Shown: positions 1 through 64,000 of the stretch, one piece after another | How the letters are laid out: every line of letters starts with the position of its first letter | How positions within the stretch are numbered: position 1 is the first letter of the stretch | Source of the DNA: Lentisphaerota bacterium | GTDB lineage: Bacteria; Verrucomicrobiota; Kiritimatiellia; CAIQIC01; JAGNIJ01 | Reading direction: 5' to 3' | Assembly: GCA_052033915.1 (NCBI GenBank) | Contig: JBPOJF010000003.1 | Span: 58,695 to 122,694 of the forward strand | DNA length: 64,000 nt | Notes under the pieces: generated by a model | Database searches by the model: none | The model's input: the letters and a program-made list of their open reading frames with translations, nothing else | Told to the model about the DNA's origin: nothing | Made by a program: the position numbers and the translations under genes

Positions 1-214
1 ACGCACTGCGTGACGAATTGATGTTTCACGGCCAGGTTGCGGCCCAACTGGCTGTAGTCCATGGCTTCAGCCTCCTTGAGGCCGTGGAACTGCGTGGCCG
101 TGTAAAGCAGCATGAGGATCAGGACGCCGAGGCAGTACAACCCGGCCTGGATCAGGCGCAGGCCGATGCCGACATCGACATTGTAAACAAGGTCCTGGAT
201 TCTGGTTTCAAAAG
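1..214 (-). CDS. Hypothetical membrane protein, 5' end only; the gene runs off the window edge
   Basis: Minus-strand ATG at 212-214; translation MAKPFETRIQDLVYNVDVGIGLRLIQAGLYCLGVLILMLLY... with a hydrophobic segment; absent from the ORF track only because there is no stop inside the window. Confidence 0.35.
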
Positions 215-306
215 GTTTGGCCATGATGATCCCTTCTTCGTCCGCTCCGGCATACTATGGGCTGCTCGCGTCCGGCGCAACGTCGAACATCGAAGCGGGG
301 CCTCGT

Positions 307-1674
307 TCAGCGTCCGGTGTTCTCCCTCAGTCCATACTCATTCAACTTCCGGTGGAGTGTCCGGCGGCTGATCCCGAGCTGGGCCGCCGCCTTCGTCCGG
401 TTCTCGCCGTTGTTTTTCAGCGCGTTGATGATGTGCTGCTTTTCCACTTCGTCCAGGGACATGTTCGGGGCCGAAACGGCGCCGGCCTTCGGCTGGACGC
501 CGTCGCGGATCGCGGCGGGGATGTCTCGGACCGTGAGTTTCTCGCCGCGGGACAGCACGATCATGCGCTCGATGATGTTCCGGAGTTGGCGGACATTGCC
601 GGGCCAGGAGTAGGCCAGGAGAATGTCCATGGCATCCGGCGTGATGCTCTCGATCTTCTTGCCGTTGGTTTCCGAAAGCTCCTTGAGAAAGTGCCGGGCG
701 AGCAGCGGGATATCGCCGGCGCGCTCGCGCAGGGGCGGGAGGTGGATGACGACCACGTACAACCGGTAAAAGAGATCCTCCCGGAACTTGCCCTCCGCGA
801 CCATTTTCTTCAAGTCGCGGTTCGTGGCCGCGATCAGGCGCACGTCCACTTCGATCGTTTCCTGGCCGCCGACGCGCTCGAACTTGCGCTCCTCCAGCAC
901 GCGGAGGATCTTTACCTGGATCGCCGGGTCGATCTCCCCGATTTCGTCGAGGAAGATCGTGCCGCCGTCCGCCAGTTCGAACCGCCCGCGGCGGCGTTCC
1001 GTCGCGCCGGTGAACGCGCCTTTCTCGTGGCCGAAGAGTTCGCTTTCCAGCAGGTTCTGGGACAGCGCCGCGCAATGGACCGGGATGAAGGGCCCCTGCG
1101 CCTGCGCGCTCAACCGGTGGATGGCGTGAGCCGCCAGTTCCTTGCCCGTGCCGCTTTCGCCTTCGATCAGGATGTTCGCCCGGCTCGGGCTGGCCTGCCG
1201 GATCGTGTCGAACACTTCCTGCATCGCGGACGACTGGCCGATGATGCGTTCCAGCCCGTACTTCGTGTCCAGTTGCTTGCGCAACTGGCGGTTCTCGGAC
1301 TCCCTGTCGCGCTCGCGGATCGCGCGCTGGACTAGGAGGTCGAGCCGGTCGAGGTTCACAGGCTTCGTCAGGAAATCGTACGCGCCGCGTTTCATGGCCT
1401 CGACGGCGGTCTCGACGGTCCCGTAGGCGGTCAACAGGATGCATACCGGCTGGGAAGAGTGCGCGAGCGCGCGCTGCATGAGCGTGAGCCCGTCGAGGCC
1501 CGGCATCCGGACGTCGCTGAGCATCACGTCCACGGTATTCTCGTCCAGGAGTTCCAGCGCGCGCGGGCCGTTTTCCGCAAGCAGCACATCGTAGTTCCGT
1601 CTCAACGCGCGCGCAAGCCCGTCGCGGGTGTTCTTCTCGTCGTCCACGATCAGGATCAGGGGTTTCTTCTTCAA
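307..1674 (-). CDS. Sigma-54-dependent response regulator, NtrC/AtoC family (REC + AAA+ sigma54 activator + Fis-type HTH)
   Basis: [13 protein letters not shown] receiver; GESGTGKE Walker A; GAFTGA sigma54-contact motif; C-terminal AAQLGISRRTLHRKL HTH. The first codon is TTG and overlaps the kinase stop as TTGA. Confidence 0.9.
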   Translation of the reverse strand: MKKKPLILIVDDEKNTRDGLARALRRNYDVLLAENGPRALELLDENTVDVMLSDVRMPGLDGLTLMQRALAHSSQPVCILLTAYGTVETAVEAMKRGAYDFLTKPVNLDRLDLLVQRAIRERDRESENRQLRKQLDTKYGLERIIGQSSAMQEVFDTIRQASPSRANILIEGESGTGKELAAHAIHRLSAQAQGPFIPVHCAALSQNLLESELFGHEKGAFTGATERRRGRFELADGGTIFLDEIGEIDPAIQVKILRVLEERKFERVGGQETIEVDVRLIAATNRDLKKMVAEGKFREDLFYRLYVVVIHLPPLRERAGDIPLLARHFLKELSETNGKKIESITPDAMDILLAYSWPGNVRQLRNIIERMIVLSRGEKLTVRDIPAAIRDGVQPKAGAVSAPNMSLDEVEKQHIINALKNNGENRTKAAAQLGISRRTLHRKLNEYGLRENTGR

Positions 1675-2867
1675 GGGGACACTCCGGGCTGGGTCTTCCC
1701 CGAGGGGCGGTGCGCCTTCAGCAGGCGGATCCGATGCTCGTCACGGGGCAGGAAGATCGTGAACGTCGTGCCGATGCGCGGCTCGCTGTGGACCTCGATC
1801 TGTCCGCCGTGGTCGCGGACGATCCGTTGAACAATCATCAGCCCGATCCCGGAGCCCTCGGACTTCGTCGTGTGATGCGCCTCGAAAATCTGGCTGAGTT
1901 CCTCGGGCGAGATGCCCGGCCCGGTGTCCTTGAAGGAGATGGAGACGAAGCGATCCGTGCTCGCCATGGAGATTTTCAGCATGCCCCCGTTGGTCATCGC
2001 CTGGATCGCGTTCCGGATGACGTTGAAGAACGCCTGTTTGATCTGGTTCGCGTCCAACTGCACGGAGGGAAGATCCTCCGGGCATTCGACCTCGACCAGC
2101 ACGTCGCGGTCCTGGATCTCGTGCTTGAGGAACGCGAGCGTCTCGCGGAGCACGGCGGCCACGGAGCCGGGCGCGAGGTTGGGCTGCGTGGGTCGGATCG
2201 CGCGCAGGAACTGCGTGAGGATCTGATCCAGCCGCGCCACCTCCTTCTTCGACACGTCCACCAGCTCTTTCAGGGAATCCCTCTTTTCGGGAGGCAGGGT
2301 ATCCATTTCGCGCTCGATCAACTGGAGGTGGATGTTCAGCGAATTGAGCGGATTGCCGATCTCGTGGGCGACTCCGGCGGCGAGCAGCGTCAGCGCGTTG
2401 AGCCGTTCGGACTCGATCGCCTGCGCCTCGTGCTCCCGGTCGCGCGTGATGTCGCGCAGGATGACCACGGCGCCGCTCTCGCCGGGCGTTTCCGGCGCGA
2501 GCGGAACGACATAGAAATCCAGGAACCGGTGCTCGGGATACGTGATTTCGATTTCGCGGCTCACGAGCCGGGACCATTCCTCCTCGTCGAGCTTCAGCAC
2601 TCGATCCCACTCGATTTCGCGCAGATACCGCTGGATCGACTCTCCCGTGACCGCGTCGGAAGAAAACCCCAGCAGTTTCCCCGCCGCGCGGTTCGCGTAC
2701 TTGATCCGGCTCTCGTGATCGAGCACGATCAGCCCTTCGCGCACCGCGTTGAAAATCGTCTCGAGCAATCCCTTCTCGTTGGCGAGATGCAGAAAATGCG
2801 TCTGCAGACTGCCCGGGTCAATGCGATCCAGCCGATCGATGAGCTTGTCCAAAAAGGCCGATTTCAT
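1671..2867 (-). CDS. PAS-domain sensor histidine kinase (NtrB-like), partner of the NtrC-type regulator
   Basis: [11 protein letters not shown]-box and HATPase_c motifs (DTGPGI, GSGIGL); ATG at 2867, the ORF-track start at 2894 is TTG; stop overlaps the downstream regulator start. Confidence 0.85.
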
Positions 2868-3013
2868 TCGGCGGGAATATGCTCCACGCGACAAAAAGTC
2901 TCAATCGAAAAAATGAAGACGGGAAACGGAGGCGCCAGCCTGGAGGCGAATTGCCATTCTTTGACAGGGGCGGTTTCCTGTGTTATTTTCCGCGGCATTG
3001 TTGTCGGGGAGTT

Positions 3014-3628
3014 ATGTCGGTGGCAGCTTCACAGCAGCGGGTGCTTGTGCTGAACCGCCTCTGGCAGGCGATCAATGTCTGTACGGCAGAGCGGGCGCTC
3101 ACCCTGTTGTATTCCGGCCACGCCCAGGTGGTTTGCGAAAACGACGGCAACTTCAACACGTTTTCCTTTCGGGAATGGTGCGATTTCTCCGAGCAGTACG
3201 CGGGGGACGAGGTGGTCAAGACGATCACCTTCCGCATCCGAATCCCGCGCGTGATCCTGCTCCTGTTCTTCGACCGCCTGCCGAACAAGGAAGTGAAGTT
3301 CACGCGGCACAACGTGTTCGAGCGCGACAAGAACACGTGCCAGTACTGCGGGCACAAGTTCGACCGCAAGGACCTGAACATCGACCACGTGGTCCCGCGG
3401 CATCACGGGGGGCAGACGACGTGGACCAACGTGGTCTGCAGTTGCGTGGACTGCAATCGGCGGAAGGGCAGCCGCTCGCCGGAGGAGGCGCGGATGCGCC
3501 TGATCCGCAAGCCGAAGAAGCCGCGCTGGCGTCCGTTTGTCGAGGTGCAGTTCATTAAGACCGCCGACCATAGTTGGCGGTATTTCCTCGATCTTGCCTA
3601 CTGGAACGTCGAGTTGGGCGAAGACTGA
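3014..3628 (+). CDS. HNH endonuclease family protein (McrA-like, ~204 aa)
   Basis: CQYCGHKFDRKDLNIDHVVPRHHGGQTTWTNVVCSCVDCNRRKG HNH/zinc motif; ATG at 3014 preceded by GGGGAG; sequence upstream of 3014 in this ORF is Cys-rich nonsense. Confidence 0.8.
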   Translation: MSVAASQQRVLVLNRLWQAINVCTAERALTLLYSGHAQVVCENDGNFNTFSFREWCDFSEQYAGDEVVKTITFRIRIPRVILLLFFDRLPNKEVKFTRHNVFERDKNTCQYCGHKFDRKDLNIDHVVPRHHGGQTTWTNVVCSCVDCNRRKGSRSPEEARMRLIRKPKKPRWRPFVEVQFIKTADHSWRYFLDLAYWNVELGED

Positions 3629-3831
3629 CCTTCGGGTTCGGGCCGCCGATTTCCCGTGATTTTTTCCGCCTGTCCGTTTGCATGAAGTTTATTGTTGTGC
3701 AGGCTGCGACAGGTCATTACATTCGCGCCGACCGAAAATTTTTTGCGGAAGAAAATTCTCTAAACGAAAAATCTTCCGCGGGTATATGTACAGGCGAAGA
3801 CGGAACGGACGGATGCGGAGGGTCGTTCATC

Positions 3832-4137
3832 ATGGCGGTAGATGAGGAATCGAATGCGTATGGCATGGGGGCCGGCTGCCCGGTCCACGGGGACGAGCGC
3901 ATGAAGGAATGCGGCATGTGTGGCACGGAGTTCTGCCGCATCTGTTTTCCGCGCTCGGCGGTCTGTCCCGATTGCGCGGAGCAGGTCGACGACGAGGATG
4001 ATGAGGAGAATGACACGTCGGATTTCGACGACATCACGCACGTGGGGATGCTCATCGAGGATGACGAGGAAGAAACCGACGAGAAGGACGAGGACACGAC
4101 CGAGGATATGACGGACGAGGATCGCGAAGGGGACTGA
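3832..4137 (+). CDS. Small Cys-rich zinc-ribbon protein with an extremely acidic C-terminal tail (~101 aa)
   Basis: GGAGG 10 nt upstream of ATG 3832; CPVHG..KEC..CGMCG..CRIC..CPDC cysteine pairs, then a D/E-rich tail (DDEDDEENDTSDFDD...EDMTDEDREGD); the upstream in-frame portion uses AT-rich codons atypical for this genome. Confidence 0.5.
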   Translation: MAVDEESNAYGMGAGCPVHGDERMKECGMCGTEFCRICFPRSAVCPDCAEQVDDEDDEENDTSDFDDITHVGMLIEDDEEETDEKDEDTTEDMTDEDREGD

Positions 4138-4161
4138 GAAACACATCGCTGATCTCTTCGA

Positions 4162-4195
4162 CGGCCCGCGGAAATCCGCGGGCCGTTTGGTTTCC
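4162..4195 (+). terminator. Rho-independent terminator after the zinc-ribbon gene
   Basis: Perfect 10-bp GC stem CGGCCCGCGG / CCGCGGGCCG with AAAT loop, followed by TTTGGTTTCC. Confidence 0.7.
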
Positions 4196-4281
4196 TGCGG
4201 GAAATGGCCGCCCGCCGGGTTACAGGGCCGTGACAATCCCCGCGATTTTGCTAAAGTGGGTCCGCCTTTTTCGGAGAGCGA

Positions 4282-6795
4282 ATGACCGACCAGACCACAC
4301 CCATGATGGGGCAGTACCGGCGAATCCGCGGCGAGGTTTCGCCCGATACGATCCTCTTCTTCCGGCTCGGCGATTTTTACGAGATGTTCTTCGACGACGC
4401 GAAGGAGGCGTCGCGGATTCTCGATATCGCGCTGACGAAGCGCCAGACCGTGCCGATGTGCGGCGTGCCGTATCACGCGGCGGATGTCTACCTCGCGAAA
4501 CTCATCAAAGCCGGCAAGAAGGTCGCCATTTGCGACCAGATGGAGGACCCGGCGTCGGCGAAGGGCATCGTGCGCCGCGAGGTCACGCGCATCATCACGC
4601 CCGGCACGGTCCTCGAGGAGAATGTCCTCGAATCCGCCCGCAACAACTTCCTGGCGGGTGTCTGCCGGCAGGGCGGTGTGTTCGGCCTGGCATTGCTCGA
4701 TCTGTCCACCGGTACGTTCTGGATCGAGGAGGGCGCGGGCCTTGCCGCCCTCCAGGACAACCTCATGCGCTACGCGCCGGCCGAGTGCATCATCCCGGAA
4801 GCGCTGAGGGAGGATCCGTTGTTCGGGACGTGGCTGAGCGGAGCGTCCGGCACGATGCTCAGCCCGTACGACGACTGGACGTTCGAGAAGGACGCGGCGC
4901 TGGATTTGCTCACGCGTCATTTCGGCGTGCATTCCCTGACGGGGTTCGGCTGCGACGGTTGCACCGCGGGGGTCGGAGCGGCCGGCGCGGTCCTGCATTA
5001 CGTGACCCACGAACTGCGGCGGCAGGTCGGGCATGTCCGTCGGCTGTCTGTCAAGAATCCAACCGACTACATGCTGCTGGACGAGGCCACGGTCTCGAAC
5101 CTGGACCTCGTGGCTTCGCGGAGTCCCGGGCGGGCGGGCTCGGCGACCCACCTCCTGCGCGTGCTCGACACGACGTGCACGGCGATGGGCAGCCGGCTCC
5201 TGCGCGACTGGATTCTGCGGCCGCTGATGGATGTGAAGGAGATCGGCCGGCGGCACGACGCGGTCGAGGTGCTGGTCAAGGACCGCAAAGGGCTCGCCGA
5301 CCTGCGCGACGCGATGGCGCAGGTGAAGGACCTGGAACGGCTGATCGCGCGCCTCGGCGCAGGGAGCGGGAATGGCCGCGACTTGAAAGCCCTCAGCGTC
5401 TCCCTCTCGTCGCTGCCCGAACTGAAGGAGAAAGCCGCCGGCCATCCTGTGCCCTTGCTCGCCTCGCTGGCGGACGCCGTCACGCCGCTGCCGGAACTGG
5501 TGGACCTGATCGAAAAAGCGATCGTCGACGAGCCGCCGGTGTCGGTCCGCGACGGCGGGATCATTCGCAAGGACTACCACCGGGAACTCGACGAACTGAA
5601 GGATGCGGCGACGGAGGGCCGCAAGTGGCTGGCGGATTTCCAGGCGCGCGAGCAGGCGCGGACCGGCATCAAGTCGCTGAAGGTTCGCCACAACAAAGTC
5701 TTCGGTTACTACATCGAGATCACGAAGAGCCATCTGGAAGCCGTTCCCGCGGATTACATCCGCAAGCAGACCCTGGTGAACGCCGAACGGTTCATCACGC
5801 CGGAGCTGAAGGAGTACGAGAACAAGATTCTCGGGGCGCAGGAGCGTTCGCTCGAACTCGAACACGAATTGTTCGTGGAAATCCGCAATGCGGCCGTCCG
5901 GGAGACGGCGCGCATCCAGCAGTCCGCCGATGCGATCGCGCGATTCGACGTTCTCGGCGCGCTGGCCGAGCGGGCGCTGGCGCTGAACTACGTGCGGCCC
6001 GCGATGACGGACGGGACGGTTGTGCGAATCCGGGACGGCCGGCACCCGGTCATCGAGCAGATGTCCGAGGCGGAGCGCTTTGTCCCGAACGACACGCTGC
6101 TGGACGGATTGGAGAACCAGCTTATCGTCATCACCGGCCCGAACATGGCGGGCAAGTCGACGTACATCCGGCAGGTCGCGATGATTGTGATCATGGCGCA
6201 GATGGGCTCGTTCGTGCCGGCCGCGGAAGCGGAGATCGGGAGGGTGGACCGCGTGTTCACCCGCGTCGGCGCGAGCGACGACCTCGCGCGCGGCCGCAGC
6301 ACGTTCATGGTGGAGATGCAGGAGACGGCGAACATCCTGAACAACGCCACGGCGCGGAGCCTGATCGTTCTGGACGAGATCGGGCGCGGCACGAGCACGT
6401 TCGACGGCATCAGCATTGCCTGGGCCGTCGCCGAATTCCTGCACAACAACCCGCGCGTGAAGGCGAAGACGCTGTTCGCCACCCATTACCACGAGTTGAC
6501 CGATCTCGCGCTGACGCTGCCCGGCGTGAAGAACTACAATGTGCTGGTCCGTGAGAAGAACGACCGGATCGCGTTCCTGCGCAAAATCGTGGCCGGCGCG
6601 TCGGACAAGAGCTACGGGATCCAGGTCGCGCGGCTGGCCGGCCTGCCGCCCGAAGTCATCGACCGCGCCAAGGAAATCCTCGCGAATCTGGAAGACAGCG
6701 AGTTCGGGGAGGGGGGACAGCCGGTGTTGGCGAAGCACGAGGCGAGGAAGCCCAAGGATGTGCCGGGACAGTTGAGGTTGTTTGGGGAGGAGTAG
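4282..6795 (+). CDS. mutS: DNA mismatch repair protein MutS
   Basis: N-terminal mismatch-binding GDFYEMF motif, Walker A GPNMAGKST, TFMVEMQE and DELGRGTSTFDG signatures; GGAGAG RBS. Confidence 0.95.
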   Translation: MTDQTTPMMGQYRRIRGEVSPDTILFFRLGDFYEMFFDDAKEASRILDIALTKRQTVPMCGVPYHAADVYLAKLIKAGKKVAICDQMEDPASAKGIVRREVTRIITPGTVLEENVLESARNNFLAGVCRQGGVFGLALLDLSTGTFWIEEGAGLAALQDNLMRYAPAECIIPEALREDPLFGTWLSGASGTMLSPYDDWTFEKDAALDLLTRHFGVHSLTGFGCDGCTAGVGAAGAVLHYVTHELRRQVGHVRRLSVKNPTDYMLLDEATVSNLDLVASRSPGRAGSATHLLRVLDTTCTAMGSRLLRDWILRPLMDVKEIGRRHDAVEVLVKDRKGLADLRDAMAQVKDLERLIARLGAGSGNGRDLKALSVSLSSLPELKEKAAGHPVPLLASLADAVTPLPELVDLIEKAIVDEPPVSVRDGGIIRKDYHRELDELKDAATEGRKWLADFQAREQARTGIKSLKVRHNKVFGYYIEITKSHLEAVPADYIRKQTLVNAERFITPELKEYENKILGAQERSLELEHELFVEIRNAAVRETARIQQSADAIARFDVLGALAERALALNYVRPAMTDGTVVRIRDGRHPVIEQMSEAERFVPNDTLLDGLENQLIVITGPNMAGKSTYIRQVAMIVIMAQMGSFVPAAEAEIGRVDRVFTRVGASDDLARGRSTFMVEMQETANILNNATARSLIVLDEIGRGTSTFDGISIAWAVAEFLHNNPRVKAKTLFATHYHELTDLALTLPGVKNYNVLVREKNDRIAFLRKIVAGASDKSYGIQVARLAGLPPEVIDRAKEILANLEDSEFGEGGQPVLAKHEARKPKDVPGQLRLFGEE

Positions 6796-6843
6796 TCCAA
6801 AGTCCAAGGTGCTTGCCGGAATCACTTTGGACCTTGGACTTGA
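6796..6843. repeat. Imperfect hairpin built from GTCCAAAG/GTCCAAGG units (repeat family A) at the mutS 3' end
   Basis: AGTCCAAAGTCCAAGGTG ... CACTTTGGACCTTGGACT inverted arms; same unit family recurs at 18538, 22241, 26357 and 35088. Confidence 0.55.
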
Positions 6844-6883
6844 ACCGATCTCCTATAGGATACATGAAACAGACTGGTGATTC

Positions 6884-8260
6884 ATGAGAAAAGAGAGAGA
6901 TTCGCTCGGCGTCAAAGCGGTTCCGGACGAAGCGTATTACGGCGTCCACACGGCCCGGTCGCTGGATAATTTCAATGCGGCCGGAGAGCCGGTGCCGGTC
7001 GAGATCATCCACGGCATGGTGAAGCTGAAATGGGCCTGCGCGCGCGCCAACCAGCGGTTGGGCCTGCTCTCCGCGAAGAAGGCGGACGCCATCGTCCGCG
7101 CGTGTCGCCGTGTGCTCGCGGGGAAGGCGGCCGATCAGTTTGCGGTGGACGTTTTTCAGGCCGGGTCCGGCACGTCGTCGAACATGAATGTGAACGAGGT
7201 GATCGCGAACCTCGCATGCGTCGCCCTGGGAGGAAAGCGCGGCGACCGGAAGCGGGTTCACCCGAACGACGATGTGAACAAGGGCGAGTCCACGAACAAC
7301 GTGTTCCCGTCGGCGATCCGCATCGCCTCGGTGGAACTCTCGGAAGGGCTTCTGAAAAGCGTCGAAGCGCTGATCCGGCAGTTGAAGCGAAAAGCGGCGG
7401 CGTTTTCCGACGTCGTCAAGAGCGGCCGCACGCATTTGCAGGATGCGGTGCCGGTGACTCTGGGGCAGGAATTCAACGCGTACGCGCGGGCGTTGGAGAA
7501 GGGGGTCGCGCGGGTGGAACAGGCGGTCGGAAAGCTCCTGGAACTGGGTGTGGGCGGTAACGCGATCGGCACGGGCGTGAATACGAAGAAGGCGTTCCGC
7601 CGGTTGATTCTTCAGGAACTCAACCGGGCGACGGGCAGGAAATATCGCGCGGCGAAGGACGGGCTTGAAGCGACGCAGTTCATGACGGACCTGGCTGAAA
7701 TGTCGTCGGCTCTCAAGCTCCTCGCGCTGGATATCCTGAAGATCTGCAACGATCTTCGTCTCCTGAGTTCCGGGCCGAATACGGGCCTCGGCGAGATCGT
7801 TCTGCCGCCGGTCGAGCCGGGTTCGTCCATCATGCCGGGCAAGATCAATCCGAGCATTTGCGAAGCGATGAACATGGCCTGCATCCAGGTCGTCGGTCTG
7901 GACCACGCTGTGGCCGCGGCGTGCGGAGCGGGTCAGCTTGAGCTGAACACGCACATGCCTCTGATCGGCTGCAACCTGGTGAAGTCGTTCCGCATCCTGG
8001 ACCGCGGCTGCGCGATGCTGGCGCGGAAATGCATTTCCGGGATCCGGGCAAACCGGGAAGTCTGCCGGCTGAACTTCGAACGAAGCGCGGGGCTGGCCAC
8101 CGTGCTCAACCCCCGGTTGGGCTATGACCGCGTTGCCGAACTGGTGCAGGAGTCCCTGCGCACGAAGAAGGATCTGCGCCGGCTCGTTCTCGAAAAGAAG
8201 ATCTTGAGCGAGGGCGAACTGAATCGAATTCTCGCGCGTTCAACCGGGCCGAACCTGTAG
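6884..8260 (+). CDS. fumC: Class II fumarate hydratase / aspartate ammonia-lyase family enzyme (closer to FumC by motif)
   Basis: GSGTSSNMNVNEV, KRVHPNDDVNKGESTNNVFP, GRTHLQDAVPVTLGQEF and GSSIMPGKINPSICEAMNMAC signatures of the aspartase/fumarase superfamily; assignment between fumC and aspA not resolved. Confidence 0.8.
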   Translation: MRKERDSLGVKAVPDEAYYGVHTARSLDNFNAAGEPVPVEIIHGMVKLKWACARANQRLGLLSAKKADAIVRACRRVLAGKAADQFAVDVFQAGSGTSSNMNVNEVIANLACVALGGKRGDRKRVHPNDDVNKGESTNNVFPSAIRIASVELSEGLLKSVEALIRQLKRKAAAFSDVVKSGRTHLQDAVPVTLGQEFNAYARALEKGVARVEQAVGKLLELGVGGNAIGTGVNTKKAFRRLILQELNRATGRKYRAAKDGLEATQFMTDLAEMSSALKLLALDILKICNDLRLLSSGPNTGLGEIVLPPVEPGSSIMPGKINPSICEAMNMACIQVVGLDHAVAAACGAGQLELNTHMPLIGCNLVKSFRILDRGCAMLARKCISGIRANREVCRLNFERSAGLATVLNPRLGYDRVAELVQESLRTKKDLRRLVLEKKILSEGELNRILARSTGPNL

Positions 8261-8279
8261 CAAGACGCCGCGGTTCGGG

Positions 8280-8795
8280 CTAGAAGAATATCCTCATGCC
8301 CAGTTCAAGACGGATATCCGTGCTTTCCGTCTCGCCGTGTTTCGCCGGGTAGATGTCGTCCGTGGCGACTTCGCCGACCAGCGCCAGGGAAAGGGCGGCG
8401 TATTCGGTGATGAGGAACTTGGCGCCGCCCTCGATCCCGATGAGGCCCGCGGTGTGGTTCTCGTCCGCGGCCTTGTTGTCCGCGGTGGCGATCTGGAGAT
8501 GCCCGCCGGCGAACGGAACCACCGAGTAGCCGATGTCGAAGTTGTACTCCGCCTTCGGCCCCAGCGCCCAGGTCTCGATGGCGTCGTCGTCGCGATACGC
8601 GCCGGTCAGCCCGATCTCAAGATAGTCCATGAAGAAGTAGCCGTAGAAGAGGTTGAGGTTGAAAAGCGCTCCGTTCGACGTCTCGAAATCCATCAGACCC
8701 GAAACGCTGAGTTCGCTGGTTCCCTTTTCAAGGAACATGGCGTGCGCGGTGGCCGTGAGGACTGCGATCAATACGACAGCGAGAATCTTTTTCAT
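8280..8795 (-). CDS. Outer-membrane beta-barrel protein (OmpW/OmpA-like small porin family)
   Basis: Signal peptide MKKILAVVLIAVLTATAHA, alternating amphipathic strands, C-terminal ...LELGMRIFF aromatic terminus; AGGAG RBS before ATG 8795. Confidence 0.65.
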   Translation of the reverse strand: MKKILAVVLIAVLTATAHAMFLEKGTSELSVSGLMDFETSNGALFNLNLFYGYFFMDYLEIGLTGAYRDDDAIETWALGPKAEYNFDIGYSVVPFAGGHLQIATADNKAADENHTAGLIGIEGGAKFLITEYAALSLALVGEVATDDIYPAKHGETESTDIRLELGMRIFF

Positions 8796-8898
8796 GGACG
8801 CGTCTCCTGTATAGGGATTTTGAATTGCCCGACCGTATGACATCGACGCCGTGGCGGCAAGTGTTTTCAGTTATGTTCGGACGCGGGTCGCGGCCTTT

Positions 8899-9876
8899 TC
8901 AGAACACGCGAGTCTGCATTCCCGCATTCTGATGGATATCCTCCAGGAGAATCCGGTTGAGTTTCCGGAAGACGGGGCCCGGCTTTCCGTCGCCGACCGG
9001 CCGGCCGTCAAATTCCGTCACGGCGGCGACGTTCGGCGTGGTGCCGAAGATCAGCATTTCGGCCGCGTTCTCGACATCCGTCCTCATGATGTCGGCTGTT
9101 TCCACCGCCGCGAGCCGCTGCGCGGCCGGCAGGGAACGCGCCAGTTCCATCACGCGGATCATGGTGGTGCCGGCGAGAATGCGTTCGGGGTTCGGCACGC
9201 GAAGATGGCCGTCGCGGGTCACGATGCCGACGTTTTCCGTCGGGCCCTCGGCCAGGTGCCCGTTTTCGTCAAACGCCACGACAAAATCCACGCCGGAGTC
9301 CACCGCTTCCTTCTTCATCAGCACGTTGGTCAGGTAGTTGACGCTCTTGATGTTCGCGAACGGCGCGACTTTGACCGGCAGGGTGCTGGTTTTGACTTTC
9401 GCGCCTTCCGGGTGGAGTTCCATGAACGGCTTCTTGGATTCCGAGACGACCACGTACAACGCCGGCGCGGGGCAGTCGTACGGGCTGACCCCGAGACTGC
9501 CGGGACCGCGGGAGAGGAGCAGGCGGATCAGGCAGTCCGGATGCTCTCCCGCCAACACGGTCTGAACGATGATGTCGGCCAGCTCTTTTTCGCTGTACGG
9601 CAGGTTGAGCGACAGGCCCTGCGCGGAAGCGGCCAGGCGGCCCAGGTGGGCGCGCAGGTTGTAGATGTTTCCGCGAACGCACTTGAGCGTTTCGAAAACG
9701 GCGTCGCCGCGATGGACCATGTGATCGTCAACGGGCGCCGTCATCAGGAGCGGGTCGGTGACGATCCCCTCGTAGAGGCTGGAGAACATGGCGTAGTACT
9801 GCGCGTGGAAGGGCCGCCTCATCTTGAGGCCCCAGGAACTGAAGTTGGACAAATCGAGATGTCGAATCCGAGTCAT
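8899..9876 (-). CDS. Class IV aminotransferase (branched-chain amino acid / D-amino acid aminotransferase or aminodeoxychorismate lyase family)
   Basis: Fold-type IV PLP enzyme features (...FETLKCVRGNIYNL..., ...NVLMKKEAVDSG...); start taken at MTRIRHL (ATG 9876). Confidence 0.75.
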   Translation of the reverse strand: MTRIRHLDLSNFSSWGLKMRRPFHAQYYAMFSSLYEGIVTDPLLMTAPVDDHMVHRGDAVFETLKCVRGNIYNLRAHLGRLAASAQGLSLNLPYSEKELADIIVQTVLAGEHPDCLIRLLLSRGPGSLGVSPYDCPAPALYVVVSESKKPFMELHPEGAKVKTSTLPVKVAPFANIKSVNYLTNVLMKKEAVDSGVDFVVAFDENGHLAEGPTENVGIVTRDGHLRVPNPERILAGTTMIRVMELARSLPAAQRLAAVETADIMRTDVENAAEMLIFGTTPNVAAVTEFDGRPVGDGKPGPVFRKLNRILLEDIHQNAGMQTRVF

Positions 9877-9958
9877 GGCTTGAAGGTAGGGGCAGCGGGG
9901 GGCGGTTCCAAGTGAAAAAGAATGGCGGCGGCGCGGCGCGCCGGTATACTGCCCGCTC

Positions 9959-10666
9959 ATGCGCGGATTTGGAGAAAACAGAACAGCGGCGGCCGCCGCG
10001 TGGGCCCACGGAATTCCTTTCGCGGCGTGGCTCGCGCTGATGGCGGTTCCGGGTCTTCCGCCGGCGTGGAACTACGCGCTCCGGACCGTGGTTTGCCTCG
10101 CGCTGTTCGTGCGGCTGTCTCCCTGGCGCGGATATGATCGCCCGCAATTCCGGCATCTGCCGCTCGCCTTCGTTGTCGGCGTTGCCGTTTTTGCGGCCTG
10201 GGTTTTGCCGGAGAGTTCCTGGGCCGGGCGCTGGCCCGCGCTGCAGGATCTCTATTTGCGATGGGCGACCCTTCCCCTGGGAAAAATCCCCGAGCCGCAG
10301 ACCCTGTTCCCGTACGCGCCTGAAGCCTGCGGCTGGCCGCTTGCCCTGGTGCGGCTGGCGGGCTCCGCCTTTGTGATCGCGCCGATCGAGGAGTTTTTCT
10401 GGCGCGGGATGGCCTATCGCTGGCTGCTGGGCAAGGAGTTCACGAAGGTTGATCTCGGCACCTTGCGCTGGCCGATCCTGCTCGCCGTTTCCTTTTGCTT
10501 CGGGCTGGAGCATGACCGGTGGCTGGCCGGTATGGTCGCGGGCCTAGCCTACGGGCTCGTTGCGATCCGCGCGCGCAACATCTGGGCCGCGTGCGTGGCG
10601 CACATCGTCACCAATCTTCTGCTGGGGTTGTATGTGCTGGCGATGGCGGCGTACAGATTCTGGTGA
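9959..10666 (+). CDS. CPBP-family intramembrane metalloprotease (CAAX protease / abortive-infection-like)
   Basis: Three CPBP motifs: PIEEFFWRG (EExxxR), FCFGLEH (FxxxH), CVAHIVTN (HxxxN); multiple TM helices. Confidence 0.8.
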   Translation: MRGFGENRTAAAAAWAHGIPFAAWLALMAVPGLPPAWNYALRTVVCLALFVRLSPWRGYDRPQFRHLPLAFVVGVAVFAAWVLPESSWAGRWPALQDLYLRWATLPLGKIPEPQTLFPYAPEACGWPLALVRLAGSAFVIAPIEEFFWRGMAYRWLLGKEFTKVDLGTLRWPILLAVSFCFGLEHDRWLAGMVAGLAYGLVAIRARNIWAACVAHIVTNLLLGLYVLAMAAYRFW

Positions 10667-10723
10667 TCGAAGATCGTACCGCCCGCTTCGACAACCGAGG
10701 GCGAGGAAGAGGACGAGCAGTCC

Positions 10724-12220
10724 TTACGTCGTGAGTTCATCGCCGCTTCGGATGGCATCGAGCGCTTCCGCGGGTGATTGTGCGTCGAGCAGGCGGTCCC
10801 ACACGTAGGAGCTTTCGCGCAGGGTGGCGATGCGCGCGAGCAGGCGGCTCTGCATGCGCGGGATGCTGCTGGGAGTTAGAAGCAGGAAGAGCCCCAGCGC
10901 CTTTTCGTCCGGAAGTTTCGGATCGAATACGACCCCTTCGGCGGAACGCGCGAAGTACAGCACCGGCGTCTTGATCGAGTCGAGGCGGGCATGGGGCACG
11001 GCCAGACCCTCGCCGAGATAGGTGGACAGGCTTTTCTCGCGCGTCTGGACGGCCTCGATGACGGCTTGCGGAGGCATGAAGGTCTCCTCCGAGCCGCACC
11101 GGTTGATGATCTCGGCGATGGCGTCGTTCGCGGTTTCCGCCTGCAGGTCAAGCAGGATGAGGTTTTCCTTCAACACATCCCCGAGGCGAAGCGGAGCTTC
11201 ATTCTCGAACTCGTCCTCGATCGAGCCGACAAGCTGTTCGAGGATATCTTCCAGGGTAATCAGGCCGCAGAGCTGGCCATTGGCGTCCTGTACGAGGGCC
11301 ATATGGATTCGCCGCCGCCGCAATTCGGTCAGGAGCTGTTCCAGCGGGGTGTCGGGGGTGGTGAGAAGCGTCTTGTGAGCGATGGCCTTGAAATCGGTGG
11401 GTTCAGGCCACGGCGTATTGGAGCGCGCGAGATCCTTGATGTGAACGATGCCGATCGGGCGCGGCGGGTCGCCCTCGAGAAGCGGGTATCGGCTGTGCAG
11501 GGTTGACTCGATCTTCTGACGGTTCTCTTCCCAGGGATGATCCGCGTACAGCACGGTGGACTGGTCGAGCGGCCGCATTTCGTCGCGCACCCGTATGCTG
11601 CCGAAGTCGAAGACGTTTTCCATCAGGAGAAGCCGCCGGAAAGGCATCATGCCTTCCTGCTGCGATTTTTCGAGGATGAGCCGGACTTCGGCTTCGGTGG
11701 GCGCGGCGTCCTTGGGCGACTGTTGTATGCCGAACGGCCGGAGAATCAGGCGCACGATCCCGTTCAGCAATATGAGCGGGAGATAGAATATCCAATGGGC
11801 TATGCGCATCGGCCAGGCCACGAGCAGGGTGGACCGGATCGGGTGGCTGATGGCCACGATTTTCGGAACCTGCTCGCCGAGAATGATGTGAAGGGCGGAT
11901 ACGACGATGTAACTGATCGAAATGGCCGCCGCGTGGGCGGCCGCCGGGTTCTCGCCCAGGAACGGCTTCAACATGCCGGCGAGCGCCGGCTCGCCGACGA
12001 AGCCGAGACCGACGCTGGTAAAGGTGATGCCCAGCTGGCAGACCGCAAGGTACTCGTCAAGGTGCTTGTGGATGTGATCCACGAAGGTCACGTTTTGGCC
12101 CTTGTCCTTCAGGACCTCGACCTGCGTTCCGCGCACGCGCACAGCCGCGAACTCCGCGACCACGAAGAATGCGTTCAGCAACAGCAACAGGATCAGGATG
12201 AGAATGTAGACCAGAGTCAT
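10724..12220 (-). CDS. CNNM/CorC/TlyC-family transporter core (DUF21 + CBS pair) fused to a C-terminal PTS EIIA type-2 (EIIA-Ntr-like) domain
   Basis: N-terminal DUF21 TM region, CBS pair (...RIHMALVQDANGQLCGLITLEDILEQLVGSIEDEFE), then a ~150-aa domain with GLAVPHARL phospho-histidine motif in place of the usual CorC_HlyC domain; ATG at 12220 (the 12241 start is TTG). Confidence 0.8.
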   Translation of the reverse strand: MTLVYILILILLLLLNAFFVVAEFAAVRVRGTQVEVLKDKGQNVTFVDHIHKHLDEYLAVCQLGITFTSVGLGFVGEPALAGMLKPFLGENPAAAHAAAISISYIVVSALHIILGEQVPKIVAISHPIRSTLLVAWPMRIAHWIFYLPLILLNGIVRLILRPFGIQQSPKDAAPTEAEVRLILEKSQQEGMMPFRRLLLMENVFDFGSIRVRDEMRPLDQSTVLYADHPWEENRQKIESTLHSRYPLLEGDPPRPIGIVHIKDLARSNTPWPEPTDFKAIAHKTLLTTPDTPLEQLLTELRRRRIHMALVQDANGQLCGLITLEDILEQLVGSIEDEFENEAPLRLGDVLKENLILLDLQAETANDAIAEIINRCGSEETFMPPQAVIEAVQTREKSLSTYLGEGLAVPHARLDSIKTPVLYFARSAEGVVFDPKLPDEKALGLFLLLTPSSIPRMQSRLLARIATLRESSYVWDRLLDAQSPAEALDAIRSGDELTT

Positions 12221-12318
12221 GCTTACGTGTCTGATCAACAAGGGTACCAGAAACTCCAGCGGGGGTCAAACCGGCCCTTGCCCTTGTGCGCGGGCGGGGT
12301 TTTTCTATAATGCGGGGC

Positions 12319-12702
12319 ATGAAGAAACTCGCAGTGCGCACGCAGGGCCGGACGCAATTCGTGGACCTCACCGACCGGGTCCAGTCGGCGGTCTCCGAAC
12401 TCGGGCTGAAGGAGGGCGTGGTCACCGTGTTTGTTCCGCACACGACGGCGGGGGTTACGATCAACGAACACGCCGATCCGGCCGTGATGGCCGACCTGGA
12501 GCAGATCCTGGATCGGATCGTGCCCTGGTCGGGGCCGTATGCCCACGAGGAAGGCAATTCGGCCGCCCACGCGAAGGCCGGCCTGATGGGTTCGTCGGCG
12601 CAGATCATCGTTTCCGGCGGCCGGCTGAAGCTGGGAACCTGGCAGGGAATTTTCCTGTGCGAATTCGACGGGCCGCGCGATCGGGAGGTTTGGGTTCAAT
12701 AG
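12319..12702 (+). CDS. yjbQ: YjbQ/UPF0047 family protein (secondary thiamine-phosphate synthase family)
   Basis: ...VTVFVPHTTAGVTINEHADP...SAAHAKAGLMGSSAQIIVSGGRLKLGTWQGIFLCEFDGPR; a TATAAT hexamer at 12306-12311 sits immediately upstream. Confidence 0.8.
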   Translation: MKKLAVRTQGRTQFVDLTDRVQSAVSELGLKEGVVTVFVPHTTAGVTINEHADPAVMADLEQILDRIVPWSGPYAHEEGNSAAHAKAGLMGSSAQIIVSGGRLKLGTWQGIFLCEFDGPRDREVWVQ

Positions 12703-12752
12703 TCGTCATTCGTCATTGATTAGTCATTCGTCATTGGGCATTAGTCATTGAG
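12703..12752. repeat. Tandem GTCATTC/GTCATTG heptamer array (repeat family B)
   Basis: TCGTCATTCGTCATTGATTAGTCATTCGTCATTGGGCATTAGTCATTG between yjbQ stop and the TPR gene start; an inverted copy set lies at 28194-28273. Confidence 0.55.
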
Positions 12753-14765
12753 ATGTCCCTTATGAAAAACGAATCCTTTCTGGTCGTGCTGTTGGGCTGT
12801 GCGATTCTCGGCGCGGCCTTCGGGTGCGGCGGCAGGCCGGGTGAGCGCGAGTTCCGCGGCGGCGTGCGCGAGTTCGAGCGCGGCAGTTACGTCCGCGCCA
12901 AAACCCTGCTCGAAAAATCCATCAATGAGCGGCCGGGCAGCGCGGAAAACGCCGCGGCGTACAACTACATCGGTCTCGCGGAGTGGAAGCTCGAACAGCT
13001 TCAGCGGGCCATCGAAGCCTTCGAGAACAGCCTGACCCTGGACCCCTCGCGGGTGGAGCCGACGTACAACCTGGCCGCGATCCTGCACGACAGCGGGGAT
13101 CTCTCGCGCGCGGCGACGTTGCTGGAGGAGGCGGCCCTCGCCGATCCGGCCGATTCGCGGTCTCTGGAGTTCCTCGGCCGAATCTACATGCAGTCGGGGA
13201 AGTGGCAGGAAGCCCGCCGCGTGCTGTTCGGCGCGCTGGCGCGCGCGCCGCAATCGCCGCGCGTGCTCGCCGCACTGGCGCTCGCGGAGATTCATGCCAG
13301 CGGCGCGGACAAGGCCGTCTTCTACCTGATGCGCGCGCTGGAGCGGCAGCCGGATTACCCGCCCGCGTTGTTCAACCTCGGCGTGATCTACCTGCAGGAG
13401 ATGAAGGACAAGGAGCAGGCCGCTGCATATTTCAAGAAGTACCTGGAAGTCGCGGGAGACGATCCGCATCGGGAGTACGCGCAGCGGATGGTGGAGGATT
13501 TGTCCGGCGTTCCTGCCGCGCCGCCGGCCGTGGTTCCCGTGGCCACGGTGGAGGTGTCCCGCGTCCGGCAGCCCGTGGTTCAGCCGCCGGCCGTCGAGGC
13601 GCGGCCCCCGCCGGTTGTCGAACCGGATTCAGTTCATCCCCTGGCCGGGGGGCGGACGGTCGAGAATCTGTTGAAGAGCGCACGAATGGAAAGCGGAAAA
13701 GCCAATGTCCAGACGGCGCTGAATCTGTGTCTTGAAGCCGCCGGGAAGGCGGAGAGGGCGGGGGATGCCGCGCTCCAGGAGAAGGCGCTTCGTGAAGCCG
13801 TCAAACTCTGCTTCGACCAGACCCGGGCACACTATGCGCTGGGCCGTTTCCTTTTCGACCAGGGCCGGCATGAAGCCGCGTTGAAAGCGTTCAAGCAGGC
13901 CATCGTTCTCGATCCCCGGTTTGCGCTGGCCCAAATGGGACTGGCCGATGCCGCTCTCAAGACGGGCGAAGTGGACGCCGCGCTGGTGGCCATCCGGCAG
14001 GCCTTGCAGTTGGAGCCGGGCAATCCCGACGCGCTGTGGTCTCTGGCGGCGTTGTACGATCGCGAGCTTCAGAACAAGGACAAGGCCGCGCAGACGTACC
14101 GGCAGTTTGTGGATCAGTTCCCCGGCGATCCGCGCGTGATCAAGGCCCAGGAGCGGCTGAACGAAATGGCGCCGCCTCCCGCGCGCCGCGCGCCGCTGCC
14201 TCCCCCGGCCGCGCGGACGCAGGCCGCCGCGCCGGCGCCCGCGTCCCGTCCGTCCGCGCCGCCGGTCGCGCAGTTGCGGATCAAGCCCACCCTGATTCGC
14301 AACACGCAGGCCGCCGTGCAGGCGTACAATCGGGGGACGCTGTATCAGCAGCAGGAAGATCTGGACCGCGCGATCTACTACTACACCAGGGCGATCGAGA
14401 ACGACGACACGTTCGCCACGGCGTTCTTCAACCTGGGCTCGGTGTACTGGGCCAAGGGCGAGTACGGCATGGCGAGGGATGCGTATGTGCGGGCCGTACA
14501 GCTCCAGCCGGACATGATCGCGGCCCGCTACAACCTGGCCCTCATCAGCCGCGAACTCAAGGATCGGAGGACCGCGATCGAACAGCTCAACATCCTCCTG
14601 AAGAATCGTCCGGATTACGCCCCGGCCCATTACCTGCTGGGCATGCTTTATGCCGATGACCCGGCCACCCTCGGGCTGGCGCGGGAGCAGTATAAGGCGT
14701 TCCTGGGATTGGCGCCCAACGATCCGGCGGCGCCGGTCGTGCGGAATTGGCTCCAGACGCATTGA
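12753..14765 (+). CDS. TPR-repeat lipoprotein with proline/alanine-rich linkers
   Basis: Lipoprotein signal ...LLGCAILGAAFGCGG; many TPR-like repeats (AYNYIGLAEWKLEQLQRAIEAFENSL..., YYYTRAIENDDTFATAFFNLGSVYWAKGEY...); PA-rich spacer. Confidence 0.8.
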   Translation: MSLMKNESFLVVLLGCAILGAAFGCGGRPGEREFRGGVREFERGSYVRAKTLLEKSINERPGSAENAAAYNYIGLAEWKLEQLQRAIEAFENSLTLDPSRVEPTYNLAAILHDSGDLSRAATLLEEAALADPADSRSLEFLGRIYMQSGKWQEARRVLFGALARAPQSPRVLAALALAEIHASGADKAVFYLMRALERQPDYPPALFNLGVIYLQEMKDKEQAAAYFKKYLEVAGDDPHREYAQRMVEDLSGVPAAPPAVVPVATVEVSRVRQPVVQPPAVEARPPPVVEPDSVHPLAGGRTVENLLKSARMESGKANVQTALNLCLEAAGKAERAGDAALQEKALREAVKLCFDQTRAHYALGRFLFDQGRHEAALKAFKQAIVLDPRFALAQMGLADAALKTGEVDAALVAIRQALQLEPGNPDALWSLAALYDRELQNKDKAAQTYRQFVDQFPGDPRVIKAQERLNEMAPPPARRAPLPPPAARTQAAAPAPASRPSAPPVAQLRIKPTLIRNTQAAVQAYNRGTLYQQQEDLDRAIYYYTRAIENDDTFATAFFNLGSVYWAKGEYGMARDAYVRAVQLQPDMIAARYNLALISRELKDRRTAIEQLNILLKNRPDYAPAHYLLGMLYADDPATLGLAREQYKAFLGLAPNDPAAPVVRNWLQTH

Positions 14766-14825
14766 ACGGAGCCAAGAAGTCGGGATGCGAAGGCTTGTCG
14801 CCCGTTCCCATGTTTTCGGCGGCCG

Positions 14826-15869
14826 TCAGGGAGTGGGCGGCGCGGCCGGCGGCTGGATCTCCGGTGTTTCGCCCAGGGCCGCGCTGACGGCGTCCGCCAG
14901 TTCGCAGGCCGGAAGGTCGGCGGCCGCTTCAAACAGGTCCACGGTGATTGTGTTCTGAAGGCTCTCGCCGGGAAGCAGCTTCTTCTCCGCGCTCAACGTC
15001 TCGATTTCCGAATAGCCGAGGCCGGCATTCGAATACATCTCGACCACGCAACCGCCGTCCGGGTGCGCGCCGCCGGATTCTTCCGCGGAGACGCGTTCCA
15101 CGATGACGGCATTCCCTTTCTGCGCCGCGATCCACCCGCGTTTCGAGTCGGAACAGAGTTTGTGTTCGCCCGCCGTCGCGTCATACACCAGCGCGTGGCC
15201 GCAGGAGGTCAGATTCTTGTCGTCCGGCATCGCGAAGAGCAGCGCTTTCGCGCCCTTCTCGAACATCGAATCCGGGCCCTGCGGGATGACCACGCGGCTT
15301 GCGCCGGCGATCTGGCTGATGTTCCAGAGCGCGACCGGCACGTCGGATTCAGCCGTCCGTTCGATTCGCTGGCGGATGGTGAAACGCGCCGCTTCCCGGT
15401 CCAGCTTGATCAGGCGGCTGACCTTGATATGGAGCGGGTCGCCGTACTCGCGCGCCATCTGACAGCATCGTGTGCCGTCGGCGTCCTTCCACGCGGTCGC
15501 CGTCCACGGCGCTTCGGCCAGCGGCCGGGGCGGGGGCCAGTCGGACCCGGCCATCGCGGTCCAGTGCGATTGGGCCGTGGGCCAGATCCAATCGCCGCCG
15601 TAGTTCAGCCAGGTTTCGTCGCCGCCGGCAAGGTTCGCGTCCAGCCGGAGAAAGCTATGGCTGTCTTTGTACGTGATCCGGGCGATTCGCCCGATCGCGG
15701 GGACGATGACGATGCCGGCGTGGGGATTTTTCAATTCAAATGCATGATCCCACTTTTCAAACGGGACCGGGGCGATCGGCGCCACCGGGATGGCGTTGTC
15801 GTTCACAGACTGGGCGCCGCCGATGGATGCGGTCAGGAGAAGCGCCGCAAGCAGGCTTTGCGTTTTCAT
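14826..15869 (-). CDS. Secreted hypothetical protein
   Basis: Signal peptide MKTQSLLAALLLTASIGGAQS; no recognisable catalytic motif. Confidence 0.55.
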   Translation of the reverse strand: MKTQSLLAALLLTASIGGAQSVNDNAIPVAPIAPVPFEKWDHAFELKNPHAGIVIVPAIGRIARITYKDSHSFLRLDANLAGGDETWLNYGGDWIWPTAQSHWTAMAGSDWPPPRPLAEAPWTATAWKDADGTRCCQMAREYGDPLHIKVSRLIKLDREAARFTIRQRIERTAESDVPVALWNISQIAGASRVVIPQGPDSMFEKGAKALLFAMPDDKNLTSCGHALVYDATAGEHKLCSDSKRGWIAAQKGNAVIVERVSAEESGGAHPDGGCVVEMYSNAGLGYSEIETLSAEKKLLPGESLQNTITVDLFEAAADLPACELADAVSAALGETPEIQPPAAPPTP

Positions 15870-15955
15870 GACGTCAAGCTACCCCATGGCCGGTGCCTGT
15901 GCAAGTTTCGGAGACGTGCTGTCTTTGGAGCGCGACACCCGGTCCCGTGGGTAGC

Positions 15956-16606
15956 CTACGACATGAAGAAATTCATTATATCCTCGAAGGACTCGAACAT
16001 CCGCGTGGCCGGCTCGCCGCCCTGTTCGCCCATGCCGCACTTGATGAACCCGCTCCGGACCCCCGCGCGCCGCGCCGCCGCGAGATCGGTCTTGTGGTCG
16101 CCGATCATCCAGGCGTTCTCCGGCAGGGCGCCGGTCCGGGCCATGGCCGTAAGCAGGGGTTCGGGGTGGGGCTTCATGTGCGGCGTGTCGTCGCCGCCGA
16201 GGATGAGGGCGAACAGGTTCGCGATCTTGAAGTGGTTGAGGATACTGCGGCATCCGGCGCCCGGCTTGTTGCTGATCAGCGCGAGCACGTAGCCGGCCGC
16301 GCGCAGCTTCTGGAGGCCGTCGGAGACGCCAGGGTACAAGGTGGTTTCGTCGTACAGATGGCGGCGATAGAACTCGGCGCACTCCTTCACGGCCTTGTCG
16401 AGATTCACGGGATGTCCCTGCAGAGACCGTTCGACCAGCTTGCCGATCCCGTCGCCGATATAGCGGGTGACGATTTCGAGCGGGAGCGGCGGCAGGTCGT
16501 AGTGGGCCCGCAGCAGGTTGACGGCCGTGCAGATGTCCAGACGGGAATCGATCAGCGTCCCGTCGAGGTCGAACATCAACAACCGTATGGGGGGCGTCGC
16601 ATTCAT
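15956..16606 (-). CDS. HAD-superfamily hydrolase (phosphoglycolate phosphatase-like)
   Basis: MFDLDGTLIDS motif I, ALISNKP motif II, C-terminal ...WMIGDHKTDLAAARRAG motif III-IV; ATG at 16606. Confidence 0.8.
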   Translation of the reverse strand: MNATPPIRLLMFDLDGTLIDSRLDICTAVNLLRAHYDLPPLPLEIVTRYIGDGIGKLVERSLQGHPVNLDKAVKECAEFYRRHLYDETTLYPGVSDGLQKLRAAGYVLALISNKPGAGCRSILNHFKIANLFALILGGDDTPHMKPHPEPLLTAMARTGALPENAWMIGDHKTDLAAARRAGVRSGFIKCGMGEQGGEPATRMFESFEDIMNFFMS

Positions 16607-16692
16607 GCTGGAACGGGAGGGAACGACAACATCCCTTCCCATTCAAGTCAATTCTCGCTCGCTCCGCCGTTGCATTCTGCGAGGAGGACGAG

Positions 16693-18381
16693 CTAGTACC
16701 TGAAGCTGCTGCGGCCGATGAACTCGCGGAGGATGGAGGTTGGCGGGACGAGGTGATCCGACACGGTGAGGAATCTGTCGAGGAAGTCCTGCATGCGGCG
16801 GGCTTCGGCATATTGAGGCTTATCGGGTTTCACTTCCGACAACAGCGGTTCGACCAGCGGCTTGAGGACGGCCAGTTCGTAATCGAGCGCGGAGTTGAAC
16901 ACGCTGTCCGCCTCCTGCTGGTACGGGAAAACCCACTTCTTCTCGCCGCGGCGCACGCTGGGCCACATGGTCAGCGTGGTGAGCGCGGAGTTGCCCCGGA
17001 ACATATGGTCGCGCACCAGCCGCCGCACGAGCCGGTTATCCGTGGTCGAGATCCGGTTGTTCGAGTCCAGGTTCAACTGCGTCAGCGCGCTGATGTACAC
17101 CTTGTACTTGTGCTCGATCGGGATCGCGCGGGTCAGGCGCGGGTTCAGCGAGTGGATTCCCTCCACGAGGACCAGTTGGTCGCCGGAGATGCTCAGTTTC
17201 TCACCGCGGAACTCCCGTTTACCGACCTCGAAGTTGAAGCGCGGTATTTCCACTTCCTCGCCGCGGTCGAGCTTCTCCAGGTGTTCGTTGAAAAGCGCCA
17301 GATCGATCGTCTCGATGTTCTCAAAATCGAACGCGCCCGATTCATCCCGCGGCGTCTTCGCCCGATCTACGAAGTAGTTGTCCGTCGAGATCGTCACCGG
17401 TTGCAGGCCGTTGACCCTCAACTGTACGGCGAGCCGCTTGGCGAACGTCGTCTTCCCGGAGGACGACGGTCCGGCGATCAGGATCCATTTCAGCCGTTTC
17501 CGGTTCGCGTGAATATGATCCGCGACCTGCGCGATCTTCTTCTCGTGGAAGGCCTCCGCAATCTTGATGAAATCGCCGACCTCGCGCCGGGCGATGATCT
17601 CGTTCAGCCGCCCGACCGTGCTGACGCCGAGAATCCGGCCCCACTCCTTGTACTCCTTGAATACGTTGAAGAGCAGCGGCTGCGGTTTGAACCGGGCCAT
17701 CTTTTCGGGGTTTTCCTGCTCGGGGAACTGGATCACAAAACCCGGCGGGTAGAGGATCAGCTTGAAGTACGCCAGCGCGCCCGTGTTTTCCGCCAGCGGC
17801 CCGTGACCGAGGTCGGTGAAGCCGTCGCACCGGAACACAACGATCTTCGGCGGGTTCCGGAACCGCAACAGGTTATACTTGTCCATCTGATTTTCCGACT
17901 CGAACTGCTTCATCGCGTCCGTGAACGAGATTTTCCGCCGCTCGATCGGGATGCTTTTCGCGGCCAGCTCGCGCATGCGCTTCTCGATCGCGTCGAGCTG
18001 TCCCTTGGAGATGCCTGGAGGCGCGCCCTCTCCTCCGTTCAGATCGAAACTGCAGTAGAATCCGTTCCCGAGCGAATGTTCGACGGAGAAACGCGCGGTC
18101 GGGAAGATTTCGCGGACGGTCTTGGCCAGGAGGAAGCAGATCGAACGGCGGTAGATGCGCTGGCCGTGCGAATCGGCCAGCGTCAGCAGCTTCACGGTGC
18201 TGTCCACCTCGACGGGGTAGGAAATGGAGACCACGTCGTTATTCACCAGCGCGCCGATGTAATCGAGGCCGTTCGGCGCCTTGAACGACGGGATGATCGC
18301 CTTGACCGGCGTCCCTCTGAGGCATTGGATTTTTTGGCCGTCTTCCAGCGTGACGGCAACGGAATTGCTTGTGTCTGTCAT
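16693..18381 (-). CDS. Uridine-kinase-family P-loop nucleoside kinase fused to an N-terminal ThrRS-like TGS + second-additional domain
   Basis: N-term VAVTLEDGQKIQCLRGTPVKAII (TGS-like) and ...SLGNGFYCSFDL (ThrRS N2-like); C-term GPSSSGKTTFAKRL Walker A and TISTDNYF... udk-like core; ATG at 18381 (the long upstream extension is not coding). Confidence 0.7.
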   Translation of the reverse strand: MTDTSNSVAVTLEDGQKIQCLRGTPVKAIIPSFKAPNGLDYIGALVNNDVVSISYPVEVDSTVKLLTLADSHGQRIYRRSICFLLAKTVREIFPTARFSVEHSLGNGFYCSFDLNGGEGAPPGISKGQLDAIEKRMRELAAKSIPIERRKISFTDAMKQFESENQMDKYNLLRFRNPPKIVVFRCDGFTDLGHGPLAENTGALAYFKLILYPPGFVIQFPEQENPEKMARFKPQPLLFNVFKEYKEWGRILGVSTVGRLNEIIARREVGDFIKIAEAFHEKKIAQVADHIHANRKRLKWILIAGPSSSGKTTFAKRLAVQLRVNGLQPVTISTDNYFVDRAKTPRDESGAFDFENIETIDLALFNEHLEKLDRGEEVEIPRFNFEVGKREFRGEKLSISGDQLVLVEGIHSLNPRLTRAIPIEHKYKVYISALTQLNLDSNNRISTTDNRLVRRLVRDHMFRGNSALTTLTMWPSVRRGEKKWVFPYQQEADSVFNSALDYELAVLKPLVEPLLSEVKPDKPQYAEARRMQDFLDRFLTVSDHLVPPTSILREFIGRSSFRY

Positions 18382-18383
18382 GG

Positions 18384-18432
18384 TTTCCAAGGGTTGGAAA
18401 AAAGCGGTTGAATTTTTCCAATCCGTGGAAAG
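18384..18432. repeat. Two copies of the TTTCC-N7-GGAAA palindrome (repeat family C) in a divergent promoter region
   Basis: TTTCCAAGGGTTGGAAAAAA (18384-18403) and TTTTTCCAATCCGTGGAAAG (18413-18432); near-identical copies at 34108-34128 and 51137-51189. Confidence 0.55.
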
Positions 18433-18579
18433 CATACACGGCCCGCGACCGGATTGAAAGGTTGGAGAGGGCCGCGGCGGCGGTTGTGTCCGCGATGGAC
18501 TTGGGACGTGCCTCCGCCGAGGTGCCGGCGGACACGCTTTGGACTTGGGACTTTGGACTTTTTCTTCTACGATCCTGCC

Positions 18580-19476
18580 ATGCTTGAAACTGTCAAACCC
18601 TCTGAAGCGTCCGACTGGCATCTGCGCCTCTTCAGCAAATCGTTGCTGAAGCAGGCGAAGCTCCGGCAAATCGTCAGCCTGCTGGGGCCCGTGTCGGGTC
18701 AGATGTGTCTCGATGTCGGCGGCGATAACGGGGTCATCAGTTGGAACCTGCGGAAGATGGGCGGGACGTGGACCAGCGTGGATTCGAGCGAAAAGGCGGT
18801 CGAATCGATCCGCGGGCTGGTCGGCGAGCGGGTGGAACGAATGACGGGGCCGGTGCTGCCGTTCGAGGACGGCACCTTCGACGTGGTCGTGATTATCGAC
18901 ATGCTGGAGCACCTGCAGGAGGACTACCGGTTTGTGGTCGAGTGTCACCGCGTCCTGAAGCCGAACGGTCGGCTGGTTTTCAACGTGCCGCACGTTAAGC
19001 CGTTCGCGGTTCTTCCGCCGCTCCGGCGGATGCTCGGGCTCACGGATGATCGCCACGGGCACGTGCGGCCGGGGTACACGGAGGCCCAGGTGTTCGACCT
19101 GATGAAGGACGGGTTCGACGTGCAGGAGGCGCGGACCTACTCGCGGTTTTTCGTCGAGGCGCTGGATACCGCGATCCGGTTTGCCGCCTCGCGCGCGAAC
19201 AAGGACGCTCAGGCCGGGGCCAAGGGCGTGCTGATCGACGAGAGGGATTTCGGGAAGATGGATAAGCTGTTCCGCATCTATTCCTTCCTGTATCCGGTTT
19301 TCTGGTTCGCCGCGCAGTTCGACAAGCTCCTCTTCTTCACGAAGGGCTACAGCCTGATCGGCTGGGCCAAGCGCCGCCGCCAGTGGATGCCCCGCAAGGT
19401 CCCGAAGCTGTCCGATGGCCGGTCCATTGCCGAAGCCGCGCTGGGCAGCAAGATCGGAACGGCCACGCCGTTTTGA
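18580..19476 (+). CDS. Class I SAM-dependent methyltransferase
   Basis: CLDVGGDNG motif I, ...DVVVIIDMLEHL..., HRVLKPNGRLVFNVP; ATG 18580; preceded by TTTGGACTT direct repeats. Confidence 0.75.
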   Translation: MLETVKPSEASDWHLRLFSKSLLKQAKLRQIVSLLGPVSGQMCLDVGGDNGVISWNLRKMGGTWTSVDSSEKAVESIRGLVGERVERMTGPVLPFEDGTFDVVVIIDMLEHLQEDYRFVVECHRVLKPNGRLVFNVPHVKPFAVLPPLRRMLGLTDDRHGHVRPGYTEAQVFDLMKDGFDVQEARTYSRFFVEALDTAIRFAASRANKDAQAGAKGVLIDERDFGKMDKLFRIYSFLYPVFWFAAQFDKLLFFTKGYSLIGWAKRRRQWMPRKVPKLSDGRSIAEAALGSKIGTATPF

Positions 19477-19560
19477 AGAGGGGAGTGGCGGAATGCCGGG
19501 GAGTGATGGGGTAAAGCAACCCGCCTTTCCAATACTCCATGACTCCCTTCTCCCAAAGGA

Positions 19561-19590
19561 TTGACTCTGCCCGAAAACCCGTCTAAAAGA
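19561..19590 (+). promoter_or_regulatory. Putative sigma-70-type promoter for the rpmH operon
   Basis: TTGACT, 17-nt spacer, TAAAAG, ~35 nt upstream of rpmH ATG in an AT-rich patch. Confidence 0.3.
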
Positions 19591-19623
19591 TTACGTTTCT
19601 AAATTATTCATAGAGAACAGAGC

Positions 19624-19758
19624 ATGAAACGGACATATCAGCCTTCGAAGATCAAGAGAAAGCGCACGCATGGGTTCCGCAAGCGCATGAAGACGCGGCA
19701 GGGCCGCGAAGTGATTGCCCGCCGTCGCCGCAAGGGACGCAAAAAGCTTTCGGTGTAA
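19624..19758 (+). CDS. rpmH: 50S ribosomal protein L34
   Basis: [44 protein letters not shown], 44 aa; below the ORF-track size cutoff. Confidence 0.92.
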
Positions 19759-19768
19759 AGGAGTTGCG

Positions 19769-20209
19769 ATGCCGGGGAGTCCCGAAACGGCCCCGGAGTC
19801 GGGGCAGTTTCCCCAGGGCCGGAGCACGGGTCCGGGGAAGCCGGATCAGCGGCTGGGACGGAACCAACGCCTGACCCAGGCGTCTCTATTTCAACAGACC
19901 TATGCGCAGGGCCGGCGCGCCATCGGCCGCTTCATGGTCCTGTGGCTTCGCGAGGGGGAGGGCGCCTCCCTGCGGCTGGGCGTGGTGGCGAGCCGTAAAG
20001 TCGGAGGCGCGGTCCAGCGCGCGCGGGCCAAGCGGTTGATGCGGGAAGCGTATCGCCGCCACCGTCACCAGTTGGCCGGTCCGTTCGATGTCGTGCTTGT
20101 GGCGCGGCGCGGGATTCTGGATGCGGCGTGGGATGAGATTGTGAGCGAACTGCTGGCCTTGGCGAAGCGCGCGGGACTGGCGGCCGCCGAGAGGAAACTT
20201 GAGCCTTGA
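19769..20209 (+). CDS. rnpA: Ribonuclease P protein component
   Basis: AAGGAG RBS then ATG 19769; [17 protein letters not shown]...FMVLWL...[27 protein letters not shown]. Confidence 0.9.
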
Positions 20210-20481
20210 AACCTGGAACATGGAACTGGGTTGTCCGATTGCCGTCCCGAATCGCCGTCGGGTTGATCCGGGCGTACCAGTTCGCGCTTTCGCCGCTGGT
20301 CGGGTCTTGCTGCCGGTTTTATCCGACGTGCTCGAATTACATGATGGAGGCCGTTCAAACGCACGGCGCGTGCCGCGGTGTCTGGCTCGGCGTGAAGAGG
20401 CTTTTCAAGTGCCATCCTCTTCATCCGGGCGGCGTGGATCCCGTTCCGGCCGCCGTACAGGCGCGGATTGATAAGAGATGA
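20206..20481 (+). CDS. yidD: Membrane protein insertion efficiency factor YidD
   Basis: [31 protein letters not shown]...[14 protein letters not shown]; TTG start overlapping rnpA stop (TTGA); stop overlaps yidC ATG (ATGA). Confidence 0.8.
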
Positions 20482-22274
20482 AGAAACAAGACATTGTCAT
20501 TTTAGCCGTTCTGTTCGCGCTGTGGATCGCGTGGCCGACCGTCGATCGCCAGCTCAAGAAACGCTTTTTCAAGACCGCGCCCGCGGCGGAGCAGACGGTT
20601 CAGGCGGAGCAGCCGGCCCAGGCGCCGGCCGCCCTCGTGGAATCCCCCGCGTCGGCGGCGGAACCCGTCATCGCGGAATCCCCCGTTGCCGCTCCGGGTG
20701 CGCCGGCGGTTGTCGAGGAACCTTCGCCCGTAGCGCCGGAAAAGACCGCCGTGCTGGAAAACGAGAAGCTGAAGGTGGTCGTTTCCTCGCGCGGCGCGGC
20801 TGTGGTGTCCGCCGAACTGAAGAATTTCCGGACCGCCTTGGATCCCGCCAGCCAGCCGGTGTTTCTCGACTTCGACAGGGACCGGGCGCTGGTGTACTCG
20901 GGGCTCGACGGATTTTCGGCCGGCAGCGATTTCGAGATCTCCGTGTTCGCGGCAGACCGGTCGGTCCGGTTCAGTCGCAGGGCGGCGTCGGGTCTGACCT
21001 TGAGCAGAACGCTCAGCCTCGGCGAGGGGTACAGGCTCAAGGTGACCGACGAACTGAAAAACGAGGCGGCTCAACCGCTTTTTGTCCCGGCCCATTACAT
21101 CCAGATCGGGCCGATGCGTAACCTCGAAGGCGAAACGCCGATTGCGGGTGTGGCCCCCTTGGGGGTGGATACCCTTTCGCCGGGCGGCGAGAAGGTTGCC
21201 TATTGGGGCAACAATATTCCGAAGGGATTCAGCGCCGCGATGGAGGAGAAGGGCCTTCCCAAAATCCCGGTGAGGATCGATTGGCCCATCGACAAGCCTG
21301 TGGATTGGGTGGCGGTCAAAAACAAGTACTTCACGCAGATCCTCACGCCTGACAGCGGTGGCGAGAAGGTGATGGTCCACGCGGTGCGACAGGTTCCGCC
21401 GGCCGAAAGGGCGGATCCGTCGGTCAAGCCCAAGGGGGCCATGATCGAAGAGATCTTCGCGTCCGTTCTGCTTCCCGATCTCAAGATCGGCGCCGGCGAG
21501 GTCATGGCGCGGACGTTCCAGTATTACGTGGGTCCCAAGCAGTACTCGGAGTTGAGCAAGAACGGGCTTCACCAGGTGGATGTCATGGAGTTCGGGATGT
21601 GGAGGGCCATCGGCAAACTGCTCCTCAAGATCATGAACGCCATCCATGATCACCTCTGGCCGCACAACTACGGCGTGGCGATCATTCTCCTGACGATCCT
21701 CGTGCGCATCGTGTTCTGGCCGATCACGCGCAAGAGCACCGAGAGCATGAAGAAGATGCAGGAGATCCAGCCGCTCGTGAAGGCGGTCCAGGTCAAGTAC
21801 AAGGACAACGTTCAGAAACAGCAGCAGGAGATCATGGACCTGTACAAGGAGCACAAGGTCAATCCGCTCGGCGGCTGTCTTCCGATGCTGATCCAGATTC
21901 CGGTCTTCATTGCCCTCTTCGTGGTGTTGCGCAGCGCGATTGAACTGCGGTTCGCGCACTTCCTTTGGATCAAGGATTTGAGCCAGCCGGAGAACCTGTT
22001 CCCGGGCATCCTTCCGTTCGGCCTGTCGCTCAACCTTCTGCCGATCTTCATGGCCGCCACGATGTTCTGGCAGCAGAAGCTCACGCCGAGCGCCGGCGCC
22101 GATCCGAACCAGCAGAAGATCATGGTGTTCATGCCGGTCATGATGCTGGTCATGTTCTACAACTTCGCCTCCGGCCTTGCGCTGTACTGGACGACGCAGA
22201 ATATCCTGATGATAGCCCAGCAACTGTTGATGAAGAAGAAGTCCAAAGTCCAAGGTCTCAAGTCCAAAGTCTGA
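20478..22274 (+). CDS. yidC: Membrane protein insertase YidC
   Basis: N-terminal TM anchor, large periplasmic domain, conserved C-terminal 5-TM core (...[20 protein letters not shown]..., ...[14 protein letters not shown]...); the last ~11 codons come from family-A repeat units. Confidence 0.95.
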
Positions 22275-22318
22275 GCCCATCTTGAGGGTTGACTTTGGAC
22301 CTTGGACGTTGGACGTTG
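22241..22318. repeat. Repeat family A hairpin element spanning the yidC stop codon
   Basis: GTCCAAAGTCCAAGGTCTCAAGTCCAAAGTCTGAGCCCATCTTGAGGGTTGACTTTGGACCTTGGACGTTGGAC. Confidence 0.6.
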
Positions 22319-22328
22319 AACCCGGTTC

Positions 22329-22850
22329 ATGAGCGATCACGATTCAGTCAAAAGAACCCGCGAACAGGCCCAGACCTTCCTGGCGGACGTGCTGCGCCTC
22401 ATGGGGTTTGAAGCCAGGGTCGAGGCGTTCGATCTGCCGGACAACGAGGTTCTTCTGCACATTGAATCGGCCGACGCCGGCCGCCTGATCGGCCGCGACG
22501 CCCAGGGCCTCGCAGCCCTCCAACTGGTGCTGAACCGCATGGTCTGGCGGTCTCCTGAACGCACCGGCCGCTTCATCGTGGACGTCGAACGCTACCGCGA
22601 GCGCAGGAAGGATCGCCTGTTGAACATGGCGCTCAATGCCGCGGAACAAGTCCGGCAGACGGGACATGCCGTGAAACTGGCCCCGATGAACGCCGCGGAC
22701 CGCCGGATTATCCATCATGCGATCATGAATCAAAAGGATCTGCGGACGTGGTCCGAAGTCCTCGATGGCGAACATGAGAAATGCGTTGTTGTGGACAAGG
22801 CCGAGCCGTCTGTCGGCAGCGACTCGCCGCCCGGCAACCACATCCAGTGA
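22329..22850 (+). CDS. jag: Jag/KhpB RNA-binding protein (Jag_N, KH, R3H)
   Basis: Conserved position downstream of yidC; ...LHIESADAGRLIGRDAQGLAALQLVLNRMV... (KH) and ...LAPMNAADRRIIHHAIMNQKDLRTWSE (R3H). Confidence 0.85.
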   Translation: MSDHDSVKRTREQAQTFLADVLRLMGFEARVEAFDLPDNEVLLHIESADAGRLIGRDAQGLAALQLVLNRMVWRSPERTGRFIVDVERYRERRKDRLLNMALNAAEQVRQTGHAVKLAPMNAADRRIIHHAIMNQKDLRTWSEVLDGEHEKCVVVDKAEPSVGSDSPPGNHIQ

Positions 22851-22896
22851 ACAGCAGACGGTGAGGCGCCAGGAAAGGCTTACCCATCTCCCCTCC

Positions 22897-24564
22897 ATGC
22901 AACGCAACCTCAAACGACTTTCCGCGGAACCCTACGACCTCCTGATCATCGGCGGCGGTATCAACGGCCTCGCCGCGGCCTGGGACGCGTCGCTGCGCGG
23001 CTTGAAGACGGCGCTGGTCGAGAAGAGAGACTTTGGCGCGGAAACATCGTCCGCCACCTTGAAGATTGTCCACGGTGGCCTGCGGTATCTCCAACATCTC
23101 GATTTCGTCCGCATGCGCGAATCGATCCGCGAGCGCTCCACGATGCTTCGCATCGCGCCGCACCTGGTGGAGCCGTTCCCGTTTCTCGTCCCGACCTACG
23201 GGCACTTCATGCAGGGCAAGGAAGCGATGACCGCCGCGGTGCTCATGAATGAGATCATGAGTTTCGACCGCAACCGTCGCCTGCCGGACCCGGCGCGCCG
23301 GATTCCCTCGGGCCGGATCATCTCGAAGAAGGAATGTCTCGAACTCGCGCCGGGCGTCGAGCCGAAGGGTCTGACCGGCGGCATGATTTTCTATGACGCG
23401 CAGATGTACAACTCCGAGCGGCTCACGCTTTGTTTCGCGTTGTCGGCCGCCGCGAAGGGCGCGGACCTGGCCAACTACGTCGAGGTGACGCGCGTCATCC
23501 GCGAGAACAACCGGGTCGTGGGCGCGAAAGCAAAAGACCTTCTGACGGGGTCCGATTTTGAGATTCGGGCGGCGGTCACGGCCAATATGACCGGACCCTG
23601 GTCGGACATAGTCGTGGACCTGATCGACGCGCCGCAGCCCGACCGCCGGGTCGTGCGCTCCAAGGGGATTCAGATCGTCACGCCGAGACTGACCGACAAG
23701 GTCGCGCTTGCCGTGCCCAGCGCGTACGAGGACCCCGATGCGATCCTCAGCCGCGGCGCGCGGAATTTCTTCATCACCCCGTGGCGCGGGGTCTCGCTCG
23801 TCGGCACGACAGACACCGTGTACGAGGGCGACCCGGACCATTTCCGGATCACGGCGAAGGATGTGGCCGATTACGTCGAGGAGATCAACCAGTCCCTGCC
23901 GTCCGCGAAGCTGAAGCCCGAGCAGATCCCGTTCGCCTTCGGCGGCTTGAGGCCGATCACCGAGAAGAACATCGATGCGGGCTCGAAAGTCGCGCGAAAG
24001 TACGAGGTCAATGACCACGCTGTTGACCTGGGCATCGAGGGGTTCTTCTCGATCGTCGGCGTGAAATACACGACCTGCCGTTTCCTCGCGGAGAAGGTGG
24101 TCGATCTTGCGTTTGCGAAACTCGGCCGCCCGTCGCCGAAGGCCGTGACCGACAGCACGCCGCTGGCCGGCGGTGCGATCGAACGCTTTGACGAGTTCAT
24201 GAGCCGCTCGATTGCCGAACGGCCTGCCGGGTTCGACGAACCCATGATGCGCCATCTCGTGCGCAGCTACGGGTCGGACGTTGCCGTCATCACGGACCTG
24301 GCGAAGCAGGACCCGAAGCTTGGGGAGAGGATTCCCGGTTCCGGGGAAGTCGCGAGGGCGGAGGTCGTTCATGCGGTCAGAAACGAATGCGCGCTCCGGC
24401 TGGAAGACGTGGTTCTGCGGCGGACGGATCTCGGCACGCTGGGCCATCCGGGACGGCCCGCGCTGGACGCGTGCGCGGACATCATGGCCGGCGAACTGGG
24501 CTGGGATGCCGGGCGCCGACAGCGCGAGATGGACGCCGTGGAAGATCGATACAGATTCGTTTAA
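22897..24564 (+). CDS. glpD: FAD-dependent glycerol-3-phosphate dehydrogenase
   Basis: YDLLIIGGGINGLAAAWDASLRGLKTALVEKRDFGAETSSATLKIVHGGLRYL FAD-binding N-terminus and GlpD-like C-terminal domain; ATG 22897 gives a start clear of jag. Confidence 0.9.
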   Translation: MQRNLKRLSAEPYDLLIIGGGINGLAAAWDASLRGLKTALVEKRDFGAETSSATLKIVHGGLRYLQHLDFVRMRESIRERSTMLRIAPHLVEPFPFLVPTYGHFMQGKEAMTAAVLMNEIMSFDRNRRLPDPARRIPSGRIISKKECLELAPGVEPKGLTGGMIFYDAQMYNSERLTLCFALSAAAKGADLANYVEVTRVIRENNRVVGAKAKDLLTGSDFEIRAAVTANMTGPWSDIVVDLIDAPQPDRRVVRSKGIQIVTPRLTDKVALAVPSAYEDPDAILSRGARNFFITPWRGVSLVGTTDTVYEGDPDHFRITAKDVADYVEEINQSLPSAKLKPEQIPFAFGGLRPITEKNIDAGSKVARKYEVNDHAVDLGIEGFFSIVGVKYTTCRFLAEKVVDLAFAKLGRPSPKAVTDSTPLAGGAIERFDEFMSRSIAERPAGFDEPMMRHLVRSYGSDVAVITDLAKQDPKLGERIPGSGEVARAEVVHAVRNECALRLEDVVLRRTDLGTLGHPGRPALDACADIMAGELGWDAGRRQREMDAVEDRYRFV

Positions 24565-24624
24565 CGCAATAACGCAAAGAGAAGAAATAGGCGCAAAGCA
24601 TCAATTTTCCGCCTTTGCGTTAAG
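24561..24624. terminator. AT-rich inverted-repeat region between convergent glpD and the ABC permease (possible bidirectional terminator)
   Basis: TTAACGCAATAACGCAAAG ... GGCGCAAAGC ... CTTTGCGTTAAG; three direct and one inverted CGCAAAG copies; low-GC island. Confidence 0.35.
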
Positions 24625-24639
24625 AAACGACCCCTTCCT

Positions 24640-26346
24640 TTACACGCGGAACAGGGCTCCAAGCCGTCTGCCGAGGATGAGGCTGGCGCCGACAATGGTG
24701 ACGGTCAGGAAGCTCATGGCCCACACGCCCATCGCGGAGGCAAGGTATTTCCCGGTGCCAATCAGTTGGAACAGTTCGTAGATGGTTTTTGTGATCGGGT
24801 AGAAGTCCATGCGCTGGGCGAGCATCAGGCTGTCGGACACTTCGAGCATGCTGAACGCAAAGGCGAGCAGGGCGCCCGCGATCAGGTTTGCGAGGATGAG
24901 GGGCAGGGTAATGCGGCGAAGCGTGGTGAAAGGCCCGGCCCCGAGGTTGGCTGCCGACTCCTCGAACGTGACGGAGGTCTGCTGGAGCCCGGCCGCGGCG
25001 GAGCGGACCATGTACGGGAGCCGCCGCACGGCGTAGGCGATCACGAGGAACAGGGTCGGGTTGACGCGCACGTCGAACACCGATTGCCGGAAGGGGCTCT
25101 CCTTGACCCAGTCCGAGTTGCTGAACTGGGAACTGATCGCCAGGTAGCCGAACGCCATGACGAGTCCGGGGACGGCCAGCGGCAGCATCGCCAGGGCGTC
25201 CAGCACGCCCCGCGCGCGGATTTCGGAGCGCACGACGACAAACGCGATGGCGATCCCGATCACGATGTTCAGCAGAACGGCGAGCGAGGAATAGAGGAGG
25301 CTGTTCCGGATGCTGCTCACCGTCATGCTGTGGCCGAGCGCCTCGACGTAGTTCGCCGGCGAGTATTTCGCGGGCAGGACGGACTGGTACCAGCTTCCGG
25401 GCTCGCTGAAGCTCGTCAGGATGACCCCGGCATGCGGCAGGAGCGCCACGCCGATGACGGCGACGAACGGCAGCAGGACGAGAAGAGCCTTGATGCCGCG
25501 GACCGGCGTGGACGCCGCGGCCGTCGCGGCCTTGCTCTGCATTGCGAACGCCTTCCGGCCGAACAGCAGCTTGCCGGCGGCGTAGAGCAGGATGCTTACG
25601 GAAAGCATCACGGAGACGAGCGCGTACGGAAACGGATTGGAGCCGATCTCCTTCAGCGCGTCGAACACCTGCACCGGCGCGCAGCGCATGTAGTTCATGA
25701 TCAGCGGCGTGCCGAGCTCGGTGAAGCTCCAGATGAACACGATCGTGCCGCCGGCGAACAGTCCCGGCATGGTCAGCGGCAGGGTGATCCGGAAGAACCG
25801 CTTGAGCGGGGGACAGCCGAGGTTGGCGGCGGATTCCTCCATCGCGGGATCGATGTTCGCCAGCGCCGCCGCCACGTTGAGATACAGGATCGGGTAGAGC
25901 GACAGCGCCTGGAGGAGGATCACGCCGAAGTACCGCCCGCGCCCGAGCCAGTCGATCGGTCCGAGCCCGAGCAGGGCGTTCAGCGCGCCGTACTGGCCGA
26001 GAATTTGCTGGAAGCCGATTGCGCCGACGAAGGGCGGCAGGATCATCGGCACGAGCACGAGCCCGGTGACCCATTTCTTGCCGGGGAAGTCGAAGCGGTT
26101 CGAGAGCCAGGCGAGCGGGACGGAAATCAGCGTGACCAGCGCGGTGGCGCCGACGGCAATCATCAGACTGTTGAGCAGTCCCTCGGCGTAGATTGGGTTC
26201 TGGAAAACGCCCGCGAGGTACTTGAGCGTGAATTGGCCGCCGACGAAGAATCCGCCGCGGATGACTATCCAGAGCGGCGCGAGCAGGGCGACGCCGAGGA
26301 TCGTCAGCGTGGTCCAGAAGATGAGATGTGCCAATCCGCGTTGCAT
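24640..26346 (-). CDS. ABC transporter permease with two fused transmembrane domains (FbpB/ThiP-type)
   Basis: Two EAA-loop-bearing permease halves (..EESAANLGCPPLKRFFRITLPL.. and ..EESAANLGAGPFTTLRRITLPL..); ATG at 26346, ORF-track start is TTG. Confidence 0.85.
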   Translation of the reverse strand: MQRGLAHLIFWTTLTILGVALLAPLWIVIRGGFFVGGQFTLKYLAGVFQNPIYAEGLLNSLMIAVGATALVTLISVPLAWLSNRFDFPGKKWVTGLVLVPMILPPFVGAIGFQQILGQYGALNALLGLGPIDWLGRGRYFGVILLQALSLYPILYLNVAAALANIDPAMEESAANLGCPPLKRFFRITLPLTMPGLFAGGTIVFIWSFTELGTPLIMNYMRCAPVQVFDALKEIGSNPFPYALVSVMLSVSILLYAAGKLLFGRKAFAMQSKAATAAASTPVRGIKALLVLLPFVAVIGVALLPHAGVILTSFSEPGSWYQSVLPAKYSPANYVEALGHSMTVSSIRNSLLYSSLAVLLNIVIGIAIAFVVVRSEIRARGVLDALAMLPLAVPGLVMAFGYLAISSQFSNSDWVKESPFRQSVFDVRVNPTLFLVIAYAVRRLPYMVRSAAAGLQQTSVTFEESAANLGAGPFTTLRRITLPLILANLIAGALLAFAFSMLEVSDSLMLAQRMDFYPITKTIYELFQLIGTGKYLASAMGVWAMSFLTVTIVGASLILGRRLGALFRV

Positions 26347-26356
26347 GGGGTTCAAA

Positions 26357-26433
26357 CGTCCAAGGTCTAAAGTCCAAAGCTAGAGGATTCCTCCGACCTT
26401 CGACTTTGGACTCTAGACTTTAGATTTTAGACT
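26357..26433. repeat. Repeat family A hairpin element inside the ABC operon
   Basis: ACGTCCAAGGTCTAAAGTCCAAAGCTAGAGGATTCCTCCGACCTTCGACTTTGGACTCTAGACTTTAGATTTTAGAC between permease start and substrate-binding-protein stop. Confidence 0.6.
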
Positions 26434-26443
26434 ACTCCCGTCT

Positions 26444-28183
26444 TCATCTTTCCGCCATTTGCTTAGCTCTTCTGTAGTTTTCCCTGTAGAACGCCGTCCA
26501 CTCCCTCAGGTAATCCAGCCGATCATACTTTTTTGAAAACGTCACGGCGGATTGCCATGTCAGCGGTTCCGGCTTGTCGGGCAGGCGGCTGAACAGTTCC
26601 ATCGCCGCGGCCTGCTTTTCCGGCCCGCCGTTCCGGATGATCGCGTTCCACGCGTCGTGCAGTTCATCCACGGAATCGAGGCACATCGCGCGGACGAGGT
26701 CGCGCTGGATGTTGAAGTGCCGGGCAGTCCACCGGCTCCGGTACGTGAAGTTGGTCGCGAGGGAGTAGGGGTTGACGGCGGGATCGGCGAGGTTGTCCAC
26801 GGAGTACTTGGCGTGTTCGCGCCACCCGAATGTCCCCATCCCACACTTTATAAAGTGTGGGATACCGGTGTCCGGTGTCGGGGGATAGAAGTTGCGTTGG
26901 ATCGGGAGGCGGCGCAGGGCGAACTTGTGCGGGCCGCCGGGTGTTCCGGGCCGGTAGGCCCACAGTTTCTGGCCGTCCTCGCTCAGCAGGTACCGGATGA
27001 AACGGGTCGCAGTTTCGCGGTTCTCCGCGCCGCGCAGGAGGCCGACGGGGTCGCAACTGACGCTCGACCCGCCCACGGGCGTGACGTAGATCATGCGCTC
27101 GGAACCATCCGGCGCGCGGCTGCACTGAGCCTGGTACCGGCCATAGAAATCGATCGCCAGTCCGATCGCCGCATCGCCCATGCTCACGTCGATGGTCACC
27201 TTGCCGGCGGCGTCGGTGAAATACCGCGCGTTCGCGCCGATGCGCTGGATCAGCCGGATGCCGTTTCCCCAACCGCGCTCCACGGCGGCCTGGTATTCCG
27301 ACGGAACGTCCTCCGGCCGTTCGCCCGGCGGAAGATGTGCGGCCTGAAAGGAGGCTTCGAACGTCTCGATCTGCGCGTCGTTGAAGCCCGCGCTGATGAC
27401 CGACTGATGGCATTTCTGCTGGACGATCATCTCGAAAGCTTTTGCGATGCTTCCGCTCTTGGTCGGGTCGCACGCGGCGACCTGCCGGAAGTACGCCGGG
27501 TCGGCGAGATCGTCCCATTGCGTCGGCGGCTTGCCGACTTTCAGGTCTCGGAGCCGGTCCAGGTTGTAACAGATCCCGAACGTGCTGAGGACGTTGCCGA
27601 ACATCCGCGATGTGCGCCACGTCTCGCCGCTCATCTTCTCGGGGATGTCGGTGACTTCCGCCGGCGTCTTGCCCGCCGGCCAGGGGTCAACAATCAGGCC
27701 CTGCCGGTACGCGTCACTGTGGTCGTACTCGCCGCCGCCCCAGAGCAGATCCACCTTGCTCGTGAATTCCCGGGGATCGTCGGTATTCCGGAAGATTTCG
27801 TGGATTTCCTTCAGTTCGGGCGCCGTGCCGGGATCGAGCGTGCGCGCCACGACCGCGTCGCCGGCCCCCGCAGGCCACGGCTTGCCTTTGCCCATCCACC
27901 AGCCGCGCGCCGCGGCGACGTATTCGGAACCCAGGTAGCGCATGATTTCTGATGTCCCGCCCAGCGCGCGCCAGTCCACCTTCGCAGGCCGGCCGAAGTT
28001 TCTGGAGTGCCATTCCGAAAAACCGCGCGCAAACTCATATCGGATCGCCTCGTTCATCGGCGTGATGATGACGACCACGGGATCGCCCGGCCGCCACGCT
28101 AAATCCTCCTGAGGCCGGCGGAAGAGAAAGGGGAGGGCGATGATGAGGGCGGCGAGGAGAAGGATGATAGTGTTTCGAATCAT
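26444..28183 (-). CDS. ABC transporter extracytoplasmic substrate-binding protein (large, ~580 aa; N-terminal signal anchor)
   Basis: MIRNTIILLLAALIIALPFLF signal anchor; operon context with PotA-like ATPase and fused permease; family-B repeat between it and the ATPase supports start at 28183. Confidence 0.7.
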   Translation of the reverse strand: MIRNTIILLLAALIIALPFLFRRPQEDLAWRPGDPVVVIITPMNEAIRYEFARGFSEWHSRNFGRPAKVDWRALGGTSEIMRYLGSEYVAAARGWWMGKGKPWPAGAGDAVVARTLDPGTAPELKEIHEIFRNTDDPREFTSKVDLLWGGGEYDHSDAYRQGLIVDPWPAGKTPAEVTDIPEKMSGETWRTSRMFGNVLSTFGICYNLDRLRDLKVGKPPTQWDDLADPAYFRQVAACDPTKSGSIAKAFEMIVQQKCHQSVISAGFNDAQIETFEASFQAAHLPPGERPEDVPSEYQAAVERGWGNGIRLIQRIGANARYFTDAAGKVTIDVSMGDAAIGLAIDFYGRYQAQCSRAPDGSERMIYVTPVGGSSVSCDPVGLLRGAENRETATRFIRYLLSEDGQKLWAYRPGTPGGPHKFALRRLPIQRNFYPPTPDTGIPHFIKCGMGTFGWREHAKYSVDNLADPAVNPYSLATNFTYRSRWTARHFNIQRDLVRAMCLDSVDELHDAWNAIIRNGGPEKQAAAMELFSRLPDKPEPLTWQSAVTFSKKYDRLDYLREWTAFYRENYRRAKQMAER

Positions 28184-28193
28184 AATCAGCCAA

Positions 28194-28273
28194 ATAACGA
28201 ATGACGAATAACCAATGACGGATTGGGTCGCACTGGGCATTTAGTCGTTGGACATTCATTCGTCATTTCGTCA
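28194..28273. repeat. Repeat family B (GTCATTC heptamers) in inverted arrangement, spanning the ATPase stop codon
   Basis: AACGAATGACGAATAACCAATGACG ... CATTCATTCGTCATTTCGTCA. Confidence 0.55.
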
Positions 28274-29345
28274 GCACGACCACGTCCTCCGGCTCAAACC
28301 ATGTCTTTGTCTTTTCCACGTGCTCGTCGCGCGCGACGAATTTCGGGTGAAGCTCGAACACCTTGAGTTCAACGCCGCCCTGGGCGATCGTCACCTGGTG
28401 CTGGGCGACTTCGCCGAGGTACATCGTGTCGTGGATGGCGCAGTCGAATACGTTGGCCGCGCCGGCCTGCGGCCGGCCCACGCGGATGGTCTCCGGGCGC
28501 AGGGAGAGGGTCACGGGGTCGCCGGTGCGGACAGGTTGCGGCGGTTGGGCCGTGCTGACGATGTTGCCGATCGGCGTGCCGATTTCCAGGTGACCGTCGG
28601 AGGCTTGCCGTACGGCGCCTTCGATGAAGTTCGTTTCGCCGATGAAGTTGGCGACGAAGCGGCTGTTGGGACGCAGGTACACTTCCTGGGGCTTGCCGCA
28701 TTGCCGGATCAGGCCCTTGTCGAGAATCGCGAGGCGGTCGGCGATGGAGAGCGATTCCTTCTGGTCGTGCGTGACGTAGATCGCGGTGAGCCCCGCCTGC
28801 TTGCAGATGCGGCGGATTTCCAAGCGCATTTCGAGGCGCAATTTCGCGTCGAGGTTCGAAAGCGGCTCGTCGAGCAGGAGGCACTGCGGCCTGATCACCA
28901 GCGCGCGCGCAAGAGCCACGCGCTGCTGCTGGCCGCCCGACAGCTCGTTCGGCTTGCAGTCTGCGCGGTCCGCCATCTTCACCATGTCGAGGGCGTCCGC
29001 GACACGCCGCCGACGCTCGCCGGGGGAGACCTTCCGAAGCTCCAGGCCGAACGCGACGTTCTCGCTTACGGTCATGTGCGGCCACAGGGCGTAGCTCTGG
29101 AATACCATGCCGGTGTCGCGCTCGTGGGGCGGCAGGTTCGAAATGTCCGCACCGCCGATCCGGATCGAGCCGCTGTCCGGGATGCAGAAGCCCGCGACGC
29201 ATCGGAGCAGCGTCGTCTTGCCGCAGCCGCTCGGGCCGAGCAGGAAAAAGAGTTCGCCGGGTTCGATCAGGAGGCTTACGTCGTCCAGCGCGCGGGTGGA
29301 ACCGAACGCCTTGTTCAGTTTATTCATGTGGACCGAAACGGCCAT
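28263..29345 (-). CDS. ABC transporter ATP-binding protein (PotA/FbpC-like with C-terminal TOBE-like domain)
   Basis: GPSGCGKTT Walker A, LSGGQQQRVALARAL signature, LLLDEPLSNLD Walker B, H-loop YVTHD. Confidence 0.9.
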   Translation of the reverse strand: MAVSVHMNKLNKAFGSTRALDDVSLLIEPGELFFLLGPSGCGKTTLLRCVAGFCIPDSGSIRIGGADISNLPPHERDTGMVFQSYALWPHMTVSENVAFGLELRKVSPGERRRRVADALDMVKMADRADCKPNELSGGQQQRVALARALVIRPQCLLLDEPLSNLDAKLRLEMRLEIRRICKQAGLTAIYVTHDQKESLSIADRLAILDKGLIRQCGKPQEVYLRPNSRFVANFIGETNFIEGAVRQASDGHLEIGTPIGNIVSTAQPPQPVRTGDPVTLSLRPETIRVGRPQAGAANVFDCAIHDTMYLGEVAQHQVTIAQGGVELKVFELHPKFVARDEHVEKTKTWFEPEDVVVLTK

Positions 29346-29438
29346 GAGTGGAAGTAGTGTATCGGGCCGGCAGGGTATGGAAAGAGGCTTTTTTCAGCAT
29401 CGACTCGCTTTTCGGAATGGATGATGAAATTGCTTTCA

Positions 29439-29930
29439 TCAGGCGGAATCTGTTCTTCGCTCGAACCGGATCGGTCCGTCGGCGCCTTTCTTGAGGAACA
29501 GTTGGGCGCTGAGCCACATGGACCACGCGCAGAGCCCGGCCAGCAGAATCCACGCCCGCCATCGCTCGGAGGCCTTTTCCACGAGATGGAACACCTCGCC
29601 GATTCTCCAGGCCACTCCGAAAGGAATGGCGATGCCCCAGAACAGGCTGCCGCTGCGGCCCATGTCGTGGAGGCGTCGTACGATTTGAAGGATGACCCAG
29701 AAAACGATTCCGGCGAATAGGAGCGAGAACAGGATCGACAGCGTCCGGAAGGACTCCGCCCGGCAGATTTTCTGGATGTACAGGATGGCCGCAAATCCCG
29801 CTGCCGCCAGGGCCATGCGCAGCGCGAAGGCGGCGCGACCGATTCGCGCCTCGAACTTGGTTTCGATCCAGATGCAGAAATCCTTGAGCTTCAGTTGGAG
29901 GGGCGAGGCCTGGATATCCGAGGGTGTCAC
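29439..29930 (-). CDS. DUF805-family inner membrane protein
   Basis: RRLHDMGRSGSLFWG motif typical of DUF805 (YhaH-like); GTG start overlapping upstream stop (GTGA). Confidence 0.65.
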   Translation of the reverse strand: MTPSDIQASPLQLKLKDFCIWIETKFEARIGRAAFALRMALAAAGFAAILYIQKICRAESFRTLSILFSLLFAGIVFWVILQIVRRLHDMGRSGSLFWGIAIPFGVAWRIGEVFHLVEKASERWRAWILLAGLCAWSMWLSAQLFLKKGADGPIRFERRTDSA

Positions 29931-31450
29931 GGCCGATCTCCTTTCCCGGCGGGGACCTGCTCGGCGGGGGCTTGGCGCCGGTCATGGATTGCTTTCTGTT
30001 TCCGATACTGCGGGATGCCGAAGATGACGGCGGCGATCACGATCAGGGCCATGAAACCGATCACGATGCGGCTGGCCGTCTGTCGGCCGTTCTGGCGGAA
30101 GAGCAGGGAGAGCATCGCGCACCCGCCGAAGAAGGCGAAGCACGTCATCACGCCGAACCAGAACGTGTAGTTTCCGTCCGAAACCGACAACAGGCGGCCG
30201 GTGATGAAGAGGCCGATCGCCGCGCCGTAGTACTGGAAGGAGTCAATGACGCCGGAGGCAAAGCCGGCCATCTTTTTTCCGCCGATATCCATGGGCGCGG
30301 CCGCGCCCACGATGGAGTGCGTGCTGTTGGCCGTGATGGCGATGAGCACGAGAAACAGACAGCCCAGCAGAACGCCGCCGGCGGTCGGGCCGATGAGGTG
30401 GAGCGCCATCACGGTGGCCGCGGTGGCGATGACGCAGGCTTCGCCGTAGTACAGGATCATAGCGACGGGATACCGGTGGCCGCGAAAAAATCGGTCGGAC
30501 ACCCAGCCCGACAAGACGGAGCCGGCCACGGCGACGATCGGGATGAGGGCCAGGGTGCCGATGGCGATCTCCGGCATATTGGTCTTCATGTTGAAGCCGA
30601 GGACGTCCTCGAAGTAGAGCGGGGCAAGCTGGTCCGACGCGTGCCGGACGGCGCCGGTGCAGCCGTAGGCCACCGCGTAGAACCAGACCAGCGGATTGGA
30701 AAATACGAATTTGAACGCGTCCTTCACGCGCACGGTGGTGCCGGCGGAGTTGTCCACATCGTCGTGGATGGTTCCGGGGTAGCCGGCCTCGTCGGGCGAT
30801 TGCGCGGATACGAAGTAGAACCAGAGCGCGACGAGGGCGACGAAGATCGGTGGGATACAGAAGAGCATGCGCCACTGGCCCGGCCCGACGACAAAGGCGA
30901 GGAAGGTGAAGCCGTTCAGGATGACGGGTGCGAGCAGGCTGATCATCGTCTGTCCCGACTGGATCATGAAGCCGAAGATGCCGGCGAACACGCCGCGCTC
31001 CTCCCGGTTGAACCACGCGGCGTTGATCTTGACCATGCCGGGCGTGCCGGCGGCTTGGATGTAACCGTTGAGCATCCACAGCGCCGCGAAGGCGGCGAAG
31101 TTCGCCGTGAGGGAGGAAAAGCCGATGATCAGGTTGATCGTGATGGTTCCGACGGCCCCGATAAGCATCGAGCATCGGCCGCCGATCCGGTCACAGATGA
31201 GGCCGTTGATGAGTTGCCCGGTCCCGTAGGCGAGGGAGAACCATGCGGCCAGGTCGGCGATTTGCTGCGCGCCGAAGCCGAACTCTTGGCGCATGCCCGG
31301 ACCGGCGAAGCGGAAATTGTAGCGGCACATGTAGAACATGGCGTACATGAGCCCCACGGTGAACCAGTTGATGCCGCGGCGGGCTCGGAATCCGGGAGGG
31401 TGCCTGCGCGATTCCTTCCATCCTGTCTTGGACTTTACGGCCATGGTCAT
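29927..31450 (-). CDS. glpT: MFS organophosphate:phosphate antiporter (GlpT/UhpT-like glycerol-3-phosphate transporter)
   Basis: 12-TM MFS; ...NWFTVGLMYAMFYMCRYNF..., ...VSDRFFRGHRY... resemble GlpT; AAAGGAA RBS before ATG 31450. Confidence 0.8.
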   Translation of the reverse strand: MTMAVKSKTGWKESRRHPPGFRARRGINWFTVGLMYAMFYMCRYNFRFAGPGMRQEFGFGAQQIADLAAWFSLAYGTGQLINGLICDRIGGRCSMLIGAVGTITINLIIGFSSLTANFAAFAALWMLNGYIQAAGTPGMVKINAAWFNREERGVFAGIFGFMIQSGQTMISLLAPVILNGFTFLAFVVGPGQWRMLFCIPPIFVALVALWFYFVSAQSPDEAGYPGTIHDDVDNSAGTTVRVKDAFKFVFSNPLVWFYAVAYGCTGAVRHASDQLAPLYFEDVLGFNMKTNMPEIAIGTLALIPIVAVAGSVLSGWVSDRFFRGHRYPVAMILYYGEACVIATAATVMALHLIGPTAGGVLLGCLFLVLIAITANSTHSIVGAAAPMDIGGKKMAGFASGVIDSFQYYGAAIGLFITGRLLSVSDGNYTFWFGVMTCFAFFGGCAMLSLLFRQNGRQTASRIVIGFMALIVIAAVIFGIPQYRKQKAIHDRRQAPAEQVPAGKGDRP

Positions 31451-31535
31451 CGGTAGGTTCCTTTGGGTCAGGCGCCGCGCCGGTGCGGTGAAAGCCCGCG
31501 CACCAGAATACACGTTTGCGTCCTGCTCGTGGAAC

Positions 31536-32525
31536 TTATTTCGCGCCCGCGGGCCGCTCGAAATACACCAGCTTCTTCTTGGGCGCGAGGGTGATCTTGA
31601 ATTTCGACAGAAGCTGGCGGCCGATGCGCGGTTGCGACAGCCGCAGGTTGAGGGTTCGGCTGTCCACCACCGACACGTTTCTGAAGACCACGTTGCCCAC
31701 GCTGACCTGCTTCAATTCGTCAGAAGGCGGGTTGGTCATGGCGATTTCAAATTCGCCGGCCGTATCCAGGATGAACACTTTCCTTTCTCCGTCGATCGCG
31801 CCTTCCACGGCGAATGCGCCGCCGACCTGCTTCAGCTTCATCGCGTCGATCAGGTTCACTTCCTTCGGCGCGTAGTCGATCGTGGCGGAGAGCATGACGG
31901 CGTAATTTGGATAATCGATCTGCGCGAAGGCAAAGGCCTTGAGGATGTCGCAGCCCAGGATCGCCTCCGGCGCCGGGTTCTCCAGGTTCCGCGCGAGGGG
32001 GCCGAGCGGACCGGTCGCCGCCCGGAAATGGAACAGCGCGTTTTCGACATGGAGATGGTCGAATCGGAGTTTCGTCATGATGCAGGCATAGCCGGGAATA
32101 TCCTCGTTGACGTTGGCCGGCGTGTAGTCGTAGGCGGGAGGCCCCAGCGGGATGGTCCGGGTCCGCAGGAACGTGGGAAAATCAAGCCAACTTCGACCGG
32201 CGGTCGTATCGACGAGGACGGAGAAGGTTTCCTCCCGCCCGTTGTCCGCCACGATCACAGGCGCCGTGGACAGACCCTTCTTGGCAAAGTCGCGGCTCGC
32301 GACATGCTCGGGATGCAGTCGGTTTGCGCCCGAGAACCGCACGCTGTTCTTGCCCGACGGGTATGCCGTGATCCAGAAACGGCGCGCGTCCCGGGCCTTC
32401 GAAAAGACGTGGCGAAGCTCCGTCTCCGTGAGAGGCCTGGTTGTCTGGGGTGGTGTCGTGGCGCACCCGCCTGCCAGCGCCGCCAGACCGATCCCGACGC
32501 AGAGAATACGAACGAATTTCAACAT
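31536..32525 (-). CDS. Lipoprotein, possible two-lobed retropepsin-like aspartic protease
   Basis: Lipobox LAALAGGC; two VxxDTxAG-like segments (VLVDTTAGRSW and VFILDTAGEFEI) ~150 aa apart. Confidence 0.5.
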   Translation of the reverse strand: MLKFVRILCVGIGLAALAGGCATTPPQTTRPLTETELRHVFSKARDARRFWITAYPSGKNSVRFSGANRLHPEHVASRDFAKKGLSTAPVIVADNGREETFSVLVDTTAGRSWLDFPTFLRTRTIPLGPPAYDYTPANVNEDIPGYACIMTKLRFDHLHVENALFHFRAATGPLGPLARNLENPAPEAILGCDILKAFAFAQIDYPNYAVMLSATIDYAPKEVNLIDAMKLKQVGGAFAVEGAIDGERKVFILDTAGEFEIAMTNPPSDELKQVSVGNVVFRNVSVVDSRTLNLRLSQPRIGRQLLSKFKITLAPKKKLVYFERPAGAK

Positions 32526-32665
32526 GGGCGTACGTTGACATGCGGCTTGGGAGGAAACAAGCCGTATTCAGAGGTCAGCCGGACAAGACCCTTGCGCGGC
32601 CTGGCCCGGGGTCGACCCATCCGCGTGGATACGCACACGGGGGACAAGTCCGGTATGATTCATGC

Positions 32666-33673
32666 CTATTCTCTTTCGGCTTTTGGATCCCGCCCCATCA
32701 GGTCGTGAACGGCTGTGCGTGGATCCTTGCCTTCGTGGATCACGGCGTACACTTCGTCCGTGATCGGAACCGGCACGCCGTATTTTTGCGCGAGCGCCCG
32801 GGCGGTCGCGCAGGTCCACACGCCCTCGGATACTTGCTCCATGGATTGAAGAATGTGGTTGATCGACTCGCCGCGGCCCAGCCGCTCGCCGACCGAGTGG
32901 TTGCGGCTGAGCCGGCTCGCGCAGGTCACGACGAGGTCGCCCATACCGCTCAGGCCGGCGAACGTCGCGGGGTTCGCGCCGAGCGCGCAGCCCAGCCGTG
33001 CGATCTCCGCCAACCCGCGTGTGATCAGCGCCGCCTTCGTGTTGTCGCCGAAGCGGATGCCGTCGCAGACGCCCGCCGCGATCGCGATGACGTTTTTCAG
33101 CGCGCCGCCGATCTCCACGCCGATCACGTCATCGGACGTGTACACCCGGAACGCCGGGTTCATGAGCAGGCTCTGGAAGCCCTGGGCGATCCCGGCATCG
33201 GCGCAGGCGACGGTGACCGCGGTCGGTATGCCGCGCGCCGTCTCCGCCGCGAGGCTCGGGCCGGAGAGCGCCGCGACCGGGCGTTTCAGCAGTTCCTCCG
33301 CGACCTCGGTCATCCGCTTCCCGGTTTTCTCGTCCAGGCCCTTGGTCACGCTCAGGACCGGCGCGGAGGGGGGGATCAGCGCGGCGAAGGGTTTCAGCAC
33401 GGGTCGGAAATAACGGGAGGGCACGGCGAGGATCACGACATCCGTCCCGGCGACCGCCTCGGCCTGATCGGCCGTCCACAGAATATCCGGCGGCAGCTTG
33501 ATGCCCGGCAGGAATTTCTCGTTCTTGTGGCGGCGTCGGATTTCCGCGATGTAGTCCTCGAACGGGCCCCACACGCGCACCGCGTGGCCGTTATTGTGCA
33601 GAACGACCGCGAGCGCCGTTCCCCAGCCGCCGTCTCCGATAATCGAAACCTTTCTGGGAGTTCCAAGTTCCAT
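32666..33673 (-). CDS. gpsA: NAD(P)H-dependent glycerol-3-phosphate dehydrogenase
   Basis: VSIIGDGGWGTALAVVL Rossmann motif; ...GALKNVIAIAAGVCDG... GpsA signature. Confidence 0.95.
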   Translation of the reverse strand: MELGTPRKVSIIGDGGWGTALAVVLHNNGHAVRVWGPFEDYIAEIRRRHKNEKFLPGIKLPPDILWTADQAEAVAGTDVVILAVPSRYFRPVLKPFAALIPPSAPVLSVTKGLDEKTGKRMTEVAEELLKRPVAALSGPSLAAETARGIPTAVTVACADAGIAQGFQSLLMNPAFRVYTSDDVIGVEIGGALKNVIAIAAGVCDGIRFGDNTKAALITRGLAEIARLGCALGANPATFAGLSGMGDLVVTCASRLSRNHSVGERLGRGESINHILQSMEQVSEGVWTCATARALAQKYGVPVPITDEVYAVIHEGKDPRTAVHDLMGRDPKAERE

Positions 33674-33683
33674 GTTTCAAGCT

Positions 33684-34340
33684 TCAAGTTGCGAGTTGCG
33701 AGTTTCCGGTTTGAGTCTTCTTCCTGAAGCTGAACCGGTGCTCGCTTCCATCGATCAGTCTTTGAATATTCGACTTATGACGCCAAACCGCGAGCAGTCC
33801 GAGATTTGTCAGTACGATCGGCAGCAAGCGGCCCTCCTCCGAATAGAGGGACCACGAGACCACCGGCACCACGATGGCCGCGCCGATGGAGGCGACCGAG
33901 ACGTAGCGGGTGGCGAGGAGCAGGACGAACCAGCTCAGCAGTCCCCAGGCCACGGCCTGCGGCGCAATTCCGAGGAGCACGCCCGCGCTGGTCGCGATGC
34001 CCTTGCCGCCCTTGAACTTCAGGTACACCGGCCAGTTGTGGCCCGCGATCGCCGCGACGCCGCACAGCAGGCCGATTTCCGGACCTTGGACCATTCCGGT
34101 GATCCATTTTCCAAGGATTGGAAAAAAGTACGCGGGCACAAACCCTTTCACGGCGTCGCCGACGAACGTCAGGATGCCCAGCGGCTTGCTGACGGATCGG
34201 AAGACGTTCGTTGCGCCGATGTTCCCGCTGCCGACGGTGCGGATATCGACGCCTTTCATCCGTGAAAGGAGCAGGCCGATCGGAATCGCGCCCAGAAGAT
34301 AGGCGGCGACGATCTGCAGAATAGGGAAAATGATAGACAT
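33684..34340 (-). CDS. plsY: Glycerol-3-phosphate acyltransferase PlsY
   Basis: MSIIFPILQIVAAYLLGAIPIG..GSGNIGATNVFR..KGGKGIATSAG; last codons come from a CAAGTTGCGAG tandem repeat; contains an internal family-C palindrome. Confidence 0.95.
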   Translation of the reverse strand: MSIIFPILQIVAAYLLGAIPIGLLLSRMKGVDIRTVGSGNIGATNVFRSVSKPLGILTFVGDAVKGFVPAYFFPILGKWITGMVQGPEIGLLCGVAAIAGHNWPVYLKFKGGKGIATSAGVLLGIAPQAVAWGLLSWFVLLLATRYVSVASIGAAIVVPVVSWSLYSEEGRLLPIVLTNLGLLAVWRHKSNIQRLIDGSEHRFSFRKKTQTGNSQLAT

Positions 34341-34366
34341 GGTCGATGGCTTCCGTTTCTCGTGTC

Positions 34367-35044
34367 CTACCGCACGCCTTCCTGCTCCACCCATCGCACG
34401 GCCTCGCGGAACACCTGCGCGGCATCTTCGCAGCGCAGCTTCCGTTTGATGTGCGCCCGGTGGACTTCCACGGTTCGGTCGCTCAGCCCGAGTTTGTCCG
34501 CGATCTTCCGAGTGGACAGACCCTGGCCGATTCCCTGGAAGACTTCCATTTCGCGTTCCGTCAACGCCTCGACGCCGAACTCCGGCGCTTCCTTTTTCTC
34601 GCCCTTGATGAAATTCTTCAGCATGCGCGTCGCCGTCTCGCCGCTCACGAAAATCTCGCCGCGCAGGACCGTCCGCAAGGCGTCCACGATCACCTCGTCC
34701 GCCTTTTCCTTCATGACATAGCCTTGCGCGCCGGCGCGCAGGGCCTTCTCGGCGTAGACGGATTCATCGTGCATGGACAGCACGAGATACTTTACGGCGG
34801 GGTACTTCTCGCGCGCGTCGCGGATCAGCTCCAGCCCGCTCTTGTCCTTGAGCGTGATATCCACGATGGCCACGTCGGGCGTTTGCCTCGAGAGCGCTTC
34901 AAAAGCTTCGTCATAGCTAGCCGCCTCGCCGATGATGCTGAATCCCTTCTCGCGGGCGAGGAGGCTGGTCAGCCCATGCCGAACGACGGAATGATCATCC
35001 ACGATCAGGATGGTATAGGCGGATTCTTTGTCTTTTTCTTTCAC
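34367..35044 (-). CDS. LuxR/NarL-family response regulator (REC + LuxR HTH)
   Basis: ILIVDDHSVVRHG receiver; C-terminal LTEREMEVFQGIGQGLSTRKIADKLGLSDRTVEVHRAHIKRKL; GTG start with AGGGAG RBS. Confidence 0.9.
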   Translation of the reverse strand: MKEKDKESAYTILIVDDHSVVRHGLTSLLAREKGFSIIGEAASYDEAFEALSRQTPDVAIVDITLKDKSGLELIRDAREKYPAVKYLVLSMHDESVYAEKALRAGAQGYVMKEKADEVIVDALRTVLRGEIFVSGETATRMLKNFIKGEKKEAPEFGVEALTEREMEVFQGIGQGLSTRKIADKLGLSDRTVEVHRAHIKRKLRCEDAAQVFREAVRWVEQEGVR

Positions 35045-35087
35045 GACTCCCTACTGATTAGCAGAGATTGACCCGGCAGGGAAGCTT

Positions 35088-35155
35088 GAGTCCAAGGTCT
35101 AAAGTCCAATGTCCAAAATCGTCTGCCTGGGACCTTAGACTTTGGACGTTGGACT
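35088..35155. repeat. Repeat family A hairpin element between the sensor kinase and its response regulator
   Basis: GAGTCCAAGGTCTAAAGTCCAATGTCCAAAATCGTCTGCCTGGGACCTTAGACTTTGGACGTTGGACTC. Confidence 0.6.
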
Positions 35156-36802
35156 CATATCAAAGCGGCATGTCACGACCGTTCCGCCTTCCCGGCGCGG
35201 CTGTACGTCCAGAGAACCGTCAATCATTGAAGTCCGGTAGCGCATGATTCGAAGTCCCATCCCCTGGCCGCGTTCAGATTCGGAAGGAATTCCCGCCCCG
35301 TTGCTTTCCACCGTGAGTTGCCCTCCGCGGTCGGCTTCCGCGGCCAGCGTGATCAGGATCCGGCTCGGCTTCGCGTGGCGCACGGCGTTGTTCACCGCTT
35401 CCTGCGCGATGTGGTACAGGTGAACGGCCGTGTTGTTGTCGCGCACACGAGCGTCGCCCCTCGTGTGCAATTCGCACTGGATTCCGAACGTTTCGCGGGT
35501 GTCTGCCGCCAACCGCTGGAGCGCATTGGCCAGCCCCTCGTCTTCCAGTTCAACGGGGGCCAGGCCGCGGGCTAACCTGCGCACTTGGGCGAGGGCGTCT
35601 TTCAGAAGCTCGTTGATGTGTTCTGCGCTGTCGCGCGCCTCGCCGCCGGTTTCCGCAAGATTTGTGGCCAGGGTGCGGCTCAGGAACACGGCGCCGGTGA
35701 GTTTTTGTCCCAGCGAGTCGTGGAGATCCTGTCCGACACGCAGCTTCTCGCGTCCGCTGATTTCAAGGATCTCGCTCTCCAGCCGCATCCGTTCCGCCAT
35801 CTCGCGCTCGATCTGGGCCTTGGCCGCGACGAGGTCCGCAGTTCGGTTCCGGACAAGCTGTTCGATCCTTTGTCCGCGGCGGGCCATGAGCAAAAGCTCG
35901 ATCGTCACGAGCAGGGTAACGGCCAGTCCGATCACCAGGATGAACTCCGGCCGGCGGGCGCCATGCGCAAGCAAGTAGTCCGGCGACGCCGCGCAATTCA
36001 GAATCCATGTTTGGTCGGCCACTGCGATGGGGCCTTGGTAGCTGTACCCGCCGGTGTCCAACGGGGTGTATTCTTCTGTAAGGGATATCCGCAAATTCCG
36101 CGAGGCGGGAGTTGCCGCAACGCGGCTGATCACCTGGTTCGGCCGGAAAATGGCGACCGCGAACCCAACGAGGAAGCCCGGAGGCACCACGATGGATCCT
36201 TGAAGATGGGGATACATAATGGGCGCGAAGACATAGTACTCGGTCGGCGAATTGCGGGTCTTGCCGGCAAGAGACGGACTGCCTGTTTCCCTCATCCTGT
36301 TAATGGCTTGGGAGCAGGACTCCTCCGATGCAAAGTCGAATCCGATCGGAACGCCGAGGGCATTGGCGGGCGTCTGGTAGGTGAGGGCGAAGTACTCGGG
36401 CCTGTTGCCGGCGGGGTTGAACCCGTTCTGACCGTCGAAATCCTGGATGACCATGCTTGTCTGGGCTTCGCCCGGGTCGAGTTGTCTTATCAGTTGCCGC
36501 GTGTTCTCGTCGATGCGTTGGACGAATCCGAAGCCTTGGAGAACCCTTTTTTGGAACGACATACCTTTTCTGACGAACTCCTCGAAATCCTTGCTCGTGA
36601 TCTGGTCGGAAATACTGTGCAGTTGCCGGATCGAATCCAACACGTCCATGAAGAGCTGGATTTCCTGCGCCGCCATGCTTTGGAGATTGCGCGCCTCGAT
36701 CTGAAACTCCTCGCGGGTCGCGTTTTGCTCGAGGACCGTGCGCGTGTGCCACAGAAAGACGCTGATCGCGGTCCCTGCCGCCGCCACGAGGAACGCGAAC
36801 AT
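35135..36802 (-). CDS. Sensor histidine kinase, HisKA_3 (NarX/DegS-type) with large periplasmic domain
   Basis: TM1 MFAFLVAAAGTAISVFLW, ~240-aa periplasmic region, TM2, then ...LHDSLGQKLTG... H-box and HATPase_c (..GQGMGLRIM..). Confidence 0.85.
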   Translation of the reverse strand: MFAFLVAAAGTAISVFLWHTRTVLEQNATREEFQIEARNLQSMAAQEIQLFMDVLDSIRQLHSISDQITSKDFEEFVRKGMSFQKRVLQGFGFVQRIDENTRQLIRQLDPGEAQTSMVIQDFDGQNGFNPAGNRPEYFALTYQTPANALGVPIGFDFASEESCSQAINRMRETGSPSLAGKTRNSPTEYYVFAPIMYPHLQGSIVVPPGFLVGFAVAIFRPNQVISRVAATPASRNLRISLTEEYTPLDTGGYSYQGPIAVADQTWILNCAASPDYLLAHGARRPEFILVIGLAVTLLVTIELLLMARRGQRIEQLVRNRTADLVAAKAQIEREMAERMRLESEILEISGREKLRVGQDLHDSLGQKLTGAVFLSRTLATNLAETGGEARDSAEHINELLKDALAQVRRLARGLAPVELEDEGLANALQRLAADTRETFGIQCELHTRGDARVRDNNTAVHLYHIAQEAVNNAVRHAKPSRILITLAAEADRGGQLTVESNGAGIPSESERGQGMGLRIMRYRTSMIDGSLDVQPRREGGTVVTCRFDMSPTSKV

Positions 36803-36960
36803 CCAGGGCCGGCGAGAGGATCGGTTTCCTTGTGCAGATGCTGTCACGGCAGTGAAGTATACGTGACAGACGCTGTGGGACGAAGGAATTCTAAACATCG
36901 CGTCATCCCGACGCGCCTGACGCCGCATTCCGGGTGCCCGACATTTTTCACATCTACGTA

Positions 36961-36989
36961 TTGACACGTAGTTAGCCTATACGTAATTT
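36961..36989 (+). promoter_or_regulatory. Candidate promoter and palindromes in the AT-rich divergent region upstream of the PEP-CTERM cluster
   Basis: TTGACA (36961-36966), 17-nt spacer, TAATTT; overlapping palindromes CTACGT-ATTGAC-ACGTAG and CGTAATTTACG. Confidence 0.2.
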
Positions 36990-37109
36990 ACGGGAAGCGG
37001 GTGAATTATTTCCCGCTCGGTTGGCGGCCCGAAAAGGTGCGAGGAATGCTTAAAACTTTTCTTGACTGTGTACACGGTTAAGGCAAAAGTGCAACAAGAC
37101 GGAGGCGCT

Positions 37110-37856
37110 ATGAAGAAGATTCTATTGCTGGTTCTCGGCGTGATGCTTGTGGGTTCTATGGCGTTCGGCCAAGCCACTCAAGTTCTCAGTCGTAACGCGG
37201 TGGGGTATGTGAAGATCGACGCAAGATCGAATGGGTTGACATTGGTGAGCATTCCGTTCAATGCGTTCTCGAACACAATTTCAGGGGTGCTTGGCTCGCA
37301 ACTTGTCGGCAATAACAATCCGGCAGGTGCGGATCAAATATTCAAATGGGATAACGCTGTGCAGACGTATGTTCGGTACTACAAGCGCGCAACCCCTGAG
37401 AATGAGTGGCGCAAGGTTGGCGAGACGGTTCCGACGACTGATACATTGAGCCCTGGTGAGAGCTTTTTTATCAAGAATAGCCGGCTAACGAACCAGACTG
37501 TATACTTAATGGGTGAAGTGCCTGACGCGCTTACTGCGCCTACATCGACGGTGTCCGGCGTGCCTGGTCTTCAGATGATTTCGTATTCGTATCCTGTGGA
37601 AACAGCGATAAGCAACCTGACACTCTTTGACACGGCAATCAAGAACAACAACCCGGCGGGTGCGGATCAGATTTTGAAGTGGGATATTCCCGCGCAGACG
37701 TATATTCGCTACTACGTTCGTACAACCGGGTGGCGGAAAGTCGGCGAAACCACAAACACAGCGGATACATTGACGCCAAACGAGGGTTTCTTCTATCTTC
37801 GCCGTGGGACAACCTCGTTTGACTGGACTGAAAAAAAGCCGTACACGTGGCCATAA
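37110..37856 (+). CDS. Secreted protein with internal tandem duplication (two ~110-aa repeats ending in a KPYTWP terminus)
   Basis: GGAGG RBS; signal peptide MKKILLLVLGVMLVGSMAFG; repeats NNNPAGADQIFKWDNAVQTYVRYYKR...GESFFI and NNNPAGADQILKWDIPAQTYIRYYVR...EGFFYL. Confidence 0.7.
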   Translation: MKKILLLVLGVMLVGSMAFGQATQVLSRNAVGYVKIDARSNGLTLVSIPFNAFSNTISGVLGSQLVGNNNPAGADQIFKWDNAVQTYVRYYKRATPENEWRKVGETVPTTDTLSPGESFFIKNSRLTNQTVYLMGEVPDALTAPTSTVSGVPGLQMISYSYPVETAISNLTLFDTAIKNNNPAGADQILKWDIPAQTYIRYYVRTTGWRKVGETTNTADTLTPNEGFFYLRRGTTSFDWTEKKPYTWP

Positions 37857-37903
37857 GTATTTGTAGTATCTAGCGTAATAAACGGTTTGAAAGGAGACCG
37901 CAA

Positions 37904-38545
37904 ATGAAGATTAGGTTACTAGCTACTGTTGCCGCGTTGGTCAGCATGGTTGTTTGCGCAAATGCTCAGGTGCAGGTCGCTTGGTGGAACGAGGAGACGT
38001 CTCCGGGTAGCTTTGTGTACAAAGCAGCGATCGATCCAATTAGTGGACTTGTTGTGATGAGCAGTAGCGCTGATCCGTTGGCTGGCGCATTGTTCCAGTT
38101 GATCGAAGCGGCTGGTGCTGCTCCCTCGGCCCCAACCATTGCGGATTTTGGCATCGGAACAGGTCTCACCGGTGGTGACGCGCTTAATAGTTTCGCTTGG
38201 GCTGGCAAGGATGACTATGGTGCTGGCGTGATCTATGAGTTGGCTGGAGCATTCAGCGGCACAAAGCAACTGTATGTGCGCATTTGGGATCGGCCCACTT
38301 CCGGATCTGGCAATATGCCCAATTCGTTTGACTACGGTGGGGGATTGGTTGGTGCGTATTACTATGACACAGCCGTTGAGAGCTTCACAGGCGTTTCCGG
38401 GAGCCCCTCGGCGGCAGACTTAGACTTCACGCCTCCCACGCAGAATGATTGGACCTTCCTTGCGATACCGGAGCCGACCTCGGTGGCCTTGGGCCTTCTC
38501 GGCTTGGGCGTGATTGTGATCCGTCGTCGCCTGATGCGCAAATAG
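37904..38545 (+). CDS. PEP-CTERM sorting-domain protein (exosortase substrate)
   Basis: AAGGAG RBS; N-terminal signal peptide; C-terminal IPEPTSVALGLLGLGVIVIRRRLMRK (PEP motif + TM + basic tail). Confidence 0.85.
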   Translation: MKIRLLATVAALVSMVVCANAQVQVAWWNEETSPGSFVYKAAIDPISGLVVMSSSADPLAGALFQLIEAAGAAPSAPTIADFGIGTGLTGGDALNSFAWAGKDDYGAGVIYELAGAFSGTKQLYVRIWDRPTSGSGNMPNSFDYGGGLVGAYYYDTAVESFTGVSGSPSAADLDFTPPTQNDWTFLAIPEPTSVALGLLGLGVIVIRRRLMRK

Positions 38546-38567
38546 GTTAGGTCACATCGTTCTCCGC

Positions 38568-38606
38568 GCGGGCGTCCCGGTTTCGGGACGCCCGCGTTGT
38601 TTGTGT
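38568..38606 (+). terminator. Rho-independent terminator after the PEP-CTERM gene
   Basis: Perfect 12-bp stem GCGGGCGTCCCG / CGGGACGCCCGC with GTTT loop, then GTTGTTTGTGT. Confidence 0.8.
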
Positions 38607-38673
38607 AGCGTCGCCCGTCCTCGGGCGAGTTCCGAATTGGTCGTGTCCAGATTCTTTCGCACTTTGGTCTTAG

Positions 38674-39321
38674 GTAGATCATCCATCTGGTCATCCTCCC
38701 TTTCCCCTCTCTAGTATCAACACCGTTGGTTACGTCAAACTTTCCGCCGAGAAGGGCAAGTTGACTCTGGGACGCTTCGATTTCGAGCCCATGAACAAGT
38801 CCGGAGGTCTCACTGTTTCCGACATGTTTGGTGAACAGTTGCCCGTGGGTAGCCGGCTTTATCTTTGGGACAGGTCGGTGAAGATGTTCAAGATCGTCGT
38901 GAAACCTCTCGGTGCGGGTTGGGGCGCGGCAGGGCGTACACGGGTTTCAAGAGGGGAGGGCTTCTGGATTCATGTGCCGGAGTCGGCGGCTTCAAACAGA
39001 TATTCCGTCATCATCACGGGCATGGTTCCCAGCGGCATGACTGCGACGACCACGACGATATCAGGCGTGAATCTGCTCGGCCTGCCGTATCCGGTGGAGA
39101 TGAAGTGGACGAACACGGGTATCGCAAAGACGGCGCCGGTGAATTCGGCCGTGTATCTCTGGAATCAGAGCAATCAAACGTACTTATCCTGTGTGAAGTC
39201 GGCCGGCGCGGGTTGGGATGGGGCCGCAGCGGATGCCATCCTGTATCCCGGACAGGGATTTTGGTTTCGGAATACCGGCACGTTTGAATGGGCGGAAGCG
39301 AAACCATACAGCTGGCCGTAG
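38674..39321 (+). pseudogene. 5'-truncated paralog of the secreted tandem-repeat protein (no signal peptide; homology starts right after a stop codon; only a TTG at 38761 could act as a start)
   Basis: NTVGYVKLSAEKGKLTLGRFDF... aligns with NAVGYVKIDARSNGLTLVSIPF... of the 37110 gene; both end in a ...KPY(T/S)WP terminus; two internal repeats with W(D/N)..Y..GW..G..PG(E/Q)GFW pattern. Confidence 0.5.
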
Positions 39322-39549
39322 TGCAACGGGATTTCAATCGGGGGGTTCATCACACGGTTGTGGGCACGTATCCATGGGGGGCTGAGTAGCTCGGTCGGCC
39401 GGATTCTCGTTTCCTTGGGAAATCCTTCCTACAGGTACGACTGGGCGTTACTGGATTCAGCAAAGGAATATTTCTGTTCTTGGAACGAAGCGCTCAACAA
39501 GAGCGGCCTGATTTTATCCAAACAGGACAGGGAAACAGTTGAGGCCCGC

Positions 39550-42500
39550 TTATCGCTTCAACACTTTCAGCGCGCGTTCGCGCCATTCGCCGGAGAGGTT
39601 GGGGAGGGCTTTCACGGCGAGGTCGAAGCCGTTCTTGGCCTGGCCCTGCGCGATCAGGATCTCGCCTTGTACGAGAGTGTGGTTGGCGTCGTCCGGATCG
39701 ATCGTCGATGCCAGCAGGATATGCTCCATCGCCTTGTCGTACTGCCCAAGGCCCTTGCAGGCCTCGGCGAGCGTGTGGTGGTACTTGTCGTTTGAAGGCT
39801 TCAGATTGACCGCCTCCTGCGCCAGCGTCATGGCTTCGGTGAAGCGGCCCATGCGGACCAAGTCGTAGGCCAGGTTGTTCAGGGCGACATCGTAGAGCGG
39901 ATTGTCTCGATTCTTGAGGCATCGGCGCAAGTAAGTCTCCCTGGCTTCAGGCGTATCCATCAAAGACGCCATGGCCAGGTTCCCGATCATGTTGCCGGGA
40001 TCGCCGGACAGCAACTCTTCGGCCTTCTTGCGCGCTTCGCTGTTCCGTCGCAGTTGCATCGAAAGCCGGATGATGTTCTCGCGCAGGGCTGTGTCCTGCG
40101 GGGTCGTGGCCTCGATCGTCTTCATGTGGCTGAGCGCGGTCGCCAGGTCGCCTTTTTTCTGGGCCACGGACGCCATCAGCTTGAGCATGGGCAGGTTCGC
40201 GGCATCGACGGCCAGGACTTTGCGCGCGAACAACTCCGCCTTGTCGTACTGGTTCAACTGCCATGCCGACATCGCGATAAACGACGCCGAAAGAGTCGTC
40301 TGGTTCGTAGTCGAGAGCAACTGGTTGTAGATGTCCTCCCCGCGCGCCGTATCGCGGTTCTCGAGGTAGAGCAGAGCCAGCAGACTCCGGGCGTTCACGT
40401 TGGCGGCCGACGCCGGGTTCTCCTCCAGAACCTGTATTGCCTTCGCGTAGTCTCTCATGTCCCGCGCCGCGACCGCCAAGCCGATCCGGGCGGAGATGTT
40501 GTCGGGCTGAGTCTGAAGGATGCTGCGGTACTCGGCCTCGGCTTCCGCGAGGTCGCCCTTGCCCTGGGCCAGCAGGGCCGAACTGATCTTCACGGAGAGG
40601 CTGTCCGGGTTGATCATCCGGGCTTGGTTGATCGCGCCGGCTTCCATATCGCGCTGGCCGCCGCGCCGCGCGATGTTGGCCATGTTCAGCGCGAAATGCT
40701 CGGAATAGAGGTATCCGTAGTTCGCAGTCATCATGAACGCGGAACGAAGGAACTTGGGGAACGCCGCCGCTTCTCTCTGGGCCCGCTCCAGAAGGGCCTG
40801 TGCCTTCTGGGTCAGCATCTCCGATCGGACGGTATCGCCGCCGCTGTCGGCTTCCTTGAGGTAGATTGCCCTCTGGTTGAGCAGCGCGCTCGGGTTCTGG
40901 GGCAGGATCTTGAGCGCCAGGTCGTAGGCCTTCTGCGCCAGATCGTCCGACTTCAGCAGTTGCAGGGTCACGCCGAGGTTGTTCGCGCACCGCGAGTAGT
41001 TCTGGCGGACGAACATCTTGAGGGTGTTCGTGCTGTGGTCCGAGATCACCGCTTGGAGCTGATTCGCGAAGGTGTTCTCGAAGTAGTTGACGTTCTTCAG
41101 GTAGACCTCAGATGCCTTCAGGCCGGACAAGTTCTCGACAGGCCGCACCACCAGACCGTTCGGCACGAACTGGTAGCCGATTGACAGGGTCAGGTCGGGA
41201 TTGAACAGCGAACATCCGGCGGGGCCCTTTGCGTTGCCGGACACAATCGCCTTCAGGATGTCCGTTTGCGTGGCGTACGCGGAGGCGTTGATGTTGCATT
41301 CAGGGAATAGGGTGGAGAGGTAACGGCGGTACGATGGCCGACTGATGTCCTGGGCCATGACGATGCGCTCGGGCTGGCCTTCCTCAAAGGCGGCATGAAG
41401 GATCATGTCGTCCATGAAGGAGCGCGAAACGACGAAGACGGGCCGGTTTTCGCACGACCGGACGATGTTCCGGATCAACGCCGTCAGTTCGGGGGTCCGC
41501 GGCGGCACGAAGTGGATGTAGTTCATCACGGCGGTCACGATGGCGATCACGAGGTTCGCGATAGCCGCGGTCTTCCAGACCGGCCTCATCCACAGGGAGG
41601 ATAAGTTCGGGCTCGGGATCACCGCGCGAAACCACCAGTATCCCGCGAGATATCCCATCCACGACGCGATCGCGAGATAGGGGATCAGGAAGGGGTCGTT
41701 CAGACCCATGATGATCGTCGGCGTCATGCCCTTCTCGAGGATCTGCGCGACGCCGAGCACGTTCAGCACAAGCAGGGTGACGATGGTCAGCGCATGCGCG
41801 AGCCGCGTCGAGCCGTAATCCGGCCGCGGCACCAGATACACGTAGATCCACGGCACAAACGCGCAGAGCGCGATCAGAAGACCGCCGACACGCGGAAAGA
41901 TGGATTTGACCTCCAAGTACTGCTTGCGCCACAGATCCAGCAGGACGTTCCAGAACCCCGAGTATTCCTGATATCCCCACTCGGGCAGGCGGGCGACGGC
42001 CCCGACAGGCACGATGTAGAAGAGAAGGCCGCAGAAACCAAGGGCGACGAGCAGCCACAGCCGCTTGGCCGTCAACGCGCGCCGGTACAGCAGGGCGACG
42101 AGCGCCGCGATGACGAAGACAGGGCCGAGAGCGATCATTGTCGCGTATTCGGTGACTCCGAGCCCGTAGAGTAGCGCGGCCCCCATGATCCACCGGACGC
42201 TCGCGTTGGCTCGCGCGTACTGGAGGACCATCCAGAAGCACGACAGCAGGATGAAGAGGTCGAACGTGTGGTTGTCCGGCCGCGTGGAGGCAGTCCACAG
42301 CGGCGCGCAGAACATGACGAACAGCGCGGACGCCAGGATCGCCACGCTCTTTGACGCGCGGGACGCGCCGGCGGGGATCGGCGACGCCTTGTCGTGCACG
42401 ACGAACATCGGCAGTCGGTTCAGCAACTGCACGAACAGGACGATCGAAAGGGATCCGAACACGGCGGAAATGAGATTGAGGTTCATGAGGGTCGGACCGG

Positions 42501-42717
42501 GCATCACGCGAACCACGAGCTTCGCGAGCGAGGAATAGAGGAAGTGCGGGAGCACGGGGAGGTAGTAAAGCCCGTTGACGGTGTTGATGATTCGGACTGA
42601 TGTTCCCGGAACAACATCGCGGACCATTGTCGCGAGGTACAGAATAAAGGATCCGATTCCCGCGATCCACGGTGTTAGGCCGGCCAGCTTGGACAATGGA
42701 TGTTTCGATCCCTGCAT
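39550..42717 (-). CDS. GT-C-fold membrane glycosyltransferase-like protein (DUF2723/TMEM260- and PMT-like N-terminal multi-TM domain) with C-terminal TPR array, paralog 1
   Basis: ~450-aa polytopic N-terminus (LYLATMVRDVVPGTSV... loop-1 acidic motif), ~600 aa of TPR repeats; same architecture as the 45624-48620 gene. Confidence 0.55.
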   Translation of the reverse strand: MQGSKHPLSKLAGLTPWIAGIGSFILYLATMVRDVVPGTSVRIINTVNGLYYLPVLPHFLYSSLAKLVVRVMPGPTLMNLNLISAVFGSLSIVLFVQLLNRLPMFVVHDKASPIPAGASRASKSVAILASALFVMFCAPLWTASTRPDNHTFDLFILLSCFWMVLQYARANASVRWIMGAALLYGLGVTEYATMIALGPVFVIAALVALLYRRALTAKRLWLLVALGFCGLLFYIVPVGAVARLPEWGYQEYSGFWNVLLDLWRKQYLEVKSIFPRVGGLLIALCAFVPWIYVYLVPRPDYGSTRLAHALTIVTLLVLNVLGVAQILEKGMTPTIIMGLNDPFLIPYLAIASWMGYLAGYWWFRAVIPSPNLSSLWMRPVWKTAAIANLVIAIVTAVMNYIHFVPPRTPELTALIRNIVRSCENRPVFVVSRSFMDDMILHAAFEEGQPERIVMAQDISRPSYRRYLSTLFPECNINASAYATQTDILKAIVSGNAKGPAGCSLFNPDLTLSIGYQFVPNGLVVRPVENLSGLKASEVYLKNVNYFENTFANQLQAVISDHSTNTLKMFVRQNYSRCANNLGVTLQLLKSDDLAQKAYDLALKILPQNPSALLNQRAIYLKEADSGGDTVRSEMLTQKAQALLERAQREAAAFPKFLRSAFMMTANYGYLYSEHFALNMANIARRGGQRDMEAGAINQARMINPDSLSVKISSALLAQGKGDLAEAEAEYRSILQTQPDNISARIGLAVAARDMRDYAKAIQVLEENPASAANVNARSLLALLYLENRDTARGEDIYNQLLSTTNQTTLSASFIAMSAWQLNQYDKAELFARKVLAVDAANLPMLKLMASVAQKKGDLATALSHMKTIEATTPQDTALRENIIRLSMQLRRNSEARKKAEELLSGDPGNMIGNLAMASLMDTPEARETYLRRCLKNRDNPLYDVALNNLAYDLVRMGRFTEAMTLAQEAVNLKPSNDKYHHTLAEACKGLGQYDKAMEHILLASTIDPDDANHTLVQGEILIAQGQAKNGFDLAVKALPNLSGEWRERALKVLKR

Positions 42718-42873
42718 GAATGAGGAATGCTATAGCGTATCCGGGGCTGCAAATCAATGACTCGCTGTGGTCACGATCTCGCGCACCTGAGCGCGTCCAC
42801 AGACGGTAGAGCTCATGCGCATCGTCCGCCTTACAGCTTGGCGGGTGGCCCTCTTTCTGGCAATGATTTCCGT

Positions 42874-43770
42874 ATGGGTTCCCGCTGTTTCATCGTGGTC
42901 CTTTGCCTTTCGGTTTTGACGCGTGTTGCCGAAGCACAGCCCCCGCCTCTTCGGGTCGTCAGCCTGGCCCCCAACTTGACGGAACTGATGTTTACGTTGG
43001 GCTTCGGCAGCAATCTGGTGGGCAGGTCATCGGCGTGTGATTACCCGCCCGAGGCGAAGCGGATTCCGATCGTCGGCGGCTTCGGAAGGCCGAATTGGGA
43101 GAAGCTCGAAAGCTTGCGGCCGGACCTTGTCATCGCGACGGATCTCGAGAAGCCGGGGCTTCTGGATCGCCTCAAGGAGAGGGGCGTCGAAACCCTGCTC
43201 CTGCCCTGCGAGAGCTGGGATGAGCTTGTTCAGGCGGGACTCACGATCAGTGAGGCGCTGGGCCGGCGCGCGGCCGGGGAGGAGTTTGTCCGCGGCATGA
43301 CCGCGTGTCGCCGCGCGCTCGAGAGCAGAGTCGCCGCCTTCTACGCCGGAAAGCCCGGACCGCGCGTTTATGTCGAGGTCTGGGGCGATCCGTTGCTGAC
43401 GGCGGGGGCGCAGTCGTTCATCGATGATCTGGTGCGGCTGGCGGGAGGCGCGAATATTGCGGCGGAACTGCGACCGACATATGTCCACGTCAGCGCGGAG
43501 TGGGTGATCCAACAGGACCCGGACGTGATTCTGCTGGCCTATATGTTCCCGAACGCTTCGTCCATCGGAAGTGTTGTGAAGCGGCCGGGCTGGGATAAGA
43601 TGCGGGCGGTCCGAAAAAACGCGATCTGCGCCCATATCCCGCCCGACTTGCTGCTTCGGCCCGGCCCGAGAATCCTGGAGGGGGCGGAGATGTTTGCCGA
43701 GTGGATGATGAGGCGGTCGGAGGTCGCCGGCCGGCAGGAAAACAACGAACAACGAACAACTGACAACTGA
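42874..43770 (+). CDS. btuF: Periplasmic binding protein of a cobalamin/iron-siderophore-type ABC importer (BtuF/TroA-like)
   Basis: Signal peptide MGSRCFIVVLCLSVLTRVAEA; RVVSLAPNLTELMFTLGFGSNLVG...PDLVIAT... class III SBP pattern; C-terminal codons come from an AACAACGAACAACTGACAAC tandem repeat. Confidence 0.75.
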   Translation: MGSRCFIVVLCLSVLTRVAEAQPPPLRVVSLAPNLTELMFTLGFGSNLVGRSSACDYPPEAKRIPIVGGFGRPNWEKLESLRPDLVIATDLEKPGLLDRLKERGVETLLLPCESWDELVQAGLTISEALGRRAAGEEFVRGMTACRRALESRVAAFYAGKPGPRVYVEVWGDPLLTAGAQSFIDDLVRLAGGANIAAELRPTYVHVSAEWVIQQDPDVILLAYMFPNASSIGSVVKRPGWDKMRAVRKNAICAHIPPDLLLRPGPRILEGAEMFAEWMMRRSEVAGRQENNEQRTTDN

Positions 43771-43774
43771 CAAC

Positions 43775-44752
43775 ATGCGCGCCCGGATCACATGGTTTCG
43801 AGTTCTGCTCATCGTCTGCCCGATCCTTGTAGCCGCAAGTGTTTTTCTTGGCGACGGCTGGCGCGATCCGCTGTCGCTGTTTCAACCTGAGCGCGCCGGG
43901 ATTCTGACCGTTCGGCTTTGGCGCGTGGCGTTGGGTGCCCTCGTGGGAGCGTCGCTGTCCGTGGCGGGCTGCGCCCTGCAGGCGGTGCTGCGCAATCCGC
44001 TGGCGGAACCGTACGTGCTGGGCTTGTCCTCCGGCGCGGGGCTTGGAACGGCGCTGTGCATCATTGGCGGAGGGCTGGTGCTGAGTTCCCTGGTGTTGCC
44101 GGCGGCGGGGTTTTTCGGGGCCTTGATCAGCATGCTGATTGTCTATCGGCTGGCCAGGGTGGGGCGGGGGACGGCGCCGCATACGCTGATCCTGGCCGGC
44201 GTGATCTGGGGCGCCGTGTGCGGGAGCGTGCTGATGTTCATCGTGTCGCAGTCGTCCGCCGAAGGGCTCCATGCGATCATGTGGTGGTTCCTGGGGGATC
44301 TGCAGGTGTTCGATGTGCGTCTTGTTCAAGCGACCGCCGTGTTAAGTCTGCTGGCGTTTCTCGGGCTCCTGACGATTTCACGGCCGCTGAACGTCCTCAT
44401 GCTGGGCGAGGAAATGGCGGGGCATGTCGGCCTTGAGCCGGAACGGGTCAAGGGAATGGCCCTGGGCCTGGCGGCGGTGCTGACGGCGGCTTCCGTCTCG
44501 GCCAGCGGCCTGATTTCATTTGTCGGTCTGACCATCCCGCACGCCACGCGGGCGCTGGTGGGGCCGGATCACCGCCGCCTTCTGCCGGCGGCCGCGCTGG
44601 CGGGCGCCGCGTTTCTTGCGCTGGCGGACGGGTTTGGGCGGATGCTGTTGTATCCGACGGAAATCCCCGTCGGCGTGATCACGGCTCTGATCGGCGGGCC
44701 GTTCTTCCTGATGATCCTGCGGACGAAGAGGAAGGAAGTCTGGATTGGATAG
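43775..44752 (+). CDS. btuC: FecCD-family ABC permease (BtuC-like)
   Basis: 9-10 TM FecCD permease; ...GLSSGAGLGTALCII..., ...LGEEMAGHVGLEPERVK..., ...GLTIPHATRALVGPDHRRLLP... Confidence 0.9.
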   Translation: MRARITWFRVLLIVCPILVAASVFLGDGWRDPLSLFQPERAGILTVRLWRVALGALVGASLSVAGCALQAVLRNPLAEPYVLGLSSGAGLGTALCIIGGGLVLSSLVLPAAGFFGALISMLIVYRLARVGRGTAPHTLILAGVIWGAVCGSVLMFIVSQSSAEGLHAIMWWFLGDLQVFDVRLVQATAVLSLLAFLGLLTISRPLNVLMLGEEMAGHVGLEPERVKGMALGLAAVLTAASVSASGLISFVGLTIPHATRALVGPDHRRLLPAAALAGAAFLALADGFGRMLLYPTEIPVGVITALIGGPFFLMILRTKRKEVWIG

Positions 44753-45563
44753 AATCTTGAAACTGGAAACTGGAAGCCTGGATTCGGCGGCGCTCGAACT
44801 GAAAGACATTTCGTCCGGGTATGGAGGGGAGACTGTTCTTCGGACGGTTTCTCTTGCCGTTGCGGCCGGCTCTCTTCTCGGAATCATCGGACCGAACGGG
44901 GCGGGGAAGACCACGTTGCTTCGCGTTCTTGGGGGCGGATTGCCCTTCTGGGCGGGCAGCTTGTCCATTCATGGCAGGGATATCCGCCTGTTCGGGCGTC
45001 GTGAGCTGGCGCAGATCGTCGGGTTCGTCCCGCAGACGCTGGATGTGCCGGTGGCTTTTACCGTGGCGGAGTTCGTGGCTATGGGGCGCACGCCGTACGT
45101 CGCGGGCTGGTCGCGGCTGTCCGAGGCCGATCATGCGGCGGTCCGCAGGGCGATGGCAATGACGGATGTCGAGAGGCTGGAAGGCCGGCTGATTGACGAG
45201 CTGAGCGCGGGCGAGAAACAGCGCGCCGTTGTGGCCATGGCTCTGGCGCAGGAGCCCCGGATTCTTCTGTTGGACGAACCGACCGCGCACCTCGATATCC
45301 ACCATGCCTGGAGCCTGATGGCGCTGATCGTGAAGCTGAACAGGGAGCATGGGGTTACGGTGGTTATGTCGTCCCACGATCTCAATCTGGCCGGGGAATT
45401 CTGTTCGCATCTTCTGTTGATGGATCGCGGCCGGGCCGTGGCGCAGGGAACTCCGCGGGACGTATTGGACGTGGGGAGACTGTCCCGTGTTTACCAGCAT
45501 CCGCTGGAGATCGCAATTCTGCAGGGCGATCAGCGGTTCGTGGCGCCGAAAAGGGCGGAGTAA
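44745..45563 (+). CDS. btuD: ABC ATP-binding protein (BtuD/FecE-like)
   Basis: GPNGAGKTT Walker A, LSAGEKQRAVVAMAL signature, LLLDEPTAHLD Walker B; TTG start overlapping btuC end. Confidence 0.85.
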   Translation: MDRILKLETGSLDSAALELKDISSGYGGETVLRTVSLAVAAGSLLGIIGPNGAGKTTLLRVLGGGLPFWAGSLSIHGRDIRLFGRRELAQIVGFVPQTLDVPVAFTVAEFVAMGRTPYVAGWSRLSEADHAAVRRAMAMTDVERLEGRLIDELSAGEKQRAVVAMALAQEPRILLLDEPTAHLDIHHAWSLMALIVKLNREHGVTVVMSSHDLNLAGEFCSHLLLMDRGRAVAQGTPRDVLDVGRLSRVYQHPLEIAILQGDQRFVAPKRAE

Positions 45564-45623
45564 TGGAATACCGGCGTGTCGGACCCAAGGGGGTCTTTCA
45601 CATTACCCCGCCCCTCCGTCTTT

Positions 45624-48620
45624 CTACAGCATCGGCATTCCGGGAAGGCTCATGGGGAGGCCCGGCTGCTGGATCGGGGGCACCAAGGCCTTGAACTCAT
45701 GGTTCTCGCGCACGGGATTGAACCGCGGATCTTTCCGGATCACATCGCGTACCGGCTCTCCGCCGAGTTCGATGGCGCGCTTGATCGATTGCACGCACTC
45801 GTTCGGTTTCTGCATGGCCGCCTGGATGGCCGCGAGATCGATCCACACATTGGGGTTCGCGGGCTCGCGGGCCAGGTATTTCTCGAGGGCCGTGGCCAGG
45901 AGATCCATGCGCTTGGCGTCCGCATACATCTTGGCGACGGCCAAGTAGGCGTTCGGCGGGATGTTCGTATCGTTCAGAATGCTCATGGTCAGGCCCTGGA
46001 ACTGGCCTTCGAGGTTGAGCTTGCGGTACAGATCCGCCAGTTCCATGGCCGTGTTCAGTTCGCCCTGTCCCTGGTTGAACTGCGCTTCGAGTTGCGCGCG
46101 CCGGTTGTCCGCTTTCTCGGTCTCGCGGATCTGGTTCAGGAAATCGCCGACCTTGGCGTTGCCGGGATCCTCGCGGAGGAATGCGTCAATCAGCTTGCCG
46201 GCATCGGAGAAACGCCGCTGCTGCATGAGGACGTCCGCCAGCCGGAAATTGGCCTCCGGGCTGAGCGGGTAGAGGTCAATGGCCTGCTGGAAGGCGTACT
46301 CGGCCTCGGGGAACATGCGGCGATAGGCATAGATGCCCGCGATCGCGCCGCGCAGCTTGGAGAACGTTTTCCGGGCCACCACGTCGCGCAGGAACTTGGG
46401 GTTTCCGAGCAGGCGCTGCGTGTACCAGTCCCAGAAATCGCGGTCCTTCTTCACCAGTTCCGGCGACAGGGACGGCAGCGGGTCTGAGTTCAGCTTCATG
46501 ATCAGCCCGTTGGGGGTGAGGTAGGGGTACATCCACGGGATGACGTAACTTTCTTCGACGTAGAATGCGTGCTTGTGCTTGTTGGCCTCGAAGATCATCC
46601 GGCACAGGATGCCGTTGATCATCATGACGCCCTGCACGCCCTGCACGCTGACGCGTCCGTTATCGAACTGCACATCCGCGCCCGGGGGGATGCGCCCGGC
46701 CTGCACGTCCTCCACGTACTTCTGGAACGCGAAATTGCTGTCCTGCTGCGACGGAATCCAGATCGTGTCGCCGTACAGGTCGCGCATGACGCTCATGTAC
46801 GTGTTGTCGGCCAGCGCATTCTGCGTAATGAGGTACACATCCGACCGCACCTTGGCGCAGTAGATCATGTACGTGGGGACGAACCGTCCGGGGTCGGTGC
46901 CCCCGAAGAAAATCGCGTTGGTGTCCATCGGCGGGGGGTAATCCGGCGTGGGATACTGCTTCCAGATCTGTTCGAATTCCTCCGCGGACTTCTTGTAACC
47001 GAGGTCCGATCGAATTCCGTCCACACCCTGAAGCTGCCAGTTGCCGAATTGCCAGCCGAAGTCGTGCTGGTTCTGCTCGGCCCCGCCGACGATCTTGATC
47101 TGCTCCTTGTCGTACGCGTTCTGATACAGGAGCACCGCCGGGAACACGACGACGATGACCAGGGCCAGCGGCTTGATGATGCCGCGCCCGCCGAGAAGCG
47201 TTTCAAGATAGGCGAGCGCAAAGAGGGCTCCGTACCCGAGCCAGATGGCGTACACCGCGTGCGACTGGATGAATTGCACGCGGCCGATGAAGAGCGTCTG
47301 GATATCCAGGTCGGGGTTCTGGAATGTGATGAGAACAATGCTGAGCGAGACGAACGCGACCAGCGAGGTGATCAGCCAGGTCCGGCCCCGGCGGTCGATG
47401 CGTCCGATGAAGAAGAAGGGCACCAGGCCGATGAGGGCAAGGGGAAGCGTGAACTGTTGGCGCAGATCCTTGAAGTACGCGCCCAACTGCGCGACGAACT
47501 TGGCCGAGAAGATGTCCGACGCGGTGATCTTCTCGTATTGCCCGCGCGTGAGGGCGTGCTTGAAGCCTTCCGGCGTGCGGGGGTATCCCCAGTTGATCGG
47601 GGGGTTCTGCTCGGAGGAGATGGGCATGAACCCGTTGAACCCGAGCCCCAGCAGGCACAGACTGCCGATGAGCAGGACGCGCTTCCATTCGGTCATGAGC
47701 TTGCGCTCGATCAGGAACAGGCCCACGGGCGCGAGCAGGAACAACACCGCCATCGTGGTTGTTGTGTTCTTCGAGCGCAGGACTTCCGGCGAGAGGTGGC
47801 CGGTCATGGCGCCGGCTTTCCAGAACAGGTACCCGGAAACGCAGAGGGACAGCGCGGCCATGCAGTCGCGGAAGAGCGAGCGGTCGCGGAACCAGATGGC
47901 GGTCACCAGCGCCGGGCCGACGAAGAGAAGGGTCTGGTGGTTCGTGATGCCGAATCCGAACAGGAACGCGGTGATGTAGAGGATTTTGTCCTCCTTCGGC
48001 CGGCACATCCACATGTACGTCAGGAGGAGCAGAAGCATCTGGAAGAAGGCGTTCAGCGCGTACACCTCGACGATGACCGCCTGGGACCAGAGCACGGGGC
48101 TGAAGGCCAGCAGGAGTCCGCCGGTGACGCCGCCGACCCAGCACAAGAGGCTTTCCGTGGAGATCCCGATCACGTCCGTGGTCTTCTTCACGCTGCGGAG
48201 CATGTCCGTTCCGGAGCGGCTGACCAGGAGAGCGAGCATCCCGCAGGCGAGGGCTCCGAAGAAGGCCGAGGCCAGTCCGACGCTCCACGCCGGATTCGGA
48301 TTCCCGTAGTAGCGAACCCAGCCGAAGATCCATTGGAAGAACCATGTGAACAACGTCCAACTGGGATATCCCGGCGGGTGCGGGACGCCGAGATAGTCCG
48401 AACCCACGGCCAGTTCGCCGCTGTCTTCCAGCGTGACGGTGGGGGCCAGGGTGTAGCAGTACACGCCGAAGGTGATCAGGAAGGTGGTCCAGAACGCCCC
48501 CCAGTCCAGTTTCCGGAAGAAGGCGCCGCTTTGATGGTCGAAGAACGCGGCTTTCTCTTCCGGAGATTGCGAAACGGCTTGGGCACGCACGGTTTTATTC
48601 GGGTTTTTATGATCAGCCAT
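45624..48620 (-). CDS. GT-C-fold membrane glycosyltransferase-like protein (DUF2723/TMEM260-like) with C-terminal TPR array, paralog 2
   Basis: ...YCYTLAPTVTLEDSGELAVGSDYLGVPHPPGYP... N-terminal loop motif typical of DUF2723; ~11 TM helices; C-terminal TPR repeats (...YAFQQAIDLYPLSPEANFRLADVLMQQRRFSDAGKL...). Confidence 0.7.
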   Translation of the reverse strand: MADHKNPNKTVRAQAVSQSPEEKAAFFDHQSGAFFRKLDWGAFWTTFLITFGVYCYTLAPTVTLEDSGELAVGSDYLGVPHPPGYPSWTLFTWFFQWIFGWVRYYGNPNPAWSVGLASAFFGALACGMLALLVSRSGTDMLRSVKKTTDVIGISTESLLCWVGGVTGGLLLAFSPVLWSQAVIVEVYALNAFFQMLLLLLTYMWMCRPKEDKILYITAFLFGFGITNHQTLLFVGPALVTAIWFRDRSLFRDCMAALSLCVSGYLFWKAGAMTGHLSPEVLRSKNTTTTMAVLFLLAPVGLFLIERKLMTEWKRVLLIGSLCLLGLGFNGFMPISSEQNPPINWGYPRTPEGFKHALTRGQYEKITASDIFSAKFVAQLGAYFKDLRQQFTLPLALIGLVPFFFIGRIDRRGRTWLITSLVAFVSLSIVLITFQNPDLDIQTLFIGRVQFIQSHAVYAIWLGYGALFALAYLETLLGGRGIIKPLALVIVVVFPAVLLYQNAYDKEQIKIVGGAEQNQHDFGWQFGNWQLQGVDGIRSDLGYKKSAEEFEQIWKQYPTPDYPPPMDTNAIFFGGTDPGRFVPTYMIYCAKVRSDVYLITQNALADNTYMSVMRDLYGDTIWIPSQQDSNFAFQKYVEDVQAGRIPPGADVQFDNGRVSVQGVQGVMMINGILCRMIFEANKHKHAFYVEESYVIPWMYPYLTPNGLIMKLNSDPLPSLSPELVKKDRDFWDWYTQRLLGNPKFLRDVVARKTFSKLRGAIAGIYAYRRMFPEAEYAFQQAIDLYPLSPEANFRLADVLMQQRRFSDAGKLIDAFLREDPGNAKVGDFLNQIRETEKADNRRAQLEAQFNQGQGELNTAMELADLYRKLNLEGQFQGLTMSILNDTNIPPNAYLAVAKMYADAKRMDLLATALEKYLAREPANPNVWIDLAAIQAAMQKPNECVQSIKRAIELGGEPVRDVIRKDPRFNPVRENHEFKALVPPIQQPGLPMSLPGMPML

Positions 48621-48759
48621 AGCTCACACCACGGGTCGTCGTTCGTTATTCGTAAAAGCCCAGAAGGTATGTTTTTTACAGACCGAGAGCAAGCTTTCAT
48701 GAATGGACAGGAAGAGTGGGGCGGGCGTTCAAAAAGCGCGTGGGATCGGCCGGGGAAAG

Positions 48760-49656
48760 TTACCTCAACAACAGGATCCCGGCCACGGTCAAGCCGTACA
48801 GCGCCAGGTCCGCCAGCAGCGGTTTATCCGTCAGAAGGATCACCTCCGGCTGGCCGCCTTTTTCGTGGCGATAGACCAGGTCGAGGTAGCGGAACAGGCC
48901 GAAGATTACGAACGGGATGGTCAGGCCAAGCTTGGTCGTTCCGAACTTGGCGACGGTATCCGGCCACAGCGTGTACAGCGCGTAGGAAATCAGCGTGGCC
49001 GCGCTGACCACGGCAATCAACTGGTCCAGGAGCTGGCTGCTGTACTGCGCGAGGCTTTCGCGCGTTTCGCCGCCCGTGTCGTTGATCACGACGAACTCGT
49101 GCCGCCGCTTGCAGAGCGCAAGGAAGAGCGCCAGCAGCAGGGCGCACAGGAGCAGCCAGGGCGAAATCGGCACCTGGAGAACGACGGCTCCCGCCAGGGC
49201 GCGGAGGACGAAGCCGGAGGCGATCACGAACAGGTCAACCAGCGCGATCTGCTTCAGCGCGAACGTGTACACGAATTGCAGCGCCACGTAGCCCGCCACG
49301 ACGTAGAAGAACGGCACGGAGAGCCACGCCGCCGCGCCGAGCCCGGCGGCAAGAAGCAGAAAGGCCGTCGCCGCCGCGGTCGCAGTCGAAATCTCGCCGG
49401 CGGCCAGCGGGCGCAGTTTCTTCGTCGGATGCGCCCGGTCCAGCTCCACGTCGCGGATGTCGTTGATCAGGTAAATGCCGCTCGATACGGCGCAGAACAG
49501 GAGGGCCGCCTTCAGTACGATCCAGAAATCGGCGAGGCTGACGTTCAAATGCCGGTCGCCGAGGGCGAAGATGAACGCGGCCAGCACGACAATGTTCTTC
49601 GTCCACTGCCGGGGCCGCATGGCTTGAACGATGCTGGCCGGCCGGGGCTTGCTCAT
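48760..49656 (-). CDS. UbiA-family prenyltransferase resembling decaprenyl-phosphate phosphoribosyltransferase
   Basis: AMRPRQWTKN N-terminal signature of the DPPR-synthase subfamily; NDIRDVELD aspartate-rich motif; 8-9 TM helices; start overlaps upstream gene stop (ATGA). Confidence 0.75.
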   Translation of the reverse strand: MSKPRPASIVQAMRPRQWTKNIVVLAAFIFALGDRHLNVSLADFWIVLKAALLFCAVSSGIYLINDIRDVELDRAHPTKKLRPLAAGEISTATAAATAFLLLAAGLGAAAWLSVPFFYVVAGYVALQFVYTFALKQIALVDLFVIASGFVLRALAGAVVLQVPISPWLLLCALLLALFLALCKRRHEFVVINDTGGETRESLAQYSSQLLDQLIAVVSAATLISYALYTLWPDTVAKFGTTKLGLTIPFVIFGLFRYLDLVYRHEKGGQPEVILLTDKPLLADLALYGLTVAGILLLR

Positions 49657-50420
49657 GATCCGCTTCCGCCTGCCTTCACGCTTCTCGCGTTGCGCTCATC
49701 CGGCACGGAGCGTTTCAGCCTGTTCCGGAACAGGAGTTTCCAAACCATCCAGAGGGCCTCGCGCACGATCGACGAGTTCATCTTCGAGTGGCCGGAGCGG
49801 CGTTCCTCGAACGTGATCGGCACCTCGACGACATGGAAGCCGCGCCGCCAGGTCTCGTTGGTCATCTCGATCTGGAACGAGTAGCCGTTGGACTTGATCC
49901 GGTCCAGATCGATGGACTCCAGAACCGCGCGGCGATAGCACTTGAACCCGCCGGTCGGATCGGAAAACGGCATGCCGGTGACCAGGTGGACATAGATGGC
50001 CGCGCCCTTGCTCAAAATCAGCCGGCTCAGCGGCCAGTTGATGATCCGGATGCCGCCCACGTAGCGCGAGCCGAGGGCCAGGTCGGCCTCCTGCGCCGCG
50101 TCGAGAATCCGCGGTAGATCGTTCGGGTTGTGGGAGAAATCGGCGTCCATCTCGAAGATGAACTCGTAACCGCGCTCCAGCGCCCACTTGAAGCCCGCGA
50201 TGTACGCGCGGCCGAGCCCCTGCTTGCCTTCCCGGTGGAGGCCGTGGATGCGCGGGTCCTGGGCCGCGAGTTCGTCGACGATCCGCCCGGTGCCGTCGGG
50301 GGAGTTGTCGTCCACAAAAAGGATGTGCCCTTCCGGCAGGGCGGCCAGAACGGCCTTGGAAACGTCCCGGACGTTTTCCTTCTCGTTGTAGGTTGGGATG
50401 ACGACCAGAGCCCGGTTCAT
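49653..50420 (-). CDS. GT2 polyprenyl-phosphate mannose/hexose synthase (DPM1/Ppm1-like)
   Basis: VVIPTYNEKENV, FVDDNSPDGT, GKQGLGRAYIAGF, FEMDADFSHNP (DxD) motifs. Confidence 0.85.
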   Translation of the reverse strand: MNRALVVIPTYNEKENVRDVSKAVLAALPEGHILFVDDNSPDGTGRIVDELAAQDPRIHGLHREGKQGLGRAYIAGFKWALERGYEFIFEMDADFSHNPNDLPRILDAAQEADLALGSRYVGGIRIINWPLSRLILSKGAAIYVHLVTGMPFSDPTGGFKCYRRAVLESIDLDRIKSNGYSFQIEMTNETWRRGFHVVEVPITFEERRSGHSKMNSSIVREALWMVWKLLFRNRLKRSVPDERNARSVKAGGSGS

Positions 50421-50482
50421 GCCCCGGTACTTTAGGGGAAGGGTTCCAAAACAGCAAGTCCCGCGTGGAGGGGGCCGACGGA

Positions 50483-50510
50483 TTGATTTGCCTCAAAAGC
50501 AGGATATAAT
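50483..50510 (+). promoter_or_regulatory. Near-consensus sigma-70 promoter for def
   Basis: TTGATT (50483-50488), 16-nt spacer, TATAAT (50505-50510); def ATG at 50526 implies a very short leader. Confidence 0.45.
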
Positions 50511-50525
50511 AAACACAAACGTCCC

Positions 50526-51089
50526 ATGAAACTGGAGATTCGAAAATACGGCGACCCGGTGCTGCGCGAAAAAGCGGAGCCCGTGAAGTCCGTGGACGAC
50601 CGGATCCGCGCACTGGCCAGGGACATGATCGAGACCATGCACGGAGACAACGGCGGCGTCGGGCTGGCCGCCCAGCAGGTCGGGGAGACCGTGTCCGTCT
50701 GCGTGATCGAAGTGCCGGCCGAATACGACGCGGACGAAAACGGGGTGCGCCTCAACCCCGACGTGAAGATGCCGCTCGTCCTGATCAACCCGGTGATGGT
50801 CGAATCGTCCAAGGAGACGGAAGCGCGCGATGAGGGATGCCTCAGTTTCCCCGGGATCTACGCGCCCGTCCGGCGTCCCGTGGAGATCGCGATCGAATAC
50901 CTGGACACGAACGGAAAATCGCGGAGCCTGCGGCTCCGGCACTTCGTGGCGCGCGTTGTCCAGCACGAGATGGATCACCTGAACGGCGTGCTGCTGGTCG
51001 ACCGCATGACCCACCTCAAGAAAATCGCGCTCGCCGGCCAGCTCAAGCGGATGAGGCGCGAGACGCGCGAAGAGCTGGGCGTGAAGTAG
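50526..51089 (+). CDS. def: Peptide deformylase
   Basis: GVGLAAQQVG, EGCLSFPG, QHEMDHLNG motifs. Confidence 0.95.
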   Translation: MKLEIRKYGDPVLREKAEPVKSVDDRIRALARDMIETMHGDNGGVGLAAQQVGETVSVCVIEVPAEYDADENGVRLNPDVKMPLVLINPVMVESSKETEARDEGCLSFPGIYAPVRRPVEIAIEYLDTNGKSRSLRLRHFVARVVQHEMDHLNGVLLVDRMTHLKKIALAGQLKRMRRETREELGVK

Positions 51090-51136
51090 CCGCCGGCGCA
51101 AGCCGGTGGAATCCGTCCGGCAACGCTCTTGCGAGC

Positions 51137-51189
51137 TTTTTTCCAAGGGTTGGAAAAAGCGCCCGGAAATTTTCCAAGGATTGGAAGAA
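51137..51189. repeat. Two copies of the family-C palindrome between convergent def and parA
   Basis: TTTTTTCCAAGGGTTGGAAAAAG (51137-51158) and TTTTCCAAGGATTGGAAGAA (51170-51189), the latter abutting the parA stop codon. Confidence 0.55.
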
Positions 51190-52062
51190 TCAATCGACCG
51201 GCGGTATCGGCGCGGCGGGTTCGGGAGCGGCCGGCGCGGCGGGGGCTTCTTCCTTCCATTCCTCTTCGACGGCGGTCTCCTTGCCGGTCTGTTTGCGGCG
51301 TCCGAGAAATTCGCGGGCGAGCTGGCGGTAGGCGGCCGCGCCGGTGCAGTGTTTGTCGTGCTGGATGATCGGCTTTCCGTAGCTGGGCGCCTCGCTGAGC
51401 CGGACGCTGCGCGGGATCAGCGTCTCGTACACCTTGTCGCCGAAATGCGAGACGACTTCCTGGACAACCTGCTGGGACAGGTTGGTGCGCATGTCGTACA
51501 TCGTCATCACGATGCCCTCGATGTGCAGGGCGGGGTTCGCCCCGCTGTCGTGAAGCTGCTGAACGAGCCGCGTGATGACGCTCAGGCCTTCCAGTGCGTA
51601 GTACTCGCACTGGAGCGGGATGAGGATCGATTGCGCGGCGACGAGCGCGTTCATGGTCAGGATGCCGAGCGAGGGCGGGCAATCCACGAAGATATAGTCG
51701 TAGCGGTTCGCCGTCGAAACGGGCGTGACGGCCTCGGTGAACCGGTGCAGGTAGCGATCGGCGCGCGCGACGTCGATTTCCGAGCCGGCGAGATCGAGTT
51801 CGGAGGGGACGATCTCGAGCCGCTCGATCGACGTCGGCTTGATGAGATGTTCCAGCAGGCCGTTGCCCAGGAGGGCCTGGTAGATGCTCTGGCCTTCCTT
51901 TTTTTCGATGCCGAGCCCGCTGGTCGCGTTGGCCTGGGGGTCCAGATCGATGAGCAGGATTTTCTTGCGGCGTTCGGCAAGACAGGCGGCCAGGTTGAGC
52001 GCGGTGGTCGTCTTGCCGACGCCGCCCTTCTGGTTCGCGAACGCAATGATCGGTGTGCTCAT
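51190..52062 (-). CDS. parA: ParA/Soj-family partitioning ATPase with Pro/Ala-rich C-terminal tail
   Basis: NQKGGVGKTTTALNLAA deviant Walker A; ILLIDLDPQANATSGLG; tail ...EEEWKEEAPAAPAAPEPAAPIPPVD; no parB adjacent. Confidence 0.85.
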   Translation of the reverse strand: MSTPIIAFANQKGGVGKTTTALNLAACLAERRKKILLIDLDPQANATSGLGIEKKEGQSIYQALLGNGLLEHLIKPTSIERLEIVPSELDLAGSEIDVARADRYLHRFTEAVTPVSTANRYDYIFVDCPPSLGILTMNALVAAQSILIPLQCEYYALEGLSVITRLVQQLHDSGANPALHIEGIVMTMYDMRTNLSQQVVQEVVSHFGDKVYETLIPRSVRLSEAPSYGKPIIQHDKHCTGAAAYRQLAREFLGRRKQTGKETAVEEEWKEEAPAAPAAPEPAAPIPPVD

Positions 52063-52110
52063 GAGTGGCCGATAGAATAGTCGGGGTGTGGGGGTCCGCT
52101 CAAGTCCGGA

Positions 52111-52938
52111 TTACTTGCGGACGTTCCAGCCCAGGTTGCGGCCCAGCAACTGGAACAGGGCTTCGTTGTGCGGTTCGAAGTATTTTTGCAGATCCTCGTA
52201 AACGGATTCGGGGACGCCGGGCGCCCGTCCGCTCAGGTCCTGGGCCACGACTCTGGACGGCACGAAGCCCGCGTTGACTTCGAGAAACGAGAAGATCACG
52301 TGCAGGGCGTGTTCCGGGTCCGAGAAGAACTCCTCGCTGGTGAGCACCAGAAGCCGGCGCCGCTCGAACAGATCGAAATACCGCTTGAGCTGATCCACGT
52401 AGATTCCGCGCGTCTTGTAGCTCTTGCGGTGATGGATTTCGCTGACGTAGAACTCGTCGTTCCGCATCTTCTCCAACTCGGGCTTCAGCCGGCTTTCCTC
52501 CAGCCGCAGGGCTTCCTCGATGGGCTGATCCTCTTCGCCCATGTGCGTCTCCCGGAAGTAGTGGGATACGGCGCGCTCCACCGGATTCCGCAGGAGCGCG
52601 ATCATCTTCACGTCGGGCAGGACGTGACGGATGCGCTCCGGGGCGCGGGGGTGAAACAGGTAATACGGGGTCGCTTCGCCGGTGATCCGGTTGTCGCCCA
52701 TCCGCTTGCGGGTGGGGAAGTGAAGCCGGTACCAGGGAACGCCCTTCTGGAAATTCCGGTCGAAGAAGTGAATCTCCTTTTCCGTCCCCGGCAGGATCTG
52801 CGGGTGCTTCATCATCCACTTGTAGAGACGGGTGGTTCCCGATCGCTGGGCGCCGAGGATGAGGAACTGGGGCAGGGCGTGCCGGGGCGCCAGCAGTCTG
52901 TAGAGGGAACGTTCGAGAATGGACGGATGGCTGTTCAT
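52111..52938 (-). CDS. PAPS-dependent sulfotransferase family protein (cytoplasmic)
   Basis: ILGAQRSGTTRL 5'-PSB motif and ALLRNPVERAVSHY 3'-PB motif. Confidence 0.85.
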   Translation of the reverse strand: MNSHPSILERSLYRLLAPRHALPQFLILGAQRSGTTRLYKWMMKHPQILPGTEKEIHFFDRNFQKGVPWYRLHFPTRKRMGDNRITGEATPYYLFHPRAPERIRHVLPDVKMIALLRNPVERAVSHYFRETHMGEEDQPIEEALRLEESRLKPELEKMRNDEFYVSEIHHRKSYKTRGIYVDQLKRYFDLFERRRLLVLTSEEFFSDPEHALHVIFSFLEVNAGFVPSRVVAQDLSGRAPGVPESVYEDLQKYFEPHNEALFQLLGRNLGWNVRK

Positions 52939-52957
52939 CGCGTGGCCCGTGGCCGGC

Positions 52958-53986
52958 TTATTCCTCCTGCGGCGCCGGCGCGGCCGGACCGCTCAACTCC
53001 TTGATCGTGCCGTCGATCTGTCCGAACCGGTTCTGAATCTTGCCGAACCATTTTTCGGCCTCCTCGAACTTGCCCTGCGAGTTGCCCAGGTGCTGGCCGA
53101 CGAGACGGAACGACTCCTCGAACCGGCCGAACTCCTTGCCGAGGCTCGCGAGCTGGTTGAGCATTTCCCGCGCGCGCTCTTCGATCCGCATGCCCTTGAG
53201 GCCCAGGAGGATGGTTTGCAGGTACGCGTAGAAGCTGTTCGGCGATACGGGGATCACGCGCTTGCCCAGCGCGTAGTTGAACAGCGACATCTCGCCGCCG
53301 AACTCGTCGTCGCGGACGATGCTTTCGTAGTAGACGTTCTCGGCCGGGATGTACATCAGGGCGAAATCGAAGGTGCCTTCGTCCGTCCGGATGTACTTCG
53401 AAGCGATCGCGTCAATGTGCTTCCGGACGTCGCGCAGGAAGTTCTTCTTCGCGAGTTTCCGCTCGTTCTCGCCGGCTGCGGCGACCAGGACCCGGAAGTT
53501 CTCGAGGGGAAACTTGGCGTCCACCGGCACGAGCCCGGCCTTCAAGACGATGACCGCGTCGACCTTCTCGCCGCTCCCGAAGGCGTGCTGAAGCCGGAAA
53601 TGTTCGGAGGGGAGAATCTGCGCGAGCAGATCCCCGAGGAACAGTTCGCCGAGATTGCCGCGGAGCTTGGGGGCGCGGAGGATTTCCTGCAAGCTCGAGA
53701 TGTCCTTGCCGAGATCGAAGATGCGCCGGGAGGCCTCGCCGAGCTGGCCCAGTTGTCCGCTCACGCCCTGGATCACCTGGGCGGCCTTGTCGAGCCGGAG
53801 GTTCATCGATTCGCGCGTCGTTTCCATGGATTGCGCGACCTGCGCGTTGAGCGCGTTCACCTGGTTCTGGAGCAGGACCAGCGCCTGGTCGTCCCGCGGC
53901 TGCGCGATGGCGCGGCGAATCCACCACGCGGCGAGAAACGTCGCGAGGAGAACAACGCCCACGGCCATGATTACAATCTGTTCCAT
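52958..53986 (-). CDS. rmuC: DNA recombination protein RmuC
   Basis: N-terminal TM anchor and coiled coil, conserved ...DFALMYIPAENVYYE...GKRVIPVSPNSFYAYLQTILLGLKGM... Confidence 0.9.
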   Translation of the reverse strand: MEQIVIMAVGVVLLATFLAAWWIRRAIAQPRDDQALVLLQNQVNALNAQVAQSMETTRESMNLRLDKAAQVIQGVSGQLGQLGEASRRIFDLGKDISSLQEILRAPKLRGNLGELFLGDLLAQILPSEHFRLQHAFGSGEKVDAVIVLKAGLVPVDAKFPLENFRVLVAAAGENERKLAKKNFLRDVRKHIDAIASKYIRTDEGTFDFALMYIPAENVYYESIVRDDEFGGEMSLFNYALGKRVIPVSPNSFYAYLQTILLGLKGMRIEERAREMLNQLASLGKEFGRFEESFRLVGQHLGNSQGKFEEAEKWFGKIQNRFGQIDGTIKELSGPAAPAPQEE

Positions 53987-54001
53987 CAGCCCTCTTCTCT
54001 T

Positions 54002-54844
54002 CTACCGCACCAGCATTACGGGCGCCGTGGAATTCGCGATGATCTGCGCGGTCGTGCTGCCGACGATCATCTTCCGGATACGGCTGTGGCCGTACGCGCC
54101 GATGACGATCAGATCGCAGCGCTCGTTGCGCGCGTTCTCGAGAATCGCCGCGGACGGCTTGCCCTGGACGACGAGGTTCAGCGCCTGCAGCCCGTGCGCC
54201 TTGACCAGGTCGCACGCGTCCTTCGAGATGTCGTCCGCGCGCGTCGCGTCCTCGTTCTCCGCGACGGTCAGCAGCACGAGTTCCGCCTGGATCGCCTGCG
54301 CCAGTTCCGTGGCCTCGTGGAGGGCCCGGCCGGCGTGCGAGCTGCCGTCGTACGCGGCGAGAATCCGGGTGATGGGCCGGAAGGCGCCGGGCGTGACCAG
54401 GCAGGGTTTGGCCGACTGGCGCACCACGCGCTCCACGATGGACCCGCTCATGTCGCCGATCCATTTCGCGTGCTCGCCCTTCTGGCCCATGACGACCAGT
54501 TCCGCGCGCGCTTCTTCTTCGAGGATGACTTTCGGCGGATGGCCCCTCTTCACGACGGCCTCGGCCTGGATGCCCGCCTCCTCGCAGCGGCTGTGGAACG
54601 CGCGAAGGATCGTGTTGCCCTTTTCCTCCATCAATTTCCGGAACTGCTGAAGCTGGGCCCCGTACGGCTGGGCGCCGATCCAGCCGGAGATATCGGCCAT
54701 CAGCGGACCTTCGAGCATGCGCGAATCGAGCACGTGCAGCCCGAGCAGGCGCGCGCCGAGCTGACGGGTCAGGTGTATCGCGTATTCGCAGGCCACATCG
54801 CCGTGCGGGGATCCATCCGTGCAGACCAGAATGCTCTTGATCAT
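54002..54844 (-). CDS. Universal stress protein with tandem UspA domains
   Basis: Two ~140-aa Usp modules (ILVCTDGS...MGQKG...GSIVERVVRQS... and ILAAYDGS...VIGAYGHS...GSTTAQIIANS...). Confidence 0.85.
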   Translation of the reverse strand: MIKSILVCTDGSPHGDVACEYAIHLTRQLGARLLGLHVLDSRMLEGPLMADISGWIGAQPYGAQLQQFRKLMEEKGNTILRAFHSRCEEAGIQAEAVVKRGHPPKVILEEEARAELVVMGQKGEHAKWIGDMSGSIVERVVRQSAKPCLVTPGAFRPITRILAAYDGSSHAGRALHEATELAQAIQAELVLLTVAENEDATRADDISKDACDLVKAHGLQALNLVVQGKPSAAILENARNERCDLIVIGAYGHSRIRKMIVGSTTAQIIANSTAPVMLVR

Positions 54845-54970
54845 GAGGGTATCCTTTTCCTGAGCTTGAAATCTGCCGTCATGATGCCGGGCCGTCCGCG
54901 ATTTGTCGAGGCCGGGGAGTTGACGCGTCGTTCTTGCACGGGGCGGCTTCCGGTTGCTATGTTACCGCCC

Positions 54971-57349
54971 ATGGCTGTCAAAAAGGAAATTGTCCGCACC
55001 GGCTGGAGAGAGCTTTGGGGCATCATCCTGGTCGGGTTGAGCGTGCTCGTGCTTTTGAGTCTGATCTCGTACCAGCCGGGGGATATTCCGCTGGTCCAGA
55101 CGCCCCCCAACTCTCCGGCCCAGAATTTCATCGGCCCGGTCGGGGCATGGATTGCCTACACGATTTTCATGGGGCTGGGCGTGGTCGGCTACCTGGTGTC
55201 GGTCATTCTCGGGATCACCGGCCTCCTGCTGATCTTTAAGCGCGAGGGGCGCGTGTGGCCAAAGGTGCTGTGGATGCTGGCGATTCTCGTCTCGTTCCTG
55301 TGCCTGGTCGAACTCAAGGACTCGTCGTGGTCCGGCTGGACCGAGCGGTTCAACATCGGCGGTCCCGGCGGGGCGCTGGGCATGCTGATCGCCCGGGACT
55401 TCTTCATCCGCTTCCTCGGCGTGATGGGCGCCGGTCTGATCGCCACGGTCGTGCTGATCGCCGGGATCATCTTCCTGATCGAAGTTCATCCCGTCACCCT
55501 GGCCCGGCAGTTGGGCGCACTCTCAGGCGCGCTGTACCGCAAGTTCGACGCGCTGCTGGCGGAGCGGCGCGACCAGCGGGATCAGATCGAGCGCGAACAG
55601 CGTGAGCTGGCGAAGCGGCGGCGGCGTCTCGAAGAGGCGATGAAGGAGCAGGAGTCCGTCAAACAGAAAGAGACGCGCCGCAAGCCCGCGATCGGGCCTG
55701 CCGTGGTCATCAAGCCCGAGGCGCTTCAGCCGCCGGTTCCCGAGGACGATGAGCCCGAAGAGATCATTCCGCCTCCGCCTCCCAGACGCGAGCGGCAGAA
55801 ATCGGTCAAGACGGAGGATTCGGCTGCGGGTCCGGCCGTGGTCGGTTCCGCCGGCTCGCCGTTCAAGCTCCCGCCGATGGAACTGATCGATCCTCTGCCT
55901 CCGGAGAAGGACCGGGAGATCAAGGGCGATTTCCAGGCCGGTGCCGCTGTCCTGAAGGAAACGCTCACCGAGTTCGGCATTGACGCGGATATCACGAATG
56001 TCGAACGCGGGCCGGTGGTCACCCGCTACGAGGTGCTGCCCGCCCCGGGCGTGCGCGTGGAGCGAATTGCCGCGCTGAACAACAACATCGGGCTTGCGAT
56101 GAAGGCGGAGAGCGTGCGCATCCAGGCGCCGATTCCGGGCAAGGGCGTCGTCGGTATCGAGGTTCCCAATTCCAATACCACCCTGGTCTGCCTGCGCGAG
56201 GTGCTCGAGAGCAACGCGTGGCTGTCCGGCAAGGCGGCCTTGCCGCTGGTGCTGGGCAAGGACGTCGGCGGGCGCGTGATCGTGGCCGATCTCTCGGAAA
56301 TGCCCCACATGCTGATTGCCGGCGCGACCGGCTCCGGCAAGACCGTCTGCATGAATTCCGTGCTCGCCGGCCTGCTGATGTCGCGCACGCCCGACCAGAT
56401 GCGCCTGATGCTGATCGATCCCAAGATCGTCGAATTTGCGGCGTACAACCGCCTGCCGCACCTGGTGGTTCCCGTCATCACGGACCCGAAGAAAGTCGCG
56501 ATCGGGTTGCGCTGGGCGATCACGGAGATGGAGAAGCGGTACAAGCTGTTCGCGCGCGTCGGGGTCCGGAACATCAAGTCGTTCAACAGCCGGCCGATCG
56601 CCAAGCAGGAGGAACTGTTCGCGGGTCCGGAGTCGGAAGAGGAGAGGCCCGAGGAGAAGACGCCGGACCGCCTGCCGTATATCGTCATCGTCGTGGACGA
56701 ACTCGCCGATCTGATGCTCGCGGCGCAGGCGGACATCGAGAACGGCATTGCGCGCCTGGCCCAGTTGTCGCGCGCGGTCGGTATTCACATGATCCTCGCC
56801 ACGCAGCGGCCCTCGGTCAATGTCATCACCGGCACCATCAAGGCCAACTTCCCCGCGCGGATCTCCTTCCAGGTGGCCCAGAAGGTGGATAGCCGGACGA
56901 TCCTCGACGCGAACGGCGCCGACAAGCTGCTGGGCAAGGGCGATATGCTCTTCCTGCCCCCGGGCAGCGGCAAGCTGATCCGCGCGCAGGGCACCATGAC
57001 GACGGACGCGGAGCTTCATCGCATCGTGGATTTCTGGAAGAAGCAGGGCGTGCCGAACTACGAGACCGCCATCAAGGAAAAGATCGAAAACGCCAGCGCG
57101 ATCGACATGGACAACGGCGAGGACGACGAGTTGTTGGAGGCGGCGATCGAGATTATCCGGCAGACCAAGCGCGCTTCGACCTCCTCCCTTCAGCGGCGTC
57201 TGCGGATCGGTTACACGCGCGCCGCGCGGCTGATGGATATCCTGGAAGCCCGCGGAGTGGTGGGCCCGGCGCAGGGTTCGGATCCGCGGGAGATTCTGGT
57301 CGATTTGGACGGCCAGATACCGCAGAATAAACCGGACGGCACGGAGTAA
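54971..57349 (+). CDS. ftsK: DNA translocase FtsK
   Basis: N-terminal 4-TM domain, PA-rich linker, motor domain GATGSGKTVCMNSVL and IVIVVDELADL, C-terminal gamma domain ...RRLRIGYTRAARLMDILEARGVV...; the ORF-track extension upstream of 54971 is not coding. Confidence 0.95.
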   Translation: MAVKKEIVRTGWRELWGIILVGLSVLVLLSLISYQPGDIPLVQTPPNSPAQNFIGPVGAWIAYTIFMGLGVVGYLVSVILGITGLLLIFKREGRVWPKVLWMLAILVSFLCLVELKDSSWSGWTERFNIGGPGGALGMLIARDFFIRFLGVMGAGLIATVVLIAGIIFLIEVHPVTLARQLGALSGALYRKFDALLAERRDQRDQIEREQRELAKRRRRLEEAMKEQESVKQKETRRKPAIGPAVVIKPEALQPPVPEDDEPEEIIPPPPPRRERQKSVKTEDSAAGPAVVGSAGSPFKLPPMELIDPLPPEKDREIKGDFQAGAAVLKETLTEFGIDADITNVERGPVVTRYEVLPAPGVRVERIAALNNNIGLAMKAESVRIQAPIPGKGVVGIEVPNSNTTLVCLREVLESNAWLSGKAALPLVLGKDVGGRVIVADLSEMPHMLIAGATGSGKTVCMNSVLAGLLMSRTPDQMRLMLIDPKIVEFAAYNRLPHLVVPVITDPKKVAIGLRWAITEMEKRYKLFARVGVRNIKSFNSRPIAKQEELFAGPESEEERPEEKTPDRLPYIVIVVDELADLMLAAQADIENGIARLAQLSRAVGIHMILATQRPSVNVITGTIKANFPARISFQVAQKVDSRTILDANGADKLLGKGDMLFLPPGSGKLIRAQGTMTTDAELHRIVDFWKKQGVPNYETAIKEKIENASAIDMDNGEDDELLEAAIEIIRQTKRASTSSLQRRLRIGYTRAARLMDILEARGVVGPAQGSDPREILVDLDGQIPQNKPDGTE

Positions 57350-57356
57350 CGGATTC

Positions 57357-57905
57357 ATGGCGACCATCGGACAGGTTTTGAAAGCAGCTCGCGAACAGAA
57401 GGGCGTGACGGCCTCCCAGGCCGCCGCCGCGACCCATATGAAAGTCCAGGTCGTGGAGGCGCTCGAGCGAGACGACTACAGCCGGATTGCCGCGCCCATG
57501 TACGTGAGGGGATTCCTCAAGCTGTACGGAGAGTACCTGGGCCTCGACCCGGCGCCGCTGATCCGGGAATACATGGAACTGCACTCGCCGAAGGATCGGC
57601 CGCCGCTCGTTTCGCAGGAAGCCCCGCCGTCGGATTCGGCCACCGAGCGCAAAAAGATCGAAATCGACGGGTCCAGGCTCAAGGCGTTTTTCGACAAGGT
57701 GAAGAAGCCGGTCGCCGTCGGCCTCGGCGTGATCGTGCTGGTCGTTGCGGCGGTGAACGGAATCACCCGCTGCAGCCGCCGGATTACCGAACCCCGGCAG
57801 GCGGCTGCGCCGGCGGCGTCGGAGAAAAAGACGCCGCTGCCCGTTCTTCGCGAGCCTCCTGATCCGTATATCGAGATTCCCACCCCAGGCCGGCCAAATC
57901 CGTGA
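57357..57905 (+). CDS. RodZ-like HTH protein (N-terminal XRE-type HTH, single TM, periplasmic C-terminus)
   Basis: MATIGQVLKAAREQKGVTASQAAAATHMKVQVVEALERDDYSRIAAPMYVRGFLKLYGEYLGLD then TM VAVGLGVIVLVVAAV. Confidence 0.6.
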   Translation: MATIGQVLKAAREQKGVTASQAAAATHMKVQVVEALERDDYSRIAAPMYVRGFLKLYGEYLGLDPAPLIREYMELHSPKDRPPLVSQEAPPSDSATERKKIEIDGSRLKAFFDKVKKPVAVGLGVIVLVVAAVNGITRCSRRITEPRQAAAPAASEKKTPLPVLREPPDPYIEIPTPGRPNP

Positions 57906-58489
57906 ATGTCCCTAATACATTGACTCTCAGCCGGCTTGTCCTGGCAGTCATAATGATGGTTTTTCTCTCGGTGGACCTCCCGTTCGCGAGCACCCTCGCT
58001 CTGCTGGTGTTCGTGGTTGCGGGAATCACGGACTACCTGGATGGCTACCTGGCGCGCAACAGGTACGGCGTGACCTCGTTCGGCAGCCTCATGGATCCGG
58101 TCACGGACAAGGTGCTCGTCTGCGCGGCGTTTGTCAGCTTCGTGGAGGTCGGAATCGTCCCCGCGTGGATCGTCGTCATCATCATCTCCCGGGAGTTCCT
58201 GGTGACGGGCCTGCGCCTTCTCGCGGCGAACAAGGGCCTGATGCTCGCGGCCGGAAGATGGGGGAAACACAAAACGATCTGGCAGATCATCGCCATCTCG
58301 GCCCTCCTCCTCGGTCTGGCCATCCGCAACGACCTGCTGCGGAACTCCGACGCCAAGTTGTTGCAGGACTACGACTTCTGCTTCGGAGTGATCGCGCTGG
58401 CCACGGCCTTCGGGGTGGCCCTCATCACGATGGCCTCCGGCATTCTTTATTTCATGGAACATCGCAGTGTCATTTCAGGCCGCGGATGA
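57902..58489 (+). CDS. pgsA: CDP-diacylglycerol--glycerol-3-phosphate 3-phosphatidyltransferase
   Basis: PNTLTLSRL..., DYLDGYLAR..., G..MDPVTDK CDP-alcohol phosphatidyltransferase motifs; GTG start overlapping upstream stop (GTGA). Confidence 0.9.
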   Translation: MNVPNTLTLSRLVLAVIMMVFLSVDLPFASTLALLVFVVAGITDYLDGYLARNRYGVTSFGSLMDPVTDKVLVCAAFVSFVEVGIVPAWIVVIIISREFLVTGLRLLAANKGLMLAAGRWGKHKTIWQIIAISALLLGLAIRNDLLRNSDAKLLQDYDFCFGVIALATAFGVALITMASGILYFMEHRSVISGRG

Positions 58490-58514
58490 CCGCCGGCGCA
58501 CAGGAATCCCCCGT

Positions 58515-59072
58515 ATGAATCCACAGGAATGGAATATCAAGGCGCGCAGCGACAGTTGCCAGGCGTGCAACAAAGCCTTCGCGGATGACGAAGTCTTCTT
58601 TTCGCGGCTGGACTTCGGCGAAGAGGGGTACGGGCGGCGGGATTACTGCGCCGTGTGCTGGAACGCCGCGGCCAGGAAGAACGCCCTCAGCGTCTGGAAA
58701 AGCGTGTACAAACTGCCGCCCCCGCCGGCGCCCGAGCCGTTAAAGAAAGAGACGGCGGAGTCGCTGCTGCGCGAACTCATGGAGACCGAGGATTCGGCGA
58801 ATCGGAACACGATCTACATTCTCGCCGTCATGCTGGAACGCCGCCGCATCCTGATCGAACGCGACGTGCAGACGCGCGAAGACGGGGTGAAAGTCCGCGT
58901 GTACGAGCATCGGAAGACGGGCGAGACGTTTCTCGTTCCCGACCCGGGCCTCAAGTTATCGGAGCTGAAATCCGTCCAGGAAGAAGTCGTCGCTCGGCTC
59001 GGCGGCCGGGCGCCGGGGCAGGCTGAAGAGGCGGCGGGTTCCGCCACGGCTGCGGAAAACGTCGAATGCTGA
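58515..59072 (+). CDS. Hypothetical protein with N-terminal CxxC...CxxC zinc ribbon
   Basis: ATG 58515; CQACNKAF...CAVCW; proline-rich linker PPPPAPEP; no other recognisable motif. Confidence 0.45.
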   Translation: MNPQEWNIKARSDSCQACNKAFADDEVFFSRLDFGEEGYGRRDYCAVCWNAAARKNALSVWKSVYKLPPPPAPEPLKKETAESLLRELMETEDSANRNTIYILAVMLERRRILIERDVQTREDGVKVRVYEHRKTGETFLVPDPGLKLSELKSVQEEVVARLGGRAPGQAEEAAGSATAAENVEC

Positions 59073-59159
59073 ACGTCCAATCTTGAAGTGAGATAGGTAA
59101 GAGCCCGGTACCTTTAGAGTTCAGCGTTGGGTGTTCGATCGAGGAACGGAGAATCCTTC

Positions 59160-60722
59160 ATGTTCGACCTCAAGATCACAGGCGGTCAACTGTTTGACGG
59201 AACCGGCAGGCCGGCGGTCCGCGCCGATGTGGGGATCATGGGCGACCGGATCGCGGACATCGGCGACCTCTCGGGTGCGGAGGCAAAAAGCTCCGTCGAT
59301 GCGGCGGGCAGGACCCTCTGTCCCGGATTCATTGATGTCCATTCCCATTCCGACGCGTACCTGCTGATCGAGCCTTCCGCGCCGAGCAAGATCCATCAGG
59401 GCGTGACGACCGAAGTGTGCGGAAACTGCGGCGCCTCAGCCGCCCCGCGCGTCGGGCGTTACCCGATGCCCTCGGACTGGCGGGACAAGAAGTACCCTGG
59501 TCCGTGGACGACGGTTTCCGAGTATCGCGCGCTGCTCGAGCAGGTGAAGCCGGCGGTCAACGTGGTCCTGTTGATTGGTCATAACGCCATTCGCGCGGGG
59601 GTGCTTGGGTACGAAGGGCGGTCGGCGACGGACTCGGAGTTCAGGGCCATGGCGGACCTGCTGGCCCGGTCCCTCGACGAGGGCGGGGCGGGGTTGAGCA
59701 CGGGATTGATCTACTCGCCCGGGATGTTCGCGCCGCCGGAGGAGATCATCGGTCTCGCGCGGGTTCTCGCACAACGCGGCAAGATTTACACCTCCCACAT
59801 GCGCAGCGAGGGGGCGAGGCTGCTGGAGGCCATTGACGAAACGCTCCACATCGGCCGGCAAACCGGTGTGCGGGTTCAAATTTCCCACCTCAAGACATCA
59901 GGCCGGAAAAACTGGCCTCTGCTCGACGCCGCGCTGGACAAGATCCGCAGGGCGAGGAATGAGGGTATCGAGGCGGCTTCCGACCGCTATCCCTACACGG
60001 CCGCCTGCACCGACCTCGATGTCATACTGCCCGATTGGGCTTCGGAAGGCGGCCGTGAAGTCGTTCTGAAGCGATTGCGCGACCCGCAGACCCGGAAACG
60101 AATTCGGGACGAACTGGCCGCCTCGCGCGACGCGCAGTACTGGGAGAGCGTCACCATCGGTACGACTCATCATCCGGCGAACCGGTCGTTCCAGGGCCTG
60201 CCGTCGGTCCATGTGGCGAAACAACTCTCCCTGGAGCCCGTGGATGCCGTTCTGCATCTCATGGATTCGGACGAACTTCATACCGGCGGAATCTTCTTTG
60301 GGATGAGCGAGGACAACCTGTGGCGGATTCTGCGGGAGCCGTACGTCATGCTCGGATCGGATGCCTCGATCCGTTCGCCGGACGGGCCGTTGAGCCAGGA
60401 TCATCCGCATCCGCGCGCCTACGGCAGCTTCCCTCGGTTTCTGCGCGCCGCGCTCGACGGGAAGACCGTGGCTCTTCCCGAGGCGATTCGCAAGATGACG
60501 TCCCTTCCGGCGTCGCAATTCGGCTTAAAGGACCGGGGCGTCCTCGCCGTGGGGAAAAAGGCCGATATCGTGGTGTTTGATCCGGCGGAAGTGCGCGATA
60601 CGGCCTCCTTTGAGAAGCCCCACCAGCTCGCGAAAGGCATCGACCTCGTTGTGGTGAACGGCATTGTCACAATACAGGACGGCCGGATGACGGGGAAGAG
60701 GGCGGGGGCGTTCCTGGATTGA
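59160..60722 (+). CDS. N-acyl-D-amino-acid deacylase (D-aminoacylase) family amidohydrolase
   Basis: GFIDVHSHSD metal-binding motif, ...GGAGLSTGLIYSPG..., YTSHMRSEG..., SHLK..., ...VMLGSDAS... characteristic of D-aminoacylases. Confidence 0.85.
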   Translation: MFDLKITGGQLFDGTGRPAVRADVGIMGDRIADIGDLSGAEAKSSVDAAGRTLCPGFIDVHSHSDAYLLIEPSAPSKIHQGVTTEVCGNCGASAAPRVGRYPMPSDWRDKKYPGPWTTVSEYRALLEQVKPAVNVVLLIGHNAIRAGVLGYEGRSATDSEFRAMADLLARSLDEGGAGLSTGLIYSPGMFAPPEEIIGLARVLAQRGKIYTSHMRSEGARLLEAIDETLHIGRQTGVRVQISHLKTSGRKNWPLLDAALDKIRRARNEGIEAASDRYPYTAACTDLDVILPDWASEGGREVVLKRLRDPQTRKRIRDELAASRDAQYWESVTIGTTHHPANRSFQGLPSVHVAKQLSLEPVDAVLHLMDSDELHTGGIFFGMSEDNLWRILREPYVMLGSDASIRSPDGPLSQDHPHPRAYGSFPRFLRAALDGKTVALPEAIRKMTSLPASQFGLKDRGVLAVGKKADIVVFDPAEVRDTASFEKPHQLAKGIDLVVVNGIVTIQDGRMTGKRAGAFLD

Positions 60723-60791
60723 ACGCCGCACGCGGATGCCCGCTCCCTGCCCGACGCGCGGCTCGGGGGATGCGCCTTCGTCTCTATCGAT

Positions 60792-61712
60792 TTACGGATT
60801 GATACGGATCAGGCTGGCCTGGCCGGTCACGGAAGACTCTTCCGTCTCAAAGACGCCGGTGATTTGATTCCCGACGTGCGTCCCCATCACATGAATCATG
60901 TCAAACGGATCCGCGTTGTCCGGGTTAACGCCTTTCGTGTAGAAGAACCCGCTGGCGGGGCCCTCGTTCAGCGAGAAGAGCCGGCCGATATTGTTGCTGC
61001 CGAAACCGATAATGTTCGTGGCCAGGCCGCGCGAATCGACCTCCAGCCGGATTGGGCGATGGATTGTGGCGCCGGGAAACGTATGTGTCAGGACGCCCGT
61101 CCAGACACCCATGCAGCGTGAATCATCCTCCACGCGGCGGATGACGGCGCCTGCATAAGGGGCGCCCAGCAGGATCAGGTTACGGTCCGAGAACCCGCCG
61201 CGCAGATGGACCTGCTCGTCGTTGGTGATGAAGGTGAGATCGACCATGCCCGTCGCCCCGACGGTAAAGTATCCCGAAGGAGCCCTGGGGATGAACAGCG
61301 CGCTTTCGCTGATGATCCCGTCCTCCAGGGCGACGAAGTGAGTATTTCCGTGGGTCTCGTCGATGATTATCCATGCGTCGCGCATGTCGGCCGGTGTGAA
61401 GGATTGACGGACCCGGTAGAACATCGGCACAGATACCGTGGTCGCGGCGCCTGTGGTCACGATGCTGTCCAGACTGTGCCAGTCGTTTGACCAGGGACCG
61501 GAGAGATTGGGCGCCCACTGCACGGCGAATCCATGTACGCCGGGCGTGTTCGTCCAAGACAGCCAGCCGTTGCCGGATAAGGATACGATCACGGGCGGAT
61601 TTTCGGCGGGGGCCGGCAAGGTCATCGAGCCGACGAGCCATAGAAAAGCCGCGGCAACGATCCCATACCGGAATATGCGCGCCCGGCTCCAAGCAGAGAA
61701 GTGGGAAGACAT
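60792..61712 (-). CDS. Secreted hypothetical protein
   Basis: Strong RBS GAAGGAG before ATG 61712; signal anchor IFRYGIVAAAFLWLVGSMTLPAPA; no recognisable catalytic motif. Confidence 0.55.
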   Translation of the reverse strand: MSSHFSAWSRARIFRYGIVAAAFLWLVGSMTLPAPAENPPVIVSLSGNGWLSWTNTPGVHGFAVQWAPNLSGPWSNDWHSLDSIVTTGAATTVSVPMFYRVRQSFTPADMRDAWIIIDETHGNTHFVALEDGIISESALFIPRAPSGYFTVGATGMVDLTFITNDEQVHLRGGFSDRNLILLGAPYAGAVIRRVEDDSRCMGVWTGVLTHTFPGATIHRPIRLEVDSRGLATNIIGFGSNNIGRLFSLNEGPASGFFYTKGVNPDNADPFDMIHVMGTHVGNQITGVFETEESSVTGQASLIRINP

Positions 61713-61886
61713 TTGCGTCTCCTTCCTACTACTATTTTCGCTACTTCTAGACGCCGCCGGGGTTGTTGTCAAAAACTTTGTATCAGGAAGTGATCGGGGG
61801 AGGGCAAAACACCCGAATTCAGCCCTTAAAACGATCATTATTGCGGAGGGGATACTTATGGCCCTGGAATTGATAACGTTTTAGCC

Positions 61887-61990
61887 ATGACCGTACACAC
61901 CGGCGCGACGTCACAAACCTACTTTTATGTCAAGGATCGGCTCGGTTCTGTCCACGCCCTCGTCAACTCCTCGAGGGGGAGGGGGCCAGT
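61887..61990 (+). pseudogene. Fragment resembling the RHS-repeat-associated core motif (orphan remnant)
   Basis: TGATSQTYFYVKDRLGSVHALVNSS matches the YxYxxDHLGS-type Rhs core motif; lies in an AT-rich patch next to tRNA-Phe with no upstream YD-repeat body. Confidence 0.35.
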
Positions 61991-62117
61991 AGTGTTGGGG
62001 CATGATCTTTGCGGATGGACGTTGCGGGAGTTGGGCGAGAAAGCGGGAGGGATGGATGAGCATGGCGGGCAAGTTCGAGAGAGGGCTCAAGGAGGACGGA
62101 GCAAGGAGGCTGACGAA

Positions 62118-62193
<76 letters not shown>

Positions 62194-62417
62194 ACGCAAG
62201 GGGCTGATACTACTGACAAACGGCTCGATGTCAACGCGAAGAAAAATAGTTCAAAAAAATTTAACACAAAGAATGACCGGGGTATATTTACTTGTAGCTC
62301 TGCGGATTGGTCAGCCTTGAGGATCAAATATACCGAGAAAGAGCTAGGCTTGTTGAGGATAGCCTTTTAAGGTTCTGACCAGCACGCAGAGCCTTCTCTA
62401 TTGTCCCGCCTTGACCC

Positions 62418-62876
62418 TTATGTTCCGGCCGGCCCTGAAAGGGCGTCAAGCACTTCATCCGGGCTGGTCGCGCTGAGAATGCGGTCGCGCACGGCGCTGT
62501 CGTTGAGTTGGCGGCTGATCTCGGCGAGGAATTGGATGTGCGGTCCGGTGCGCGTGTCGGGCGAGAGCGTCATCACGAAGATCCTCGAGGGCAGGCCGTC
62601 CAGAGACCCGAAATCCGTGCCGTCTTTCTTGACCGCGATCGCCGCCACGAGGGAGTCCACCTTGTCGGTCTTTCCGTGCGGAATGGCGATGCCGTTCTGC
62701 ATGCCGGTGGACATCTTGCGCTCCCGGTCGATGACGGCTTTCAGGGCGTCTTTCTTCTCCCTGATCTTTCCGGATGCCATCAGAAAATCGATCATCTCCT
62801 CGATGATCGCTTCCTTCGCGTTGCTCTTCAGATCCAGCAGAACCGCGTCTTTCGACAATGTCTTTCTGAGGTTCAT
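62418..62876 (-). CDS. ptsN: Standalone PTS EIIA type-2 protein (PtsN/EIIA-Ntr-like)
   Basis: NGIAIPHGK phospho-histidine motif; ~150 aa; ATG at 62876. Confidence 0.85.
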   Translation of the reverse strand: MNLRKTLSKDAVLLDLKSNAKEAIIEEMIDFLMASGKIREKKDALKAVIDRERKMSTGMQNGIAIPHGKTDKVDSLVAAIAVKKDGTDFGSLDGLPSRIFVMTLSPDTRTGPHIQFLAEISRQLNDSAVRDRILSATSPDEVLDALSGPAGT

Positions 62877-63180
62877 TCTTCCGGCCTTTTTTGAGACTGC
62901 CGAGCAGGCTCTTAAAGAGCGGCATAATGCCGTTAATCCGAGAACCCGGTCAATACAATTGCGCGCGGATGTGCATGACGGCGGGGCGTCGGAAGATCGT
63001 ACAACGATCCCGGACTCAAGGATTTTCAGGGAGATCGAGATTCTGCGCATTGCACATTCTCGCGCCGGATGCTATAAAAATCGTTGCAGCTTTACCAAGG
63101 ATCGGCATGGCGGAGGGCTCGATAGGGTTCCGAATGTAACCGATGAAATTCCGGTCGCTGCCCGGAACAAGAAAGGACCG

Positions 63181-64000
63181 ATGCATAAGATCATCAAACA
63201 CCTCATTCAACTTCAGGAACTCATGGTCGCCAGGGCGCAACAGGAGGCTTCCATGCCCGGCGCGCGGTTGTCCCAGTTGGATGCTTCCATCCAGACGCTG
63301 TTCAGCGAGTTGCCTCCGGACGTGGCGGAACATTTCCGGAAGATCGAGAAGAAGGGCATGCTGGCGATGGTCCCCATTTCAAACGGCTTCTGCTCGGCCT
63401 GCGGGATGTCTCTGCCGGTGAGCCTGGTTCATGAAGTCCATGCGGCGAAGAAGCTGTATTTCTGCCCCGCCTGCACGCGCATGTTGTACTATCCCGAAGC
63501 GCCGACGCGGAACATCGGCAAGCGGAAGCGCCGGAGCGAGCCGCCCAAGATCGGCATCGAGCGGTTTTCGTCGCCCGAACTGATGATCCCCGATCTGAAG
63601 TCGACGGAGCGTGACGATGCGCTTGCGGAGTTGTGCGCGAAGATGGAGGCGGAGGGGTTTGTGGACAATGCGGCGAAACTTCTCGAGGAGGCCTTGAAGC
63701 GCGAGGCGATCATCAGCACCGCGGTGGATCACGGGCTTGCGTTCCCGCACGTGCGCGGCGTCGAGGGCGGCGGCCTGACCATGGTGCTCGGGCTCAGCCG
63801 TAAGGGGGTCAAGTTCTCGCCCGGCTCGCGCGCGCTGACGCGCATCATCTTCTTCATGGTGATTCCGACGGCGGCCAGCGCGTTCTATCTGAAGCTGCTT
63901 TCGGGTTTGAACCAGGCGTTCCAGAAGGAAGAGGCGCGGGAAAAACTGTTCGAGGCCGAGACGCCGGAACAGTTGTGGAAGTTTCTCTTCAAGGCGACGA
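63181..64000 (+). CDS. N-terminal coiled-coil + C4 zinc-ribbon domain fused to a PTS EIIA type-2 domain (3' end beyond window)
   Basis: AAAGGA RBS; CSACGMSLP...CPACTRMLY zinc ribbon; HGLAFPHVRGVEGG phospho-histidine motif; no stop before the window end. Confidence 0.7.
   Translation, partial: MHKIIKHLIQLQELMVARAQQEASMPGARLSQLDASIQTLFSELPPDVAEHFRKIEKKGMLAMVPISNGFCSACGMSLPVSLVHEVHAAKKLYFCPACTRMLYYPEAPTRNIGKRKRRSEPPKIGIERFSSPELMIPDLKSTERDDALAELCAKMEAEGFVDNAAKLLEEALKREAIISTAVDHGLAFPHVRGVEGGGLTMVLGLSRKGVKFSPGSRALTRIIFFMVIPTAASAFYLKLLSGLNQAFQKEEAREKLFEAETPEQLWKFLFKAT

Follow-up and report, generated by a model that had tools for sequence, protein, structure and literature searches.

The closest described counterparts of the repeat family analysed here, termed Family A, are the GGGAATC repeats of Xanthomonas, for which a mode of 4 units, 70–75 convergent pairs, few occurrences between divergent genes, and a distance of 28 nt to the upstream ORF versus 160 nt to the downstream ORF were reported and no function was found (Rehm et al. 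2015, PMC4692102). Like these repeats of X. campestris and X. axonopodis, Family A is built from tandem heptamers (period-7 arms) with a mode of about four, arranged in many convergent inverted pairs that could fold into stem-loops. Both families are intergenic, lie nearer to the 3' end of the upstream ORF, mostly separate genes of the same direction and rarely divergent genes, and occupy junctions that are shared by related species while varying in length and sequence. The Xanthomonas unit, present in hundreds of dispersed copies, is unrelated, G-rich and capable of forming a G-quadruplex, whereas the GTCCAAR unit of Family A is without G-runs. The Xanthomonas repeats were reported in one genus plus Nostoc, in contrast to the five or more phyla of Family A, and their description does not include, in these terms, the overlap with coding 3' ends or the strict arm polarity that are both seen in Family A.

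In Geobacter metallireducens, five tandem MTYCTGA repeats occur in paired form, and four GGACCGG repeats have also been described (Aklujkar et al. 2009, PMC2700814). The Geobacter sites share with Family A the four to five tandem heptamers, the strand-switching pairs and the multiple copies per genome; however, the units differ and the GGACCGG family is often intragenic. They were annotated as putative binding sites of global regulators or as RNA elements, and their positions were not related to stop codons. Family A, whose anatomy, stability, placement, polarity, conservation and distribution were observed directly, belongs as a new sequence family to the known kind represented by the Xanthomonas GGGAATC pairs and the Geobacter paired heptamers.

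Heptamers are also known from the cyanobacterial STRR arrays, reportedly described by Mazel et al. in 1990. Direct repeats of TAACTGA occur in Beggiatoaceae, Cyanobacteria and Bacteroidetes (MacGregor 2015, PMC4679880). As in Family A, these arrays are intergenic and a single unit is distributed patchily across phyla with no evident transfer mechanism. They lie just 5' of start codons that lack a Shine-Dalgarno (SD) sequence, and in the window the same position is taken by the unpaired array at 18537 as well as by further arrays. The TAACTGA type is nearly always direct (169 direct sets versus one inverted), whereas the Family A hairpins are inverted. While the STRR/TAACTGA arrays precede starts and have units that contain stop codons, Family A follows stops and its GTCCAAR unit is open in all six frames.

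The REP/BIME elements (and REPINs) of Proteobacteria resemble Family A as dispersed extragenic palindromes that are found mainly 3' of coding regions and within operons. Hairpin 3 of the present study has its classic parallel in the malE-malF REP, reportedly described by Newbury et al. in 1987, which separates the gene of a binding protein from that of a permease. REPs no more than 15 nt from a stop codon are said, by Liang, Rudd and Deutscher in 2015, to affect translation of the upstream gene. By definition, a REP spans 20–40 bp, carries a GTAG or CGTC tag and is linked to a RAYT transposase (PMC3733652). The first-pass annotation of the DNA had called the elements REP-like, which is apt for their position (extragenic, chiefly downstream of genes, operons included) and does not extend to membership. 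The arms of Family A are tandem arrays whose unit number varies, its stems exceed those of REPs in length, it carries no such tag, and clustering of the ORFs in 118 flanking regions revealed no recurrent transposase-like ORF. REP/BIME identity was rejected since the window elements measure 48–81 nt, the median number of paired positions is 26, and neither GTAG nor CGTC appears in the flank profile.

The window, which is the whole 64 kb stretch of DNA that was analysed and comes from a Verrucomicrobia genome, contains five copies. All five sites listed by the first-pass annotation were found within 1–3 nt of where it had placed them, and Pfam supports the gene contexts it gave for all four hairpin junctions (Table 1). 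RNA folding bore out the hairpins (−31.8 to −43.3 kcal/mol, z −3.6 to −4.9), with z-scores computed against shuffles.

Table 1. Positions of the Family A elements and their flanking genes in the window.
Feature	Position	Strand	Context	Evidence
Hairpin 1	6795..6842	+ (co-oriented with mutS)	mutS to lyase	Pattern matches; fold −31.8 kcal/mol, z −4.3
Hairpin 2	22241..22321		yidC to jag	Pattern, TRF; fold −43.3 kcal/mol, z −4.9
Hairpin 3	26358..26433		Solute-binding protein to ABC permease	Fold −37.6 kcal/mol, z −3.6
Hairpin 4	35090..35155		CHASE histidine kinase to LuxR-type response regulator, both − strand	Fold −33.7 kcal/mol, z −4.8
Unpaired array	18537..18561	+		CTTTGGA x3.6; unstructured, z −0.7
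mutS	4282..6795	+	Upstream of hairpin 1	Pfam MutS_I-V
yidC	20478..22274	+	3' end inside hairpin 2	Pfam 60KD_IMP, YidC_periplas
jag/khpB-like gene (KH + R3H)	22329..22850	+	Downstream of hairpin 2	
ABC solute-binding protein gene	26444..28240	−	Hairpin 3 on 3' side	
CHASE/HisKA_3 histidine kinase gene	35135..36967	−	3' end inside hairpin 4	

The 5' arm of hairpin 1 reads GTCCAAA GTCCAAG GTG and is followed by a loop of about 11 nt and a 3' arm of CAC TTTGGAC CTTGGAC, then a degenerate TTGAACC. The G of the mutS stop codon (TAG, 6793–6795) is the first base of the first unit, and the gene that follows encodes a class II fumarase/aspartase-type lyase (Pfam Lyase_1, FumaraseC_C). Hairpin 2 is composed of five units (22241–22275), a loop, and four units (22294–22321). 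From translation, the yidC ORF crosses the entire left arm and ends at a TGA at 22272–22274, and the ATG of jag is 7 nt past the stem. Hairpin 3 is placed between the stop codon of the solute-binding protein (26444–26446) and the ATG of the ABC permease (26347–26345), both on the − strand; a different heptamer hairpin is found at the 5' side of the solute-binding protein gene (28193–28270). The kinase stop codon (TAA, 35135–35137) is inside an arm of hairpin 4, and translation of the element yields the terminal residues SPTSKV; two of the four hairpins, those of YidC and the histidine kinase, encode the C-terminal end of the upstream protein along with its stop codon. The ends of the yidC and kinase ORFs within arms and the G shared by the mutS stop had escaped the first-pass annotation. 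Same-strand genes flank all four hairpins, and the loops are unrelated to one another.

Tandem Repeats Finder returned a period of 7 in every arm, and 7 was the sole enriched period within the window. The unit is therefore a heptamer, which reads GTCCAAR in the 5' arm and YTTGGAC in the 3' arm, and the octamers named in the first-pass annotation correspond to this unit plus one base. With up to two mismatches, GTCCAARGTCYAAR matched the window 23 times against 1.25 expected, a count equalled in none of 100 shuffles, and the two-arm pattern GTCCAARGTCYAAR-N10-40-YTTRGACYTTGGAC matched three times against 0 expected. Among 639 units outside the search pattern, collected at no more than two mismatches to the consensus, G1-T2-C3 was about 97% invariant. 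Many unrelated heptamer units show similar behaviour in the same genomes. An Rfam scan of the window placed only a tRNA above the gathering score and matched none of the hairpins; the best sub-threshold matches of hairpin 2, to miRNA precursors of plants and animals, scored far below the cut-offs.

The hairpin was identified at no fewer than 118 loci in about 70 MAGs whose labels cover five or more phyla, including Acidobacteriota, Planctomycetota, Verrucomicrobiota, Lentisphaerae and Chloroflexota. The view of the family as dispersed, structured and situated where genes end and where genes of an operon meet is supported, and its presumed restriction to one lineage is refuted. A sister MAG carries the hairpin on at least four contigs (L076, L090, L103 and L206). 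The arms mostly have 4–5 units with a range of 2–6 (134 copies); among 136 pairings the mode is 4 in both arms with 5 second, and in 106 the sizes of the two arms are within one unit of each other. The median loop is 15 nt and the median stem has 26 Watson-Crick pairs (134 copies). Polarity is strict: the GTCCAAR arm is 5' in all 134 copies, eight of which were not selected by the search pattern, and 3' in none. A strand-symmetric neutral process cannot yield copies of such fixed polarity. Other heptamer pairs also have the purine-rich arm 5' (17 versus 3, p=0.003). On the transcribed strand, G.U and A.C mismatches number 76 and 67 (p=0.5), which is no RNA-specific signature.

Locus genes were called by a simple longest-ORF and GC3 rule, and start positions are approximate. 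The copies are found in 69 tandem, 19 convergent and 9 divergent contexts. Depletion from divergent spacers is weak: 9 copies were seen, against expectations of 15.9 by number, which is not a significant difference, and of 21.1 by length (p=0.01). The median gap from stop codon to hairpin is 5 nt, with 42 of the 69 tandem copies at 10 nt or less, as compared to a median of at least 23 nt from hairpin to start; the stop side was closer in 50 of 66 cases and the start side in 16 (sign test p=3e-5). Convergent pairs mostly leave 0–7 nt on both sides. In 35 of the 69 tandem cases the hairpin is the whole spacer, and an SD-like motif was seen in just four of these 35. In half of the tandem cases the spacer is so short that the flanking genes are very probably co-transcribed. 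From crude ORF calls, the hairpin falls inside an ORF in 24 of 134 copies. Apart from an A at −1, which continues the unit, the flank profile shows only stop codons, present at 18% of the ends; the element ends read A/GTCCAA...TTGGAC/T, with slashes at the boundaries.

At the yidC-jag junction, the hairpin is found in L206, L209/L210, L211 and L212 and is absent from L207 and L208. Over the five lineages, conservation is 0.83 in the arms (outer portions 0.86–0.90), 0.72 in the loop and 0.61 at the third codon positions of jag; the non-coding arm is 83% conserved compared to the same 61%. Covariation is nearly nil (1 of 27 pairs, covariation term +2.08). The conserved feature is the sequence of both arms, in contrast to the prediction of a pure model in which any stem will do. 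The orthologous copies fold as strong stems and are kept where coding DNA is about 80% identical, and the ortholog of hairpin 3 is present in L076. In the ABC operon of distant relatives, unrelated strong hairpins occupy the corresponding junctions, and a relative of 89–92% identity has hexamer-repeat hairpins there. Thus, a hairpin recurs at these junctions in varied forms, and several relatives have none. Where a filled junction was compared with a hairpin-free or replaced one, the whole spacer had been replaced without duplications. Between assemblies of the same species from other samples the hairpin is identical, with no length polymorphism, and so the locus is not phase-variable.

With modest confidence, Family A is best explained as an inverted heptanucleotide-repeat hairpin that acts in a REP-like manner on RNA at gene junctions and is not a transposon relic. 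The arms would gain and lose whole units by replication slippage, and their likeness may be maintained by intrastrand (fold-back) templating or by selection. Since each unit can pair with every complementary one, the stem outlasts these gains and losses. Slippage alone does not explain the recurrence of the unit in five or more phyla, nor does it explain the near invariance of G1-T2-C3. Once transcribed, the element would form an RNA stem of 17–35 bp, without a U-tract, that starts directly at the upstream stop codon or a few nucleotides from it. Such a stem may work in the manner of REP/BIME elements or of the RNase III sites of phages, serving as a 3'-end barrier or processing point that shields the upstream cistron. 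Where the next start is 1–12 nt past the stem and lacks a Shine-Dalgarno sequence, the stem may also be a gate that couples downstream translation to ribosomes terminating upstream. The role of mRNA stabiliser or attenuator offered by the first-pass annotation is plausible on positional and evolutionary grounds, and the transcription of the element, its effects on RNA and its mode of origin are put forward as a proposal.

That the hairpins are ordinary Rho-independent terminators is very improbable. Their stable stems at gene 3' ends, convergent genes included, speak for it, and UUU in each 3' arm unit with AAA in the 5' arm gives the polarity of a bidirectional terminator; however, five or more T in the 8 nt past the stem were found in just 16% of the 69 tandem copies, compared to 36% on the opposite strand. 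A terminator scan of 20000–37000 called none of the three hairpins there terminator-like, half of the tandem spacers are so short that co-transcription is very probable, and the stems are two to three times the typical terminator length. The first-pass annotation had likewise set the elements apart from simple terminators. Somewhat less remote, yet still improbable, is the proposal that they are non-autonomous mobile elements (MITE- or REPIN-like), mobilised by a transposase in trans and transferred horizontally between phyla. Many copies per genome, a patchy cross-phylum distribution, and the replacement of both ABC junction hairpins in a relative of about 90% identity speak for mobility, as does one Phycisphaerales MAG in which the loop is conserved (GTCAGAAACCAACGAGAC), the hairpin is nested between inverted GTAGGG-headed REP-like elements, and the hairpin looks copied as a unit. 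Against it, copies remain at orthologous junctions between lineages about 80% identical in coding DNA, unit number varies, the window loops are unrelated, and there are no defined termini, GTAG or CGTC tags. A check of the flanks for the target-site duplications mentioned by the first-pass annotation found none, and no recurrent transposase-like ORF was present in the 118 flanking regions when ORFs were clustered without annotation. Its MITE-like label was consequently dropped: MITE identity is rejected by the lack of target-site duplications and fixed terminal inverted repeats, with a loop conserved only in the one Phycisphaerales MAG.

A functionless by-product, in which slippage-prone heptamer microsatellites and inverted duplications are tolerated in 3' spacers, is also unlikely. 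Among the long simple-sequence repeats of many bacteria, heptamers are the most frequent; they were ascribed to polymerase slippage, as relayed by a later paper (Mrazek 2007, via PMC4679880). Neither G.U/A.C asymmetry nor covariation is present, and the Xanthomonas repeats are likewise without a function found. The greater conservation of the non-coding arm relative to synonymous sites (0.83 versus 0.61) disagrees with neutrality, though homogenisation could mimic it; the strict arm polarity and the purine/pyrimidine polarity of other families, neither of which a strand-symmetric neutral process can yield, the tight abutment to stop codons, and the lack of length polymorphism between samples also disagree. 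Rather doubtful, finally, is a role as candidate binding-site arrays for a protein that recognises single-stranded nucleic acid sequence-specifically over a 7-nt footprint; a protein with a cold-shock domain would be the most plausible. Each unit of the U-rich 3' arm (in register, GACUUUG) would take one protein, and binding would compete with folding, making the element a switch that is titrated by protein and controls read-through or the translation of the downstream gene. Each CspB protein of Bacillus subtilis binds a single heptanucleotide, with the consensus GTCTTTG/T, and cold-shock domains prefer C at position 3 and T at positions 2, 4 and 6 (PMC1904285); Csp and S1 proteins were earlier proposed for the TAACTGA repeats (PMC4679880). 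The period of exactly 7, the match of the right-arm unit GACTTTG to this consensus at six of seven positions, the conservation of sequence and not pairing, the fixed polarity with the pyrimidine-rich arm 3', and the presence of one unit in many phyla, as expected of a conserved partner, are all in agreement. The mismatch is at position 2 (A, where CspB prefers T), however, and the variable Y of the unit falls on position 4, where T is also preferred. In addition, many unrelated heptamer units act alike in the same genomes, and a close relative has hexamer units at the same junctions; the resemblance to CspB sites is at most a lead.

The few clearly unpaired arrays that are located close to the called start of a gene or between genes of one strand are of the U-rich type in sense orientation, which is also as the cold-shock proposal expects. 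The unpaired array of the window follows this arrangement 19 nt 5' of a methyltransferase ATG (18580). About 23 aligned bases (CTTTGGACTTGGGACTTTGGACT) are identical at the sister MAG locus L206, where the upstream flank has diverged.

All five sites that the first-pass annotation had assigned to Family A, the hairpins with tandem GTCCAAR units, are present in the window, and the observation holds up as genuine and far from random. The unit had been read as eight bases but is in fact seven, with Tandem Repeats Finder returning a period of 7 for every arm, and under a strict criterion no other period is enriched in the window. The 5' arm repeats GTCCAAR, with GTCTAAR, GTCTCAA and GTCTGAG as variant units, and the 3' arm repeats the complementary YTTGGAC. 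The consensus unit has no stop in any of the six frames; the stop codons come from variants of the form GTCT[AG]A[AG]. Adjacent unit pairs with no more than two mismatches occur 23 times in the window against 1.25 expected, a number that none of 100 shuffles attained, and the two-arm pattern occurs three times where 0 are expected. The four hairpins fold with z-scores from -3.6 to -4.9, and RNA folding of the single array found no structure. No relevant family was found in Rfam at either gathering or permissive thresholds, and the unit dimer did not turn up in any paper covered by a full-text literature search. A G-quadruplex reading was dropped as there are no G-runs, and a CRISPR reading as there are no spacers.

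Repeat features and the tRNA gene of the window, with gene context from Pfam for the hairpins
Feature	Window position	Strand	Folding energy (kcal/mol)	Context
Hairpin 1	6795-6842		-31.8	mutS, then Lyase_1/FumaraseC_C gene
Hairpin 2	22241-22321		-43.3	yidC, then jag (KH + R3H)
Hairpin 3	26358-26433		-37.6	ABC ATPase and solute-binding protein, then permease
Hairpin 4	35090-35155		-33.7	CHASE histidine kinase, then LuxR-type response regulator
Single unpaired array	18537-18561			Upstream of methyltransferase ATG
TCGTCAT/TAGTCAT array	12703-12749			
AATGACG...CGTCATT hairpin	28193-28270		-27.9	
AGTTCCA + AGTTGCG array	33659-33704			
AACAACG + ACAACTG array	43741-43774			
GAAACTG array	44759-44775			
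14-mer pair	59058-59135			
tRNA gene	62121-62193	-		Sole Rfam match in the window above gathering score (71.1 bits)

The gene assignments first made from sequence were borne out by Pfam. All four hairpins lie between same-strand neighbors that are spaced 54-90 nt apart. The first unit of hairpin 1 and the mutS stop TAG have a G in common, the whole left arm of hairpin 2 is translated as YidC with the stop falling in the fifth unit, and the stop of the histidine kinase (...SPTSKV) lies in the third unit of the hairpin 4 arm. The unrelated YidC and histidine kinase both end in a repeat-encoded ...SKV (TCC AAA GTC followed by TGA or TAA; window 22245-22274 and 35135-35155). On the downstream side, the jag and permease starts lie 7 nt and 10 nt past the stems, respectively, and direct reading revealed no Shine-Dalgarno-like sequence before either. 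The starts that follow hairpins 1 and 4 are 41-45 nt away; the regulator GTG has GGGAG approximately 8 nt before it, and the lyase ATG has only a weak GGTGA-like motif. The position of hairpin 3 between binding-protein and permease genes has a classic parallel in the malE-malF REP.

Across the collected loci, 134 copies could be measured. Arms are mostly 4-5 units long and differ by one unit at most in 106 of 136 pairings, loops are mutually unrelated with a median of 15 nt, and a hairpin has a median of 26 Watson-Crick pairs. A profile of 639 units, which lie outside the search pattern but were gathered at two or fewer mismatches to the consensus, demonstrated that G1, T2 and C3 are approximately 97% invariant and that the remaining positions are looser, with C4 at 75%, A5 at 84%, A6 at 90% and R7 at 87%. 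A conserved unit order, with GTCCAAT second from the outside, was seen only in a subset of about 10%.

With respect to placement, counts that rest on simple ORF calls gave 69 tandem, 19 convergent and 9 divergent copies, and the depletion in divergent spacers is modest. Another 24 copies map within a predicted ORF, many of them near a 5' end that was called too far upstream and some in an ORF that may be a fusion. Among the tandem copies, the gap from the upstream stop to the hairpin has a median of 5 nt and is 10 nt or less in 42 of 69, and the first possible downstream start follows at a median of 23 nt. The upstream gap is the shorter in 50 of 66 cases (p = 3e-5). The REP-like placement first proposed is right. 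In 35 of the 69 the hairpin is the entire intercistronic spacer, with a Shine-Dalgarno-like motif before the start in only 4 of these 35. The gaps on either side of a copy between convergent genes are mostly 0-7 nt; therefore, the hairpin is essentially the entire spacer there as well.

The two arms have a fixed order. An element built as (GTCCAAR)n-loop-(YTTGGAC)n reads alike on both strands and is distinct from its reversed counterpart, (YTTGGAC)n-loop-(GTCCAAR)n. The former arrangement accounts for 134 copies, 8 of them outside the reach of the search pattern, and the latter for none. Among 20 inverted pairs of other heptamers at the same loci, the purine-rich arm is 5' in 17 versus 3 (p = 0.003). 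As a result of this handedness, a strand-symmetric mutational process cannot be the source. The handedness points to a 5' to 3' process, be it transcription, RNA function or fold-back synthesis.

Family A had been considered lineage-specific but is not: a two-arm pattern scan of one genome per species returned at least 118 stretches, and these span many phyla. The matches listed include roughly 70 MAGs by the depositors' labels: about 40 Acidobacteriota (Pyrinomonadaceae, Blastocatellia, Chloracidobacterium and Thermoanaerobaculia), about 15 Planctomycetota, 3 Verrucomicrobiota, and 2 each of Lentisphaerae, Chloroflexota and Actinomycetota, along with a few further contigs that are probably mis-binned. 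These counts are approximate because some labels look like binning errors: a contig binned as Oscillospiraceae (L092) and one from a Verrucomicrobiota MAG of the same study (L103) are alike in both hairpin and flanks, and the labels Klebsiella pneumoniae and Flavobacterium (L049 and L058) give the same impression. Among 2.9 million viral contigs (IMG/VR), five GTCCAAR hairpins (L121-L125) were found on four predicted viral contigs, one of which is 34 kb long and bears two of them. These matches are too few to argue for spread by phage.

The yidC-jag junction provides a set of orthologous hairpins. Besides the window, the sister MAG (L206) and L209/L210, L211 and L212 have the hairpin, and in every copy the YidC stop is in the fifth unit; the Jag proteins of L209/L210, L211 and L212 share 77-84% identity with that of the window. 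In contrast, it is missing from L207 and L208, where Jag is 68-70% identical and the spacer is 24 nt. Jag homologues bear Verrucomicrobia labels, and the window itself belongs to a Verrucomicrobium. Mean pairwise identity is 0.83 for each arm (0.86-0.90 for outer units), 0.72 for the loop and 0.61 for jag third codon positions. Since the arms exceed the third positions, constraint or continual homogenisation acts on the non-coding arm as well. An RNAalifold analysis of the five orthologous hairpins identified a compensatory change in only 1 of 27 pairs; the sequence is conserved, beyond pairing alone. On the transcribed strand, G.U and A.C mismatches are equally common (76 vs 67), so that an RNA-level signature was not found by this comparison.

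At the ABC operon junctions, the corresponding contig of the sister MAG (GCA_964421535.1), L076, is 87% identical to the window over 4.8 kb and retains both the GTCCAAR hairpin and the neighboring AATGACG-heptamer hairpin, with units gained on both arms. A nearer relative, L126, is 89-92% identical to the window, and the two junctions with heptamer hairpins in the window and in L076 are precisely those at which it has hexamer-repeat ones: CGTCCT/GAGGAC at L126 2895-3000 (orthologous to window 28185-28275; -60.7 kcal/mol) and GTAATC/GATTAC at L126 4735-4850 (orthologous to window 26345-26445; -38 kcal/mol). One lineage has replaced both junction hairpins; in the hexamer forms it is the pyrimidine-rich arm that lies 5'. 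More distant relatives (L130/L155, L148, L157 and L150) have very large unrelated palindromes at the junctions of the solute-binding protein gene with the ATPase and permease genes, the largest reaching -140 kcal/mol over folded stretches of 210 nt. Some are GC-rich and compound, and one is made of AATCCGA/ATGACGA heptamers; other distant relatives have no hairpin, and their genes overlap or abut. Within the species, assemblies from other samples show no difference over the hairpin. Without length polymorphism between samples this is not a hypermutable locus, and a phase-variable contingency locus was dropped as a reading.

Family A is filed here as a new sequence family of the known inverted heptamer-repeat kind, since its anatomy is that published for the Xanthomonas GGGAATC repeats. 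The latter have a mode of four units, and each genome holds 70-75 convergent pairs. They are spaced 28 nt from the ORF before them versus 160 nt from the one after, seldom separate divergent genes, occupy shared junctions in related species with differing lengths, and had no function found for them (PMC4692102). The annotation of Geobacter metallireducens likewise lists runs of five heptanucleotides in pairs (PMC2700814). In many bacteria heptamers are the long simple repeats met most often, and polymerase slippage has been given as the cause (Mrazek 2007, summarised in PMC4679880).

Most likely, we infer, Family A combines an origin in slippage with a function of the stem. Slippage would alter the number of units, fold-back templating or selection would hold the arms matched, and periodic arms would leave the stem robust to unit gain and loss. 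When transcribed, the element would fold at the stop codon into a long stem that lacks a U-tract and may act in the manner of a REP/BIME element or RNase III site, protecting the upstream cistron by blocking 3' exonucleases or by marking a processing point. Where the next start is hidden at the base of the stem, downstream translation may be coupled to terminating ribosomes that melt it. A canonical terminator does not fit: a T-rich tract follows the stem in only 16% of tandem copies, and a terminator scan called 0 of the 3 hairpins in the scanned stretch of the window, in agreement with the initial view that these are not simple terminators. Pure neutrality is contradicted by the polarity and by the conservation of the arms.

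The further suggestion of a MITE-like element is not upheld. The flank profile contained no target-site duplication, GTAG tag or CGTC tag at element ends and no fixed terminus; what it did contain was an A at position -1 in 75% of ends, where the repeat continues, and TAA or TGA adjoining 18% of ends. Clustering of the flanking ORFs gave common housekeeping and regulator families only, with no recurring transposase-like family and no binding protein. A case for mobility can be made in a single Phycisphaerales MAG, CSMAG_1437 (L004, L031, L036, L045, L046, L051, L078, L085, L111, L116 and L119), where the hairpin has a conserved loop, GTCAGAAACCAACGAGAC, and is nested between inverted REP-like palindromes of the GTAG­GG-headed GTAGGGTGGGTGGAACC... 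type, as if copied as part of a REPIN-like composite; outside this MAG the mobile-element reading fails the tests of duplication, terminus and transposase. Binding of the units by a sequence-specific partner would account more easily than a model in which any stem suffices for the conservation without covariation, the near-invariant GTC core and the recurrence of one unit in many phyla. The concrete candidate is a cold-shock domain. Bacillus subtilis CspB binds one heptanucleotide per protein with a consensus of GTCTTTG/T (PMC1904285), of which the 3'-arm unit in the register GACTTTG matches 6 of 7 positions, and Csp and S1 proteins were earlier proposed for TAACTGA heptamers (PMC4679880). However, the mismatch falls at a preferred position, many other heptamer units behave alike and a close relative uses hexamers; consequently, such binding stays a lead and seems rather unlikely. 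A bolder and still less probable proposal traces the heptamer period to the footprint of a conserved protein that binds single strands, a cold-shock-domain protein or the like, and takes the hairpins to be a widespread, so far overlooked class of protein-titrated RNA switches at stops. If so, other polarity-fixed heptamer pairs would belong to the same switch class, the switches would govern read-through, processing or the coupling of translation between neighboring genes in Acidobacteriota, the PVC superphylum and Chloroflexota, and the cross-phylum recurrence would mean that genomes had converged on the site best suited to the partner or had acquired it by transfer.

Family A offers the class of heptanucleotide repeats testable hypotheses, namely a 3'-end barrier, a coupling gate or a protein-titrated switch. 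Behind them are a unit common to poorly studied soil and freshwater phyla, a strict 5'-purine/3'-pyrimidine polarity, a tight abutment to stop codons that sometimes supplies the stop and last residues of essential proteins such as YidC, and arm conservation above the synonymous rate without covariation. Compared to a routine repeat, it is the cross-phylum recurrence, the polarity and the stop abutment with coding overlap that stand out. For MAG annotation, Family A extends ORFs, makes false starts from the TTG and GTG in its arms, and can fuse neighboring ORFs.

By rough ORF calls, the six other arrays of the window all lie in short same-strand spacers, several of them directly between a stop and the next ATG. 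Many operon junctions in this genome are heptamer repeats. The other heptamer families are not enriched for a common GTC/GAC core (22 vs 18 expected). A heptamer that contains a stop presents it in all three frames within three units, and across all loci TCA/TGA is found in 40 of 87 non-GTCCAAR unit classes versus 21.7 expected from shuffled units. This enrichment may also come from arrays that were seeded on a gene's own stop, for example where ...GACGAAATGA is followed by CGAATGA at window 28263. Lastly, window 36001-40000 has a G+C of 0.554 compared to 0.62-0.64 elsewhere in the window, with few long ORFs called over 36967-38362, and may be an acquired or non-coding segment.

Follow-up and report, generated by a model that had tools for sequence, protein, structure and literature searches.

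The window, i.e. the whole 64-kb stretch of DNA that was analysed, carries on its minus strand a gene (10724..12220) that starts with ATG, ends with the stop codon at 10724..10726 and encodes a fusion protein of 498 aa. A TTG at position 12241, in frame and upstream of the ATG, would give an alternative protein of 505 aa; the 498-aa form is the choice of the gene callers in public assemblies. The fusion gene is monocistronic and is flanked by a convergent gene for a CAAX protease (9959..10666, plus strand) and a divergent yjbQ/UPF0047 gene (about 12310..12702, plus strand). Regarding expression signals, a candidate sigma-54 promoter (TGGTAC-N5-TTGA) located immediately before the ATG was rejected because its -12 element is without GC and the consensus spacing is not kept in close relatives. 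A scan of the gene for sigma-70 promoters and terminators gave nothing that exceeded the shuffled expectation.

The first-pass annotation, made from the letters of the DNA, had described the protein as a DUF21 domain and a CBS pair joined to a PTS EIIA domain. The Pfam domain scan bears this architecture out, with all three domains exceeding their curated cutoffs. The CNNM/DUF21 transmembrane domain (PF01595; 11645..12202, minus strand; aa 7-192) was matched with E 3.3e-41 and 141 bits (cutoff 28.4), and is modelled with three TM helices and a belt helix. It is followed by two CBS domains (PF00571, E 8.6e-13) forming a pair, or Bateman module, at 11213..11599 on the minus strand (about aa 208-336). 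The C-terminus is made up of PTS_EIIA_2 (PF00359, IIA-Ntr/fructose-mannitol class; 10748..11176, minus strand; aa 349-491). The proposal had been made dependent on a match of this region to the PTS_EIIA_2 HMM, and the match is found with E 1.4e-22 and 80.7 bits (cutoff 27), spanning profile positions 2-142 of 144. CorC_HlyC (PF03471), which had been described as missing, indeed gave no match in the protein at E<=1. The junction EFENEAPLRLGD (11177..11212, minus strand) comes directly after a conserved ...LVGSIEDEF motif, which matches CorC IVGEIEDEYDEED, the start point of CorC_HlyC in canonical proteins. In comparison with E. coli CorC, EIIA fills the slot of CorC_HlyC from the canonical CBS2/CorC_HlyC boundary onward.

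The CBS pair of the fusion is closest to those of E. coli CorC and of other CorC/CorB proteins, aligning with CorC CBS pairs at 3e-19, and a PDB sequence search aligned E. coli IIA-Ntr (1a6j) with the C-terminus at 5e-12. The protein was also modelled with AlphaFold2 (mean pLDDT 81.9). On this model the IIA-Ntr crystal structures 1a6j and 2a0j superpose on the C-terminal domain with a target TM of 0.87-0.88 and an rmsd of 2.2 A, CBS-pair structures of CorC match with a target TM of 0.81-0.88, and the top Foldseek matches of the core are MtCorB 7m1u/7m1t. How the model places the domains relative to each other cannot be relied upon (pTM 0.44; linker 169-203 with pLDDT < 50), and with this pTM interdomain contacts taken from it are unusable. 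The fusion protein is thereby confirmed as a CorB/CNNM-type membrane transporter in which EIIA replaces CorC_HlyC.

An intact phospho-acceptor site, as claimed in the first pass, was recovered in the fused EIIA domain. His410 (codon CAT, 10991..10993, minus strand), the histidine of GLAVPHARL, is aligned with His73, which is the phospho-acceptor in E. coli PtsN and corresponds to His65 in IIA-Mtl, and Arg394 (codon 11039..11041, minus strand) aligns with PtsN Arg57. His410 sits within a canonical G-x-A-x-P-H context and, together with Arg394, Pro409 and Arg412, is invariant in 81/81 species-level homologues (40-80% identity), as one would expect if the phospho-acceptor site is a working one. 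The equivalent of PtsN His120 is Gln457 in the fusion protein and its clade; among the species-level homologues this position is occupied by His in 48/81 and by Gln in 33/81. The NCBIfam models for PtsN score the protein far below their cutoffs (TIGR01419, 50.2 bits vs 138.7; PRK10896, 44 vs 221). The fused domain thus has the fold, the phospho-acceptor His and the active-site Arg of EIIA_2, and departs from PtsN proper in its equivalog score, in not being a free-standing protein of about 160 aa and in the His120 equivalent.

In the transmembrane core the pi-helix motif of TM3, G115-E116-x-x-P119-K120 (here G115-E116-Q-V-P119-K120), is present and family-conserved, with E116 and K120 invariant in 81/81 homologues; its counterpart in MtCorB is Glu111/Pro114/Lys115. 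Further family-invariant residues of the core are N16, F19, V20 and E23 in TM1 and C61-Q62-x-G64-x-T66 in TM2. The Mg2+ ligands Ser43, Ser47 and Asn90 of TpCorC correspond to Asn16, Val20 and Ile65 in an alignment of the transmembrane domain that is weak (E 0.003) and whose register may shift by one residue. These three residues are invariant or nearly so across the family, and the corresponding ligand positions in MtCorB are Ser21, Ser25 and Ser71. In this way the family as a whole has substitutions at three of the five Mg2+ ligands of CorB/CorC, the pi-helix Gly-Glu alone being retained, and with these replacements the label 'Mg2+/divalent-cation' given earlier to the transporter is unproven. 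The transported substrate would be a cation, possibly Mg2+. Assignment of the substrate by NCBIfam equivalogs was tried and rejected, the best model being PaeA with 115 bits vs 500, followed by GldE and CorC, and none of the three coming near its cutoff.

EIIA domains occur in two more proteins near the end of the window. A free-standing PtsN-like EIIA of 152 aa (62418..62876, minus strand) carries GIAIPHGK and keeps a His at the PtsN His120 position. Divergent from its gene lies that of a Zn_ribbon_9 + PTS_EIIA_2 protein of 254 aa (63253..64000, plus strand; its last few residues are encoded past the end of the window), which contains the third EIIA domain of the window. The three paralogues are mutually 20-28% identical and all keep the phospho-acceptor His site. 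With the free PtsN encoded in the window and with PtsN of E. coli the fused domain shares 28-29% identity; as its identity with the former is 28%, an origin from a recent duplication of the local ptsN was rejected. One Kiritimatiellia relative has a free ptsN that lies upstream of a Na_H_Exchanger gene, at a distance of 23 nt and in the same orientation. As a separate observation, the free PtsN of the window also gave a weak match to Band_3_cyto. The cytoplasmic domain of Band 3 is structurally related to EIIA and acts on anion exchangers.

Phosphoryl donors were not found in the DNA examined. Pfam yielded no EI, HPr/NPr or HprK among the about 55 ORFs of the 64-kb window and no EI, HPr or HprK in the 10 kb past its 3' end, and these three were likewise not found near 5 diverse family members or beside 3 free-ptsN homologues. 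A tblastn search of about 1.4 Mb of flanks at 80 family loci, using approximate E. coli and B. subtilis queries, gave no HPr, NPr or EI, and there was no conserved synteny of the fusion with PTS genes at the loci examined. Planctomycetes possess a regulatory EI/HPr chain without PTS permeases, and their EI belongs to a 'group R', distinct from the GAF-bearing EI-Ntr group that the paper found in Proteobacteria only (PMC2405797). For Kiritimatiella, a 'rudimentary PTS' is described, with proposed signalling to proteins of pH/sodium homeostasis (PMC5148204). It is from this literature on the host phyla (PMC2405797, PMC5148204) that we infer a phosphoryl donor for the fusion. The earlier designation of the relay as 'nitrogen-PTS' is unsupported, since the EI of Planctomycetes falls into 'group R' (PMC2405797) and nothing ties the gene to rpoN or nitrogen.

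Grouped at 90% identity, the fusion family comprises at least 120 clusters; among the 120 listed CNNM is present in 119/120 and PTS_EIIA_2 in 120/120. Relatives are encoded in 193 species-representative genomes, the best 80 of these 193 aligning over nearly the full query length. The hosts belong mostly to Planctomycetota, Verrucomicrobiota and Kiritimatiellia and include a complete isolate genome (Pirellulaceae bacterium SH449, CP197409.1). A chimeric assembly, a frameshifted gene pair or a pseudogene could in principle mimic such a protein. This is refuted by the ORF, a single uninterrupted frame with a coding-type GC3 of 0.81, by the presence of an identical protein on 3 public contigs that are independent and stem from different samples, and by the length and architecture shared throughout the family, including the complete isolate genome; we regard the probability of an artefact as practically nil. 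Fusions of this EIIA subtype are also seen with Na_H_Exchanger, which may or may not carry TrkA_N or CBS and bears a single or a double EIIA, and with TerC+CBS; the closest relatives of the fused EIIA domain are those on these two cores. CNNM-EIIA is one case of a recurrent theme, the cation transporter with a C-terminal EIIA. The sister fusions are probably the targets in 'pH and sodium homeostasis' that are alluded to for Kiritimatiella (PMC5148204). Both halves of the CNNM fusion are already named by some annotation pipelines. The first-pass remark that the arrangement is not known to be described stands insofar as we found no description or test of a CNNM/DUF21-EIIA fusion in the literature searched, but the arrangement is not a rare one, being abundant in databases and having sister fusions.

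Phospho-control in cis is the best reading of the fusion, which probably couples ion flux to a PEP-driven phosphorelay. We give slightly better than even chances to its explicit form, a homodimeric CorB/CNNM-type secondary cation transporter with a CBS pair and an EIIA tail in cis that is phospho-controlled at His410. A regulatory, permease-less PTS chain, running from PEP over EI to HPr, would feed the fusion, and HPr~P or NPr~P would reversibly phosphorylate His410, so that the phosphorylation state of this residue would report the PEP/pyruvate ratio. The phosphorylation state may alter the packing of EIIA on the CBS2/acidic-helical-bundle region, and the altered packing would push both the dimer of CBS pairs and the transmembrane domain towards an active or an inactive state; the direction of the effect of phosphorylation on transport would be an inferred one. 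In MtCorB the CorC domain touches CBS2 and is dispensable for Mg-ATP binding (PMC8242095), so that the slot at the C-terminus acts like a regulatory position whose occupant can be exchanged. Phospho-control had already been suggested in the first pass; the invariance of His410, Arg394 and Arg412 in the 81 homologues and the further EIIA proteins of the window speak for it, and the lack of EI and HPr in the DNA examined speaks against it.

This lack of donor genes would also fit an EIIA-like domain that is never phosphorylated and forms a module engaged constitutively in allostery, ligand binding or dimerisation, its conserved His/Arg pocket binding a small anionic metabolite or another domain. 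The Gln at the His120 equivalent in the clade of the window and the scores below the PtsN cutoffs point the same way, as does the weak Band_3_cyto match of the free PtsN, given that the fold has non-PTS transporter roles. However, an unphosphorylated module does not readily explain why the phospho-acceptor His, in its canonical motif, and the Arg57 equivalent are kept without exception, nor why three paralogues as old as those of the window all retain the site, and the EI/HPr chains without permeases in the host phyla (PMC2405797, PMC5148204) require acceptors; we consider such a module unlikely, though by no means far-fetched. Signalling might also run in reverse, with the transporter serving as a receptor whose ion- or Mg-ATP-dependent conformation controls how HPr~P reaches His410; the fusion would thereby drain or spare the phosphorelay and inform other EIIA targets of the cation or energy status. 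This would agree with the strong rearrangement of the CorB CBS pair with Mg-ATP beside the C-terminal domain (PMC8242095) and with the presence of several EIIA proteins in one genome, which would compete for a single HPr pool. Yet an EIIA without IIB or sugar acceptor offers no obvious phosphoryl sink, any drain would need hydrolysis or a phosphatase, and regulation of the transporter is the simpler explanation for such fusions turning up repeatedly on unrelated cation transporters; we hold reverse signalling to be quite improbable.

Read as phospho-control in cis, the CNNM-EIIA fusion bears on two questions, the part played by the C-terminal domain of CNNM/CorB and the output of permease-less PTS chains in PVC bacteria. 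A fusion this widespread and conserved points to ion transport as a direct output of the PVC regulatory PTS chains, and with one polypeptide and one His it represents a tractable system for how EIIA gates a transporter. Human CNNM proteins are disease-relevant mediators of Mg2+ transport, and the regulatory logic at the C-terminal slot is therefore of comparative interest. The occurrence of EIIA in place of CorC_HlyC on CNNM, TerC and Na_H_Exchanger, together with the docking of PtsN on the CorC_HlyC domain of YcgO, raises the rather unlikely prospect that CorC_HlyC is a general docking adaptor for EIIA-Ntr and that PVC bacteria swapped the adaptor for the regulator. If true, the cation transporters under the control of PTS-Ntr or regulatory PTS would form a much broader group, to which in proteobacteria CorB/CorC Mg2+ exporters and TerC-family proteins would belong. 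The fusion and the PtsN-YcgO(CorC_HlyC) result predict that, in model proteobacteria, transporters bearing CorC_HlyC are controlled by PtsN.

Among known systems, CorB/CorC proteins (TC 1.A.112; MtCorB 7m1t, TpCorC 7cff/7cfh, E. coli CorC 4hg0) share with the fusion the DUF21 transmembrane domain, the GExxPK pi-helix, the juxtamembrane/acidic helical region and a CBS pair ending in ...VGxIEDE(F/Y). They differ in the C-terminus, which is CorC_HlyC instead of EIIA, and in three of the five Mg2+ ligands (Ser to Asn16, Ser to Val20, Asn/Ser to Ile65). PtsN (EIIA-Ntr) acts in trans on TrkA and KdpD. It has in common with the fusion the EIIA_2 fold, the His73/Arg57 equivalents and a cation transporter as target, whereas the fused EIIA is covalently attached and is not part of an rpoN-linked operon. 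Unphosphorylated PtsN binds the CorC_HlyC domain of YcgO and inhibits the antiporter (PMC11808508), and the domain type on which PtsN docks is the one missing from the fusion. The parallel drawn in the first pass to the trans control of ion transport by PtsN is correct. The Na_H_Exchanger(+TrkA_N/+CBS)-EIIA(x1-2) and TerC-CBS-EIIA proteins likewise carry a C-terminal EIIA, often after a CBS pair, but on other membrane cores, and no experimental characterisation of them was found. In LacS (GPH family), a secondary transporter with a cis-fused C-terminal PTS IIA, HPr phosphorylates the IIA domain at a His and transport is modulated (PMC10710835). In contrast to the fusion, the IIA of LacS belongs to the IIA-Glc superfamily instead of the Fru/Mtl/Ntr class, and LacS is a member of another transporter family, transports a sugar instead of an ion and occurs in Firmicutes with a full sugar PTS. 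By analogy, the fusion would be a covalent counterpart to the trans-acting PtsN, with its targets YcgO, TrkA and KdpD, as well as to the HPr-phosphorylated IIA of LacS.

The interval 10724..12220 on the minus strand holds a single ORF, which starts with ATG and encodes 498 aa; an alternative in-frame TTG start at 12241 would add seven residues. In public gene annotation it is the 498-aa version that appears. Because its GC3 is 0.81 in a genome of 63% GC, the ORF is taken to be a real gene. An identical copy of the protein was found on independent public contigs, and the chance that the fusion is an artefact is practically negligible. Pfam placed CNNM/DUF21 at aa 7-192 (3.3e-41), two CBS motifs and PTS_EIIA_2 at aa 349-491 (1.4e-22), all well over the curated cutoffs, and gave no match to CorC_HlyC in this protein. 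E. coli IIA-Ntr (1a6j, 5e-12) and three other PtsN structures align to the C-terminal 158 aa; counted along the 1a6j alignment, His410 (in GLAVPHARL) falls on PtsN His73 and Arg394 (in TREK) on Arg57, and Gln457 stands at the His120 position. A family alignment of 30 sequences served to build an AlphaFold2 model (mean pLDDT 81.9), in which structure comparison likened the core to MtCorB, the CBS pair to those of CorC (target TM 0.81-0.88) and the tail to IIA-Ntr 1a6j/2a0j (target TM 0.87-0.88, rmsd 2.2 A). The first-pass annotation had seen a CNNM core and CBS pair followed by EIIA instead of CorC_HlyC, and had named beforehand the C-terminal HMM match and the alignment of the histidine with the catalytic His of PtsN as points open to refutation; both were obtained, and Pfam, alignment and model bear the observation out in all particulars.

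The end of the CBS pair (...LEDILEQLVGSIEDEFENEA) aligns residue for residue with ...IEDILELIVGEIEDEYDEED of E. coli CorC, the segment directly before CorC_HlyC, and on this alignment EIIA therefore fills the structural slot of CorC_HlyC, starting at the canonical boundary. The C-terminal domain of MtCorB is not needed for Mg-ATP binding and, as HDX indicates, touches the CBS2 motif (PMC8242095).

PTS_EIIA_2 was present in all of the best 120 homologue clusters (45-100% identity, about 498 aa), and CNNM was missing only from one truncated entry. When each species was represented by one genome, 193 genomes proved to encode a relative; the best 80 match the query over nearly its whole length, with 40-80% identity. 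Judged by record titles, in which MAG labels may be imprecise, these 80 comprise roughly 53 Planctomycetota (including Kuenenia and the isolate Pirellulaceae bacterium SH449, with a complete genome), 12 Verrucomicrobiota, 3 Lentisphaerae/Kiritimatiellia, 5 Myxococcota/delta-proteobacteria and a few others. One Planctomycetota MAG (DASVNH01, SMAG_U3121) carries two full-length copies on different contigs (loci L022 and L052), and within-genome paralogues of the fusion therefore occur. His410, Arg394, Pro409 and Arg412 are invariant in 81 species-level sequences; at the His120 equivalent, 48 of these have His and 33 have Gln.

A phmmer query of the full library with just the EIIA domain yielded 4513 matches, of which 323 reached E<=1e-10. 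The 150 best are made up of members of the ~500-aa fusion family, numerous free PtsN-like proteins of ~150 aa and longer proteins of the architectures Na_H_Exchanger+EIIA, Na_H_Exchanger+2xEIIA, Na_H_Exchanger+TrkA_N(+CBS)+EIIA and TerC+CBS+EIIA; mid-length matches are chiefly truncated copies of these, or tandem EIIA. Since Na_H_Exchanger and TerC proteins also bear EIIA, cation transporters with C-terminal EIIA are, judged by domain architecture, a recurrent theme, and the "CBS pair-EIIA" cassette occurs on three different membrane cores. In a Kiritimatiellia relative (locus L094, 10001..12104) a Na_H_Exchanger gene lies 23 nt downstream of a free ptsN in the same orientation, a pair that looks like an unfused version of the Na_H_Exchanger-EIIA fusions; at locus L092 ptsN lies near Na_H_Exchanger+TrkA_C and an F-type ATPase operon. 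In P0152 (367 aa) a weak PD-(D/E)XK nuclease match precedes EIIA_2, an odd pairing that could stem from spurious or chimeric gene calling.

The window encodes two further EIIA proteins. A free-standing PtsN-like EIIA_2 of 152 aa (62418..62876, minus strand; PF00359 2e-31) has the motif GIAIPHGK and keeps the His120 equivalent; tRNA-Phe (GAA; 62118..62193, minus strand) lies directly downstream. Divergent from it is a Zn_ribbon_9+EIIA_2 gene (63253..>64000, plus strand). Arg and the PH motif are present in all three EIIA domains, whose pairwise identity is only 20-28%, which makes them old paralogues. The nearest relatives of the fusion, and the homologues of the free PtsN, are labelled Kiritimatiellia, Lentisphaerota or Verrucomicrobia. 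The 10 kb past the window end hold genes for a Ser/Thr kinase, CHAD, ppk1, ppx and ROK; the EIIA pair (62418..64000 and beyond; loci L090 1..9060 and L093) adjoins a conserved block of a hypothetical protein, Ser/Thr protein kinase, CHAD, polyphosphate kinase 1, Ppx/GppA and ROK kinase, arranged the same way in a 66%-identical relative. This recurring arrangement hints that EIIA signalling is linked to polyphosphate metabolism.

The fusion gene is monocistronic: a CAAX-protease gene on one side converges on it, and yjbQ (UPF0047) on the other is transcribed away from it; further out lie genes for a TPR protein, class-IV aminotransferase, OMP, fumarase/aspartase-type lyase and mutS. A 55%-identical relative shares the yjbQ/TPR/aminotransferase neighbourhood; Planctomycetota and other members have unrelated neighbourhoods. 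The 89-nt intergenic region before yjbQ (12221..12309) contains a GC-rich hairpin and, after it, a T-run and TATAAT (plus strand, 12276..12299 onward), a block CCCGCCCGCGCACAAGGGCAAGGGCC (minus strand) common to the two closest relatives and, just 5' of the fusion ATG, a sigma-54-like, non-consensus TGGTAC-N5-TTGA. Elsewhere, window 36001..40000 has lower GC (0.54-0.57 vs about 0.63), ORFs without Pfam matches and a PEP-CTERM protein (37904..38545), and is a candidate for an acquired or surface-protein island. A Peripla_BP_2/FecCD/ABC_tran transporter operon (42757..45563) lies between two very large genes for TMEM260-like (protein O-mannosyltransferase-like) + TPR proteins (39550..42717 and 45624..48620, minus strand).

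Architecture, conservation and analogies make cis phospho-control of the transporter the best-supported reading, and on balance a probable one. The presumed donor, HPr~P from a regulatory PTS chain, would phosphorylate His410, whose state would alter EIIA packing against CBS2 and in turn CBS-pair/TMD gating, the direction of this effect and the substrate being likewise presumed. No PTS genes lie in the neighbourhoods of the examined family members, and no EI, HPr or HprK turned up in the window, in the 10 kb after its end, next to the free ptsN genes of relatives or, with HPr/NPr/EI queries, in 1.4 Mb of family flanks. The lack of donor genes in the DNA examined and Gln457 at the His120 position favour the main rival, a non-phosphorylated allosteric or ligand-binding EIIA module, which we nevertheless consider rather unlikely, as the acceptor His and Arg are absolutely conserved in three old paralogues. 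"Reverse signalling" by the fusion protein is quite improbable.

The membrane core is clearly of CNNM type, as first annotated; Mg2+ as its substrate is an assumption. TpCorC binds Mg2+ through Ser43, Ser47, Asn90, the Gly129 carbonyl and Glu130 (PMC7875539), with MtCorB counterparts Ser21, Ser25, Ser71, Gly110 and Glu111 (PMC8242095). Aligned to these structures, the fusion has Asn16, Val20, Ile65, Gly115 and Glu116: it keeps the pi-helix Gly-Glu-x-x-Pro-Lys, whereas three side-chain ligands are substituted. N16, V20, E23, C61, Q62, T66, E116 and K120 are absolutely conserved in the family, I65 in at least 90%, and no NCBIfam equivalog covers the protein. Mg2+ would stay plausible because the FFVxAEFA/CQLGIT motif resembles, as we presume, the MpfA/YhdP-type Mg2+ efflux subgroup of Firmicutes.

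Regulatory EI of "group R" occurs in Planctomycetes and Chlamydiales, which lack PTS permeases, EI presence correlates strongly with HPr, and GAF-bearing EI-Ntr is exclusive to Proteobacteria (PMC2405797). The "rudimentary phosphotransferase system" of Kiritimatiella glycovorans was proposed to sense PEP/pyruvate and to signal to proteins controlling pH and sodium homeostasis (PMC5148204). In E. coli, PtsN in its unphosphorylated form docks on the CorC_HlyC domain of YcgO, a K+/H+ antiporter, and inhibits this transporter; binding is weaker once PtsN is phosphorylated (PMC11808508). The CNNM-EIIA combination points to a specific wider hypothesis, unlikely as it is, that CorC_HlyC serves generally as a docking adaptor for EIIA-Ntr and that PVC bacteria swapped it for the regulator itself. 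In LacS, HPr phosphorylates a fused IIA-Glc-like domain and so tunes transport; the review that treats LacS stresses "plug-on" regulatory domains on transporters, UspA among those proposed (PMC10710835), and a tandem universal stress protein (2 x Usp; 54002..54844, minus strand) adjoins rmuC in the window. The first-pass annotation knew of no description of the fusion, and the literature searched contained no paper describing a CNNM/DUF21-EIIA fusion; yet the fusion is not categorically new, since it is abundant in sequence databases, and some pipelines, e.g. JGI, already name both halves. The combination of CNNM with EIIA appears uncharacterised, its elements being known ones: CNNM/CorB transporters, trans control of ion transport by EIIA-Ntr, and cis IIA of the LacS type.

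Follow-up and report, generated by a model that had tools for sequence, protein, structure and literature searches.

A phased 19-bp palindrome of Kiritimatiellota, probably an operator array for a dimeric DNA-binding protein

What is the function of the near-identical short palindromes that recur in the window, the 64-kb stretch of DNA analysed here? A sequence-only reading had located five of them, held that their recurrence was not due to chance, and offered three explanations: binding sites for a dimeric DNA-binding protein, a small mobile element, or hairpin terminators. All five were confirmed at the claimed positions as genuine copies of a 19-bp motif, TTTTCCAAK-S-MTTGGAAAA, with four exact matches to the core TTCCAA-NNN-TTGGAA and one match with a single mismatch. 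The claim that they are not chance occurrences also held, as the four exact cores compare with none in any of 100 dinucleotide-preserving shuffles. The hexamers TTCCAA and TTGGAA each occurred 12 times in the window, four to five of each inside the palindrome sites, and half-sites standing alone were present at chance-level number. A two-mismatch match at 29577 is also at chance level.

Two of the sites, none of which is assigned a strand, lie upstream of a minus-strand gene for a TGS/uridine-kinase-type nucleoside kinase. Site 1 (TTTCCAAGGGTTGGAAAAA, 18383–18401; exact core, 18385–18399) has its core end 3 nt from the kinase ATG at 18381, a start supported by orthologue lengths of 557–570 aa. 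Site 2 (TTTCCAATCCGTGGAAAG, 18414–18432; core, 18416–18430), the distal member of this array, has one core mismatch and reads TTCCAC-GGA-TTGGAA in the reverse orientation. The array was found upstream of the kinase gene in six of six orthologous lineages and was kept at 94, 84, 81, 71 and 65% protein identity despite a differing neighbour gene. On the strand of the kinase gene, the array is immediately preceded by a conserved element, CCGTGTATGC (18432–18441, minus strand), which resembles a –10 box (TATGCT) and has TTTCAA 17 nt upstream; CCGTGTA(T/G) adjoins the array likewise in four other loci (L231, L232, L233 and L241). The element was not called by a consensus promoter scan. We consider it a putative promoter, and the array is probably part of the kinase 5' UTR.

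The second pair is located between the convergent genes def and parA. Site 4 (TTTTCCAAGGGTTGGAAAA, 51139–51157; exact core, 51141–51155) is followed 31 bp away by site 5 (TTTTCCAAGGATTGGAAGA, 51170–51188; exact core, 51172–51186), whose 19-bp span ends 1 nt short of the parA stop codon (51190–51192), so that the kinase-gene and def/parA pairs have the same centre-to-centre distance of 31 bp, a match that the sequence-only reading does not mention. An array adjoins parA in four of six lineages: directly after the stop codon in the window, in L237 (88% identity) and in L240 (68% identity, three sites), and, in L242, on the upstream side of the gene. L239 has no array after parA, where a canonical bidirectional terminator takes its place.

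The remaining exact site (34107–34125; core, 34109–34123) is within plsY (33684–34340, minus strand), where it translates to FFPILGK(W); a degenerate partner with three core mismatches (TTCCGGACCTTGGAC, 34077–34091) lies 32 bp away. The codons used are rare in the window (CCA, 3%; CTT, 10%; GGA, 14%; TTT, 18% of their synonymous sets), in agreement with the earlier remark that FFPILGKW is encoded unusually here. Conservation of this site rests on the one close relative found, L151, whose 67%-identical orthologue carries TTCCAATGTTTGGAA on the same codons and a one-mismatch site at the equivalent +32 position. The encoded peptide is FPMFGK in L151 versus FPILGK in the window. Distant PlsY orthologues lack the site. 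The nearest orthologue thus keeps the DNA motif and not the amino acids, and the comparison of orthologues favours a signal at the DNA level.

A motif scan of 185,579 species genomes returned 119 loci, 101 of them assigned to Kiritimatiellota-type genomes. Additional near-matches were present in 93 of these 101; the 18 loci from other phyla had the seed match alone, with no further sites, and are isolated chance occurrences. Among the phyla sampled, the motif is restricted to Kiritimatiellota, where it is concentrated in Pontiella, Tichowtungia and Kiritimatiellales MAGs, and the identical motif is common to Kiritimatiellia and Tichowtungiia. Control metagenome loci contained one site in 357 kb. 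Estimates of cluster density were far apart, about one per 9 kb in motif-seeded loci versus about one per 70 kb in gene-anchored loci.

The anatomy of the arrays was drawn from about 0.9 Mb of related DNA. An array comprises one to five copies; up to four are common, and five were seen only once. The centre-to-centre distance of adjacent sites was 31 bp in 69 and 32 bp in 33 of 150 pairs, with minor peaks at 22, 42, 62–63, 73, 94 and 105 bp. Over all 150 pairs the spacing was strongly phased (Rayleigh R = 0.87 at a period of 10.5 bp), and phasing persisted when the 29–34 bp peak was removed (R = 0.685, p ~ 4e-9, best period 10.3 bp). Linkers are conserved neither within nor between arrays; because those within an array are unrelated, duplication does not account for the spacing, which is constrained. 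The central base was G or C in 273 of 283 non-seed sites (96%; 140 G, 133 C), and flanks and centre differ between lineages. The preferred bases at positions 9 and 11 mirror each other (K/M), and the two positions do not covary (89 complementary pairs vs 80 expected). Departures from the consensus were changes in a single half-site in 361 cases versus double changes in 94, that is, half-sites degrade independently.

Sites were found in 5' regions, at 3' ends, in gaps between convergent genes and in gene interiors in all three reading frames (58/40/31). Predicted ORFs contain nearly half of the clusters, and about one third of clusters are deep in genes or between convergent genes. Intragenic sites showed no orientation bias relative to transcription, the sense strand reading GGN 32 times and NCC 38 times. 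Among gene-proximal arrays, 42 of 100 end no more than 30 nt from a start codon, and a Shine-Dalgarno-like GGAG/AGGA often follows immediately. Where a sigma-70-type promoter can be recognised (rpsT in L122, L038 and the kinase gene), its –10 is closely followed by the array. For most intragenic sites, the plsY site among them, alignments with orthologues and paralogues are free of gaps; small length differences coincide with a few intragenic arrays (L093, L119). Judged from these alignments, the intragenic sites arose by substitution, with use of rare codons, and not by insertion. No recurrent transcription-factor family was found beside the arrays, the 79 flanking proteins matching 91 Pfam families, nor was a common function found among array-adjacent genes, which is unusual for a classical regulon.

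We think it probable that the palindromes are cooperative operator arrays for a putative Kiritimatiellota-specific homodimeric double-stranded-DNA-binding protein with the role of a global regulator or of a nucleoid protein. The first explanation offered by the sequence-only reading, a site for a dimeric protein, is supported by the dyad symmetry with its G:C centre, the independent decay of half-sites, the absence of strand bias, the phasing at about 10.4 bp and the conservation in orthologues. We infer that such a protein exists, is oligomeric and affects transcription. The two monomers would read a half-site each (TTTTCCAAK), to the left and right of the G:C centre, and dimers at neighbouring sites would touch along one helix face; arrays of two to five sites at three helical turns (31–32 bp) or other near-whole-turn spacings are proposed to result from this contact. 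The protein would be active at tens to hundreds of loci per genome, like a global regulator or a nucleoid-associated protein. An array filling the interval from the –10 to the ribosome-binding site, as at the kinase gene, might block initiation or early elongation, and arrays at gene ends or inside genes (parA/def, plsY) might act as roadblocks, insulators or architectural anchors. Against the operator reading, the third of clusters that are deeply intragenic or between convergent genes leave a classical operator with no obvious job. No Lrp, HU or ParB homologue was detected in 942 kb with E. coli and B. subtilis queries, a search that says little because 942 kb is about a quarter of one genome.

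Several known regulators share parts of this architecture. Lrp/AsnC arrays (Ss-LrpB boxes; E. coli Lrp at gltBDF and pap) consist of ~13–15-bp dyad boxes with a short centre, placed 31–32 bp or ~63 bp apart on one helix face, to which several dimers, commonly assembled as an octamer, bind cooperatively; an octamer corresponds to about four sites. The arrays here are alike in the number of sites; however, the Lrp/AsnC boxes have a different sequence (TTGYAW-WWW-WTRCAA; YAGHAWATTWTDCTR), their A/T-rich centre is replaced here by G:C, and the 22- and 42-bp spacing classes misfit a rigid octamer. NrdR is an oligomerising repressor with two palindromic 16-bp boxes that overlap promoters and face the same side of the helix at a distance of 31–32 bp. 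Its consensus (acaCwAtATaTwGtgt) is unrelated to the motif, and its regulons are essentially nrd genes, unlike the 91 Pfam families, the up to five sites and the intragenic positions seen here. CodY (AATTTTCWGAAAATT) and CcpA (cre), families best known in Firmicutes, each have ~100–300 sites per genome, which lie in coding sequences as well as in promoters and 5' UTR regions, with palindromes of 15–16 bp and documented roadblock repression, but their sites are far more degenerate than the motif here and lack strictly phased arrays.

Alternatively, the palindrome might act in RNA: transcripts that carry it in 5' UTRs, between cistrons, in 3' UTRs or in coding sequence would form a UUUUCCAA-NNN-UUGGAAAA hairpin. 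Such a hairpin might tune the stability, processing or translation of the mRNA, perhaps with the help of an RNA-binding protein, and base pairing between two copies could give a duplex of ~20 bp. Many arrays abut a ribosome-binding region or a stop codon, the kinase-gene array is probably transcribed as 5' UTR, and the kinase-gene pair folds into one long hairpin (–19.6 or –26.9 kcal/mol, z ~ –5.7). The missing orientation bias is compatible with this reading, and the orientation test alone is insufficient against an RNA role, because a palindrome gives the same stem from both strands. Compensatory double changes were modestly in excess (40 observed vs 23 ± 4 in shuffles), but uncompensated changes in single half-sites predominate. 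A lone hairpin is weak (~ –7 kcal/mol, z = –1.6), shuffled sequences fold as well as the def/parA pair, and there was no Rfam match. The 10.3–10.5 bp helical period, including the 22- and 42-bp classes, has no RNA rationale; positions 9 and 11 are mirror-symmetric yet unable to pair over a 1-nt loop; and a centre with G and C equally frequent and A/T almost never fits a G:C pair at a DNA dyad. We regard a function at the RNA level as unlikely.

Less likely still, in our estimate, is that the arrays are centromere-like sites at which a partner of the orphan ParA, either ParB/Noc/KorB-like or of another kind, loads or nucleates, with a role in segregation or nucleoid positioning and not in gene regulation. 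The arrays that follow the parA stop codon occupy the usual place of parB, which was absent beside parA at all seven loci examined, and the window holds no canonical parS. It does combine three site clusters in 64 kb with origin-type genes (rnpA, yidC, parA and ftsK). Intragenic palindromes at conserved positions are typical of parS, NBS, SBS and matS; the Noc site NBS (ATTTCCCGGGAAAT) has the outer TTTCC...GGAAA in common with the motif, the KorB operator OB (TTTAGCSGCTAAA) has a central S, and the repeats of F sopC form a phased array, one roughly every four helical turns. In contrast, ParB-family sites differ from the motif in length and sequence, and the copy number and three-turn cooperativity here are atypical of that family; chromosomal ParB–parS systems are not known to have strict three-turn cooperative arrays. 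Sites are spread over at least 14 contigs of a single MAG, neighbour genes are highly diverse, and the parA link covers four of six lineages only, with an ordinary bidirectional terminator taking the position in L239.

A selfish or mobile repeat of the REP/BIME, MITE or Rickettsia-palindromic-element kind, spreading and able to land in-frame as the sequence-only reading had suggested, is very improbable. It would be in keeping with tens to hundreds of copies of a short, often clustered palindrome, frequent at 3' ends and between convergent genes (REP/BIME elements are likewise abundant, clustered and often at gene ends, and Rickettsia palindromic elements lie in-frame within genes), and with the small length differences at the L093 and L119 intragenic arrays. 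REP sequences are normally species- or genus-specific, whereas this motif is phylum-wide, in both Kiritimatiellia and Tichowtungiia, and occupies orthologous positions in distant lineages. Gap-free alignments at most intragenic sites, the plsY site on the same codons in L151, the unrelated linkers, the helically phased spacing and the presence of nearly half of the clusters in predicted ORFs point away from insertion.

We give a similarly small chance to a DNA uptake sequence, built up genome-wide through biased uptake and recombination of own-species DNA. Such a sequence could be clade-wide, over-represented in intergenic DNA and in permissive coding positions in all frames, of substitutional origin, and variable in centre and flanks between lineages. 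Known uptake sequences, however, lack symmetry and have a density of about one per kb, against about one per 10–70 kb here; the unit is the full palindrome, with isolated half-sites at chance level, and neither phased arrays of up to five sites nor gene-specific positional conservation is predicted. The cyanobacterial HIP1 (GCGATCGC) is also a clade-wide over-represented palindrome of unresolved function, in coding and non-coding DNA at positions kept between species, but it is 8 bp long, recurs every few hundred bp and lacks phased arrays.

Least probable of all are short bidirectional intrinsic terminators, the third of the earlier explanations: in places an array takes up the interval between convergent genes, and in L239 a terminator stands after parA in place of an array, but the AT-rich stem is weak, it is followed in both directions by an A-run (the T-run being on the 5' side), many sites lie upstream of starts or inside genes, phylum-wide conservation of sequence would be needless, and the genome has canonical terminators with a GC-rich hairpin and U-tract, e.g. 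at 4160–4200. Two supposed shorter relatives, at 4191–4204 (N4 spacer) and 39410–39422 (N3, vs N7 in the 19-bp family), proved to be unrelated to the motif and at chance level: about 1.6 TTTCC/GGAAA pairs with spacers of 0–11 are expected from their counts and two were seen outside N7, the one at 4191–4204 being the tail of a canonical intrinsic terminator.

Five copies of the palindrome TTCCAA-NNN-TTGGAA with T- and A-rich flanks are present in the window where the sequence-only reading had placed them, as reading the sequence at those coordinates confirmed. Exact cores start at 18385, 34109, 51141 and 51172; the copy at 18416 carries one mismatch and shows the same asymmetric centre reversed. 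No exact core match was obtained in 100 dinucleotide-preserving shuffles of the window, which has a G+C content of ~63% and contains 12 TTCCAA and 12 TTGGAA hexamers. Isolated half-sites occur at chance level in the window; the full palindrome is the unit. The two "shorter relatives" proposed earlier were dropped from the family: their spacers differ (N4 at 4191, N3 at 39410), their frequency is at chance level, and the one at 4191-4204 is just the tail of a canonical intrinsic terminator downstream of ORF 3682-4137 (4160-4204, GGCCCGCGG-AAAT-CCGCGGGCC followed by a T-rich tail, -31 kcal/mol).

The gene identities proposed earlier for the surroundings of these sites agree with our follow-up. 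One pair (18383-18401 and 18414-18432) lies upstream of a gene for a nucleoside kinase of the PRK/uridine-kinase type with a fused TGS-type N-terminus (16693-18381, minus strand), divergent from a methyltransferase gene. A second pair (51139-51157 and 51170-51188) separates the convergent genes def and parA, and the single site at 34107-34125 lies inside plsY (33684-34340, minus strand). Centre-to-centre spacing is 31 bp in both intergenic pairs. The plsY site is indeed written in codons unusual for this genome, each accounting for 3-27% of its synonymous set in window codon usage. An Rfam search of the window returned tRNA only, with no match to the motif.

The motif was then sought with the scan pattern TTTCCAAGGRTTGGAAA in one genome per species (185,579 species), and at least 119 loci matched. 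Among the matches listed, 101 of the at least 119 loci were assigned, from record titles and the presence of further sites, to Kiritimatiellota-type genomes: Pontiella, Pontiellaceae isolates, Tichowtungia, Kiritimatiellales and Kiritimatiellia MAGs, and MAGs labelled Lentisphaerae or Verrucomicrobia. In the NCBI taxonomy, Pontiella belongs to Kiritimatiellia and Tichowtungia to Tichowtungiia, both classes of Kiritimatiellota. Additional sites (≤1 mismatch) were found in 93 of these 101 loci, which together hold 385 such sites in 708 kb, while the 18 listed loci from other phyla contain the seed match only; 357 kb of unrelated metagenome loci, taken as a control, contain one site. Several motif copies, some 31-32 bp apart, also occur in four IMG/VR contigs classed as viral (L005, L009, L013 and L017, 56-61% G+C), which are either phages or prophages of Kiritimatiellota that have the motif in common with their host, or pieces of host DNA wrongly classed as viral. 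Estimates of density are approximate and vary with the way the loci were chosen: motif-seeded loci, including Pontiella-type and related MAGs, have ~1 cluster per 9 kb, and in gene-anchored loci arrays other than those at the anchor gene are rare (~3 in 210 kb), so the window's lineage probably has tens to ~100 arrays per genome. A literature search for a Kiritimatiellota motif, the motif strings and the taxon names found no description of the motif.

Site alignments gave the consensus TTTTCCAAK-S-MTTGGAAAA. In the alignment of partner sites, core positions are 90-95% conserved and mirror-symmetric, and the half-sites degenerate independently. G or C occupies the centre in 273 of the 283 non-seed sites (140 G, 133 C). 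Positions 9 and 11 show mirror-image preferences in these sites, and covariation between them was not seen (89 complementary pairs observed vs 80 expected). The 239 clusters comprise 139 with one site, 74 with two, 15 with three, 10 with four and 1 with five. Among 150 adjacent pairs, 102 are spaced by 31 bp (69) or 32 bp (33), and minor classes occur at 22, 42, 62-63, 73, 94 and 105 bp. A 10.5-bp periodicity persists when the main spacing peak is removed (Rayleigh R = 0.685, p ~4e-9), and the best-fitting period is 10.3 bp. This pattern indicates putative proteins bound to a single face of the B-form helix. The linkers of an array bear no relation to each other, and an origin of the arrays by tandem duplication was rejected on this ground.

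Array positions are conserved between orthologous genes down to 65-68% protein identity. A metagenome scan with PlsY recovered mostly other phyla, with one close orthologue (L151, 67% identity). The plsY gene of L151 has an exact site at the same codons as in the window and a second site 32 bp away, at a position where the window retains a degenerate remnant; the peptides encoded there differ (FPMFGK...FFQCSE in L151, FPILGK...MVQGPE in the window). In more distant PlsY proteins the site is absent and the length unchanged. The earlier suggestion of a mobile element inserted in frame into plsY is not supported, there being no indel at the site against seven PlsY orthologues.

In nucleoside-kinase orthologues at 94, 84, 81, 71 and 65% identity, sites precede the gene in every case, even as the upstream neighbour varies (methyltransferase, asparagine synthase, C25 peptidase, Pel9A-like gene, rpmH). 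A conserved CCGTGTA(T/G) element adjoins the kinase-gene array in every lineage (window 18432-18441; kinase-gene loci L231, L232, L233 and L241); it lies 5' of the array in most lineages and 3' of the single site in L241, and the kinase promoter may have its -10 region here. At parA (51190-52062), an array directly follows the stop codon in the window and in the orthologous loci L237 (88% identity) and L240 (68%, three sites), and lies upstream of the gene in L242 (65% ParA identity). In the two other parA loci the array is missing: an HNH endonuclease gene (10888-11274) immediately follows parA in L238, and a canonical bidirectional terminator stands there in L239. In four of the five orthologous loci, L240 being the exception, rmuC is found immediately or shortly upstream of parA, a place held by a sulfotransferase gene in the window. 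All ParA orthologues have a variable C-terminal tail (281-336 aa).

Placement relative to genes was scored with a self-trained codon-usage gene finder whose calls in related loci are crude; about half of the clusters are intergenic, and 89/189 lie inside predicted ORFs. Since none of the motif's reading frames contains a stop codon, start codons called close to arrays are uncertain and ORF-based calls tend to extend through upstream arrays. Some of the ORF-internal clusters are such over-extended calls; many lie deep within genes, and confirmed intragenic cases include plsY and sulfatase genes. Over-extension is likely a systematic annotation error in related genomes; in the window (18384-18435) it places an ATG at 18435 vs the true start at 18381. 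Intragenic sites occupy all three frames with no orientation bias to the sense strand (centre orientation 32 vs 38). Most of the 56 site-spanning alignments to orthologues or paralogues that were inspected are ungapped at the site, and on these alignments intragenic sites are judged to have arisen by substitution, not insertion.

Intergenic clusters with both neighbours resolved number 54 between tandem, 14 between divergent and 10 between convergent genes, by impression close to the usual mix. Among 100 gene-proximal arrays, 42 end ≤30 nt from the start codon, and a Shine-Dalgarno-like sequence often follows directly. No fixed promoter element was found upstream of arrays in general; at recognisable sigma-70-type promoters (rpsT in L122, locus L038 and the kinase gene), the array begins just downstream of the -10. 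A role of the arrays as promoters was rejected: TTGGAA could serve as a -35, but the next copy, 17 nt downstream, provides TCCAAT, which as a -10 fails for want of the key A at hexamer position 2, and the spacing required of a sigma-54 promoter is absent. Array-flanked genes are heterogeneous (79 proteins matching 91 Pfam families), and the genes behind the largest arrays are dnaE, a glyA fusion, mfd, the rpsM region, tatD, cvpA and polysaccharide-related genes.

Together, the dyad symmetry with a G:C centre, independent half-site decay and helical phasing, along with the absence of strand bias, unrelated linkers, origin by substitution through rare codons and long-term positional conservation, point to a putative homodimeric dsDNA-binding protein that binds phased sites cooperatively and acts at many conserved loci. 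Such a protein would be a global regulator or a nucleoid-associated protein. The kinase-gene array takes up the whole stretch from the -10-like element to the ATG, a position that would suit a repressor or roadblock. Lrp/AsnC- and NrdR-type arrays are most alike in mechanism, with three-turn spacing and oligomers of dimers: the sites described here are likewise dyad-symmetric, ~15-19 bp long and built of two half-sites, and adjacent ones are set some three turns apart along one side of the helix. In distribution, global regulators of the CodY or CcpA type are alike and have intragenic sites. By inspection, however, the Lrp, Ss-LrpB and NrdR boxes do not resemble TTTTCCAAK-S-MTTGGAAAA; as the motif matches none of these consensus boxes, family membership is not claimed. 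A tblastn search with sequences of E. coli Lrp, HupA, Fis and CRP and B. subtilis Spo0J gave no candidate binder in 942 kb of sampled DNA (about a quarter of one genome), the only matches being the Fis-type HTH of an NtrC-like regulator at 307-1674 and a cNMP-binding domain. No DNA-binding family recurs among the 79 downstream proteins (91 Pfam families); a GntR gene (L042) and an Rrf2 gene (L045) near arrays are single cases.

A further reading, which we regard as unlikely, takes the sites as nucleation points of a Kiritimatiellota-specific chromatin-like system, in which a putative oligomeric protein would wrap or bridge DNA at three-turn arrays in conserved 5', 3' and intragenic places and couple genome architecture to growth-gene expression. 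This protein could be a disc of the Lrp kind or a partner of the orphan ParA resembling ParB or KorB. If true, the PVC superphylum would have a sequence-specific nucleoid organiser of a new type, or a partition system that does without ParB. That the sites are centromere or chromosome-organisation sites tied to the orphan ParA is very unlikely: they are widely scattered, and the parS consensus TGTTNCACGTGAAACA has one 3-mismatch match in the window, which is chance level. ParA is an orphan in that parA has no ParB-domain gene as a neighbour, either in the window or in the five orthologous loci (L237-L240 and L242), which come from related genomes sampled as 8-22-kb pieces.

An RNA hairpin acting in transcripts is disfavoured. 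The palindrome does yield the same stem from either strand, but the spacing follows the DNA helical repeat, G and C are equally used at the centre, sequence changes are mostly uncompensated, and a single hairpin is weak (~-7 kcal/mol). The intrinsic terminators suggested earlier are not supported: this AT-rich hairpin precedes an A-run and offers no stable GC-rich stem with U-tract, vs -31 kcal/mol with a U-tract for the canonical terminator at 4160-4200. REP/BIME elements should be extragenic, lineage-specific in sequence and quick to turn over in position, yet the sites often lie within ORFs, one and the same motif is shared by Pontiella, Tichowtungia and Kiritimatiellales MAGs, and orthologous positions are retained; Y1_Tnp (RAYT) is not among the 25 most frequent Pfam families of the 79 array-flanked proteins. 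A CsrA/Rsm-type array would present strand-specific GGA loops, whereas centre orientation is unbiased, GGA forms the centre in only 17/283 non-seed sites and Rfam gave no match. Rickettsia palindromic elements would appear as insertions against orthologues, where the PlsY and most intragenic alignments are ungapped, and DNA uptake sequences (DUS/USS) would have an asymmetric core at about one copy per kb, vs a full palindrome at ~1 per 10-70 kb here.

Kiritimatiellota are abundant anaerobic degraders of sulfated polysaccharides; to our knowledge, almost nothing is known of their gene regulation and chromosome organisation. A sharp 19-bp motif whose three-turn architecture is fixed and whose targets (among them the nucleoside kinase, parA, plsY, dnaE, mfd and genes for ribosomal proteins) are conserved offers a direct route to a putative major DNA-binding protein, for which the oligonucleotide TTTTCCAAGGCTTGGAAAA could serve as bait. 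Were this putative binder the partner of the orphan ParA, it would bear on chromosome segregation without parB beside parA. The motif also accounts for unusual codon choices and for start codons called too far upstream in these genomes, and is a potential taxonomic marker for binning Kiritimatiellota contigs and their phages.

Other features of the window were recorded. An origin-type cluster of rnpA, yidC and a Jag-like KH/R3H gene lies at 19769-22850, and rpmH adjoins rnpA in relatives; GC skew remains above zero throughout the window, with no sign of a switch at an origin or terminus. The G+C content falls to 54-57% at 36000-40000 vs ~63% elsewhere, and ORFs 37068-37856 and 38974-39321 have no Pfam match; this region may be a small acquired island. 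An HNH endonuclease gene (3041-3628) lies next to an NtrC-type two-component pair. FtsK (52919-57349) is unusually long at 1476 aa, with ~690 residues before its 4TM domain, relatives in L239 and L242 having 790 and 864 aa; downstream of ftsK come a RodZ-like HTH_25 gene and one for a CDP-alcohol phosphatidyltransferase, as they do in both these loci. Two large paralogues of TMEM260-like (O-mannosyltransferase-type) plus TPR architecture (39550-42717 and 45624-48620) flank a FecCD-type ABC transporter, an arrangement that recurs in L237 and L238.
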